A DNA stretch of 64,000 nucleotides from NCBI GenBank assembly GCA_002269645.1, contig NIVC01000445.1:186001-250000 (forward strand), written 5' to 3'. This document shows positions 1 to 64,000 of this stretch, piece by piece. The notes under the pieces were generated by a model. It was not told the DNA's origin and did no database searches. It saw only the letters and a list, made by a program, of their open reading frames with translations. Within the stretch, counting starts at the first letter, position 1; each line of letters opens with the position of its first letter. The stretch comes from Macrostomum lignano (lineage: Eukaryota). The translations under genes were made by a program, and so were the position numbers.

Positions 1-829
1 AAACGTGACCCAATTTTTCGAAAATGTCGTTTTTAGGCACTCTTTGGCACCTGGGCAGGTTATTGATGGCCCAATCGGCCAAATCTCAATGTTTCCGAAT
101 AGAAGACATCCATTTGAGTAATTTGGTGTAGAAATATTAAAAAAAAAGTTTTCCATCTCGACGCCATAGGCCTCTAAAAAGTGCACTAAAAATTTGTACT
201 TTTAAAGTGCAGATAGGCAGCCATGTGAAAAGTACATTTTAGCCAAAAAAACTACAGCGCATCAGACAGCCTTAAGTGTTTTTAAGGCTAGGAGGCAGCT
301 CAAAGGCCGCGCGAAAGCGCGTCCTTTTCGCTGCGGTGAGGCAAAGTTGAAAAAAATGCCAATTTTTCGACCTCAAAAAACACGTTTTTTGTACTTTTAC
401 CTGTGAAGTGAAAGTACAATCAAAAAATCCATTTCGGATCATTTTAGCGTTCGAATGCCCGCGTCTGCTGAGCCCACTCGCTAAGCGCTGCCATATTCTC
501 AATCCTTATTTTTTGAGATCAAATTTTTTGAGAATGTCGAAAAAACGCAGTTTTTGGTTGCCATGGCAACCAAAACGCGTCGCCATGACAACCAAACACT
601 GCGGATCTGTTAGCCCTAGGTCTTTGACGCATTTTGGCAAAAACCGTTTGTAAATCGGTCGTACCGTTTTTTATGCGCAGCGTTTCAAAGTTGAAAAACG
701 TCATTTTCCTATGTGACACCGTTACCCAATCTTATCAGGGACGATTTCGCAAAAGTAAGCACCATAGAAAAAAATTCTCGCTTCGCTCGCCTTTTTTTCT
801 ATGCCACTTACTGGCTCATCGTCCCACAA
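1..829 (-). mobile_element. Non-autonomous Helentron/HINE-like element, family H1, unit U0 (5' part only; cut by window edge)
   Basis: Near-identical to 3715-4543 and similar to ~7410-8239; begins on the minus strand with TTGTGGGACGATG at 829. Confidence 0.6.
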
Positions 830-1199
830 CTAGTGAATGAAGACGCTGTCGTCTTCAAAGGTGGGACGATGGTTTATATATTGTTCGTAACTTTTATGGC
901 CTAATTTTAAATTTAAAAAAAAACTAAGAAGCTTAGTTGATTATAATTTAATTTAAACAAAGTTTAAGCATAACTATTTAAAAAAATTAATAAAAATACT
1001 TATGATGGTTTATTATGTCCATTATTGTTTATGGCTATGACCTATTTATTTAACCCAAATTAAGAACTAATTAAAACGCTATATCGTGTTTTTATATTTT
1101 ACGGCTATACTGCATTTTCAATTTGATTTAAACAAAGTTTATACATAACTGTGGAAATATAATAATAAAAAATATTTTATTAGATTACAAGAATATCCA

Positions 1200-1560
1200 C
1201 TCTGCTGTTGTGTAGAAAGGGTTGTTAAGGCGGTTGTTGTTGTTTGTTGGTTGTAAAAGGGGTTGTTGTTGTTGGGGTTTTTGTTGTTGTTGGGGTTGTT
1301 GTTGTTTTTGTTGGGGGTGGTTGTTGTTGGGGGTTTGCGTAACGTGGGGGCTGCCGCCCCCACACCCCCGCTCCCCCACCCCTCCCGCGCGTTGTTGTTG
1401 GGGAGGGTGGTTGTTGTTGGGGGTTTGCGTAACGTGGGGGCTGCCGCCCCCACACCCCCGCTCCCCCACCCCTCCCGCGCGTTGTTGTTGGGGAGGGTGG
1501 TTGTTGTTGGGGGTTTGCGTATTGTGGGGGCTGCCGCCCCCACACCCCCGCTCCCCCACC
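1200..1560. repeat. (GTT)-rich tract followed by ~2.7 copies of a 90-bp GC-rich minisatellite (cargo of U1)
   Basis: ttgttgttgggggtttgcgt recurs at 1321, 1411 and 1501. Confidence 0.9.
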
Positions 1561-1844
1561 TAACCCCTCCGCAAATTTTCCACCTCTAACACATCTTTTT
1601 AGCACGCTAAAACTGCTTGTAAGCCTTCTGGCGACCACGCAACACATACTTGCCGATATGTATCGTAATACTCTTTCTGCACTAACAAATCATCTGTGCC
1701 GCACTTTCAGCTTCACTCTTACTCTTTAATAAGGTATACAAGGAAAGGAAAATTAAACAATTAATATTAAATTATATTCAAGTGAAAGAGAATTGAAAAT
1801 ACTAATAAATCCGTTCCTGCTAAAAAAATTAAATATAAAAAAAC

Positions 1845-1915
1845 CTGGCCCACTTGGGATTCGAACCCGTGTTTAGGCCATTTACAAAGCAACTGCCTTC
1901 GGCCCCATCCATCTC
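1845..1915 (-). pseudogene. tRNA-like (Pol III type 2) cassette inside U1
   Basis: Minus strand: CGGGTTCGAATCCC T-arm/B-box followed by a T7 run; A-box and acceptor stem are degenerate. Confidence 0.5.
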
Positions 1916-2363
1916 TCGCTTAGCGAAGCTCTACAGTGCACGCGCTTTATATCGAATATTCCGTATGTATGGTAGCCACTTATACGATTTTTGCTGCTTT
2001 TTCATACATTTCTGCTCGCTGCATCGCAACGCCTTAACCTAAAAATACGAGTCGCATGTCGTTACAGAGATAACATCAAGGCGCATTCATCCAATGCATT
2101 TTCAAACTATGTCAACAAATTTTTTCGGCTGCTAGGCGCCAAATTATGAATTTTTACCTGTTCTGACAGGTATTCAAACAGGTATTTAGACCTGTTAACC
2201 TAAGAATCAGTTTTCAAAACTTATTTAGTTGCATAGTGCATCCATAATGCTGTTTTTAGACACCAAACTTGAGTCTCTAGGTCTCGCCAATGCAGAGTTA
2301 TTAGCAAAAGTATGCTCAAAATTTGCCCAAAAATGGCCTACTCAAAATTCGGAGCCAATTTTC

Positions 2364-4100
2364 TCAAAAATACGAATTTTCCAGCCATATTGGCGTATGA
2401 CCGGTGAAACTTCAGCTATTCGACTAAACAATATTGAAAATGCAGAAAAATCGGTGCGCAAAATTTCTTATTTTTCGACTTCAAAGTTTGTACCCCAAAT
2501 GGGCCGTTTTTCACTTAACAGGTAAAAAGTACCTGTTAACAGGTATTTTTTCCAGAGTGTCTTGCGCCATTCGAACGGGCATCCGATGGGCTACAATTTG
2601 ACACCACACTCGAAAAAATTCGCCCAGTAATAAAAATTTTTCTTTAACAACATATGTTTTTTGGTCGAGTCCCCCGGCCTCTTTTTTCCCCGGTTTCCGG
2701 GTCACTGCTCCGCACGGTAGGTCCAAATGCTTAGAAAATTTAGGAAAACAAATTTCCATATGTTTGACACGTTTTGTTAAAATCTCAACACCGTAGCTTA
2801 AAACACTTTCTTATTTTTGGAGACTACTTTTTGAAAACGTGACCCAAATTTTCAAAAACACTGTTTTTGACCCTTGTAGCCATATAGAGCAGCAATGAAT
2901 GGCCCAATCAAGCAGATCTCAGCATTTCCGAATAAAAGACATCCATTTGAGTGATTTGGGTTGAAAAATTGAAAAAATCAAGATTTGCATCTGTATAGGA
3001 TAAGCCTCTTTAAAGTGCACAAACGGTTTGTACTTTTAAAGTGCAGATAGGCAGCCATGTCAAAAGTACATTTTAGCCCAAAAAATTATAGCGCATCTAA
3101 AAGCCCCAGGTGTTGTTGACATTAGGCAGCAGCTCAAAAGCCGCGCTATTGCGCGTCCTTTTCGCTGCAGTACGGGCAAGGTTGAAAAACATGTACAAAA
3201 AATTGGCCGAAAAATTGCATTTTTAAAAATCAGATGCAGTTTGCTCAAAAATACGAATTTTCCAGCCATATTGGCGTATGACCGGTGAAACTTTAGCTAT
3301 TCGACTAAACAATATTGAAAATGCAGAAAAATCGGTGCGCAAAATTTCTTATTTTTCGACTTCAAAGTTTGTACCCCAAATGGGCCGTTTTTCACTTAAC
3401 AGGTAAAAAGTACCTGTTAACAGGGGTTTTTTCCAGAGTGTCTTATGTCATTCAAAAGGGCATCCGATGGGCTACAATTTGACACTACACTCGAAAAAAT
3501 TCGCCCATTTTAAAAAAATTTCCTTAACAACGTTTGATTTTCTGCAGAGCCCCCGGCCTCTTTTTTCCCTGGTTTCCGGGTCACTGCTCAGCACAGGTAG
3601 GTCCAAATGCTTAGAAAATTTAGGAAAACAAATTTCCAAATGTTTGACACGTTGTGTTAAAGTCTCAACACCGTAGCATAAAACACTTTCTTATTTTTTG
3701 GGACTACTTTTTAAAAACGTGACCCAATTTTTCGAAAATGTCGTTTTTAGGCACTCTTTGGCACCTGGGCAGGTTATTGATGGCCCAATCGGCCAAATCT
3801 CAATGTTTCCGAATAGAAGACATCCATTTGAGTAATTTGGTGTAGAAATATTAAAAAATAAAGTTTTCCATCTCGACGCCATAGGCCTCAAAAAGTGCAC
3901 TAAAAATTTGTACTTTTAAAGTGCAGATAGGCAGCCATGTGAAAAGTACATTTTAGCCGAAAAAAATTTAGCGCATCAAACAGCCTTAAGTGTTTTTAAG
4001 GCTAGGAGGCAGCTCAAAGGCCGCGCGAAAGCGCGTCCTTTTCGCTGCGGTGAGGCAAAGTTGAAAAAAATGCCAATTTTTCGACCTCAAAAAACACGTT
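2364..4100. repeat. Internal tandem duplication (~881-bp period) of the H1 core in U1
   Basis: ctcaaaaatacgaattttccagccatattggcgtatgacc occurs at ~2363 and ~3244; the first copy is more diverged. Only one copy is present in U2. Confidence 0.8.
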
Positions 4101-4654
4101 TTTTGTACTTTTACCTGTAAAGTGAAATTACAATCAAAAAATCCATTTCGGATCATTTTAGCGTTCGAATGCCCGCGTCTGCTGAGCCCACTCGCTAAGC
4201 GCTGCCATATTCTCAATCCTTATTTTTTGAGATCAAATTTTTTGACAATGTCGAAAAAACGCAGTTTTTGGTTGCCATGGCAACCAAAACGCGTCGCCAT
4301 GACAACCAAACACTGCGGATCTGTTAGCCCTAGGTCTTTGACGCATTTTGGCAAAAACCGTTTGTAAATCGGTCGTACCGTTTTTTATGCGCAGCGTTTC
4401 AAAGTTGAAAAACGTCATTTTCCTATGTGACACCGTTGCTACATCTTATCAGGGACGATTTCGCAAAAGTAAGCACCATAGAAAAAAATTCTCGCTTCGC
4501 TCGCCTTTTTTTCTATACTACTTACTGGCTCATCGTCCCACAACTAGTGAATGAAGACGCTGTCGTCTTCAAAGGTGGGACGATGGTTTATATTGTGTCC
4601 ATTATTGTTTATGGCTATGACATCTATTTATTTAACCTAAATTGAGAGCTAAAA

Positions 4655-6095
4655 AGCCCCCCACGCCCCTGGCATTAGTTAGTCTAGTGGTATAGTAGGG
4701 GGCTGGCCGCCCCCCACGCCCCTGGCATTAGTTAGTCTAGTGGTATAGTAGGGGGCTGGCCGCCCCCACGCCCCTGGCATTTATTAGTCTAGTGGTATAG
4801 TGGGGGGCTGACCGCCCCCACGCCCCTGGCATTTATTAGTCTAGTGGTATAGTGGGGGCTGGCCGCCCCCACGCCCCTGGCATTAGTTAGTCTAGTGGTA
4901 TAGTGGTATAGTGGGGGGCTGGCCGCCCCCCACGCCCCTGGCATTAGTTAGTCTAGTGGTATAGTGGGGGCTGGCCGCCCCCACGCCCCTGGCATTAGTT
5001 AGTCTAGTGGTATAGTAGGGGGCTGGCCGCCCCCCACGCCCCTGGCATTAGTTAGTCTAGTGGTATAGTGGGGGCTGGCCGCCCCCCACGCCCCTGGCAT
5101 TAGTTAATCTAGTGGTATAGTGGGGGCTGGCCGCCCCCACGCCCCTGGCATTAGTTAGTCTAGTGGTATAGTGGTATAGTGGGGGCTGGCCGCCCCCCAC
5201 GCCCCTGGCATTAGTTAGTCTAGTGGTATAGTGGGGGGCTCGCCGCCCCCCACGCCCCTGGCATTAGTTAGTCTAGTGGTATAGTGGGGGGCTGGCCGCC
5301 CCCCACGCCCCTGGCATTAGTTAGTCTAGTGGTATAGTGGGGGGCTGGCCGCCCCCCACGCCCCTGGCATTAGTTAATCTAGTGGTATAGTGGGGGCTGG
5401 CCGCCCCCCACGCCCCTGGCATTAGTTAGTCCAGTGGTATAGTGGTATAGTGGGGGCTGGCCGCCCCCACGCCCCTGGCATTAGTTAGTCTAGTGGTATA
5501 GTAGGGGGCTGGCCGCCCCCCACGCCCCTGGCATTAGTTAGTCTAGTGGTATAGTGGGGGCTGGCCGCCCCCACGCCCCTGGCATTAGTTAGTCTAGTGG
5601 TATAGTGGTATAGTGGGGGCTGGCCGCCCCCACGCCCCTGGCATTAGTTAGTCTAGTGGTATAGTGGGGGGCTGGCCGCCCCCCACGCCCCTGGCATTAG
5701 TTAGTCTAGTGGTATAGTGGGGGGCTGGCCGCCCCCCACGCCCCTGGCATTAGTTAGTCTAGTGGTATAGTGGGGGGCTGCATGGCCCCCCCCCACGCCC
5801 CTGGCATTTATTAGTCTAGTGGTATAGTGGGGGGCTCGCCGCCCCCAGGCCCCTGGCATTAGTTAGTCTAGTGGTATAGTGGGGGGCTCGCCGCCCCCCA
5901 CGCCCCTGGCATTAGTTAGTCTAGTGGTATAGTGGGGGCTGGCCGCCCCCCACGCCCCTGGCATTAGTTAGTCTAGTGGTATAGTGGGGGGCTGGCCGCC
6001 CCCCACGCCCCTGGCATTAGTTAGTCTAGTGGTATAGTGGGGGGCTGGCCGCCCCCCACGCCCCTGGCATTAGTTAGTCTAGTGGTAAAGGGGGG
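4655..6095. repeat. ~52-bp minisatellite, ~27 copies (cargo of U2)
   Basis: Unit gggggctggccgccccccacgcccctggcattagttagtctagtggtatagt with variable G/C run lengths. Confidence 0.95.
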
Positions 6096-6427
6096 CTGGC
6101 TCCCCCACCGCTCCACCACCCCTCGAGAACTTTTCCCACATCTAAACACGTCTTTGTAATATGTTACAACTATATTCTAGCCTTCAAACGACCAGACATC
6201 AAATACTTGCTTGCCGACATGTATCGTAATATACTTTTTGCACTAACAATCATACGTGCCGCACTAAAAGATTCACTGTTACTTTTTAAATACGTATAAA
6301 AAGAAAAATAAATTTAAATAAATGTAATTTAATTGTATAAAAAACATAATAGTTAGAGAAATAAAAATACAAAAAATCTGGATTCTGTTTGCTCTAAAAG
6401 AACTTTAAACTAAAAAATTTTTCGGAT

Positions 6428-6497
6428 CTCTTGGGAATCGAACCCTGCAGCACTCAATTGTATGGAAACTAACTCTGCCACTGAGCCACAATTTGCT
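6428..6497 (-). pseudogene. tRNA-like cassette with intact A and B boxes inside U2
   Basis: Minus strand: TGGCTCAGTGG (A box) ... GGTTCGATTCC (B box), then TTTTT; no good acceptor stem. Confidence 0.6.
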
Positions 6498-8242
6498 TAC
6501 TAAGTTGGCCTATAGTACACGTATTTTATATCGAATATCGCTAATAGCAGCCATTTCTACCATTTTTGCTGCTTTTTCATACATTTCTGCTCGTTGCATC
6601 GCAACGCTTCTACCTAAAAATACGAGTCGCATGTCGTTACAGAGATAACATCAAGGCGCATTCATCCAATGCATTTTCAAATTATGTCAACAAATTTTTC
6701 GGCTGCTAGGCGCCAAAATATTAATTTTCACCTGTTCTGACAGGTAATCAAACAGGTATTAAGACCTGTTAACCTAAGAATCAGTTTTCAAAACTGATTT
6801 AGCTGCATAATGCATCCATAGTGCTGTTTTTAGACACCAAACTTGAGTCTCTAGGTCTCGCCAATGCAGAGTTATTAGCAAAAGTATGCTCAAAATTTGC
6901 CCAAAAATGGCCTACTCAAAATTCGGAGCCAATTTTCTCAAAAATACGAATTTTCCAGCCATATTGGCGTATGACCGGTGTAACTTTAGCTATTCGACTA
7001 AACAATATTGAAAATGCAGAAAAATCGGTGCGCAAAAATTCTTATTTTTCGACTTCAAAGTTTGTACCCCCAAATGGGCCGTTTTTCACTTAACAGGTAA
7101 AAAGTACCTGTTAACAGGGGTTTTTTCATGAGTGTCTTATGTCATTCAAAAGAGCATCCAATAGGCTACAATTTGACACTACACTCGAAAAAATTCGCCC
7201 CATTTTAAAAAATTTTCCTTAACAACGTCTGATTTTCTGCAGAGCCCCCGGCCTCTTTTTTCCCTGGTTTCCGGGTCACTGCTCAGCACAGGTAGGTCCA
7301 AATGCTTAGAAAATTCAAGAAAACAAATTTCCATATGTTTGACACGTTGTGTTAAAGTCTCAACACCGTAGCTTAAAACGCTTTCTTATTTTTTGGGACT
7401 ACTTTTTAAAAACGTGACCCAGTTTTTCGAAAACGTCGTTTTTAGGCACTCTTTGGCACCTGGGCAAGTTATTAATGGCCCAATCGGCCAGATCTCAATG
7501 TTTCCGAATAGAAGACATCCATTTGAGTGATTTGGTGTAGAAATATTAAAAAATAAAGTTTTCCATCTCGACGCCATAGGCCTCACAAAAGTGCACTAAA
7601 AATTTGTACTTTTAAAGTGCAGATAGGCAGCCATGTGAAAAGTACATTTTAGCCCTAAAAACTATAGCGCATCAAACAGCCCCAGGTGTTATTGACGCTA
7701 TGAGGCAGCTCAAAGGCCGCGCTATCGCGCGTCCTTTTCGCTGCGGTGAGGCAAAGTTGAAAAAAATGCCGATTTTTCGACCTCAAAAAACACGTTTTTT
7801 GTACTTTTAGCCTAGACGTTAAAGTACAATAAAAAAATCCATTTCTGATCATTGTAGCGTTCGAATGCCCGCGTTTACTGAGCCAGCCCGCTAAGCGCTG
7901 CCATATTCTCAATCCTTATTTTTTGAGATCAAATTTTTTGACAATGTAGAAAAAACGCAGTTTTTGGTTGCCATGGCAACCAAAACGCGTTGCCATGGCA
8001 ACCAACTATTGTGCATCCGATAGCGCTAGGTCTTTGACACATTTTGGCAAAAACTGTTTGTAAATCAGTCGTACCGTTTTTTATTGGCAGCGTTTAAAAG
8101 TTGAAAAACGTCATTTTCCTATGTGACACCGTTGCTACATCTTATCAGGGACGATTTCGCAAAAGTAAGCACCATAGAAAAAAATTCTCGCTTCGCTCGC
8201 CTTTTTTTCTATACTACTTACTGGCTCATCGTCCCACAACTA

Positions 8243-8651
8243 GATAGGCCACTCAGGCATATATACTTAGCGAAACAGCTTTCTACTTTCAGTTCAGTAG
8301 CAAAGAAAAAAACATAAGCTGTTTAAAAAAATAACGGTTGCTGAAATGGCTTTGATAAGTTTAGAAGCCCACAAGCTTGCAGGCGTAAACAGCTTGCTAA
8401 TTGGTTCAGCAATAATGTACATTAGCCAGTCCACTGAAATGTACATGGCAAATTAGGCTGCTGAAATTCCAAGAAAGGCAATAAAAATTGGGGAGGGGTG
8501 GTGTGGAAAGGCGCGGTTGGAGAGTTTAAACTGGGGGGGGGGGTAAGAGCCAATCAATGAGCCTTGGCTTTTTCAATACATTAAAATGCTTCAGTTTAAC
8601 TTACTACTGAACTGAAAGTAGCTTACACGCAAATGTGCTGAGTGACCCATC
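8243..8651. mobile_element. MITE-like element with imperfect terminal inverted repeats
   Basis: GATAGGCCACTCAG / CTGAGTGACCCATC ends plus a perfect 18-bp inverted pair ctactttcagttcagtag (8283-8300) / ctactgaactgaaagtag (8604-8621). No clear TSD. Confidence 0.5.
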
Positions 8652-8950
8652 AGCTATTCTAGTATCTGTGGATAGATAAAAAATTATCGTACACACTACT
8701 TAGCTAGTAGTATGCTGCACGCGCAAAAATAGTGTTTATCTGCATTGCACTTTTTCCCGTCAAAAGAAATTGAAAAACGAAATGGGTGAATTGCTGCGGT
8801 TTTCTATTGAAAATTTGAATTTCATATCGACATTCATATGCCATTTTAAATATTGATACAATCGTCTGTACACGTGTCAGAATATATATTTACGCAAATT
8901 GAGTTTCTTCAAGAAGGCACAATTGCCCGACTTTTGCTACTCTGTCTTGG

Positions 8951-9511
8951 CTAGGGCGGCGGGAACTGATAGCGATAGTAGTGCCTGCCACTGCTACCAG
9001 AAGCTGCTGCCGCTGCCGCTGCCGCCGCTGCCGCCGCCGCAGCTGCCGCAGAAAAGCTTTCAGAGCGATTTGGCTGATGCTGATGCTGGTACTGTTGGTG
9101 ATAGTGGTGCGGGTGCTGTTGGCTGGACTGGTGCTGGTGCTGGTAGTAGTGCTGGTGTCGCGAGCTGGCGCTATAGGCCGAGGCTGGCAACACTGGCGGG
9201 CCACCACCGCCGCCGCCGCCGCTGACGCCGCTGACGCCGCCCAGCTTATGCAGGTAGCCTGCGGCGGCCGCTGCAGCTGCGGCTGCTGCGGCGCCTTCAA
9301 AGTCAGCAGCCGCCGCAGCCGCCGCCGCCACTGCCGCTGCCGCAGCCGCTGCCGCCGAGGTCGGCGCCGACGTAGGGCAAGCTGACGACGCTTGAAGTCG
9401 GTTAGCCTTGCCGCCGTCTGGCCTCAGCTGGAACTGCGGCGGCTGCGTCGCGGACAGCTTCCGATTGCGGGTCTGAATGCCGTCCTTCTTCATCGACACG
9501 GGCCGATTCAC
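8951..9511 (-). CDS. gata1/2/3: GATA1/2/3-type transcription factor, last coding exon (basic tail VNRPVSMKKDGIQTRNRKLS, then Ala/His/Gln-rich C-terminus)
   Basis: Acceptor tcgcag|GTG at 9511, stop TAG at 8953-8951; the tail matches GATA123 (YYKLHN-VNRP...MKK.GIQTRNRK). Confidence 0.92.
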   Translation of the reverse strand: MNRPVSMKKDGIQTRNRKLSATQPPQFQLRPDGGKANRLQASSACPTSAPTSAAAAAAAAVAAAAAAAADFEGAAAAAAAAAAAGYLHKLGGVSGVSGGGGGGGPPVLPASAYSASSRHQHYYQHQHQSSQQHPHHYHQQYQHQHQPNRSESFSAAAAAAAAAAAAAAAASGSSGRHYYRYQFPPP

Positions 9512-9562
9512 CTGCGAGTTCCATGTGCGTGTTTGATAAGTACGGCTTATCCTGCGGTTTAT

Positions 9563-10285
9563 CTGACACTGCATCCTTGATCCTCAGTGCCTGTCACTGC
9601 ATCCTTGATCCTCAGTGCCTGTCACTGCATCCTTGATCCTCAGTCCCTGTCACTGAACCCTTGATCCTCAGTGCCTGTCACTGCACCCTTGATCCTCAGT
9701 GCCTGTCACTGCACCCTTGATCCTCAGTGCCTGTCACTGCACCCTTGATCCTCAGTGCCTGTCACTGCACCCTTGATCCTCAGTGCCTGTCACTGCACCC
9801 TTGATCCTCAGTGCCTGTCACTGCACCCTTGATCCTCAGTGCCTGTCACTGCACCCTTGATCCTCAGTGCCTGTCACTGCACCCTTGATCCTCAGTGCCT
9901 GTCACTGCACCCTTGATCCTCAGTGCCTGTCACTGCACCCTTGATCCTCAGTGCCTGTCACTGCACCCTTGATCCTCAGTGCCTGTCACTGCACCCTTGA
10001 TCCTCAGTGCCTGTCACTGCACCCTTGATCCTCAGTGCCTGTCACTGCACCCTTGATCCTCAGTGCCTGTCACTGCACCCTTGATCCTCAGTGCCTGTCA
10101 CTGCACCCTTGATCCTCAGTGCCTGTCACTGCACCCTTGATCCTCAGTGCCTGTCACTGCACCCTTGATCCTCAGTGCCTTTCAGCCTTTCACTGCATCC
10201 TTGATCCTCAGTGCCCGTCACTGCACCCTTGATCCTCAGTGCCTGTCACTGCACCCTTGATCCTCAGTGCCTGTCACTGCACCCA
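9563..10285. repeat. 28-bp intronic minisatellite, ~26 copies
   Basis: Unit cctgtcactgcacccttgatcctcagtg fills nearly all of GATA intron 9512-10296. Confidence 0.95.
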
Positions 10286-10296
10286 GAGTCACTCAC

Positions 10297-10422
10297 GTTG
10301 TGCAGTTTATAGTAGAGTCCGCAGGCGTTGCACACAGGCTGGCCGGTGCCACTTCTCCGCCACAGGGTGGTGGCGGCGGTGCCGCAGTTCGAGCATTGAA
10401 TGCCAACTCGCTTGGTAGTTGA
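10297..10422 (-). CDS. gata1/2/3: GATA C-terminal zinc finger exon ([42 protein letters not shown])
   Basis: Manual translation. Acceptor gacag|TCA at 10422, donor AAC|gtgagt at 10297, both phase 0; C-x2-C-x17-C-x2-C finger. Not shown in this frame by the ORF track. Confidence 0.95.
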
Positions 10423-10509
10423 CTGTCGGTTTGGAATGGAGGCAATGTTGGTGGCAGTTTAGTTGTCGCGAGCTTCATTATAGCCGCTCAATGTTAGACT
10501 GAGACTCAC

Positions 10510-10961
10510 CAGTCGTCTCTTAGGTCGAACCAGCGGCCTGGAGCAGCCGTTTATCTTCAAGTAAAGGCCGCAAGCGTTGCACAGATAGCGGCCGTAACCG
10601 TCCCTGCGCCACAGCGGCGTGTTGCTGGCGCCGCAGTTGACGCACTGGCGTCCAGCCGATCTGCTTTCGCGGCTGCCAACGACTGCGGCAGCGCGCGGAC
10701 TCGGCGGCTTCTTCGACGCCGGAGCGGCGCTGGATTGAGAATAAACTGGCCGCGGCGGCGGAGGCGGCGGATGAGGCTGCTGCACCGGGGCCGTCGGGGA
10801 CGCGTAGTAGGAGGCTGCGGCTGGCCAGGCGTCTCCGCTGCAGGCAGCTTCAGCTGTTCCAAACCATGGAAATCTGGGAGCTGCTCGGTACTGACCTGCT
10901 GGGGTGGCGGGCGATGAACTCAGAGAGGAGCATTGGTCTGCTTCGGCTGCTGCGGCATCTT
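10510..10961 (-). CDS. gata1/2/3: GATA N-terminal zinc finger exon (...[45 protein letters not shown])
   Basis: Donor CTG|gtgagt at 10510 is at the conserved GATA intron position after PKRRL. The acceptor is uncertain (10961 or 10966). Confidence 0.9.
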
Positions 10962-10974
10962 CTGTTCTGTCCTT

Positions 10975-11455
10975 TCTTGTTCTTTCCTTCCTTCCTTCCT
11001 TTCCTGTCCTGTCCTGTCCTGTCCTGTCCTGTCTCCTGTCCTGTCCTGTCCTGTCCTGCCCTGTCTCCTGTCCTGTCCTGCCCTGTCTCCTGTCCTGTCC
11101 TGTCCTGTCCTGTCTGCCCATGTTCTGTCCTTTCTTGTTCTTTCCTTCCTTACTGTCCTGTCCTGTCCTGTCCTGTCCTGTCCTGTCCTGTCTGCCCATG
11201 TTCTGTCCTGTCCTGTCCTGTCCTGTCCTGTCCTGTCCTGTCCTGTCCTGTCCTGTCTTGTTCTCTCCTGTCCTGTCCTGTCTGCCCATGTTCTGTCCTG
11301 TCCTGTCCTGTCCTGTCCTGTCCTGTCCTGTCCTGTCCTGTCCTGTCCTGTCCTGTCCTGTCCTGTCCTGTCCTGTCCTGTCCTGTCCTGTCCTATCCTG
11401 TCCTGTCCTGCCCTTTCCTGCCCTGTCCTGCCCTGCCCTGCCCCGTCCTGTTTTG
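10975..11455. repeat. (CTGTC)n pentanucleotide array
   Basis: Direct reading; abuts the N-finger exon acceptor. Confidence 0.95.
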
Positions 11456-12294
11456 TTTTGCTGTGCCCTGCCTTATTCTAAACACTACTTTCACAAACAG
11501 GAGAGTTCGAAAGAAAGTTTCAGTGGATAAAATGTCTCTCATTAGAAATTCTTTCATCCCATTCGATAAGGCAAATAACTAAAGAAATGCCAAAGCTACG
11601 AGTTCTTAGAAAGCCCTACAGTTTCACCACAGCCCTACTCAAGTGAGCAACTTTGCCTAGTAGCTCATAGCTACACAGCTTTCAGACGGCAGACAGCAAG
11701 CTTCATGCTGTGTAACTGTCTTCGGTAGACTTGGTTCAGACCCGGCGGCACCTGCAGCCGCCAGGAGCCGCCGCCAGCCATCGGGAGTCGCCGTCTGCGG
11801 AGGGGGCGCCAGGGCCGCCCACCGCCGCGACTGGCGGGGCAGCCTTTTGTAGCTTTTTTTGTTCGAAAAATGGAATACAATTGAAGGCAGGCCCAGACCG
11901 GTGCCACTTGGCTCTGCCCCTCTCCAGAGCCACTCGACAATTTGTGCTGCAGTTGACAAAGCAGACCGAAGCCCTCCCCTGCGTGTCCACCTGTTCTGGC
12001 GCCTGCGGCGACCGCCACCCCCACCGACTGCGCTGTGTCTTGAAGTGTTGCATTGTGTGCGTGTAGCTGCATTCTTGTTTAACAGGGACTTGGCAATGAA
12101 TGGTGCAATCATGATGAGCAAAAAAGCCAGTTCATGGCGTCAGGCAGCTCATCGGCGGCGACGGCGGTGGCGGCAGCGACTGCCTCATGCCTCTGACCGC
12201 CACACACCTACCCCCTAATGTCTGGCTAAGGACATCTTATGTAGGAGAAATCTGGACTGTAGTTTTAAGCTCTTAGGTCTCTTTCTTGACAACT

Positions 12295-12580
12295 TAGCGT
12301 TGTGGGACTGTAAATTCTGGTGATTTGAAGTCTGCGTTTGTGAAGTTTGAGGATTGTGAAGTTTATGGTTGCTAAGTTGGGGTCGTGAGGTTTGGGGATT
12401 GTGAAGGTTAAGGTTGTTAAGTTTTGGGGTTGTGAAGTTTGTGGTTGTGAAGTTTGGGGTCGTGACCGTGAGGTTTGGGGATTGTGAAGATTGGGGTTGT
12501 AAAGTTTGGGGACTGTGAAGTTTGTGTTTGTTAAGTTTGGAGTTGTGAGGTTTAGGGATTGAGAAGTTTAAGGCTGACAA
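12295..12580. repeat. Degenerate G/T-rich tandem repeat (gttgtgaagtttgggg-like)
   Basis: Repeated tgtgaag(g/t)tt motifs. Confidence 0.7.
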
Positions 12581-13002
12581 AGTGAAGGATTTTTGCCTAC
12601 GCGTTGCACGATTTCTCGAAGAAGTCGTTGACTCGAGTCCAAATAACCAGCGTAAGAGCGTAAAATTAAAGCGAAAAACATTGACCGAAATGATTCATAA
12701 TTTACCTTAGTCAAGTTACTCAAAAGAACCAATGTAAATACAAAACAGTGAAACTTTAGTTAGCAGACAATTCTGCAAATTCTTTCTTAACAGATGCATA
12801 TTAAAAATTGCTTGGGCCAAGCGTTTGCGTGCCAGACTGCAATTATAAATGGACATTGGTGGGCTGCCTGTTTAGGCGCATAACTCCAACTAGATAAACT
12901 CTTTAATACGAGCTAAGTGAGGGGCGTATATCTGAGCTGGGACATGAGCATTCGCACACTGAAGTAACTATGATGTAATTGAGATTGACAGGTAGATAAG
13001 GC

Positions 13003-13240
<238 letters not shown>

Positions 13241-13255
13241 TGAATTGCTGCTCAC

Positions 13256-13487
13256 TGTATTGCTGCTGATGATAGACCCCTGCTGCCAGGTGCTGATGGT
13301 ATGATGTCGCTGTGGCTGCTGGATAGCCGTGTTGATGCTGCTGGTGCTGCTGGGCCTGCAGATGCTGCTGCTGAAGATGCTGCAGGTGGTAGGGATGATG
13401 ATGCGGGTACTGCTGCAGGCGCGTGTGGTGATGCTGATAATAGCCACCGCAGTGATCCGAGGCTATTGGCCGGACATCCGGGATCAT
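13256..13487 (-). CDS. gata1/2/3: Probable first coding exon of GATA (His/Gln/Tyr-rich, MIPDVRP...YHQQQY)
   Basis: Acceptor tttcag| at 13500, ATG at 13487, donor TACA|gtgagc at 13256 (phase 1) fits the acceptor at 10961; composition resembles the last exon. Gives a ~456-aa protein. Confidence 0.6.
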
Positions 13488-13643
13488 GGCCGCTTTTGCT
13501 CTGAAATTTATTGTAAATATTGAAACTAATTTTTTAAGTGGGCCATTTTCCAGGGTGCGCTATAAAGTGACCAAGAGTTTCACGGAGTGACATCACCAAT
13601 TCTGACAGGGTGATGAAGGTGATGAAGGAGGGTGACTCCACAT

Positions 13644-13950
13644 GGAGTTCCAGGTGTGACATGCACCGATGCTGACAGGGTGCCACAGGGAGTTCCAGGT
13701 GTGAGATGCACCGATGCTGACAGGGTGCCTCAGGGAGTTCCAGGTGTGACATGCACCGATGCTGACAGGGTGCCACAGGGAGTTCCAGGTGTGACATGCA
13801 CCGATGCTGACAGGGTGCCTCAGGGAGTTCCAGGTGTGACATGCACCGATGCTGACAGGGTGCCTCAGGGAGTTCCAGGTGTGAGCTGCACCGATGCTGA
13901 CAGGGTGCCTCAGGGAGTTCCAGGTGTGAGCTGCACCGATGCTGACAGGG
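13644..13950. repeat. 45-bp minisatellite, ~7 copies
   Basis: Unit ggagttccaggtgtgacatgcaccgatgctgacagggtgcc(a/t)cag. Confidence 0.95.
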
Positions 13951-13961
13951 TTTTTACTCAC

Positions 13962-14045
13962 AGCTTTTTTTACTCCGGGCTTTCCAGTCTTCAGTAGCGC
14001 TTTCCCTTCACTTTCTGTAACAAAATTAGAGTTCCCACTTGGCAT
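13962..14045 (-). other. Putative upstream GATA exon (5' UTR or alternative coding start MPSGNSNF...VKKA)
   Basis: Strong donor GCT|gtgagt at 13962/13961; lies ~85-130 bp downstream of two CCAAT boxes. Confidence 0.4.
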
Positions 14046-14125
14046 CTGAAGCTATTTAACTTATAACGATCTCACAGCACAGGTAACCGACCCAGTCTAC
14101 TGAGTCCCCCCAGCCCAGCAACCAA

Positions 14126-14175
14126 CCTGATTGGCTGCCGCTGCGGGCCGCCTCTGCAATCTGCAATTGGCTGCT
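14126..14175 (-). promoter_or_regulatory. Two CCAAT (NF-Y-type) boxes, candidate GATA promoter
   Basis: Minus strand GCAGCCAATCAGG (ATTGG at 14130-14134) and CAGCCAATTG (14166-14170). Confidence 0.4.
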
Positions 14176-14344
14176 TGCCAAATAAACTTGTAGGCATCTT
14201 TCTTTCTCGATGGAATGTGTCAAACATCTTGTAATTTATTGATTAGGATTTTGCTAAATACAAGCTCTTCAGTTTCTGTGTTGTGATTTCCTGAATTAAT
14301 TTTCTAAACTGTAACGCAATATGTTTTACACGGCAGTTTCCTGG

Positions 14345-15105
14345 AACTCACGTTGAACTGTCATTGAACTGTCATTGAACTGTCATTGAACTGTCATGGA
14401 ACTGTCATTGAACTGTCATGGAACTGTCATTGAACTGTCATTGAGCTGTCATTGAACTGTCATTGAACTGTCATAACTGTCATTGAACTGTCATTGAGCT
14501 GTCATTGAGCTGTCATTGAACTGCCATTGAACTGTCATTGAACTGTCATGGAACTGTCATGGGACTGTCATGGAACTGTCATTTAACTGTCATTGAACTG
14601 TCATTAGCTGTCATGGAACTGTCATTGAACTGTCATTGAACTGTCATTGAACTGTCATGGAACTGTCATTGAACTGTCATTGAACTGTCATTGAACTGTC
14701 ATGGAACTGTCATTGAACTGTCATGGAACTGTCATAACTGTCATTGAACTGTCATAACTGTCTTTGAACTGTCATAACTGTTATTGAACTGTCATAACTG
14801 TCTTTGAACTGTCATAACTGTCATTGAACTGTCATAACTGTCATTGAACTGTCATAACTGTCATTGAACTGTCAATGAACTGTCATTGAACTGTCAATGA
14901 ACTGTCATGGAACTGTCATTGAACTGTCATTGAACTGACATAACTGCCATTGAACTGTCATAACTGCCATGGAACTGTCATGGAACTGTCATTGAACTGT
15001 CATGGAACTGTCATTAAACTGTCATTAAACTGTCATGGAACTGTCATTGAACTGTCATTGAACTGTCATTGAACTGTCATGGAACTGTCGTTAAACTGTC
15101 ATTCT
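14345..15105. repeat. 11-bp satellite (GAACTGTCAT(T/G))n
   Basis: Direct reading. Confidence 0.95.
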
Positions 15106-15498
15106 AGAATATGACGATATGAAGGTTTGAATCAAAGCATTTAAAATAAATTCTTGTCTAAACACCACACAGATATAAGAGTTGTTAGTATACAGCAAAA
15201 GAAGAGCTCGTGGCTTGGGTTTTGGCGTCTTGTTACAGGTAAGATTCTTATCTAACTGCTTTAATGGGCCTTGACAACAGAAACTGCAGAGCAGTACAGA
15301 GGATATGCTTTAGACTGAATGCTATATAAATTTCTGTCTTGCTACCGTGCCTCATCTCTGTGATATATATTAATAACTCAATGACTGCTCACCCTGTCCG
15401 ATGGGCAGCTCTGATAAGCAGGGCTTAATATGCCTGACTGACTCCAATGGGTTGTCTGTGCAAGTGCCGCCTGCAGTGAATCTGATTCCTTCACTTCG

Positions 15499-17782
15499 TG
15501 CATCATCCAAGGCATAGGTCATGCATTATCCAAGGCATAGGTCAAGCATCATCCAAGGCATAGGTCATGCATCATCCAAGGCATAGGTCATGCATTATCC
15601 AAGGCATAGGTCAAGCATCATCCAAGGCATAGGTCATGCATCATTCAAGGCATAGGTCATGCATCATTCATGGTATAGGTCATGCATCATCCAAGGTATA
15701 GGTCATGCATCATTCATGGCATAGGTCATGCATCATCCAAGGCATAGGTCATGCATCATCCAAGGCATAGGTCATGCATCATCCAAGGCATAGGTCATGC
15801 ATCATCCAAGGCATAGGTCATGCATCATCCAAGGCATAGGTCATGCATTATCCAAGGCATAGGTCAAGCATCATCCAAGGCATAGGTCATGCATCATCCA
15901 AGGCATAGGTCATGCATTATCCAAGGCATAGGTCAAGCATCATCCAAGGCATAGGTCATGCATCATTCAAGGCATAGGTCATGCATCATTCATGGTATAG
16001 GTCATGCATCATCCAAGGTATAGGTCATGCATCATCCAAGGCATAGGTCATGCATTATCCAAGGCATAGGTCATGCATCATCCAAGGCATAGGTCATGCA
16101 TCATCCAAGGCATAGGTCATGCATTATCCAAGGCATAGGTCAAGCATCATCCAAGGCATAGGTCATGCATCATTCAAGGCATAGGTCATGCATTATCCAA
16201 GGCATAGGTCATGCATTATCCAAGGCATAGGTCAAGCATCATCCAAGGCATAGGTCATGCATCATTCAAGGCATAGGTCATGCATCATTCATGGTATAGG
16301 TCATGCATCATCCAAGGTATAGGTCATGCATCATTCATGGCATAGGTCATGCATCATCCAAGGCATAGGTCATGCATCATCCAAGGCATAGGTCATGCAT
16401 CATTCATGGCATAGGTCATGCATCATCCAAGGCATAGGTCATGCATCATCCAAGGCATAGGTCATGCATCATCCAAGGCATAGGTCATGCATCATCCAAG
16501 GCATAGGTCATGCATTATCCAAGGCATAGGTCAAGCATCATCCAAGGCATAGGTCATGCATCATCCAAGGCATAGGTCATGCATTATCCAAGGCATAGGT
16601 CAAGCATCATCCAAGGCATAGGTCATGCATCATTCAAGGCATAGGTCATGCATCATTCATGGTATAGGTCATGCATCATCCAAGGTATAGGTCATGCATC
16701 ATTCATGGCATAGGTCATGCATCATCCAAGGCATAGGTCATGCATCATCCAAGGCATAGGTCATGCATCATCCAAGGCATAGGTCATGCATTATCCAAGG
16801 CATAGGTCAAGCATCATCCAAGGCATAGGTCATGCATCATTCAAGGCATAGGTCATGCATCATTCATGGTATAGGTCATGCATCATCCAAGGTATAGGTC
16901 ATGCATCATTCATGGCATAGGTCATGCATCATCCAAGGCATAGGTCATGCATCATTCATGGTATAGGTCATGCATCATCCAAGGCATAGGTCATGCATCA
17001 TTCATGGCATAGGTCATGCATCATTCATGGCATAGGTCATGCATCATTCATGGCATAGGTCATGCATCATCCAAGGCATAGGTCATGCATCATCCAAGGC
17101 ATAGGTCATGCATTATCCAAGGCATAGGTCAAGCATCATCCAAGGCATAGGTCATGCATCATTCAAGGCATAGGTCATGCATCATTCATGGTATAGGTCA
17201 TGCATCATCCAAGGTATAGGTCATGCATCATTCATGGCATAGGTCATGCATCATCCAAGGCATAGGTCATGCATCATTCATGGTATAGGTCATGCATCAT
17301 CCAAGGCATAGGTCATGCATCATTCATGGCATAGGTCATGCATCATCCAAGGCATAGGTCATGCATCATTCATGGTATAGGTCATGCATCATCCAAGGCA
17401 TAGGTCATGCATTATCCAAGGCCTAGGTCATGCATCATTCATGGCAGAGGTAATGCATCATTCATGGCATAGGTCATGCATCATTCATGGCATAGGTCAT
17501 GCATCATTCGTGGTATAGGTCATGCATCATTCATGGCATAAGTCATGCATCATCCAAGGCATAGGTCATTCATCATTCATGGTATAGGTCATGCATCATC
17601 CAAGGCATAGGTCATGCATCATTCGTGGTATAGGTCATGCATCATCCAAGGCATAGGTCATGCATCATTCGTGGTATAGGTCATGCATCATCCAAGGCAT
17701 AGGTCATGCATCATTCATGGTATAGGTCATGCATCATTCGTGGTATAGGTCATGCATCATTCATGGCATGGGTCATGCATCA
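15499..17782. repeat. 23-bp satellite (CATCATCCAAGGCATAGGTCATG)n, ~100 copies
   Basis: Direct reading; recurrent variant monomers. Confidence 0.97.
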
Positions 17783-18721
17783 TTTAAGTTCTAAGATCTA
17801 TCTATCCTCAAATGTAGCTCATAAATCAATATCATATTATAAAGTAGGTCATAGCTTCAAAGTTGGGTTCCATTTCCGGTCATATTTTCCAAAATCAGTC
17901 ATGAGCCCAATGCAGTAGTTCATACACCTATTCCGCAAACGTTAAGCGGCTGTAGAGTGGGGTCAGAACCAAGCAAACCCAGAAGCAGTTGCAGTTGCAT
18001 TTTAACTAAGAAAATCGCGTAAATTTCAAAGCAGAAGGTAAATGACTTGACGACATTTACAATTACCATTGAGTGGCACATATTAAATAGCTTAGCAGAT
18101 TGCTTCTCTCGTTGTTTAGGGAAGCTAGTTTTACAGCAATTATCTTCTGCTTTTGCAGCTCTTTTTCTTCTTCTTTTTTTGGTAAGAGAAGCCTTACAAA
18201 ACTAATTGACACGGGCGGGAAAAGGTCAACTGCCCTCTGCGCCCCGCAGTTTAGCGGCTTCTTTCGCAGCCCTCCCAAGGGGGGATCCTGCGTGAAGCTT
18301 CTGCTAGAGAGGGAGAGAGAGAGCGAGGTCCGCGCGCTGAGCTCGAATATTGGTGTTGTCAAGCGGTTTCCATGGTCGAAAAAGGAAGAAATGGAACTAT
18401 TTAGTCATCACCAAGGGTTAAATGTAGACATGTCCCGCCAGCCTATTTGTCAAAGCGAATTACTCGTCTTGGCTGCTGACGGAGTCGCGCCAGATGCCTC
18501 AGTCCTGTGCCTACCGGTAACTGTTCAAGTGAGGCAGGGAGTGATGAAAGGCTGAAAAAGTGTGCAAAGGTAAGACATGCGACGCATAGGGCAGCTGTGG
18601 GAGCCGGTCGCCGATCTTAATTGTTTTTCGCATTGGAGAGCTCTTCAGGTTTAATGTGTGCATTCGCCTGATTTTTTGTATATCATCATGTTCTTTGAGT
18701 AATAGAGGGCCAGGGTATCAA

Positions 18722-19015
18722 ATTGGACTGCCAGAATATTAACTGGAGTGCCAGAATATTTACTGGAGTGTCAGAATATTAACTGGAGTGTCAGAATAAA
18801 TTGGCGTTCCAGAATATTAACTGGGGTGCCAGAATATTAACTGGGGTGCCAGAATATTAACTGGAGTGCCAGAATATTAACTGGAGGGCCAGAATATTAA
18901 CTGGAGTGCCAGAATATTAACTGGAGGGCCAGAATATTAACTGGAGTGCCGGAATATTAACTGGAGTGCCAGAATATTAACTGGAGTGTCAGAATTTTAA
19001 CTGGGGTGCCAGAAT
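18722..19015. repeat. 20-bp minisatellite (GGAGTGCCAGAATATTAACT)n
   Basis: Period 20, e.g. 18841-18990. Confidence 0.92.
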
Positions 19016-19039
19016 ACCCGACCGAAATGCCAATACTAA

Positions 19040-19350
19040 GAGTGTCAAATTGGAGTGACATAATATCCAACCGGATTGACTGAATATCAAATTAGAGTGA
19101 CTGAACCTCAAATTGGAGTGACTGAACATCAGACCGGAGTGGCTGAATATCAGACCGGAGTAACTAAATATCAGACCGGAGTAACTAAATATCAGACCGG
19201 AGTAACTGAATATAAGACCGGAGCGACTGAATATCAGACCGGAGTGACTGAATATCAGACCGAAGTGACTGAATATCAGACCGAAGTGACTGAATATCAG
19301 ACCGGAGTGACTGAATTTCAAATTGGAGTACCAGAACGGAGTGACAGAGT
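19040..19350. repeat. 21-bp minisatellite (GGAGTGACTGAATATCAGACC)n
   Basis: Period 21; related to the adjacent 20-mer. Confidence 0.9.
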
Positions 19351-20057
19351 ATCAAATAACACCAAAGGGTCCGTGAACTGTCTTCTATTCTGTATGCAAT
19401 TCTTACTTTCACGACTCTACACTAGTCTTCATACACTCCCATTAAAAGTTGATTAGCATAGTGTTAGCATTGGCTAACACACTTTCTGCACTACTGTTAT
19501 CAGTAGTTTCAGTAGTTTGTATAGCGTTTGGCAATAATTTTTTTTCTAGACAATTCTGATGATTAGTTTTGATCGCATTTTTTTTGCAGAAAAAACAAAA
19601 TGTAATCCGAAGCGCCTCAAAGAATTTTTTATAAAAAATTTCGCCAGCGCCAATAAAAAAAAGTGATTCGACTTTTGAAGAGGGCTGTCGACTTGCTCCG
19701 GCATTTCTCTGACCTGTCGCCTCGCTTTCTAGTAAAACATCTCCAATTTCTCATGGATTTCCCGCGTCCTTCCTTTTCGTGACGCGCCCTCCTTCCTCAC
19801 TTCCCACTTCCCCTCTCGACTCGTCACTTTTCGTGTCAGGCCTTTGAGCTTTTGATGGTGTTTGCTGGGTAGGGTTTCAGTTTGATAAATCCTTGGACTT
19901 GGCTGCCTCCGCAGAGCTGGCATGAAATATGATTCAGCATTCGTGGCTGCGTTCGTATCGACTGGCATGCCTGCATGCTGCTTAGAGATTATAAGCTGCT
20001 GAAAATTGTTTGCAATGATCTGAATACAGCTGCGAGTTGTGAATCTGATCGATTGAT

Positions 20058-20240
20058 TCGTCAATCAATCAATCAATCAATCTATCTATTTATCTATCAA
20101 CCAACCAATCAGCTGACCAATCAATCAACAATCAGTCAATCAATCAACCAACCAATCAATCAATCAATCAATCAGTCAATCAATCAACCAACCAACGAAT
20201 CAGCTGACCAATCAATCAATCAATCAGTCAATCAATCAAC

Positions 20241-20278
<38 letters not shown>

Positions 20279-20336
20279 GCCAATCAACCAACCAATCAGC
20301 TGACCAATCAATCAATCAATCAGTCAATCAATCAAC

Positions 20337-20370
<34 letters not shown>

Positions 20371-20428
20371 GCCAATCAACCAACGAATCAGCTGACCAAT
20401 CAATCAATCAATCAGTCAATCAATCAAC

Positions 20429-20466
<38 letters not shown>

Positions 20467-20581
20467 GCCAATCAACCAACCAATCAGCTGACCAATCAAT
20501 CAACAATCAGTCAATCAATCAATGAATCACCAACCAATCAATCAATCAATCAATCAATCACTAACCAACCAATCAATCAAT

Positions 20582-20615
<34 letters not shown>

Positions 20616-20725
20616 CCAATCAATCAATCAATCAATCAATCACCAACCAACCAATCGATCAATAATCAATCCCAGTCAGTCAATTAATCAATCAATCAAT
20701 CAACCAATCAATAAACCGGTCAATC
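20058..20725. repeat. (CAAT)n microsatellite with variant blocks
   Basis: Direct reading. Confidence 0.95.
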
Positions 20726-21764
20726 GATAGATTAAGATGAGTTCAATCAACAGATGAATTAATCAAATAATCGATCAAGCAACAGAATTAAATTGATTGA
20801 TAATCTATCCCATCTAACACAATGTATATTTATTTTCGCAGAGTTTGCACACAACAAAACGCAGTCACAAAACTGCGGGGCTGTACTTAGCGGCCGAAGC
20901 GAGGGAGGGAGTGGTGCAATTATTATAAATAGACGAGCTGGGTATGTTCATACAGATGGTTAGAATGCTGGCACTGCACGACAATGAACTTGCTATGTTT
21001 AGCATAAAAAATCAGACAATAAAAGTTCAAATACTCTGCGACCCACAAAGATATTTATATAAAAAAACATTTTTTACATTCGCAATACAATAAAAGAAAT
21101 CAGTCAACGTGTGTTTTAAATAGCAACCAAAATATCTGTGATTACAAGTTGATGCGGGACAAAAGAATCGCACAAAGTGAAGCGCACAAAATCAACACAC
21201 ATAAAATTCTCAAAAAGAGTTTTCTTATGTCTGACAATATCTAACAATAGTTATGGCTTGTACTTTTCTAGATAAATATAATCAATTTTACGAAACAAGG
21301 AACTCCTTTTTCTGACGAAACAGGGCACTGGGTATAAGTTAGATTTTCTAGTTTACCTAATAGGGGGTGTAGTAGCCTAGCGGTAATCTTGTCTAACTTT
21401 CGCGCATTAGTTTGGATTTTTTATGCTGAAGTTGGCCTGTGGGTTGTCGTGCGATTCACAGCCCATGAGGGCCAACCCCCCGGGCACAGAGAGTGTACAT
21501 GCCCGACGATTAGAAAGTCTGGATCGCTGTACACCCTGTGTGAGCGTGTGCGTGCTCAAGGTGTCGGCGCCGGCGGAATGGTCAATCGGCGACTGCCGCC
21601 TTGACTTCTGGCAGCGCCCAGCGTCCCCTGTGAATTTCTAATTATACTTATTTTAATCCAGATTTATTATCCAATTATACTCCAAAGAGTAGTAATGGTG
21701 TGTTATATATAGCTCGTATCGCAACTTTCTTAATCTTAGTCATCTATTGGTTCATCTGCACTTG

Positions 21765-22190
21765 TCTCTGTTTGCTCCGTTTTCTCTCCCTCTCTGTCCA
21801 GTTCAGTCTTGTTATTCTCATCTCTCTCCCTTGCTGCCTTCTGATTGGCTCTTCGATCTCGCCTGTTTACTTAGTCGCGCACTCCACCCCTTGTTTACTT
21901 ACTTGCACTCAACCACCCCCCCCCTATTCTAATGTCATATAATTACACCCATTTAGGCCCTGCACCCTACTTGCTGTTTGCTCTGTTTTCTCTCCCTCTC
22001 TGTCCAGTTCAGTCTTGTTATTCTTATCTCTCTCCCTCGCTGCTTTCTGATTGGCTCTTCAATCTCGCCTGTTTACTTAGTCGCGCACTCCACCCCTTGT
22101 TTACTTACTTGCACTCAACCACCCCCCCCCCTATTCTAATGTCTTATAATTACACCCATGTAGGCCCTGCGTCCTACTTGCTGTTTGCGT
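21765..22190. repeat. Tandem duplication, ~206-bp period, 2 copies
   Basis: tttctctccctctctgtccagttcagtcttg occurs at 21781 and 21987. Confidence 0.85.
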
Positions 22191-22397
22191 TTGTTTTTTT
22201 GTTTTCAACTCCAATTAAATAGTTTACTTAATTTTCTTTACTTGTTATATATAGTTAGACTTTAATTAGTGAACTCACGCAGATCAATCTAACCCCTCTT
22301 AATAAAGTACATTTCAACATTGAACATCAGACAGGTGACAAAATGGTCACTGTGTTCAAAAGTTCGCTTAGAATGCTGTTTAAAAGTCCCTGGCTTG

Positions 22398-22640
22398 TCA
22401 CTTGCCGTTAGGCATCGCAGCAGCAGCAGCAGCCTCAGCCGCTGTCGATTCCTTCTTGGACTTTTTGCCAGGACAGACAATGACAGCACAGCCGGCATTG
22501 TGTAGCAGGTGTTCACTGACGCTGCCAAGGAACGTTCGCCTGAGCTTGCCGAGGCCGCGGGAGCCAATGACAACGCATGAGATGCTGGACTCTTCCACGT
22601 AGCGAACTAGGGTGTCACCAGCCTTGCTGCCAACCAACTC
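22398..22640 (-). CDS. Universal stress protein (UspA-like), exon 2
   Basis: Acceptor cccag|GAG at 22640; VIGSRGLGKLRRTFLGSVSEHLLHNAGCAVIVCP contains the G-2X-G-9X-GS ATP-binding motif; stop TGA at 22400-22398. Confidence 0.92.
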   Translation of the reverse strand, partial: ELVGSKAGDTLVRYVEESSISCVVIGSRGLGKLRRTFLGSVSEHLLHNAGCAVIVCPGKKSKKESTAAEAAAAAAMPNGK

Positions 22641-22741
22641 CTGGGATGAGGAGATGAAGAGTGAAGGGATGTGGAAGCTTGTTGAGGTCATTTGGAGTTG
22701 GAGCTACTCAACTCGTAGCTGTCAGCTGTCAGAACCCGTAG

Positions 22742-23425
22742 CTGAGAGTGACAGAAGGGAAGGAGTCTCAGTTGAGAGGGAGAGTGACAGAAGGGAAGGA
22801 GTCTCAATTGAGAGGGAGAGTGACAGAAGGGAAGGAGTCTCAGTTGAGAGAGAGAGTGACAGAAGGGAAGGAGTCTCAATTGAGAGGGAGAGTGACAGAA
22901 GGGAAGGAGTCTCAATTTAGAGGGAGAGTGACAGAAGGGAAGGAGTCTCAATTTAGAGGGAGAGTGACAGAAGGGAAGGAGTCTCAGTTGAGAGAGAGAG
23001 TGACAGAAGGGAAGGAGTCTCAATTTAGAGGGAGAGTGACAGAAGGGAAGGAGTCTCAATTTAGAGGGAGAGTGACAGAAGGGAAGGAGTCTCAGTTGAG
23101 AGAGAGAGTGACAGAAGGGAATGAGTCTCAGTTGAGAGACAGTGACAGAAGGGAAGGAGTCTCAATTGAGAGGGAGAGTGACAGAAGGGAAGGAGTCTCA
23201 GTTGAGAGAGAGTGACAGAAGGGAAGGAGTCTCAGTTGAGAGAGAGTGACAGAAGGGAAGGAGTCTCAATTGAGAGGGAGAGTGACAGAATGGAAGGAGT
23301 CTCAATTGAGAGGGAGAGTGACAGAATGGAAGGAGTCTCAATTGAGAGGGAGAGTGACAGAAGGGAAGGAGTCTCAATTGAGAGGGAGAGTGACAGAATG
23401 GAAGGAGTCTTAGTTAAGAAGAGTG
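22742..23425. repeat. 36-bp purine-rich minisatellite in the USP intron
   Basis: Unit agagtgacagaagggaaggagtctca(a/g)ttgagaggg. Confidence 0.95.
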
Positions 23426-24054
23426 ACACCTGGGAGGTGTAGTTGTTGGTAAGTTAACAATAGGTTAACTTTTATAAAGCCATCGGAAAAGTGCACGGCA
23501 TTGGGTGCAACGCTAGCACTGCCGAGCACTCAACTTTTCTGTCATGATTTACAGCTTGAACTTTTAGTTCAAGCCTAGCCTAGCTGGGCGCTCTCAGCTC
23601 AGGATACCCTTACTCGAGTTCGAAGTCGGCTGCAAGAAAGATGGGAAAACTAATTATCCTACTGCTGCTGAATCCAGATTCTGCGTCACGGAATTCCCTA
23701 AGGCAATTCTAGCCACTTATTGCAGTTGCAGCTAGCGACAAGCAGAACCGAGAGTGATCAAGCACAATGAAGCATATCGATTTTTTTATTCCTAAGTGAA
23801 GAACTTCTTGAGCAAAATGTTCAAAAAGTTGGTAGCACAGAGTTATCGCATCGGTCTCTTGTTTAGCAGGACCCGGTTTTGATTCCGGCTGTTATTAGTT
23901 AGTTAGCTACCATGCTAATTTGTGGAGGCAGTCCTGGAGTCTGTCTTGCTCAACTAAAGCCTGCGATGAACAGCCCTCAAAGCATTTAAACATTTAACAA
24001 GCATGACGTCATGACTGCTGTGTATGGGCCTGCACCCAGGCTTACTCAGGAGAC

Positions 24055-24841
24055 GACTTCATCCATCCCCGTCTCCATCCCTCCCGTCTCCATCCCTCCC
24101 GTCTCCATCCCCGTCTCCATCCCTCCCCGTCTCCATCCCGTCTCCCTCCCTCCCGTCTCCATCCCTCCCGTCTCCATCCCTCCCGTCTCCATCCCCGTCT
24201 CCATCCCGTCTCCATCCCCGTCTCCATCCCGTCTCCATCTCTGTCTCCATCCCCGTCTCCATCCCTCCCGTCTCCATCCCTCCCGTCTCCATCCCTCTCG
24301 TCTCCATCCCCGTCTCCATCCCCGTCTCCATCCCTCCCGTCTCCATCCCTCCCGTCTCCATCCCCGTCTCCATCCCTCCCCGTCTCCTTGCCCGTCTCCA
24401 TCCCCGTCTCCATCTCTGTCTCCATCCCCGTCTCCATCTCTGTCTCCATCCCCGTCTCCATCCCCGTCTCCATCCCCGTCTCCTTGCCCGTCTCCATCCC
24501 CGTCTCCATCCCCGTCTCCATCCCCGTCTCCATCCCCGTCTCCATCCCCGTCTCCATCTCTGTCTCCATCCTCGTCTCCATCCCCGTCTCCATCCCCGTC
24601 TCCATCCCCGTCTCCATCCCTCCCGTCTCCATCCCCGTCTCCATCTCAGTCTCCATCCCTCCCCGTCTCCATCCCCGTCTCCATCCCCGTCTCCATCTCT
24701 GTCTCCATCCTCATCTCCTTGCCCGTCTCCATCCCCGTCTTCATCCCTCCCGTCTCCATCCCTCCCGTCTCCATCCCCGTCTCCATCTCTGTCTCCATCC
24801 CCGTCTCCATCCCCGTCTCCATCCCCGTCTCCATCCCCGTC
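24055..24841. repeat. 12-bp (CCCCGTCTCCAT)n array with 15-bp variants, left part
   Basis: Direct reading; interrupted by the RTE element. Confidence 0.95.
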
Positions 24842-24885
24842 TTCTTCTTCTCCGTTTATCGCCTTGCGGCGTGGAGTGAACAGCG

Positions 24886-27800
24886 TCAGGCTTCACCGCA
24901 AGTGCGTTTGTGTCGCGCCATGTTTGTCGCCGATAACGTTCTTCCGCACTTGTCGCATTCTGCTGTCTTCCTTCGGTATTTTCTTGCTCTTCTCTTGTTC
25001 TCCTCCATCTCCGGTGGATTGTGGTGTTGTTCTTTACATGTCTTTCTGTGCCTTGCTAGGTTCGATTTTACGATTGTGCTTCCACATTGCTGACATTTTA
25101 CTCTTGACGCATCTATCTCCGTCTCGCCTTGGCACACCTTCTCATGGTTTGCCAGGGTCGCTTCCTGTCGGAACTCCTTGTCGCATTTGTGGCATCTGAA
25201 TTTCACCGGCTCTTTAAACACGCGATGCATCCTCTTTTGGTGGATGGTTAGTCCGCCCTTGCTTTTACACACTTTGCCGCAGAGTTCGTATTCGCATTTG
25301 AAGCCATCTCCAACCTCTCTCGGGTTCGTTTTTACGTGGTACCGTTCTTGACTTCGTTCGATCAGGCTGTTGTTACTGTCCGTCTTGGCCTTTTTTCCTT
25401 GCACTCTCTCCCACTCTTGTAGGTGTACAGTCCGCTGGTGTACTACGTTCCGCCAGTGTTTCCTGTCTAGAACGTGGCGTTCGATGTCTTGCGGTTCCAT
25501 ACCGGCTTCCCGGATGAGGCGCTTCCAGTAGGATATGGTGTTGTTTTTCCGTTTTTTGCGCTTAGGGATCCTTTCCAGGCCTCTGTACCACCCTAATACG
25601 GCTTGCTTTATTTGTCTGTCGTCTTCCATCCGTAGGACGTGGCCAATCCTTTTTAGGTGACTTTTCTCAATCTTTGTTCTTAATGACACAACACCTAGTT
25701 CGTTGCGGATATCTTGCATATTTACTCCTAGGCTTTCCATTTCGCGCAGCGGTTCCATTCTCTTGTTGGACCAAATGTTGCGGTATGTTTTGTCGATGAA
25801 CTGTTGCATTTTCTTGATTTCGCCGAGCAGGAACGGGCGGGTGTTCGCATGGAACAGGAGTACACTTTCCACGCACGCCTCGACCACTTTAGCTTGTGTG
25901 GTCTTTTTCAGGCGGCATCGATGGAACCTTTTCCTGATCGCATTCCACGCTTTGGCGGCTCTCTGGATTCTTTGCTGTGTGTCGTATCTCCTATCCATCC
26001 ACGACCCTAGGATGCGAGTTTTACCTCCGACGGATGTTCCTAGGGCCATCTCCTCCTGTTTCTCGTCATTTGTCAGTTCTTCGAACTTCTTCATATTCTC
26101 TTTGGTCGTTGTTAGGCTTCTCGTCAGTTCTCTGCCATTGCCTAGGATGGTGGTGTCGTCTGCAAAGAGCGATGAGGTCCACTTGACCGTTCGCATCTCC
26201 GAGTTGTACTGGTTGATTCTCTGAGGTGGCAAGGAGTGTCCAGGTAAGTACGTCCATTCCACCCCGCAGCTTAATCCTCTGCTGGCCGCTTCTGTCTCCC
26301 GAGTTTCTTCCGCTTTCCTGATGCTCGCCTGGTGGTAGATGTTAAATAATATCGGGGAAGTTGGGCATCCCTCGCGTAAGCCTCGCTCGGGTAGCCATGT
26401 TTCGCTTGATTTCTCCTTGCCTTGCACTTTATACGCGGTATGTTCATGCAGGTCTTTCAGTTTTTCGATCGTCTCTTGCGGCATCTTGTACGCTTGGAGG
26501 ATTCCCCACAGGATCGGCTTGCACACTCTCGGATATGCCTTACGGAGGTCTAGGAGGATAGCCGTTTCTGTGTCTTCGATGTTGCAGTCTCCTGATGCTC
26601 TTTTTGTTTCCAGGTACTCGGCAATGTCCTCGTGCATCCTGGTGAATATCTGTGCGTTGTCCGCCGTCGATCTTCCACTTCGGAAGCCGTTCTGGTTGTC
26701 ATCTAGCGCTCCTATCACTTCTGCCCAATTCCGGATTCTGGTAGCCAGAATGCGGGCTAGTATTCTGCTGAGCATAGGTAATAGACAGATTCCTCTGTAG
26801 TTATTCATGTCTGCTCGGTCTCCCTTCTTGAATAATGGAATAATGAGTCCAATTTTCTCGTTGTCATTCCATTTGTGCGCTCGCTCTTCAAACAGAAAGC
26901 GGATCCTTGCATACAGTTCTTTACGTACTGCGTCTGGGGCGATTCTAATGTATCTGATACGAAGTTCGTCCTCCCCGGGACTTCGGTCTTTCATTTCTTT
27001 AATGGCTGCTTCTATTTCAAGGTCCGTTGGGACTGTCGTCAGTTGTGTTCTTGTCTTTTCCGTATCTTCCTGTTCCTTCATGGTTTTGATTGATCTGATC
27101 AGTTCGGCTGTTTCGGTTTCCGGGTTTTCCAATCTAGTCCCTTGGATTCTTTCCAAATGGTTCTTGAAGTCATCTTCGTCAAAGTTGGTGTCTGTTCCGC
27201 TGTTGTTCCACTTTCCTCGCTTGTCCAACATCCTTAATTTCTCATAGACCACTGCGATCTGGCCTCTATCCGCGGCATTTCTGCATTCCTCAGCGATTGC
27301 GTCCCACCAGTTTTCCTCCCATTCCGCGAGCTTCTTTTTTATCTTTTTTCGGATAGTTGTAGTCGCTAGGCGGGCTAGGGTCGTCGCCGCCGAGGTGGGG
27401 TCTTCTCTGACGCATGCGTTGCGATGGGCCAGCGTTTCTGCCAGCTCTCTTTGTTGTGCCTCGTGTTCGTCCAGGTGGGGGGCCATCCACGGGTTCGTTA
27501 CTCGTGTCACCGTGCCGCATACGTGCCTTGCACTGTCGATGATTGAGTTTTGAACGTCTGTCCATTTCATGTCTGTGAGGTTCCTGTCCTGCTTCTCTCT
27601 TAGTTCTTCGAATCTTGTTAGTATTTCTTTTTTTAACTCAGATGCCTTGTTCTCGTCGTGGAGTTTCCTCCAGTCGATGTTCTTCCGCCTGCGTCTCGTC
27701 TGGTCCTTGACGTACTTGTTCCGTGTCCAGCCCCGAATTATGACGGTTTTGGGCAGGTGGTCCGACAAGTTGCACTTGTTGTGGTTCTTTATCGTTTTGA

Positions 27801-28443
27801 CCAGGCGGTGTCTGTCCTGCGCGCGAGTTATGAAGCCGTCTATCTCATACCACGTGCCGGTGCTTGGATTTCTCCAGGTTCCCCGGTTTTTTGACTTGTG
27901 GAACGAGTTGATCCAGGCTAGATCATTTGTCACTAACCAGTTTGCGAGGTCTTCGCCCTGCTGGTTGGTCAGTGCTAAGCCAAACTTTCCTCGATGTTGC
28001 GCGTCTGTGCTTTCAAATTTGCCAATCTGTGCGTTCATGTCACCGCCAATGATGATTGGTTTGTTCTTTCTTTCATTATGAATGTAACGTTCCAGGGTGT
28101 TTCTGAGCTCTGCTAGTTCCGTTTCGTAGTCCGGAGTGCCTCTAACTGGGCAGTACACGCTGATCAATGTCGCGTCGTATATTTCTATCATGATCGCTCT
28201 GTTCGTAATCTTCTTTTTTGATCCGCTGTCCTTCCACGTCTGGTACAATTCCTGGTTTAGGATGATGCCTGTTTTCTTGCCGTGAATCAGGAATGAATTT
28301 TGTTTCGGTTGGTGGTAACTTCTTATTCCGTCTGACGGTGCCGATAACTCCGAGATGAGGGCTACCTCCCAATTCTCACTCATAATCTTTTTGCGATCTC
28401 TCCAAAACGCGTGCCGAACATGTTTGCCCGCTGGACATTCCAT
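24886..28443 (-). CDS. RTE ORF: AP endonuclease + reverse transcriptase + four C-terminal zinc fingers; true N-terminus continues upstream in another frame (28380-28943)
   Basis: APE motifs GGDMNA, WYEIDG, SDH; RT motifs [33 protein letters not shown]; RIGHVLRM typical of RTE; APE motif ITTWNV lies in the upstream frame. Confidence 0.9.
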
Positions 28444-28860
28444 GTTGTTATTCTCAGCTCGTTGTTTAATGTTTCTCTGCGTTTGTTAATCTTCTTCGTT
28501 CTTCTTGTTCCACGGCGTCGGGTTCTTCTGATTAGTCTGCTTTTCTTCTCTTTTTGGGTTTTCGGTCGTTTTGTGCTTTTTCTTGGGTTTTCGGATTCTT
28601 TCTTTGGTCTTTCCTTCCTGTTTGGTCCTGGGTTCTTCTCTACTGTCGTCAGCTGTGCTTTCACTTCCGCCGACCTTTGTTTCCGGCTTGGTCTTGTGCG
28701 GCTCTGCTGTTCCTCTAGCTCTCTACCTTTGTGCTGTCCACTGGTTTTTGCCTGGTTAATCTCGGTACCCAGGTCGGCTACTTCTGGGTACCACGAGTGA
28801 AAAGGGCCGGTGTCGTCGTACTGGCTTCCGCCAGTGGCTTCGATCCATGGTCCCTTCCGT

Positions 28861-28943
28861 TTGCTCCCTTCTTTGCCAAGACTTTTTCGGGTCTTGTCCA
28901 CTGGCCACCTCGTGAAGGTGGGGGAACAATCGGCCAGGCCAGA
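28861..28943 (-). ncRNA. Candidate HDV-like self-cleaving ribozyme at the RTE 5' end
   Basis: Manual fold: P1 CUGGCC/GGCCAG, P3 ACC/GGU with loop UUCACGA, J1/4 GG, P4 CAAGAC/GUCUUG, J4/2 GCAAA, P2 UUGUUCCC/GGGAGCAA. The P2-P3 junction is imperfect and the G1-U wobble is absent. Confidence 0.5.
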
Positions 28944-29335
28944 TCCATCCCCGTCTCCATCTCTGTCTCCATCCTCGTCTCCTTGCCCGTCTCCATCCCC
29001 GTCTTCATCCCTCCCGTCTCCATCCCTCCCGTCTCCATCCCCGTCTCCATCCCCGTCTCCATCCCTCCCCGTCTCCATCCCCGTCTCCATCCCTCCCCGT
29101 CTCCATCCCCGTCTCCATCCCCGTCTCCATCTCTGTCTCCATCCCCGTCTCCATCTCTGTCTCCATCCCCGTCTCCATCCCGTCTCCATCCCCGTCTCCA
29201 TCCCCGTCTCCATCTCTGTCTCCATCCTCGTCTCCTTGCCCGTCTCCATCCCCGTCTCCATCCCCGTCTCTATCCCCGTCTCTATCCCCGTTTGTATCCC
29301 CGTCTCCACCCTCGTCTTTATCCCCGTCTCCATCC
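28944..29335. repeat. 12-bp (CCCCGTCTCCAT)n array, right part
   Basis: Direct reading. Confidence 0.95.
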
Positions 29336-29376
29336 CGCACCCGGCTACCAGACAGCGTCCAGTTCCCACAGCCCAC

Positions 29377-29733
29377 CTGAAAGTGCAGCTGAGCTTCGGG
29401 CACCCCCGCCTCGCGACAGGCCTGATAAAACTTCGCCTTCAGCCTGGCCGCCTCTTTTAAGCCTTCGCTGTAGGCCCGGTTGCCTTCCTGCACGAAGTCG
29501 TCTCCAACGCTGCTCAAATGCGGCTCAGTCGGAGCTCGATGCGGCGGCTCCAGCACGAAGGCCAACACGGCGAAGTCTCCTGGCCGGTACAGGTTGGCCA
29601 GGAACCAGGACACTGCGCGGTCGCTGTGCTTCGAGCCGTCCACGGGCAGCAGGATCCGGCGGCTGGCGGGCGGTTCAGCTAGCTGCTGCGACGACGAAGC
29701 CACAGACGACATCGAGGAGGTCGACGAAGACAT
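29377..29733 (-). CDS. Universal stress protein (UspA-like), exon 1
   Basis: RRILLPVDGSKHSDRAVSW N-terminal USP motif; donor CAG|gtgggc at 29377 joins exon 2 in phase 0, giving a 199-aa protein with a 6736-bp intron. Confidence 0.9.
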
Positions 29734-29899
29734 GACTATGGATGATTGAGATTTCGGCCAGTTTGGTTTAACTGTTGGGGCAATGATGGGGGGTGCACGT
29801 GGCAGGTGTGCCGGTATGCTTTAAACAGCGATACGTACTGAGTGTCTAGCCTGCTCCATTGTGTCTGAAATGTCTTAATCCCTAGCGTCTCGAAAGTCT

Positions 29900-30375
29900 A
29901 ACACCATAACCATTTGTATCCTAAATGTATAACCTCTCTTGGGAAGACACTGAACCATTGTGTCTTGAATATATAACCTTCCTTGGGAAGACACACCGTT
30001 TGTGTCCTAAAAGTCTAACCTCTTGAGAAGACACTGACTGCTTGTTTTCTAAAAGTCTAACTTCTTGGAAAGACACTGACCCATTGTGTCTTGAATAGAT
30101 AACCTCTCTTGGGAAGACACTGACCGCTTGTGTCCTAAAAGTCTAACCTCTTGGGAAGACACTGACCGCTTGTTTTCTAAAAGTCTAACCTCTTGGAAAG
30201 ACACTGACCCATTGTGTCTTGAATAGATAACCTCTCTTGGGAAGACACTGACCGCTTGTGTCCTAAAAGTTTAACCTCTTGGGAAGACACTGACCGCTTG
30301 TGTCCTAAAAGTCTAACCTCTTGGGAAGACACTGACCGCTTGTGTCCTAAAAGTCTAACCTCTTGGGAAGACACC
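29900..30375. repeat. ~42-bp minisatellite upstream of USP
   Basis: Unit aacctcttgggaagacactgaccgcttgtgtcctaaaagtct. Confidence 0.9.
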
Positions 30376-32364
30376 AACTGTTTGTGTACTTTGACACAGA
30401 CGATAGAGTACTCGTACATCTTTTCTACAAAATCTGTTTCATCAGCCTGACAGTGGGTGGACGCAAGTCCTGTCATGAGATATGAGAAGGGCATCGGTAG
30501 GGCAACATCCTCCAAGATGCTCACTGGATCCATCTAGTCGCCTATCTTATTTATAATTCACAGTCACGTATTGCAATTACTTTAATTTGAAAGTTTTGCG
30601 TCTATTGAGGTTGCAGGGGTGGGGAATTGCTCCTCTCCGACACAACTAATCTCGCTGAAAGTTTGAAAGTGCCGTCATGCCCATTACGCTGACCCATGAG
30701 AACACGATCGCGCTCACACGGGGTGTACAACCGCCCTGACTTTCTCATTATCAGAAATGTACATTCTCTGTACCTTGGTTTTAGCTAGCGTGAGTCGCGA
30801 AGACCTCTTCAATTGGCAATGTCATTGGGAATTGGGAGGTGGCTTAGTCCTGGAGCCGACCGATCCTAGGTCAACTCAACGCTGCGAAATTCGAATAAAG
30901 AACGCCACTGTGCTCAAACACAGCAGGTCAGACTCCCGCGAAATTCACCGAAAGCGAAGCTAAGGCCTGAAAATCAGCCGAGGGACTGCAGCTTTACTGA
31001 ATAAAATTGCCGAGCTAATCTCTAATTTACATTGCGAATGACGGACAGGCCAACGTACAAAAAGCCGTCCCTCGCCTCGGGAATAGACGGGGCTGAGCCA
31101 GGCTCCTCTTGACCCTGATAGGCTGCGACAGGTCCTCTACTAGCCATTCATTGAGCCACGGCTGGTTCGCTCATCCGGGAAATACTAATCCTCCGTGCCC
31201 GGCTTTCATCGGCGGCATGTACAGTACTTGGGGAAGCCAAGTGAGAAAAAGGATTAGATTCGCAATCCATTATCAAAGGAAATTGCTGCGCGAGAATCAG
31301 ATGCAGAGGATGCAAAGAAGGCAGAATGTATAAGGCGAGAATTTACCAGTCCAGTCTGTTGGATTCTCAATCTAAGAAAAAACGAACTGGCCAAAGGAAA
31401 GGCGAGTTTCCTTGCGCCTGCAATCAGCTGAGGCAGCCGAGCTCGTCAGAATGAAATAATTAAAGGCAACTTCAGAGGAGAACAGGCGAGAGAAGGAGAG
31501 GAGAGAGTAGAGCAGGTGGCCATGAGGGGCCCGCGTTGCATTCATAAATATTTTCGCGGGCGAGGCAATTTTTGGACAATCCCTCTGTCTGCCTGCAGGC
31601 GCATGATGCGATCCGGGATGACCGAAGCAAGGACCTCCATAGACATCTGGATTTGAAACGCAAACGCATCCGTCCAATCAAAAATCTGTGATTGTCAGCT
31701 GATTGAAAACTATCTAGCAGCGCAGGCAGCAGGCAGGCTGTGTGTGGCGACCCCCAGTCCTTGGACTGAACAGCCGTACACAGCCTTCAGATGCGCCGCG
31801 CAATAGCTGCGGCTGAGCTGTCGGTTGCACATCTGGCCATCAGCCAGGTGTAACCAATTAAAATTGTAGATAGGCTTGAAAATTATAACAATAACAAACT
31901 ATTCCAATAGTTAGTTTATTAAACTATTAGTTCTTTTAGTCGTTGAGGTCGCGACAATCAGCTCGTAATCCAAAGAAAGAGGCAGCCTTGTGCGTGGGCA
32001 AGTAAGACTTTAATATTTGGAACCCATACTTATACAGGCACTGGAATTTGGATGCAGCTGTTATGCACGAACTGCCTCAGTTCAGCCTCATTCTCTATAA
32101 GCAGAGAGAAGGCTTAAGAGAGGTTTCTAATTAAGAAACTGTTTCAACACAAGACTATGCCTTTTCCCAAAAGACGAGAGGCCTTAAAGAAGAGAAGTCT
32201 CAGAGGGAGGCTTCTTTTTGTTTTGCTTACTTCGTGCTTAATTTCTAGGAAATCAAATTCGGATTTGCGTGGAAATCAAATTTCGCGAAAAAGTGCAAAT
32301 TGCATGCGCTACTGAACAGGGGAAAGCATAAGTGTAGATTTCATATACTAGTGTAGCTAACTCG

Positions 32365-32680
32365 GAAGTGACAAGCTGGTCAGTGGAGTGACAAGCTGGT
32401 CAGTGGAGTGACAAGCTGGTCAGTGAAGTGACAAGCTGGTCAGTGGAGTGACAAGCTGGTAAGTGGAGTGACAAGCTGGTCAGTGGAGTGACAAGCTGGT
32501 CAGTGGAGTGACAAGCTGGTCAGTGGAGTGACAAGCTGGTAAGTGGAGTGACAAGCTGGTCAGTGGAGTGACAAGCTGGTAAGTGGAGTGACAAGCTGGT
32601 CAGTGGAGTGACAAGCTAGTAAGTGGAGTGACAAGCTGGTAAGTGGAGTGACAAGCACACTGGTCAGTGGAGTGACAAGT
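32365..32680. repeat. 20-bp minisatellite (GGAGTGACAAGCTGGT(C/A)AGT)n
   Basis: Direct reading. Confidence 0.95.
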
Positions 32681-35600
32681 AGACCAATTGTGTTAGCAAC
32701 TCACTCGCGAGCTAATAAACTTACCAGTCAGAAATTCTGCTTCTCCAATCTCCCAGTCCGGTGTGTTTCAAAATCAAATAAAAAAATACAAACTGGGAGC
32801 TGAGAACACAACACACTCCGCAGTCATTACCCAGATATGCTTTTAATTCGCGGGCTTCGGCCCTTATTTTTGCTGGCTACATTACAGAACCGTTGAAGAA
32901 GCAAATGAAGAGAGGAGAGCCCAGTTCCTAGCTGTGTGCATTTATATGCATTCTCTTTGCCTGGTAAAATAGCACACTGTACAATCAGGCTGGGTCACGC
33001 GGGTTTGGGGATAGGTTTGGAGAAGCGGGGGACGACAGGAAAGTACAGTTCAGCGAAAAACCTAAATTATATATATAAATACCGTATCTACATTCAGCTG
33101 GGCTGTTCATGCATGCCTTAGTCTCGTGTCACTATTGTACGCGAAATAAGAATTGCTTGCACGCAGGACTGTCAAATTGTACTTTTATTTTCTTCGCGTC
33201 TTCAATGAGTCTCGCGGAATTCTCTCCAGCTTTCTTAGCTAGTGAACTTGTCGGCCTGTTTTTATTGCTGGAATTAATTGTCGATGCATGAATTCCATTT
33301 TTTTAAAGCTGAGGTAACTTTCGGGAGACACCAAAAGAAAAGAATAAGTTTTTTAAATAAACTACATGTTGCTTTGGACAATTTTACAATCACTGCTGTT
33401 TGTTTCTTAAGGAAAATGATGTTTAAAACAAAGATAGCATCTGCACGGAAAGCCAGCCTATCTAGCTTAAGATATCTCAGCAATCCGATAAATTCCTATT
33501 CGTGCAGCTTTTGTAGTTGAAAATTCATGTTAGCTGGAGTGAGCGAGTGTACTTTTTTGTACTTGTATTTAGATGAGGATGTGCTAGTCTTCGATTATAA
33601 TTATTAATCAATCGTTCCTGAAGTATGCAAAGACGATGGAAATTCAATTTCAGTTTGTGCAAATTTGAATTAAATATGCTGGTACATCATAGCTCGTAGC
33701 TTTTCCATGCCTTACCAATACCTGTAGCATGTAATGATTTAGGCATCAGATAAACTAATTTTTTCTTTTGTTAAAGCTTTTCGGACGATAAAATCAAACA
33801 AACCGAGACTCATAATCGTGATTGAATTCTTTGATAAAGTAGCTAGAAAAAGAATATTCAAGTCGGTAAAAAGAGCAACTGCCAAGATTTTCTTCTAACC
33901 TTGCGTAAGATGGTTATGATTATAAATAAATATTTTTGTTCAAATATGCGGCAGGCATCACTTGCAACACACCGTAATGAAGCAGTTGCAATAGCCACTT
34001 TGGGACCTGTTTAGCATTTGATTTTCAATGAATCAATTAAATTATTCACTGTATTTCCAGGAAATCTTTTAGGAGCTCTTTGACCTTTTGTCGAGACAAA
34101 GTGATGTGCGGCTTGTTTTGTTGACTTCACACCTTGAACAAGATCCAGATTGTACCGAGCTCCGGTCTTCCAATCCGGCTCAGCTCAGCCCTCGATCGAC
34201 TGATCCGTCACTGCAGTCTGCTCGCCAGGGGGACGTTCTCTAGATCGGGACGGCAGGGATCGACATTATCAAATTCCTAGATGCAGGATTCTATCTATAA
34301 ATGTACTACAATCAGACTCTCAGAGAGGGAAAATTTTCTATTGGGGAGACAAAGGATAGATACTGTAACCTGTAGGAGCTGAGAAAGAAGAAAACAAACG
34401 GGGCAGATGCATGTACATGTACAACTATGTGGAAAGGAAATTCCTTTTCTACTGGTAGTAGCTGTAAGAGCCGTACAGCTGGGGAAGGATCTGAATGTGC
34501 CGTCAAATCACATCACATCAAATCACTACAGTTTTAAGTAGTCCCTGCATCAAAACAGAAAATCCTTCACCACAAACAAGCTGCAAGAACGTTCTCAGAA
34601 ATTCGCGGCTTTAAACTATTATCCTTTACGTTCTAAAATAATTTTTTATTCAGAATGCTGACATTGTTGACAATGTGTATGTACAAATTGTAGATATGCA
34701 AAATCAGTGTAAAACATTCGAATTTCTACAATCCGTTTTAACTAGTTTTGTTGCTAATATTTATGCGTAGACAAATTGTTTTGTTACCAATAATAAAAAA
34801 GAATATTTTACTTCTTTAATAAATAGTTTAAATAAAATGAAAATTAGAAACTGACTATCGAAGTAAATTTCAAATTTTCTTTCCTCGAAATGGTCTTAAG
34901 GGCCTTTTCATATTGCTTGCTCTGGTTCCAGAACCAGAACCAATTTGTGAAGTATAACTTTTTGTCTCCATAACTAGAGGGAGATACGTGCTATAAAGTT
35001 TTTATTATTGAATGACAATCGCCAAGAAGAAAGTGAAAAATTGTGCTAAGTTAGGTTGTTAAGCCAGTCAAATATTAACAGAGTTTAATAGTTACTAGCA
35101 ATCTAGTGCGGCCCCCCTTCGGGGCGCCCAATAAGAAAGGAGCAAAAATAGTTCATGGAAAACAATAAAAAAACACATTTTCTTAAACACTAATTCCTTC
35201 TTCACATTTTAAAAATCACCTTATTCGTGTAAAATTGTCACGGACTAAGATGTTTGCAAAATTAAAAAATCACTTTTTCTCTAAAATTAACAAACAGTCA
35301 ACAAAATATCGTTTCCCTAAATAGAAAATATTCCCAAGACAGCAAGCAACCCCCTCCAAAAGTGAACAATCGCAGATAGCAAGCATCCTCTAATGCTCAT
35401 AGCAAGAATCACCACAGATAGCAAGCACCCCCCAGATATTATAGAAGCATCCTGCAGATAGCAAGCACCCCCAGATATTATAGAAGCATCCACCCAGATA
35501 GCAAGCATCCTGCAGATAGCAAGAATCCCTAAATAGCAAGCATCCCTGGATTGAAAGAATCCCATGCATGTAGCCAGCACCCCCTCTCCCAAATAGCAAG

Positions 35601-35759
35601 TATCCCCCCTCGAGAGCAAGCATCCACGAGACAGCAAGTAGCTAGTGCAAATGTTACTTCCGCTAATGCAATATTCGCTTTCTCAGGTTGTGCAACAATC
35701 CACGTCTCAGCGAGCGCAATAATCTCTTTTTTAGACAGCGCAGTAATCAGCTTCTCAGC

Positions 35760-38255
35760 TAGTGCAATAATCCTTGGTTTATTAATAGCAATAATCCTTG
35801 ATTAATCAAGTGCAATAATCCTTGGTTTATCAAGTGCAATAATCCTTGGTTTATCAAGTGCAGTAATCTTTGGCTTATCAAGTGCAATAATCCTTTGTTT
35901 ATCAAGTGCAATAATCCTTGGTTTATCAAGTGCAATAATCCTTTATTTATCAAGTGCAATAATCCTTGGTTTATTAAGTGCAATAATCCTTGGTTTATCA
36001 AGTGCAATAATCCTTGGTTTATTAAGTGCAATAATCCTTGGTTTATCAAGTGCAATAATCCTTGGTTTATCAAGTGCAATATTTGTTTATCAAGTGCAAT
36101 AATCCTTGGTTTATCAAGTGAAATAATCCTTGGTTTATCAAGTGCAATAATCCTTGGCTTATCAACTGCAATAATCCTTGGTTTATCAAGTGCAATAATC
36201 CTTGGTTTATCAAGCGCAGTAATCCTTGGCCTATCAAGTGCAATAATCCTTGGCTTATCGAGTGCAGTAATCCTTGGTTTGCCAAGAGCAATAATCCTTG
36301 GTTTATCGAGTGCAGTAATCCTTAGTTTTCCAAGTGCAGTAATCCTTGGTTTATTAAGAGCAATAATCCTTGGCTTATCGAGTGCAGTAATCCTTGGTTT
36401 GCCAAGAGCAATAATCCTTGGTTTATCATGTGCAGTAATCCTTAGTTTTCCAAGTGTAGTAATCCTTGGTTTATTAAGAGCAATAATCCTTGGTTTATCG
36501 AGTGCAGTAGTCCTTGGTTTATTAATAGCAATAATCCTTGAATAATCCAGTGCATTAATCCTTGGCTTATCAAGTGCAATAATCCATGGCTTATCAAGCG
36601 CTGTAATCCTTGGCTTATCAAGTGAAATAATCCTTGGTTTATCAAGTGCAATAATCCTTTGTTTATCAAGTGCAATAATCCTTGGTTTATCAAGTGCAAT
36701 AATCCTTGGTTTATCAAGTGCAGTAATCCTTGGCTTATCAAGTGCAATAATCCTTGGTTTGCCAAGAGCAGTAATCCTTGGCCTATCAAGTGCAATAATC
36801 CTTGGTTTATCAAGTGCAATAATCCTTGGTTTATTAAGTGCAATAATCCTTGGTTTATCAAGTGCAATAATCCTTGGTTTATCTAGCGCAGTAATCCTTG
36901 GCTTATCAAGTGCAATAATCCTTGGTTTATCAAGTGCAGTAATCCTTGGCTTATCAAGTGCAATAATCCTTGGCTTATCAAGTGCAATAATCCTTGGTTT
37001 ATCAAGTGCAATATTTGTTTATCAAGTGCAATAATCCTTGGTTTATCAAGTGAAATAATCCTTGGTTTATCAAGTGCAATAATCCTTGGCTTATCAAGTG
37101 CAATAATCCTTGGTTTATCAAGTGCAATAATCCTTGGTTTATCAAGAGCAATAATCCTTGGTGTATCGAGTGCAGTAATCCTTAGTTTTCCAAGTGCAGT
37201 AATCCTTGGTTTATTAAGAGCAATAATCCTTGGCTTATCGAGTGCAGTAGTCCTTGGTTTATTAATAGCAATAATCCTTGAATAATCCAGTGCATTAATC
37301 CTTGGCTTATCAAGTGCAACATTCTTTACTATCAAGTGCAATAATCCATGGCTTATCAAGCGCAGTAATCTTTGGCCTATCAAGTGCAATAATCCTTGGT
37401 TTATCAAGTGCAGTAATCCTTGGCCTATCAAGTGCAATAATCCTTGGTTTATCAAGTGCAATAATCCTTGGTTTATTAAGTGCAATAATCCTTGGTTTAT
37501 CAAGTGCAATAATCCTTGGTTTATCTAGCGCAGTAATCCTTGGCTTATCAAGTGCAATAATCCTTGGTTTATCAAGTGCAGTAATCCTTGGCCTATCAAG
37601 TGCAATAATCCTTGGTTTATCAAGTGAAATAATCCTTGGTTTATCAAGTGCAATAATCCTTGGCTTATCAACTGCAATAATCCTTGGTTTATCAAGTGCA
37701 ATAATCCTTGGTTTATCAAGCGCAGTAATCCTTGGCTTATCAAGTGCAATAATCCTTGGTTTATCAAGTGCAATAATCCTTGGTTTATCAAGTGCAATAT
37801 TTGTTTATCAAGTGCAATAATCCTTGGTTTATCAAGTGAAATAATCCTTGGTTTATCAAGTGCAATAATCCTTTGTTTATCAAGTGCAATAATCCTTGGT
37901 TTATCAAGCGCAGTAATCCTTGACTTATCAAGTGCAATAATCCTTGGTTTATCAAGTGCAATAATCCTTGGTTTATCAAGCGCAGTAATCTTTGGCCTAT
38001 CAAGTGCAATAATCCTTGGTTTATCAAGTGCAGTAATCCTTGGCCTATCAAGTGAAATAATCCTTGGTTTATCAAGTGCAATAGTCCTTGGTTTATCGAG
38101 TGCAGTAATCCTTGGTTTTCCAAGTGCAATAATCCTTGGCTTCTTGAGTGCAGTAATCCTTGGTTTGCCAAGAGCAATAGTCCTTGGTTTATCGAGTGCA
38201 GTAGTCCTTGGTTTATTAATAGCAATAATCCTTGGCTTATCGAGTGCAGTAATCT
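35760..38255. repeat. 24-bp satellite (TCAAGTGCAATAATCCTTGGTTTA)n, ~100 copies, cargo of unit A
   Basis: Direct reading. Confidence 0.97.
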
Positions 38256-38299
38256 AAGTGTTTTTATTTAGTCCTATTTTATTTAGTTTATAAAAAATT

Positions 38300-38372
38300 T
38301 TAAACTACTTAGATTCGAACCTAGGTCGCTGCATTAGCAGTCTGGTCTGTTCAGCTCTAGGCTAGCTCTCAT
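38300..38372 (-). pseudogene. tRNA-Ser(GCT)-like cassette in unit A; homologues at ~42010-42080, 46110-46180, 48860-48932, 49705-49777, 59670-59740
   Basis: Minus strand TAGCCTAGAG...GACTGCTAAT...GGTTCGAATCT followed by a T run; GACTGCTAAT matches the eukaryotic tRNA-Ser(GCT) anticodon arm; stems are degenerate. Confidence 0.55.
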
Positions 38373-38899
38373 CGAAGTTATCAGTGATGTTGTACCACTT
38401 ATATAATTCAACACTCACACCAAGTCAGGTAGAGTAAAAAGTCTCACGAAGCAGTTATGACATAATCAATTTCTTAGGCAAGTCAGTACCAGTGTCTATG
38501 AAAGTTTACAATATGGTTACGTAATATAAATTCAGTACTGCGCTATGCTTTCACACTCAAAGCTGTGACGCAATTCAATTGAGTGTCAAATTCAGCCAGT
38601 ACACAGACGATAAATAAAGTGTATTGTGATGCAATCTATTTCAGAATCAGAAATCAACCAGTCAGTTTTTCTGCTAGCATTCTTACAATGCATTTCGATG
38701 CTTGACCTTTGCAAAAAAGCATGTTTTTCGAATATTTAATCCCTTTAGCATCGAGCAATTTCTTAGCCACGATGCATGTACCGTCACGGAATAATTTCTG
38801 ATCGAACAGTGCAGGTTCGAAGAAAATCGGTTCAGCCGTTTTTGCTAAAATCGATCACACACACACGCACACACAAACAGACCATTTTTAGTATATGGA

Positions 38900-41800
38900 C
38901 TAGCAATCTTCGCCCCCCGTTGGGGGACATCTGTATAGAATCTCTGCTCTCTACAAGTAACAAAGAAACAACAAACAAAAACATTCACAAAGAAAACAGA
39001 CAAAATACTTAAATGAAGTGCAATGCAAAAAGAAATCATCCCAAGACAGCAAGCATCCCCCAGATTGCAAGCATCCCCCGGATAGCAAGCATCCCCCAGA
39101 TAGCAAGCATCCCCCAGATAGCAAGCATCCCCCAGATAGTAAGCACTCCCCCAGATAGATAGCATCCCCCAAATAGCAAGCATCCCCCAGATAGCAAGCA
39201 TCCCCCAGATAGATAGCATCCCCCAAATAGCAAGCATCCCCCAGATAGCAAGCATCCCCAAGATAGCAAGCTTCCCCCAGATAGCAAGCATCCCCCAGAT
39301 AGCAAGCATCCCCCAGATAGCAAGCATCCCCCAGATAGTAAGCATCCCCCATATAGCAAGCATTTTCCAGAGAGCAAGCATCTACCAGACAATAAGTAGC
39401 TAGTGCGACAACTTCCTTAGCATTATTGTGACTCCTTTAAAATTTGCTTACTTTTACGTTTGAAATTGTGTATCTTTAATGTTTGACATGGTGGCTCTTT
39501 AATGTTTGACATGGTGGCTCTTTTATGTTAGACAAAGTGGCTTTCTATTGTTTGACATGGTGGCTCTTTATGTTTGACATGGTGGCTCTTTACTGTTCGA
39601 AATGGTGGCTCTTTAATGTTCGAAATGGTGGCTCTTTTATGTTTGACACGGCGTCTCTCTAATGTTTGACAAAGTGGCTCTTTAATGTTTGACATGGTGG
39701 CTCTTTAATGTTTGACTAAAGTCACATATATGTTTGACATGGTGGCTCTTTAATGTTAGACAAAGTGGATTTAAATGTTTGACATGGTGGCTCTTTACTG
39801 TTTGAAATGGTGGCTCTTTAATGTTCGAAATGGTGGCTCTTTTATGTTTCACATGGTGGCTCTTTTAGGTTTGACATGATGGCACTTTTATGTTTTGACA
39901 TAGTGGCTCTTAATGTTTGACATGGTAGCTTTTTTATGTTCGACATGGTGGCTTTTTATTGTTTGACATGGTGGCTCTTTAATGTTTAACCTGGTGGCTC
40001 TTTTATGTTTGACACGGTGGCTTTTAATGTCTGACATGGTGGCTCGTTTAGGTTTGACATAGTGGCTCTTCTATGTTTGACATGGTGGCTTTTTATTGTT
40101 TGAAATGGTGGCTCTTTAATGTTCGAAATGGTGGCTCTTTTATGTTTCACATGGTGGCTCTTTTAGGTTTGACATGATGGCACTTTTATGTTTTGACATA
40201 GTGGCTCTTAATGTTTGACATGGTAGCTTTTTTATGTTCGACATGGTGGCTTTTTATTGTTTGACATGGTGGCTCTTTAATGTTTAACCTGGTGGCTCTT
40301 TTATGTTTGACACGGTGGCTTTTAATGTCTGACATGGTGGCTCGTTTAGGTTTGACATAGTGGCTCTTCTATGTTTGACATGGTGACTTTTTATTGTTTG
40401 ACATGGTGGCACTTTTATGTTTGACACGGCGTCTCTCTAATGTTTGACAAAGTGGCTATTTAATGTTCGAAATGGTGACTCTTTAAAGTTTGACATAAAG
40501 TCACATATATGTTTGACATAGTGGCTCTTCTATGTTTGACATGGTGGCTCTTAAATGTTTGACATAGTGGCTCTTTAATGTTCTTCATGGTGGCTCTTTA
40601 ATATTCTACATGGTGGCTCTTTTATGTTCGACATGGTGGCTGTTTTTTGTTCTATATGGTAACTCTTTTATGTTTGATACGGTGGCTTTTTAAAGTCTGA
40701 CATGGTGGCTCTTTTATGTTTGACATGGTGGCTCCTCTATGTTTAACATGGTGGCTCTTTTATGTTTGACAAGATGGCTCTTCAATGTTCGACAAAGTGG
40801 CTATTTGATGTTTGATATGGTGACTCTTAAATGTTTGACATAAAGTCACATATATGTTTGACATGGTGACTCTTAAATGTTTTACATGGTGGCTCTTTTA
40901 TGTTCGACATGGTGGCTCTTTAATGTTCGAAATGGTGGCTCTTTAATGTTCGAAATAGTGGCTCTTTTATGTTCGACATGATGGCTCTTTAATGTTTGAC
41001 ATGGTGGCTCTTTAATGTTTAACCTGGTGGCTCTTTTATGTTTGACACGGCGGCTCTCTAATGTTTGACAAAGTGGCTATTTAATGTTCGAAATGGTGGC
41101 TCTTTAAAGTTTGACATAAAGTCACATATATGTTTGACATAGTGGCTCTTCTATGTTTGACATGGTGGCTCTTAAATGTTTGATGACATAGTGGCTCTTT
41201 AATGTTCTTCATGGTGGCTCTTTAATATTCTACATGGTGGCTTTTTTATGTTCGACATGGTGGCTGTTTTTTGTTCTATATGGTAACTCTTTTATGTTTG
41301 ATACGGTGGCTTTTTAAAGTCTGACATGGTGGCTCTTTTATGTTTGACAAGATGGCTCTTCAATGTTCGACAAAGTGGCCATTTGATGTTTGATATGGTA
41401 ACTCTTAAATGTTTGACATAAAGTCACATATATGTTTGACATGGTGGCTCTTAAATGTTTTACATGGTGGCTCTTCTATGTTTGACATGGTGGTTCTTTT
41501 ATGCTCGAAATAGTGGCTCTTTTATGTTCGACATGGTGGCTCTTTAATGTTCGAAATGGTGGCTCTTTAATGTTCGAAATAGTGGCTCTTTTATGTTCGA
41601 CATGATGGCTCTTTAATGTTTGACATGGTGGCTCTTTAATGTTTAACCTGGTGGCTCTTTTATGTTTGACACGGCGGCTCTCTAATGTTTGACAAAGTGG
41701 CTATTTAATGTTCGAAATGGTGGCTCTTTAAAGTTTGACATAAAGTCACATATATGTTTGACATAGTGGCTCTTCTATGTTTGACATGGTGGCTTTTTAA

Positions 41801-42556
41801 TCGTTGACATGGAGTCACGTATATGTTTGACATAGTGCTTATTTTATGTTTGGCATGGTGGCTCTTTTATCTTTGACGTGGTAACTATTTTATATTCGAA
41901 ATGTTGGCTCTTTAATGTTCGACATGGGGGCTCTTCTATGTTTGACATTGCGCTTCCATTATGTTTAGCACTTTTGTGTTTTTAAGGTGTTTTGATAAAA
42001 AAATCTTTTTGCACAACTAAGATTCGAACTCAGGTCGCTACATTAGCATTCCAGTCTGTTCGCATCTTGGCTATCTCTTTTCAATTGGAGAACATGAATT
42101 GTGGCCCTAATAATTCAATTCTTACAGCAAGTCAATTGAAGTAAAAAGTTATGACACAATCAATTTCTCAGTCAGCCAGTATCAGTCTTAATTTGAGTTA
42201 GGAATATTGGTTACGCAATTTTAATCAAGTCGTGTGTGCATTTCTTCGGCACTGTTTTTCAACTTGTTGTGATGCAATCTTTATCACGATCGGAATTCAG
42301 CCAGTCAGTTTTTTCTCTAGCATTCTTACAATGAATTTTAGGTCGAAAGAGCTGCTTGACCTTTGCAAAAAAAGCAGGTTTTTCGAATGTTTAATCCCTT
42401 TAAAATTGAGCAATTTCTTAGCCAAGATGCATGTACCGTCCCAGGGAAATTTCTGATCAAATGGTGCAAGTTTAAAGAAAATCGGTTGAGCCATTTTTTT
42501 CTGAAATCTATCGCATACCTACCCACATACAGACAACTCATTTTTAGTATATAGGA
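38900..42556 (-). mobile_element. Non-autonomous Helitron H2, unit B (3657 bp): 18-bp array (~39040-39390) + 23-bp array (~39475-41960)
   Basis: Exact CTAG|TC junctions at 38899/38900 and 42556/42557; 3' hairpin CCCCC-AAC-GGGGGG. Confidence 0.8.
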
Positions 42557-45500
42557 CTAGCAATCTTTGCCCCCCTTTGGGGGACATCTGTATAGAACCT
42601 CTGTTCTCTACAAGTAACAAAAAGATAGCCAAAAAAGGCCTTCACAAAGAAAACAGACAAAATACTCAAAGGAAGTGCAATGCAAAAAGAAATCATCCCA
42701 AGAAAGCAAGCATCCCCCAGATAGCAAGCATCCACCAGATTGCAAGCAACCCCCGGATAGCAAGCATCCCCCAGATAGCAAGCATCCCCCAGATAGCAAG
42801 CATCCCCCAGATAGCAAGCATCCCCTACATAGATAGCATCCCCAAATAGCAAGCATCCACCAGACAATAAGTAGCTAGTGCGACAATTTCCTTAGCATTA
42901 TAGTGGCTCCTTTAAAATTCGCTTACTTTTATGTTTGTAATTGTGTAAATTTTATGTTTGACATGGTGGCTGTTTTATGTTCTACATGGCAACTGTTTTA
43001 TGTTTGAAACGATGGCTTTTTAATGTCAGACATGGTGGCTCTTTTATGTTTAACATGGTGGCTCTTTTATGTTTGACATGGTGGCTCTTTAATGTTTAAC
43101 CTGGTGGCTCTTTTATGTTTGAAACAGTGGCTCTTTTATGTTTGACACAGTGGCTCTTTAATGTTCGACAAAGTGGCTATTTAATGTTTCAAAAGGTGGC
43201 TTTTAAATGTTTGACATGGTGGCTCCTTAATGTTCGAAATGGTGGCTCTTTAATGTTTGACATAAAGACACATATATAATTGACATGGTGGCTCTTAAAT
43301 GTTTGACATGGTGGCTCTTTAATGTTCGAGAAAGTGGCTCTTTAATGTTTTTCATGGTATAGCTCTTTTATGTTTGACATGGTGGCTCTTTTATGTTTGA
43401 CATGGTGGCTCTTTTAGGTTTGACATGGTGGCTCTTAAATGTTTGACATGGTGGCTCCTTAATGTTTGACATGGTGACTCTTTAATGTTTCAAATGGTGG
43501 CTCTTTAATGTTTTACATGGTGGCTCTTAAATGTTTGACATGGTAGCTCTTTAATATTCTACATTGTGGCTCTTAAGTGTTCGAAATGGTGGATCTTTTA
43601 GGTTTGACATGATGGCTGTTTAATGTTCAACATAGTGGCTCTTTAATATTCTACATGGTGGCTCTTTTATGTTTAACATGGTGGCTCTTAAATGTTTGAC
43701 ATGGTGGCTCTTTAATGTTCGAAATGGCGGCTCTTTTGTTTTACATGGTGGCTCTTTAATGTTGGACATGGTGGCTCTTTAATGTTTGACATAAAGTCAC
43801 TTATATGTTCGAAATGGTGGCTCTTTAATATTTTACATTGTGGCTCTTAAATGTTCGACATGGTGGCTCTTTTAGGTTTGACATGATGGCTCTGTTAGGT
43901 TTAACATGATGGCTCTTTTAGGTTTAACATGGTGGCTCTTTTAGGTTTAACATGGTGGCTCTTTTAGGTTTAACATGGTGGCTCTTTTAGGTTTAACATG
44001 GTGGCTCTTAAATGTTCGACATGGTGGCTCTTTTAGGTTTGACATGGTGGCTCTTTAATATTCTTCATGTTATAGCTCTTTCATGTTTGACATGGTGGCT
44101 CTTTAATGTTCGAAATGGTGGCTCTTTAATGTTTGAAATGGTGGCTCTTTAATGTTCGAAAAGGTGGCTCTTTAATGTTTGACACAAAGTCACATATATG
44201 TTTGACATGGTGGCTCTTAAATGTTTGACATGGTGGCTCTTTATGTTTGACATGTTGGCTGTTTTATGTTTGACATGTTGGCTCTTTTATGTTTGACATG
44301 ATGGCTCTTTTAGGTTTGACATGGTGGCTCTTTTATGCTTGATATGGTGGCTCTTTAATGTTTAGCATGGTGACTTTTAATGTTTGACATGGTGGCTCTT
44401 TTATGTTTGACATGGTGGCTCTTTAATGTTCGCCATGGTGGCTCTTTAATGTTTGACATGGTGGCTCTTTAATGTTTGACATGGTAGCTCTTTAATGTTC
44501 GACATGGTGGCTCTTTAATGTTTGACATGGTGGCACTTTTATGTTTGACATGGTGGCTTTTTAATGTTCGCCATGGTGGCTCTTTAAAGTTTGACATGGT
44601 GGCACTTTTATGTTTGACATGGAGTCACGTATACGTTTGACATAGTGTCTCTTCAATGTTTGACATGGTGGCTATTTTGTGTTCGACATGATAGCTCTTT
44701 AATGTTTGACATGGTAGCTCTTTAATGTTCGACATGGTAGCTTTTAATGTTTGACATGTTGGCTCTTTTATGTTTGACATGATGGCTCTTTTAGGTTTGA
44801 CATGGTGGCTCTTTATGCTTGATATGGTGGCTCTTTAATGTTTAGCATGGTGACTTTTAATGTTTGACATGGTGGCTCTTTTATGTTTGACATGGTGGCT
44901 CTTTAATGTTCGCCATGGTGGCTCTTTAATGTTCGCCATGGTGGCTCTTTAATGTTTGACATGGTGGCTCTTTAATGTTTGACATGGTAGCTCTTTAATG
45001 TTCGACATGGTAGCTTTTTAATGTTTGACATGGTGGCTCTTTTATGTTCGACATGGTAGCTTTTTAATGTTTGACATGGTGGCTCTTTTATGTTTGACAT
45101 GGTGGCTCTTTACTGTGTGAAATAGTGGCTCTTTAATGTTCTACACGGTAACTCTTTTATGTTTGATACGGTGGCTTTTTAATGTCTGACATGGTGGCTC
45201 TTTTATGTTTGACATGGTGGCTCTTCTTTGTTTAACATGGTGGCTCTTTTATGTTTGACACGGTGGCTCTTTAATGTTCGACAAAGTGGCTATTTGATGT
45301 TTGATATGGTGACTCTTAAATGTTTTACATGGTGGCTCTTTACTGTTTGAAATGGTGGCTCTTTAATGTTCTACATGGTAACTCTTTTATGTTTGATACG
45401 GTGGCTTTTTAATGTCTGACATGGTGGCTCTTTTATGTTTGACATGGTGGCTCTTTAATGTTCTTCATGGTGGCTCTTTAATGTTCTTCATGGTGGCTCT

Positions 45501-46652
45501 TTAATATTCTACATGGTGGCTCTTTTATGTTCGACATGGTGGCTGTTTTTTGTTCTACTTGGTAACTCTTTTATGTTTGATACGGTGGCTTTTTAATGTC
45601 TGACATGGTGGCTCTTCTATGTTTAACATGGTGGCTCTTCTATGTTTGACACAGTGGCTCTTTAATTTTCGACAAAGTGGCTATTTGATGTTCGAAATGG
45701 TGGCTCTTTAAAGTTTGACATAAAGTCACATATATGTTTGACATGGTGGCTCTTAAATGTTTGACATGGTGGCTCTTAAATGTTTGACATGGGGGCTCTT
45801 AAATGTTTGACATGGTGGCTCTTAAATGTTTGACATGGTGGCTCTTAAATGTTAGACGTGGTGGCTTGTTTAGGTTTGACATAGTGGCTCTTCTATGTTT
45901 GAAATGGTGGCTTTTTAATCGTTGACATGGAGTCACGTATATGTTTGACATAGTGCTTATTTTATGTTTGACATGGTATCTCTTTTATATTCGAAATGTT
46001 GGCTCTATAATGTTCGACATGGTGGCTCTTCGTTGTTTGATATTGCGCTTCTATTATGTTTAGCAGTTTTGTTGTGTTTTTAAGGTGTTTTGATAAAAAA
46101 AATCTTTTTGCACTACTAAGATTCGAACCCAGGTCGCTACATTAGCATTCCAGTCTGTTCGCATCTTGGCTATATCTTTCCAATTGGAGAACGTGAATTG
46201 TGGCCCTTATAATTTAATTCTTACAGCAAGTCAATTGAAGTAAAAAGTTATGGCATAATCAATTTCTCAGTCAGCCAGTATCAGTCTCAATTTGAGTTAG
46301 CAATATTGGTTACGCAATTTAAATCAAGTCGTGTGTGCATTTCTTCGGCACTGTTTTCAACTTGTTGTGATGCAATCTTTATCACAATCGGAATTCAGCC
46401 AGTCAGTTTTTTCTCTAGCATTCTTACAATGAATTTTAGGTCGAAAGAGCTGCTTGTCCTTTGCAAAAAAGCATGTTTTTCGAATATTTAATCCCTTTAA
46501 CATTGAGCAATTTCTTAGCCAAGATGCATGTACCGTCCCAGGAAAATTTCTGATCAAATGGTGCAGGTTTGAAGAAAATCGGTTGAGCCATTTTTTCTGA
46601 AATCTATCGCATACCTACCCACATACAGACAACTCATTTTTAGTATATAGGA
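42557..46652 (-). mobile_element. Non-autonomous Helitron H2, unit C (4096 bp): 18-bp array (~42700-42860) + 23-bp array (~42950-46050)
   Basis: CTAG|TC junction at 46652/46653; core nearly identical to unit B. Confidence 0.8.
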
Positions 46653-47004
46653 CTAGCAATCTAGCGCCCCCCTTCGGGGTGGCCAATAAGCAAGGGACGA
46701 ATCCTTTAAAATGAAAAAAAAATTCTTAGGGAGGGGGGCTAGGAATCGAATTCTCATTTTAATTCCAGGCTTATGTACCAATAAAACATGCTTGTGCAGA
46801 ATTTTATAACAGACATTGAAATTCAACCATACTTGCCTTCTTTCAGAGCTACTTCTACCAGTATGCTTCAGTACGCTACCAGTACCCTTGTAAGCCTTGA
46901 CATGTCAGCAATCCCCCCCCACAAGCCTTAACATATCAACTCCCCCCTTGACATCTCAGCGATGCTTCCATAAGCCTTGAAATCTTAAAAAATCTGTCTA
47001 CTTT

Positions 47005-47044
47005 CTAACCCTAACCCTAACCCTAACCCTAACCCTAACCCTAA
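47005..47044 (-). repeat. Interstitial (TTAGGG)n tract inside unit D
   Basis: Six perfect CTAACC units plus CTAA on the plus strand. Confidence 0.9.
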
Positions 47045-47989
47045 AGCATTGAAATTTCAGTAATTCTCTCTAAGAGTCATTATAGCACTACTACAGCATT
47101 ATAGTGATTCCCCTCAAGCCTCGACATCGTAGGGATTCCCAAATGAATCTCTTAACTTCGACATGAAGCTTCTTTTATTTTTTACATTACGCTTTTTCTA
47201 TCAGCGATCCCTCCCGTGAGGAGCCAACAAATAATGTAATAACTTTTTTCCAATAAACTACATGTAGCTTCTGACATTAGCCTTGACATCTCATTTATTC
47301 CCCCGTGAGCCTTGACATCTCAGCTATAGATAGATAGATAGATAGATTCCCCTCGTAAGCCTTGACATGTCAGCGATGCCCCCCATAAACCTTGAAATCT
47401 AAAAAATCCCCTGTTAACCTTGAAACCCGCTAAAATCTAACCCTCAACCCAAACCTGACGTAAACCTAACTTTCACCCAACCTAAAGCCTTGAAATCACA
47501 GCAGTTCTTCTTCCCTAAGCCTTGGCATTTAAGTGATTCCTTCTTTAAGAATCACAGCACCATAACGATTCCCTCCAAGCTTTGACATCGTAGCAATTCC
47601 CAAATGAATCTTTAACTTTGACATGACTTTTATTTTATGTATACATAGTGCTCCTTTTATTTTTACATGACTCTTCTTCTATCAGCGTCCCCCCCACCGT
47701 GGCAAGCCAACAAAGAATACAATAAAAAAACTTAAGTAAAGTACATGTACTTTGAAGTAGCTTCTGACTTTTGCTTTAACATCTCAGAAACCCACATGTA
47801 ATCTCAGTTATTCTCTGTGAGCCTTGACGTCTCAGTAATTCTCCCCAGCACAGCACTATAGCTTCATTTAATTTTTATATGACACTTCTTTCATGTCTGA
47901 CATGACGCTTTTTTTGATTTTTACGTTACGCTTCTTTTATTCTTCCATGATGCTTCTTAATTTTTTAAATGACACTTTCATTAGTTTTT

Positions 47990-48815
47990 ATATGAGGCTT
48001 CTATGATTTTTTCATGACGCTTCTATGTTAACATGACGCTTCTATGCTTGTTTACATGACGCTTTTATGATTGTTTACATGACGCTTCTATGATTGTTTA
48101 CATGACGCTTCTATGATTTTTACATGACGCTTCTATGATTTTTACATGACGCTTCTATGATTTTTACATGACGCTTCTATGATTGTTTACATGACGCTTG
48201 TATGATTTTTTACATGACGCTTCTATGATTGTTTACATGACGCTTCTATGATTTTTTATGACGCTTTTATGATTGTTTACATGACGCTTCTATGATTTTT
48301 ACATGACGCTTCTATGATTTTTACATGACGCTTCTATGATTGTTTACATGACGCTTCTATGATTGTTTACATGACGCTTGTATGATTGTTTACATGACGC
48401 TTCTATGATTTTTTTATGACGCTTTTATGATTTTAACATGAGGCTTCTATGATTTTTTTACATGACGCTTCTATGATTGTTTACATGACGCTTGTATGAT
48501 TGTTTACATGACGCTTGTATGATTTTAACATAACGCTTCTATGATTGTTTACATTACGCTTCTATGATTGCTTGCATGACGCTTCTATGATTTTTTATGA
48601 TGCTTTTATTATTTTAACATGACGCTTCTATGATTTTTTTACATGACGCTTCTATGATTGTTTACATGACGCTTGTATGATTGTTTACATGACGCTTCTA
48701 TGATTTTTACATGACGCTTCTATGATTGTTTACATGACGCTTCTATGATTGCTTGCATGACGCTTCTATGATTTTTTACATGACGATTCTATGATTTTTT
48801 ACATGACGCTTCCAT
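47990..48815. repeat. 22-24-bp satellite (ACATGACGCTTCTATGATT(G)TTT)n, cargo of unit D
   Basis: Direct reading; same family as 61820-64000. Confidence 0.95.
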
Positions 48816-51800
48816 AATTTTTTTTGTCTTGGCGTGAAAAAGCTTTAATTAAAAAAACTCTACTCTCTAAAAATTCGAACCATCGTCCCTGCATTTAGCA
48901 GTTTAGTCTGTTTACCTCTAGGCTAGCTCTCATGAATTTTAGTCATTACCCCTAAATAGAAAATATTCCCAAGACAGCAAGCATCCCCCCAGTAGCAAGC
49001 ATCCCCTAATACTCCTAGCAAGCATCCACCCAGATAGCAAGCATCTGCAGATAGCAAGCATCTTGCAGATAGCAAGCATCTTGCAGATAGCAAGCATACC
49101 CCAAATAATGTAGAAGCATCCTTCCAGATAGCAAGCATCCCCCAAATAATGTAGAAGCATCCTTCCAGATAGCAAGCATCCTGCACATAGCAAGAATCCC
49201 TAAATAGCAAGCATCCCTGGATAGAAATAATCCTATACATGTAGCCAAGCTTATCAAGCGCAGTAATCCTTGGCTATCGAGTGCAGTAATCCTTGGTTTA
49301 TTAATAGCAATAATCCATGGCTTATCGAGTGCAGTAATTCTTGGTTTGCCAAGTGCAGTAAGTAATCCTTGGTTTATTAATAGCAATAATCCATGGCTTA
49401 TCGAGTGCAGTAATCCTTGGTTTATTAATAGCAATAATCCTTGGCTTATCGAGTGCAGTAATCCTTGGTTTATTAATAGCAATAATCCATGGCTTATCGA
49501 GTGCAGTAATCCTTGGTTTATTTATAGCAATAATCCTTGGCTTATCGAGTGCAGTAATCCTTGGTTTATTTATAGCAATAATCCTTGGCTTATCGAGTGC
49601 AGTAATCCTTGGTTTGCCAAGAGCAATAATCTTTAGCTTATCGAGTGCAGTAATCTAAGTGTTTTTATTTAGTCTTTAATAAAAGCTTTTAATAAAAAAT
49701 TTTACACTACTACTTAGATTCGAACCCAGGTCGCTGCATTAGCAGTCTGGTCTGTTCAGCTCTAGGCTAGCTCTCATCGAAGTTATCAGTGAATTTGTAC
49801 CACTTATATAATTCAACACTCACACCAAGTCAGGTAGAGTAAAAAGTCACACGAAGCAGTTATGACATAATCAATTTCTTAGGCAAGTCAGTACGAGTAC
49901 CAGTGTCTATGAAAGTTAACAATATGGTTACGTAATATAAATTCAGTACTGCACTATGCTTTCACACTCAAAGCTGTGACGCAATTCAATTGAGTGTCAA
50001 ATTCAGCCAGTACACAGACGATAAATAAAGTGTATTGTGATGCAATCTATTTCAGAATCAGAATTCAACCAGTCAGTTTTTTCTCTAGCATTTTTACAGT
50101 GCGTTTCAAGTCGAAATAGCTGCTTGACCTTTGCAAAAAAGCATGTTTTTCGAATATTTAATCCCTTTAGCATCGAGCGATTTCTTACCCACGATGCATG
50201 TACCGTCACGGAATAATTTCTGATCGAATGGTGCAAGTTCGAAGAAAATCGGTTGAGCCGTTTTTGCTAAAATCGATCACACACACACACACATACCGAC
50301 AGACCATTTTTAGTATATGGACTAGCAATCTTCGCCCCCCGATGGGGGACATCTAGATAGAATCTCTGTTCTCTACAAGTATCAATAAGATGGCCAAACA
50401 AAGCCTTCACATAGTCAATAGAAAAACTGCTCAGATGAAGTGCAATGCGAAAAGAAAACATCCTAAGACAGCAAGCATACCCCCAGATAGCAGGCACCCC
50501 CCAGATAGCAAGCACCTCCCAGATAGCAAGCATCCCCCCAGATAGCAAGCACCCCCCAGATAGCAGGCACCCCCAGATAGCAAGCATCCCCCAGATAGCA
50601 AGCACCCCAGATAGCAAGAACCCCCAGATAGCAAGCACCCCCCAGATAGCAAGCATCCCCCCAGATAGCAAGCACCCCCAGATAGCAGGCACCCCCAGAT
50701 AGCAAGCATCCCCCAGATAGCAAGCACCCCAGATAGCAAGCACCCCCAGATAGCAAGCACCCCAGATAGCAAGCGACCCCAGATAGCAAGCACCCCCAGA
50801 TAGCAAGCACCCCAGATAGCAAGCACCCCCAGATAGCAAGCGACCCCAGATAGCAGGCACCCCCAGATAGCAGGCACCCCAGATAGCAAGCACCCCAGAT
50901 AGCAAGCACCCCCAGATAGCAAGCACCCCAGATAGCAAGCACCCCCAAATAGCAAGCACCACCAGATAGCTAGCACCCCCAGATAGCAGGCACCCCCAGA
51001 TAGCAGGCACCCCCAGATAGCAAGCACCTCCAGATAGCAAGCACCACCAGATAGCAAGCACCCCCAGATAGCAGGCTCTCCCAGATAGCAAGCACCCCCA
51101 GATAGCAGGCGACATGGTGGCTTTTTACTGTTAGACATGGTGGCTCTTTAATGTTCGACATAGTGGCTCTTTAATGTTAGACATGGTGGCTCTTTAATGT
51201 TTGACATGGTGGTTCTTTAATGTTAGACATGGTGGCTCTTTAATGTCAGACATGGTGGCTCTTTAATGTTCGACATAGTGGCTCTTTAATGTTAGACATG
51301 GTGGCTCTTCTATGTTTGACATGGTGGCTCTTCTATTTTTGACATGGTGGCTCTTTAATGTTCGACATGGTGGTCCTTTAATTTTTGACATAGTGGCTCT
51401 TTACTGTTAGACATGGTGGCTCTTTAATGTTCGATATGGTGGCACTTTAATGCTTGACATCATGCCAGATTTATGTTTGACATGGTGGCCCTTTTTTATG
51501 TTTTACATGGTGGCTCTTTAATATTCGACATGGTGGTTCTTTAATGTTCGACATGGTGGCTCTTTAATGTCAGACATGGTGGCTCTTTAATGTTCGACAT
51601 AGTGGCTCTTTAATGTTAGACATGGTGGCTCTTCTATGTTTGACATGGTGGCTCTTCTATTTTTGACATGGTGGCTCTTTAATGTTCGACATGGTGGTCC
51701 TTTAATTTTTGACATAGTGGCTCTTTACTGTTAGACATGGTGGCTCTTTAATGTTCGATATGGTGGCACTTTAATGCTTGACATCATGCCAGATTTATGT

Positions 51801-52438
51801 TTGACATGGTGGCTCTTTAATGTTCGACTTGGTGGCTCTTTTAGGTTTGACATGGTGGCTCTTTAATGTTCGACATGGTGGTTCTTTAATGTTCTACATG
51901 GTGGCCCTTTAATGTTCGACATGGTGGCTCTTTAATGTTCGACATGGTGGCTCTTTTAGGTTTGACATGGTGGCTCTTTAATGTTCGACATGGTGGTTCT
52001 TTAATGTTCGACATGGTGGCTCTTTTATGTTCTACATGGTGGCCCTTTAATGTTCGACATGGTGGCTCTTTAATGTTCGATATGGTGGCACTTTAATGTT
52101 TGACATCATGCCAGATTTATGTTTGACATGGTGGCTCTTTTCTGTTAGACATGGTGGGTCTTTTTGGTTTGACATGATGGCACTTTTATGTTTTGACATG
52201 GCGGCTCTTTAATGTTTTACATGGTGGCTCTTTAATGTTCGACATGGTGGCTCTTTAATGTTCGACATGGTGGCTCTTTAATGTTAGAAATGGTGGCTCC
52301 TTAATGTTTCACATGGTGGCTCTTTAATGTTCGACATGGTGGCTCTTGACTTGACTTAGCTGCAGGGCTGTCCCGGAGGGGACACAGCGGGAAGGCGCGG
52401 GCGCCCATTCCGCTAGTCCCTGAACGGCCGACGCGTCG

Positions 52439-55400
52439 CTATGGACGGAGGGTTGGCGCCGCCCAGGGAGGTCCCCCAGTGTCGCCAGCAGCTATGGTGC
52501 TCTCTGGAAAGGAGAGTTCAGCCCTGCGGGTGGCCCGAAGGTAGCGCATGAGCTGATTAAAGTTTTCGGGTTTGCACGCTTCAGTAATAGATGTGTGTGG
52601 CCCGAGGTAAGTGAGTCTGGCCCGCGTGAAGGCGGGACAGATGCTGACGAAATGCTCAGCGGTTTCGTCACCTGAGTTGCAGAAACTACAGGTGGCGTTG
52701 GTGGCGTTGCCCTGCAGGTACTGGTGCCTGGAGAAGCAGCCGTGACCAGAGAGGGTCATGGTGGCAGCCCGGATGTCTCTGCGCGAGAGGCGCAAGAGGA
52801 GCTTCCGGAGCTGGTGAGAGGGCTGAGGGACAGCGCCTCTGGTTTGCCTGCAGTTCGTGCGGTTCGCCCAAGTCGAGCGGTGCTGAGTCCTGATCCACGC
52901 TTTGATGCGCGAGTCGATGACACAGCCAGGAATCGGGACAAGAGGTTCGGGGCCGAGAGAGGAGCCGGAGGCACCAACTTTTGCAAGGGTGTCAGCCAAC
53001 TCATTTCCTCGGATCCCCACATGCCCCGGAACCCACTTAAGGGTAATTTTGTTGGCGGAACCCAACACATTGAGGAGTTTGATACAGTCAAGGACTGTAG
53101 CAGAGTTGGTGCTGCAGCCACTGATGGCGTGCAAGGCAGCTTGGCTGTCCGAATGGAAAATGATGTTCTTACCAGTAACGCCAGTGGCGAGAAGCTCTGC
53201 AGTGCAGGAGCTGATGGCCAGAACTTCATTTTGGAAAACACTGGAGTTGACCCCAGTGTATTGAGCGTGGGTAGCGATGACCCTCCCGTTCAGAAAGATT
53301 CCAACACCAAAGCCGGTGTTGGCTGACTGCTTAGAACCGTCGGTGTAGCAATGAAGCTCACCAGGGTTCCAATGGTCATTGATGTTATCGCGCGAGTCGA
53401 TAGCTACGGAGTAGCGCTGTCTCAGGTTGAGCGTTGAGGCAATGCCATCGGTGAAGACGCGATTGGCCTGACACTCGTTGAGAAAGTTGAGGCACAGATC
53501 GCTATGCGGGACAAGGTTCCGCTTAGCAGGTGCTCTCATGTAAATGAATTTGACGCCGGCATCAATTAGACGCCGCGTCGTTCTAGCCGCCTCACCCCTG
53601 ATGAAGAGGTCAAGAGGCGGAAGATTAAGAAAGGCCCCCATGCCAGCAAAGGGCGTGGACCTGGTGGCGTTGCAGATGAGCCTACACGCTCTGCCTTGGA
53701 TCGTGTTGAGCAGGTCTGCATGGCTTTTGACCTGGGTAGCGCTAACCCAGACAACAGAGGCGTACGTAATGGCAGGTCTAACTACGGAAGTATAGATCCA
53801 CCAAAGCCGCTTTGGGGATAGACCCCAAGAAGTGCCAAGTGCTCGTCGGAGCTGGGCCAGGATGGCTGAGGCACGCTTAGCTTTTGCTTTCACGTGGAAG
53901 GACCAGTTGAGCCGGTGGTCAAGTGTGACCCCGAGACATCTGGTCTGGTGCGCGAAGGCAATATCTCTGCCGTAGAGCTGCAGAGGACGTATGTTCCAGC
54001 GTAGTCTGCTGGTAAACATAATGGCAACGGTTTTGGGCTCAGAGAGTTCCAAACCATTGTCATTGGCCCAGGATTCTGCTTTGCGGATAAAGCTCTGCAT
54101 CAGATCCCTGAGCGTGCTGGGAGACGGTCCTGCCACAATGGCCGTGACGTCATCAGCATACCCGACTTTGAAGACGGGGTCAGGTCGGGAGTCACTCAGA
54201 AGAGCGTCCATGACCAGGTTCCAGAGCGTCGGGGTGAGGACTCCGCCTTGGGGTCCACCCTTACAGACTCTGGTGGAGGCAGTTTGCCCAAGAAGTTGGG
54301 CAGTGACCGTACGGTTGGAGATCATGTACATGATCCACCGTATGAGGGTAGCATGAGCTTTGCGATTTTGAAGGGCCCTCTGAAACGCTTCAAAGATAAC
54401 GTTGTCGAAGGCGCCAACAATGTCAAGAAAGAGAGCCAGGGCGTAACCGTCACCCAGTACCGCCCGTTCAATCTTTTCGACAATCGCATGCAGGGCGCTG
54501 TCAGTCGACCTCCCGGTACGGAAGGCGTGCTGATTATTGCTGAGGGGCATCGCTGTCAGCTCGCAGGAGAGCAGCCGCCAGAGAATAAGCCTCTCAGTGA
54601 GCTTAAGCATTGCTGACGTTAAGCTAATTGGCCGGAAGGCCTTGACGCTTTGGTAGTCACCCTTCCCAGGTTTGGGAATAAAGACTACTCGAGCTTCAGT
54701 CCAGCTTTTGGGAACGTATCCCAGCTGGATAGAGGCCCGCATAAGATTGCGGGTGAGTCTCAGGAACGAGGGTATCTTGGCTGCTTCACGAAGGAGAACA
54801 GGGTAGATACCATCAGGTCCAGGAGATTTGAAGGGTTTGAAGGTTCTGACCGCACGAGCGATTAGGTCTTCAGTGACAATGCCCGCCGCTAGGGTGGCTC
54901 CATCCATCGAATGGTTGGGCTCCGGTCTAGCAGTAGGTACCCTCGGGAAGAATGTGCTAAGCATATGCTGAAGCACTTCTTCAGGGTCTTTAGTAAGAGA
55001 GCCATCATCTTTTTTATCATGGCTAATTTGGACATTTTGTCCATTGTAAGGGCCTTGACAAGCCTAGAAGTAGGTCTGTCTTGATCCAATTCATTGCAGA
55101 ATTGGCGCCACTTACATTCCTTGGCCTTGCGCACTTCAGATTTGAAATTGCGGGAGGCTTGCCGGAAAAGCTCCATGTCCTCCGGGTTTCCGGTCTTCAT
55201 GGCACGGCGATGAAGGCTTTTGGCCTTCCGCCTGAGTTTCCCCAGCTCCGGGTTCCACCACGGCGCCGAGGTCTTGCCTCTGTAGGCGCGAGCAGGACAA
55301 GCCGCTTCGTAGGCTGCAATAATGCAACCTGTCAGCGTCTCAGCCATATGATCCACATCCTCGCAGGTCTCAATCGGACGTAAGTCCGTGAGTTCCTGCA

Positions 55401-56177
55401 GGTGCAGATCAAGGGCAGCCTTGTAGGCCGCCCAATCAGTGTTGCGGATATTGCGTCTCCAAGTGATCGGAGACTGGGTTTTAGTGTCCGCGATATTAAA
55501 GGCGATAAAGCAGTGGTCAGACAGGGAGGGCTCCTCAGACCAGACTCTCCACTCCTTGACTCTGTCAAAGAGTCTTGGGGTAACGAGTGTGGCGTCGAGG
55601 ACCTCGGTCCATCTGCCATTATTAAAGGTAGGAGTGCTGCCGCGGTTGCAGAGCATGAGGTTTGTGTTAGAGATGAGGGCCAGAAGCTCCTCTCCTCTAG
55701 TGTTGGTATCTTTGCTGCCCCAGTGCTTGTGGTGCGCGTTGAGGTCGCCCCCTAAGCACAGCTCAGCGTTCTGGGACTCGCAGTACTGCGCAAGGCGCAG
55801 TAAACTCTCGGAGCAGGGTCTCTGTCGCCTGGGATATAAACCGAGGCAACAAGACACGTACGCGGAGAGAAATGATTAGATTGGATGACGCAAAGGTCTC
55901 CATCAGAGAGATCAGTCCTCAGCCAAGCCTGGAGATGGCTAGCAGCGAGGATAGCCGCTCTAGGGCGGCTGTTCCCCGGGCCACACACATAAAAATCAGA
56001 GTAGCCAGAGGGAATGTTGGGCAACTTACCGTTGCGCATCCAGGGTTCCTGGATCAGGATGAGGCCTGGCCTGTACAGCTCAGCAATCTTCATCAGATTT
56101 ACTGACGCAGATACGCAATGCTGTAAATTTATTTGCAGACAGAATGTCGCTCCTTTGGCAGCGTGGAGCTTAGTCAT
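52439..56177 (-). CDS. LOA ORF2 (pol), split by two single-base frameshifts (~55810, ~55012)
   Basis: APE QINLQH/IQEPW, GGDLNAHH, SDH; RT FRPISLTS, QHAFRTGRST, PQGGVLTP, YADD; RNase H YTDGSK, E, DSQAA, GNELAD; C-terminal CSFC...HFVSIC. Confidence 0.9.
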
Positions 56178-56216
56178 ACTGTATTAAATGCAATATCTGG
56201 CTAGAGCCCAGGGCCA

Positions 56217-57777
56217 TCAAGGAGACTTGGACAACAGATCGTCCTCGTCCCAGGCCGCTGGGGCTTGACTGGGAGATGGGAGTTGGTCGACGTCCATGGC
56301 CTCCTCACCCCCACCGGCCCCCCAGCAGAGTCCTCAGGCTCCGATGACAGGATGGAGGAAGCTCCTCACCTGCATCTTTACCTTCAGACCCCACCAAGGT
56401 GGCCGAGGAGAGCTCGGATTCCGAAGACCCGGCCTCGTCCTCAACTCCTTCTCCGACTGGCAGGTTTGGTTCCCGGGGCTCGGCCGGAGCCGTTACCGCG
56501 GTCGCCGAACTGCTGCTAGCAGAGGGGCGAGATGCAGCTTTGGCTTTGGGATCGGCTTGCGCCTTTCCTTGGGCCTTAGACTGCGCCCCGCTCTTGCCGG
56601 AGATGCCGGGGTTGGCAGTAGCCTTCCCTTTGGCAGACTTTCCTCGGCGCAACTTGAGCTTGAGGGCACCCAGCTGGAAAGAGGATCCATTAGGGTACCG
56701 ACTCGCCCAAGTGCTGGAAAGGCCGAGGACAATTGAGTTGCCCGTCTCCCCCCTGCGGACTTTGCGGTGATACACCAGTCCACTAGCAGGGAGGTCGGGG
56801 TTCAGACGCAGTAGGACCCGGCGAATAACGTCTGGTCCAGCTGCGGTGCTCTTAGCAGGGACGAAAACCACATAAGGTATCGTCTTTGGACGCTGGCCCT
56901 CGCGAAGAAAAAGAGCTCCACCAAGGTCAGCATCCAAGGAGACCGTCGGTAGCCGCTGGAGCAGCCGCCGAGCGTCCTCCTCGCTGCTAGGAGCAATAAG
57001 AACGAATGTGCTTCGCAGCACCATCCGCTCAACGCCGATGGAGATTCCCTCCTCGACAGTCAGCTCAATCAGATAGGAGTCAACAGCACTCCACACTTTT
57101 TGAAGCTGATCAGTGGTCCAGTCCTGGTCGCGACCTTGGATGATCACTCCCGGGATTTTGGCCTTGGCCTTCGCCGCAAAGGTAGCTCCCGAAGGAACCT
57201 CCTTGTTGGCAGTGGCCATTTGTTGCGCCGTGGTTTCGGCCTCAGCAGCCGCGGCAGCAGCTCCAGGGAGCGCCGCCGCTGAACTACTGGAGCTTCCACC
57301 GGCCGGCCCGCCTGGTTGCCTTGGGACTCCAGTCGCTTCAGCATCCATGGTGGACGCCGCCGCTTTGGCCCCCGCAGCTCCCTTCTTGGCCTGCCTTTTG
57401 GCGCGTTGTTTAGCGCGTTTGCGCTCAAGCCGAGCCCGCTGAGCTTCATCGGATCTGCCAGATTTGGCCGGTCCTTTAGGCTCAGAGCTCGCGGTTCCCT
57501 TAGATCCACCAGCGGAGCTGGCAGGTCTTAGGGTATTTTGAGTTTGGTAGCTCTGGTCGGATCTGCCAGCAGAGCCAGCCGGTCCTTCCTTTGCCACAGT
57601 TGAATCAGTCGGTTGGGATCTGCCAGCAGGGCCGGCCGGTCCTTCGGACTGAGGTTGGGGTTTAGAAGGGTCCCCGTCCCTAGAAATAGCTTGTTTATCC
57701 ATAGTCGGCTCGAAGGCCATGATAAAAGGTTGGTGGGCTACCCTCAAAGGGGCGCGGTACCCACCCGGCCGCTCCAC
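56217..57777 (-). CDS. LOA ORF1 (gag-like, no CCHC knuckle seen); frameshift near 56310 leads to an acidic C-terminus ...MDVDQLPSP...DEDDLLSKSP*
   Basis: 490-aa ORF directly upstream of ORF2; IRRVLLRLNPDL segment recalls DUF4780-type LOA ORF1 (from memory, not searched). Start codon uncertain (57777, 57720 or 57702). Confidence 0.75.
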
Positions 57778-60483
57778 CTGACCGGGCAGTAGGCCAATAG
57801 CACCCTCAAGGCTGGCCCGACACCAGGAGGGGGACCGCTTGCGACCGGACTACTCCCCGGCCTTCCAGCCCATCGGCACGGTCAACACCTTAGGCATTAG
57901 AGAGTACGTTGAGCAGTACCACGGCCTGCAGGTTGGCGAGCCAGACCCGCATACCCAAATTCGGCCGAAGCCACTGGATAGGGTCGCCAGCGCCGGAGCC
58001 CAGTCTGTCCAGCAGCCCTAGGGACTGCCTTGAACACACGCGGGGACGAGTACCCTGGGTCGACTTGCGAGACAGCGTGGGGGGGGTCTGCGGCTGCCAG
58101 AGGCAAATAGAGGGTGCAGACCTCCCACCAGCCTTGACCTGCTGAAGATAGGGGCAGGCGTGAAGCATCGCAGACCTTAGCCCATGGGCCTAGTCTGTCT
58201 CATACTTCACTGGCATGCTGAATACGCCTTCGCGTGCGACATGGTGGCTCTTTAATGTTTGACATAAAGTCACATATATGTTTGACATGGTGGCTCTTAA
58301 ATGTTTGACATAGTGGCTCTTTAATGTTCGACATGGTGGCTCTTAAATGTTTGACATGGTGGCTCTTTATTATTCTACATGGTGGCTCTTTTATGTTCCA
58401 CATGGTGGCTCTTTAATGTTCTTCATGGTATAGCTCTTTTATGTTAGACATGGTGGCTCTTTAATGTTCGACATAGTGGCTTTTTAAGGTTTGAAATGGT
58501 AACTCTTTAATGTTTGACATAAAGTCACATATATGTTTGACATGGTGGCTCCTAAATGTTTGACATGGTGGTTCTTTATGTTTTGACATGGTGGCTCTTT
58601 TATGTTCGACATGGTGGCTCTTTTATGTTTGACATGGTGGCTCTTTAATGTTCGACAAAGTGGCTCTTTAATGTTTAACATGGTGGCTCTTAAATGTTTG
58701 ACATGGTGGCTCTTTAATGTTCGACATGGTGGCTCTTTAATGTTCGAAATGGTGGCTCTTAAATGTTTGACATGGTGGCTCTTTAATATTCTACATGGTG
58801 GCTCTTTTATGTTCCACATGGTGGCTCTTTAATGTTCTTAATGGTATAGCTCTTTTATGTTAGACATGGTGGCTCTTTAATGTTCGACATAGTGGCTTTT
58901 TAAGGTTTGAAATGGTAGCTCTTTAATGTTTGACATAAAGTCACATATATGTTTGACATGGTGGCTCCTAAATGTTTGACATGGTGGTTCTTTATGTTTT
59001 GACATGGTGGCTCTTTTATGTTCGACATGGTGGCTCTTTTATGTTTGACATGGTGGCTCTTTAATGTTCGACAAAGTGGCTCTTTAATGTTTGACATGGT
59101 GGCTCTTAAATGTTTGACATGGTGGCTCTTTAATGTTCGACATGGTGGCTCTTTAATGTTCGAAATGGTGGCTCTTAAATGTTCGACATGGTGGCTCTTT
59201 AATGTTTGACATGGTGGCTTCTAATTGTTTGACATGGTGGCTCTTAAATGTTCAAAATGGTGGCTCTTTAATGTTCGAAATGGTGGCTCTTTAATGTTCG
59301 AAATGGTGGCTCTTTAATGTTTGACATTGTGGCTCTTTTATGTTCGACATGGTGGCTCTTTTATGTTTGACATGTTGGCTCTTTTATGTTTGACAGGGTG
59401 GCTCTTAAATGTTTGACATGGTGGCTCTTAAATCTTTGACATGGAACCTTCTAAATGTTTGACATGGTGGCTCTTTAATGTTCTTCATGGTGGCTCTTTT
59501 ATGTTTGACATGGTGGCTCTTTATTGTTCGACATGGTGGCTCTTCTATGTTTGATATGGTAACTCTTTTATGTTCGATATGTTGGCTCTTCTATGTTTGA
59601 CATTGCGCTTCTTTGATGTTTAGCAGTTTTGTTGTGTTTTAAAGGTGTTTTAATAAAAAAAATCTTTTTGCACTACTAAGATTCGAACCCAGGTCGCTAC
59701 ATTAGCATTCCAGTCTGTTCGCATCAGGGCTATCTCTTTTCAATTGGAGAACATGAATTGTGGCCCTTATAATTCAATTCTTACAGCAAGTCAATTGGAG
59801 TAAAAAGTTATGACATAATCAATTTCTCAGTCAGCCAGTATCAGTCTCAATTTAAGTTAGCAATATGGTTACGCAATTTCAATCAAGTCGTGTGTGCATT
59901 TCTTCGGCACTGTTTTCAACTTGTTGTGATGCAATCTTTATCACAATCGGAATTCAGTCAGTCAGTTTTTTCTCTAGCATTCTTACAATGCATTTCAAAG
60001 TCGAAAATTTGGCTTGACCTTTGCAAAAAAGCATGTTTTTCGAATATTTAATCCCTTTAACATTGAGCAATTTCTTAGCCAAGATGCATGTACCGTGCCA
60101 GGAATATTTCTGATCGAATGGTGCAAGTTTGAAGAAAATCGGTTGAGCCATTTTTTCTGAAATCTATCGCATAGCTACAGACATTTCATTTTTAGTATAT
60201 GGGAATAGCAATCTACGCCCCCCGTTGGGGAGCCAAAGAAATGCAATACACGTATTTTTAATAAGCTACATGTAGCCTTGAAATCTTAAAAAATCTCCTG
60301 TCAAAATTCTAACCCTAACCAAAACCCTAAATTCAATATTTTGTCCATGAGTTTTTGCATGATCGATGCTTCTATGATTTTTGGCATGACGCTTCCATTG
60401 TTTTTGCATGACGCTTCCATTATTTTTGCATGATGCTTCCATGATAAACATTTTTAATAAGCTAAATGAGTTAAGTTATAAGC

Positions 60484-60907
60484 TACCCTAACCCTAACCC
60501 TAACCCGAATCTTAACGCAATAACCCTGAACCTAACCCTAAACCTAAACCCTAATACCAACCCTAACACTAACCCTACAGCCTGACATCTGCATAAGTTT
60601 GTGAAGAGCTAGTAGTATTTTTTAGCTTAGTATCTTAGCGTTAGGGAGCCAAAAATACAGTACAAGTTTTGTAATAAACTACATGTAGCATCTCTTTGCA
60701 ATATACCTCAGAAGTCCCTTGTAAGCCTTGAAATGTCAGTAATTCCCCCCACAAGCTTTAACAAATCAACTCCCCCCTTGACATCTCAGCGATGCCCCAA
60801 ATAAGCCTTGAAGTCTAAAAAAATCTGTCAACCTTCTTACCCTAACCCTAGCCTAACCCTAACCCTAACCCTAGCCTAACCCTAACCCTAACCCTAACCT
60901 AACCCTA
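60484..60907 (-). repeat. Interstitial telomere-like tracts (60484-60577 degenerate; 60840-60907 mostly CTAACC)
   Basis: Direct reading. Confidence 0.85.
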
Positions 60908-61819
60908 AAGCATTGAAATTTCAGTAATTCTGAGTCATTATAGCACTACTACAGCGTTATAGCGATTCCCTCGTAGGGATTCCCAAATGAATCTCTTCGC
61001 TTCGACATGAAGCTTCTTTTATTTTTTACATTATGCTTTTTCTATCAGTGAGCCCTGAGGAGCCAACAAAAATGTAATAAAAAGTTTTCATTAAACTACA
61101 TGTAGCTTCTGACTTTAGCCTTGAAATCTCATTTATACCCCCGTGAGCCTTCACATCTCAGCTATTCCCCCGTAAGCCTTGACATGTCAGCGATGCCCCC
61201 CATAAATCTTGAAATCTAAAAAAATCCCCTGTTAACCTTGAAACCCGATAAAATATAACCCTCAACCCACACCTGACCTAAACCTAACTTTAACCCAACC
61301 TAAAGCCTTGAAATCTCAGCAATTCTTCTCCCCTAAGCCTTGGCATTTTAGTGTTTCCTTCTTTAAGAATCACAGCACTATAACGATTTCCACCAAGCTT
61401 TGACATTGTAGCAATTCCCAAATGAATCTTTTAACTTCGACATGACTTTTCTTATATGTATACATAGTGCTACTTTTATTTTTTACATGACTCTGCTTCT
61501 ATCAGCGCCCCCCTGTGGCGAGCCAACAATGAATGTAATAAAAATTGAGTAAAGTACATGAACTTTGAAGTAGCTTCTGACTTTTGCTTTGACATCTCAG
61601 AAACCCCCCCCCCCTCACCTGTAATCTCAGTTATTCTCTGTGAGCCTTGACGTCTCAGTAATTCTCCCCAGCACAGCACTGTACTATAGCTTCATTTAAT
61701 TTTTATATGACACCTTTCATGTCTGACATGGCGCTTCTTTTGATTTTTACATGACGCTTCTTTTATTCTTCCATTATTCTTCTTAATTTTTTAAATGACA
61801 CTTTCATTAGTTTTTATAT

Positions 61820-64000
61820 GAGGCTTCTATGATTGTTTGCATGACGCTTCTATGATTTTACCATGACGCTTCTATTATTGTTTGCATGACGCTTCTATGA
61901 TTTTTACATGACGCAACTATGATTTTTTAAATGACGCTTTTATGATTTTTTACATGACGCTTTTATGATTTTTTACATGACGCTTCTATGCTTGTTTACA
62001 TGACGCTTCTATGCTTATTTACATGACGCTTCTATGATTGTTTACATGACGCTTCTATGATTGTTTACATGACTCTTCTATGATTGTTTACATGAAGCTT
62101 CTATGATTGTTTACATGACGCTTCTATGATTTTTTACATGACGCTTCTATGATTGTTTACATGACGCTTCTATGATTGTTTACATGACGCTTCTATGGTT
62201 TTTTTATGACGCTTCTATGATTGTTTACATGACGCTTCTATGATTGTTTACATGACGCTTCTTTGATTTTTACATGACGCTTCTATGCTTGTTTACATGA
62301 CGCTTCTTTGATTTTTTTACATGACGCTTCTATGATTGTTTACATGACGCTTCTATGATTGTTTACATGACGCTTCTTTGATTTTTACATGACGCTTCTA
62401 TGCTTGTTTACATGACGCTTCTTTGATTTTTTTACATGACGCTTCTATGATTTTTACATGACGCTTCTATGATTGTTTACATGACGCTTCTATGATTTTT
62501 TACATGACGCTTTTATGCTTTTTTTACATGACGCTTCTATGATTTTTTCATGACGCTTCTATGATTGTTTACATGACGCTTTTATGCTTTTTTTAGATGA
62601 CGCTTCTATGATTTTTTCATGACGCTTCTATGATTGTTTACATGACGCTTCTATGATTGTTTACATGACGCTTCTATGATTTTTTACATGACGCTTCTAT
62701 GATTTTTACATGACGCTTCTATGATTTTTACATGACGCTTCTATGATTTTTTCATGACGCTTCTATGATTTTTACATGACGCTTCTATGATTGTTTACAT
62801 GACGCTTCTATGATTTTTACTTGACGCTTCTATGATTTTTACATGACGCTTCTATGATTTTTACATGACGCTTTTATGATTTTTTACATGACGCTTCTAC
62901 GATTTTGGCAGGACGATTCTATGATTTTACATGACGCTTCTATGATTTTTTACATGACGCTTCTATGATTGTTTCATGACGCTTCTATGATTTTTACATG
63001 ATGCTTCTACGATTTCTGCAGGACGCTTCTATGATTTTTACATGACGCTTCCATGATTTTTTACATGACACTTCTATGATTTTTTGCATGACGCTTCCAT
63101 GATTTTTTCATGACGCTTCTGTGATTGTTTATATGACGCTTCTATGCTTTTTATATGACGCTTCTATGATTGTTTACATGACGCTTCTATGCTTTTTATA
63201 TGACGATTCTATGATTTTTACATGACGCTTCTATGATTTTTACATGACGTTTCTATGATTTTTTCATGACGCTCCTATGTTTTTTTCATGACGCTTCTAT
63301 GATTTTTTCATGACGCTTCTATGATTTTTACATGACGCTACTATGATTTTTACATGACGCTTCCATGATTTTTTACATGACGCTTCTATGCTTTTTACAT
63401 GACGCTTCTATGATTATTTCATGACGCTTCTACGATATCTGCAGGACGCTTCTATGATTGTTTACATGACGCTTCTATGATTTTTACATGACGCTACTAT
63501 GATTTTTACATGACGCTTCCATGATTTTTTACATGACGCTTCTATGCTTTTTACATGACGCTTCTATGATTATTTCATGACGCTTCTACGATATCTGCAG
63601 GACGCTTCTATGATTGTTTACATGACGCTTCTATGATTTTTACATGACGCTTCTATGATTTTTTCATGACGCTCCTATGTTTTTTTCATGACGCTTCTAT
63701 GATTTTTTCATGACGCTTCTATGATTTTTTACATGACGCTTCTATGATTTTTTACATGACGCTTCCATGATTTTTTACATGACACTTCTATGATTTTTTC
63801 ATGACGCTTCTATGATTTTTACATGACGCTTCCATGATTTTTTACATGACACTTCTATGATTTTTTGCATGACGCTTCCCTGATTGTTTACATGACGCTT
63901 CTTTGATTTTTTACATGACGCTTCTATGATTGTTTACATGACGCTTCTATGATTTTTTACATGACGCTTCTATGATTGTTTACATGACGCTTCTATGATT
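61820..64000. repeat. 22-24-bp satellite (ACATGACGCTTCTATGATT(G)TTT)n, cargo of unit F
   Basis: Direct reading. Confidence 0.97.

What the first reader, a model, noticed from the sequence alone, without database searches (positions are those of the whole stretch)
830..60204. Unit length stays near 3.7-4.1 kb across two unrelated rolling-circle families despite very different contents
Seen: the complete units measure 3714 and 3696 (H1) and 3805, 3657, 4096, 3669 and ~3978 bp (H2; E after removing the LINE). U1 has a short array (~0.36 kb) but an extra ~0.88-kb core duplication. U2 has a 1.4-kb array and no duplication. D is a chimera yet is still 3669 bp. Tandem arrays normally vary freely in length. 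Inference: mobilisation selects for a size window, such as a transposase/circle optimum or a packaging limit like that of small ssDNA viruses. I cannot distinguish these from sequence, and n=7 is small.
Basis: partly seen in the sequence, partly recalled or inferred. Interest (0 to 1): 0.7.

Follow-up and report, generated by a model that had tools for sequence, protein, structure and literature searches.

The report
Helitron arrays lacking fixed size window
These are two families of rolling-circle jumping elements padded with satellite repeats; elsewhere in the genome their copies run from under 2 to over 8 kb (9-11 kb when they carry the transposase gene), so the near-equal 3.7-4.1 kb sizes here are likely a chance sample from the common middle of a broad spread, not a virus-like packaging limit.

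Summary
All seven lengths are right, but the size window is not. H1 is a non-autonomous Helentron-type (HLE2-like) element and H2 a canonical non-autonomous Helitron, both with central satellite arrays. The same H2 array continues past the window with units of 4,824 and 6,224 bp. Elsewhere in the genome, 27 of 143 insertion-free units measure 3.65-4.10 kb; H2 spans 1.7-6.9 kb and complete H1 units 1.7-8.5 kb. Within a lineage the body is fixed and length follows the array. The youngest H1 burst centres on 6.0 kb, and a 6,208-bp copy has an empty site with identical flanks. RepHel-encoding copies with the same ends are 9.1, 10.1 and 11.4 kb; related 0.35-kb minis sit in the same arrays. No capsid gene was found (no positive control). 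A hard limit is refuted. What survives: both families peak near 3.5-4.2 kb, bigger-bodied lineages carry shorter arrays (permutation P 0.004-0.03, few independent lineages), and this locus is tighter than random draws give (P about 5e-4, uncorrected). A soft length bias, already proposed in print, stays possible. Side find: H1 targets ACTAG. The scan's earlier notes held no size-window finding.

The parts
1..833 (-). H1 unit U0, window part only (whole unit 4064 bp, starts at G000:C445:182770)
834..4547 (-). H1 unit U1, 3714 bp: non-autonomous HLE2-like element; hairpin and subTIR at the 834 end, 90-bp array 1262-1560, core duplicated (2318-3193 / 3199-4072), subTIR and ACTAG at the 4547 end
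   Evidence: strand taken from the RepHel ORF of the 11.4-kb partner
4548..8243 (-). H1 unit U2, 3696 bp: 53-bp array 4656-6108 (1453 bp), single core
35095..38899 (-). H2 unit A, 3805 bp: non-autonomous Helitron (5' TC at 38899, hairpin + CTAG 3' end at 35095), 24-bp array
38900..42556 (-). H2 unit B, 3657 bp: 18-bp and 23-bp arrays, body 0.82 kb
42557..46652 (-). H2 unit C, 4096 bp, B-type
46653..50321 (-). H2 unit D, 3669 bp: chimera of F-type and A-type modules; same chimera at G000:C6:1082470 is 4533 bp
50322..60204 (-). H2 unit E, B-type, 9883 bp with LINE, about 3978 bp without
52348..58237 (-). Non-LTR retrotransposon (ORF1, endonuclease, RT, RNase H) inserted in the array of E
60205..64000 (-). 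H2 unit F, cut by the window; whole unit 4824 bp, followed by unit G of 6224 bp

Best explanation
The units are non-autonomous rolling-circle elements whose length is a lineage-fixed body plus a freely varying satellite array, and the 3.7-4.1 kb run in this window is likely a chance, window-truncated sample from the peak of two broad, overlapping length distributions. Shown: bodies are constant within a lineage (0.85 kb H2-B, 1.6 kb H2-F, 2.2 or 3.1-3.4 kb H1); arrays range 0.2-6 kb; copies of one recent master share its array length roughly and then scatter; RepHel copies with the same ends are 9-11 kb. Inferred: those RepHel copies mobilise the units in trans by the Helitron circle pathway, which needs ends and no capsid; arrays are built by repeated insertion at the end of an earlier copy (ACTAG for H1, the junction next to a Helitron end for H2), so neighbours are independent draws; arrays tend to shrink after insertion.
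For: Outside C445, insertion-free units: H2 n=86, 1666-6922 bp, median 3555, 11 in 3.65-4.10 kb; H1 n=57, median 4183, IQR 3841-5652, 16 in range. Total length tracks array length (r 0.76 H1, 0.93 H2). H2-B alone, body 0.65-0.95 kb, spans 1952-6922 bp (n=33). H1 copies at least 99% identical to another in the body: 3836-7742 bp, median 5086, 6 of 27 in range; largest young group, 10 copies, median 6047. The 6208-bp copy at C1052 has an empty site at C893 with identical flanks. RepHel copies with shared ends: 9093, 10141, 11439 bp. Only 3 of 34 H1 and 0 of 31 H2 neighbours are near-identical, and neighbours share a subfamily no more than by chance. No within-array length correlation elsewhere. 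In single-core H1, younger copies have longer arrays (rho 0.48, P 0.007, n=31; not seen in three other lineages).
Against: Both unrelated families peak close to 4 kb (58 of 86 H2 and 30 of 57 H1 within 3.0-4.6 kb; second H2 sample median 3967). Body and array are negatively correlated across lineages; H2-B and H2-F differ in array (P 1e-4) but not in total (P 0.46). All lengths come from one assembly and were not checked on long reads.
Confidence: 0.68

Rival explanations
1. Soft length bias. Transposition efficiency (or tolerance by the host) falls gradually with total length while arrays keep expanding, so successful masters settle near 3.5-5 kb and lineages with larger bodies carry shorter arrays. 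No capsid and no sharp window.
For: Medians of 14 young groups are 2.9-6.0 kb, CV 0.18, body vs array rho -0.62, permutation P 0.004; 11 lineages permutation P 0.026; adding the 0.88-kb core to the same 53-bp lineage goes with shorter arrays (P 0.064) and equal totals (P 1.0; 9 vs 9). An inverse relation between repeat number and mobility was proposed by Scalvenzi and Pollet as cited in PMC7492417 (passage; original not read).
Against: The groups are related and carry different satellites, so there are only about four or five independent contrasts. The largest recent H1 burst came from a master of about 6 kb; younger single-core H1 copies are longer, not shorter; 9-11 kb copies moved too. No correlation within lineages (P 0.18-0.48, weak test because bodies hardly vary).
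Confidence: 0.22
2. Assembly or sampling bias: long arrays are collapsed or broken, and pairing ends inside 10-20 kb stretches drops long copies, which makes the peak and part of the trade-off.
For: 22 of 86 H1 starts, 13 of 88 and 9 of 39 H2 ends found no partner end in the DNA fetched; one of them proved to be 11.4 kb. Arrays are known to assemble badly (established knowledge).
Against: Arrays of 5-6 kb, units of 9-11 kb and clusters of 20-30 kb are assembled with distinct, diverged monomers. The bias would hide long copies, so the true spread would be wider, which also counts against a window.
Confidence: 0.08
3. Hard limit: circles are packaged into a small ssDNA-virus-type capsid, or the transposase accepts only about 4 kb.
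For: Seven units within 440 bp here; Helitrons pass through circles (PMC5876387, passages).
Against: Recent copies of 6-7.7 kb, one with an identical empty site; RepHel copies of 9-11 kb and minis of 350-378 bp in the same arrays. No Circo_capsid, Denso_VP4 or Parvo_coat match in G000 (no positive control rang, so weak). No capsid family among 38 ORF pieces from two RepHel elements. In Helraiser, ssDNA circles did not integrate; donors had to be double-stranded (PMC5876387).
Confidence: 0.02

Closest known systems
HINEs / DINE-1: non-autonomous Helentrons with central tandem repeats (PMC4067079; oyster Cg_HINE, PMC7492417; passages)
   Same: H1 has an 11-bp subterminal inverted repeat, a 3' palindrome, a central satellite array of variable length, related flanks carrying unrelated arrays, and a RepHel partner with the Helentron GSPH signature and DUF6570.
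   Different: H1 does not insert at T|T: ACTAG precedes 47 of 47 non-tandem starts (45 exactly, 2 with one extra base) and the one empty site holds a single ACTAG. No endonuclease domain was seen in the partner. Arrays reach 5.5 kb.
Canonical Helitrons (HLE1) and their non-autonomous copies, e.g. Heli1Xen1 (PMC12001565, passages); Helraiser mechanism (PMC5876387, passages)
   Same: H2 reads 5'-TC ... hairpin CTAG-3', mostly between A and T, forms head-to-tail arrays, and has intron-split RepHel partners. Non-autonomous copies show a modal length with wide tails, as reported for Heli1Xen1 (peaks 152-1747 bp by species).
   Different: The mode here is about 3.5-4 kb because 1-6 kb of satellite is carried; arrays mix subfamilies.
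Proto-Helentron of Phytophthora (5' TT, 3' CTAG; PMC4067079, PMC11417382; passages)
   Same: In one register H1 reads 5'-TT ... CTAG-3' and its RepHel is HLE2-type without a detected endonuclease.
   Different: Proto-Helentron inserts at A|T; H1 inserts at CTAG|T and has the ordinary HLE2 layout with the hairpin at the 3' end.
Tandem TEs by double insertion at a preferred site (PMC5932611, passages)
   Same: Mixed neighbours with the target motif kept once at each junction.
   Different: Described there for elements with target duplications in Drosophila; here for rolling-circle elements.
Small ssDNA viruses with capsid-limited genomes (recalled)
   Same: HUH Rep and circular intermediates.
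   Different: No capsid found; lengths span more than 30-fold.

Membership tests
Canonical Helitron (HLE1) - H2 | 5' TC and 3' CTRR ends | tested here: met
   Minus strand begins TCC(T/C)ATATAC and ends CTAG in the units listed
Canonical Helitron (HLE1) - H2 | Palindrome about 11 bp from the 3' end | tested here: met
   C-run / G-run palindrome starts about 11 bases inside CTAG, read by eye; not folded
Canonical Helitron (HLE1) - H2 | Insertion between A and T | tested here: met
   T follows CTAG at the true 3' ends; A precedes TC in 15 of 24 non-tandem 5' ends
Canonical Helitron (HLE1) - H2 | No target-site duplication | not tested
   No empty site was sought for H2
Canonical Helitron (HLE1) - H2 | Autonomous partner with RepHel of Helitron type (L before PH) | tested here: met
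   C40:95636 and C353:93111 share both ends with unit B at 80-91%; Helitron_like_N and PIF1; GLPHVH
Helentron / HLE2 - H1 | Subterminal inverted repeats of 11-17 nt and a 3' stem-loop | tested here: met
   11-bp subTIR at both ends and an 8-bp-stem hairpin outside the 3' copy
Helentron / HLE2 - H1 | RepHel with S in GSPH, F..R before motif 2, and DUF6570 | tested here: met
   1514-aa ORF in the 11,439-bp element at C172: FWFRIEYQSRGSPHVH; DUF6570, Helitron_like_N, PIF1; criteria
Helentron / HLE2 - H1 | Insertion at T|T without target change | tested here: not met
   Empty site has one ACTAG, filled site has ACTAG on both sides (one site, two paralogues); so H1 is filed as HLE2-like, not as a typical member
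Helentron (endonuclease-encoding) | C-terminal endonuclease domain | tested here: not met
   None in the 1281 + 232 aa scanned; longer ORFs of other copies (up to 2162 aa) were not scanned
Capsid-limited ssDNA replicon | Narrow genome length | tested here: not met
Capsid-limited ssDNA replicon | Capsid gene in cis or in the genome | tested here: inconclusive
   Three Pfam families gave no match and no control rang; none in 38 ORF pieces
Capsid-limited ssDNA replicon | Encapsidated circles | not testable with these tools
   Needs particle or ssDNA sequencing

The most novel reading that the evidence does not exclude
Two unrelated rolling-circle transposases work under one shared, host-set length budget of about 4-5 kb for trans-mobilised elements, so each lineage fills the room its body leaves with satellite DNA; the arrays are stuffers tuned to a circle-size optimum, and one of the two families homes to a fixed ACTAG site that rebuilds itself at every insertion.
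Probability: 0.18. Interest if true: 0.5.

Novelty: new member of a known kind. Interest (0 to 1): 0.2.

Why it matters
As found, it is a warning about small samples cut by a window: a modal length looks like a limit. The two families are new examples of satellite-carrying Helitron and Helentron-type elements. If the soft trade-off is real, it would give a measurable rule for how much satellite a rolling-circle element can carry, which bears on how short satellite arrays are spread in animal genomes. The strict ACTAG target of H1, with intact young RepHel copies, may be the more useful lead: a site-specific HLE2 that builds mixed arrays by serial insertion.

Tried and rejected
Concatemer origin of the arrays: rejected, 3 of 34 and 0 of 31 neighbours near-identical. 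D as an accident of two truncated elements: rejected, the same chimera occurs elsewhere. Local length correlation as a general property: not found. RepHel genes near H1 ends at C509 and C100 as H1 partners: rejected, they lie within H2-like ends; C293 unresolved. Empty site for the window's own H1 array: paralogues L154/L155 match the right flank but not the left, so uninformative. H1 as a Replitron (short direct repeats, PMC10288648, passages): rejected, the partner has a fused helicase and DUF6570. Terminal patterns in viral contigs: 0 matches each (prokaryote-heavy collection, weak). Public runs holding H1 are all kept as contigs (20 rows), which cannot resolve arrays or circles, so none was laid. 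Literature searches showed no paper on a size window for Helitrons or on an ACTAG-targeting HLE2; most subscription papers and Repbase are outside the library and no supplements were read.
Full report
Setting. The window is G000:C445:186001-250000 in a 764-Mb genome, an animal by its content (earlier AI notes call it a flatworm; not tested). It holds two clusters of head-to-tail elements, H1 at 1-8243 and H2 at 35095-64000, with no BLAST similarity between them.

Observation. The seven lengths are correct: 3714, 3696, 3805, 3657, 4096, 3669 and, for E, 3993 without the LINE or 3978 after removing one 15-bp duplication. The module descriptions also hold. But the set is what the window happened to contain. 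The H2 array goes on with units of 4824 and 6224 bp, and the H1 array begins with 4129 and 4064 bp. Nine of eleven units at this locus lie within 472 bp.

What H2 is. On the minus strand each unit reads 5'-TC ... palindrome, CTAG-3', followed by T and mostly preceded by A: a canonical non-autonomous Helitron by the criteria in PMC4067079 (passages). There are 460 exact tandem junctions. Subfamilies differ in body and satellite: B 0.85 kb, A 1.0 kb, F 1.2-1.8 kb, D 2.05 kb. Units of 9093 and 10141 bp inside H2 arrays share both ends with unit B and encode an intron-split RepHel.

What H1 is. It has an 11-bp subterminal inverted repeat, a hairpin at one end and ACTAG at both ends. An 11,439-bp element at C172 shares the ends (87-93%) and carries a 1514-aa ORF with DUF6570, Rep (GSPH signature) and PIF1, which marks HLE2/Helentron type. 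Eleven copies of this Rep are 94-100% identical, several in ORFs above 2000 aa. The target departs from the T|T rule: an empty site holds one ACTAG and the filled site one on each side.

Length test, sampling. I took the first 100 of 194 H1 hairpin-end hits and fetched 60 stretches from contigs C12-C1095; 86 starts lay in them and 64 had a partner end. For H2 I fetched 59 stretches around the earliest-listed junction hits plus C353: 88 starts, 75 complete. A second H2 sample took 39 loci by the 5' end alone: 30 complete, 26 insertion-free. Copies were not fully screened for segmental duplicates, and long copies are under-counted.

Length test, result. H1 complete units span 1691-8532 bp, 19 of 64 within 3.65-4.10 kb; H2 complete units span 1952-11603 bp, 10 of 75. 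Outside C445 and without nested insertions, 11 of 86 H2 (1666-6922, median 3555) and 16 of 57 H1 (median 4183, IQR 3841-5652) are in range. Within a lineage the body is fixed and total length follows the array. U1-type units are tight (3570-4429, n=19) only because their array is short. Related minis of 350 and 378 bp sit head-to-tail in H2 arrays; that the same enzyme moves them is inferred.

Young versus old. Selection at mobilisation should make recent copies narrowest. For H1 they are not: copies at least 99% identical in the body span 3836-7742 bp, median 5086 (n=27), and the largest young group has median 6047 with six copies at 5.9-6.2 kb in different flanks. One 6208-bp copy has an empty site whose flanks are identical. 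Two of 14 young groups have a median in 3.65-4.10 kb.

Both families peak near 4 kb. Body and array are negatively correlated across lineages: rho -0.56 over 11 lineages (P 0.07; permutation P 0.026) and -0.62 over 14 young groups (permutation P 0.004). These permutations treat related lineages as independent, so they overstate the case; I count about four or five real contrasts. The locus itself is tighter than random draws (P 2e-4 and 5e-4). Other arrays show no such clustering, and the locus was picked because it looked tight, but I cannot fully account for it.

Capsid. No match for three ssDNA-virus capsid families in G000, without a working control; none among 38 ORF pieces of two RepHel elements. 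Helitron circles need no capsid and work as dsDNA (PMC5876387, passages).

Mechanism. Shown: fixed bodies, variable arrays, shared ends with RepHel copies, mixed neighbours. Inferred: trans-mobilisation by those RepHels; serial insertion at earlier ends, as in the double-insertion model (PMC5932611, passages); inheritance of a master's array length followed by drift, perhaps with net shrinkage. I give 0.68 to this reading, 0.22 to a soft length bias, 0.08 to assembly or sampling bias and 0.02 to a hard limit.

Comparison and novelty. Satellite-carrying non-autonomous Helentrons and Helitrons, with modal lengths and wide tails, are in print (PMC7492417, PMC4067079, PMC12001565; passages), and so is an inverse link between repeat number and mobility (cited in PMC7492417; original not read). 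PMC9659126 (passages) added nothing. The families are new members of known kinds; the size window is not a genome-wide feature. Interest 0.2.

Noticed in passing
window 829-833, 4543-4547, 8239-8243; L059 vs L164, L165: H1 targets ACTAG: present before all 47 non-tandem starts and once in an empty site. Not the T|T rule of HLE2; each insertion rebuilds the target, which would explain mixed tandem arrays.
   Followed up: partly
G000:C172:699569-711007 (L143+L011); also C382, C521, C1176, C2148, C3655: Young, apparently intact HLE2-type RepHel copies (94-100% identical, ORFs to 2162 aa): candidate active partner of H1.
   Followed up: partly
G000, 34 places such as C2:17541, C336:11213, C567:1230: A second HLE2-type RepHel, 73% identical, with 34 equal-scoring copies (ORFs to 2015 aa); 17 lie within 8 kb of a contig start. 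Very young family, assembly breaks or chromosome-end placement.
   Followed up: no
G000:C59:377869, C48:74963, C6:1087511: Mini-Helitrons of 350-378 bp with a near-identical 5' end but other 3' ends, head-to-tail inside H2 arrays.
   Followed up: partly
window 47005-47044, 60485-60908: Telomere-like (CCCTAA)n tracts inside D- and F-type H2 bodies.
   Followed up: no
window 8244-8670: A ~430-bp repeat with inverted ends and at least 40 copies; the H1 array abuts it at an ACTAG, and its left flank does not match the two paralogous loci.
   Followed up: partly
window 24062-29336 (-): Non-LTR element with an intact 1199-aa endonuclease-RT-C2H2 ORF and the same 12-bp array at both ends (24062-24842, 28944-29336).
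   Followed up: no
window 10459-10920 (-) and 29400-29820 (-): Host exons: a GATA-type zinc finger and a universal-stress-protein-like piece (both recalled motifs, not scanned).
   Followed up: no
L103:7404-8015 (-): ORF piece in the H2 RepHel element with an OTU-protease-like look (recalled motif; no Pfam match).
   Followed up: no
G000:C172, about 3.85-4.1 kb inside the 11.4-kb H1 element: A 240-bp piece of H2 5' sequence nested in the H1 autonomous copy.
   Followed up: no
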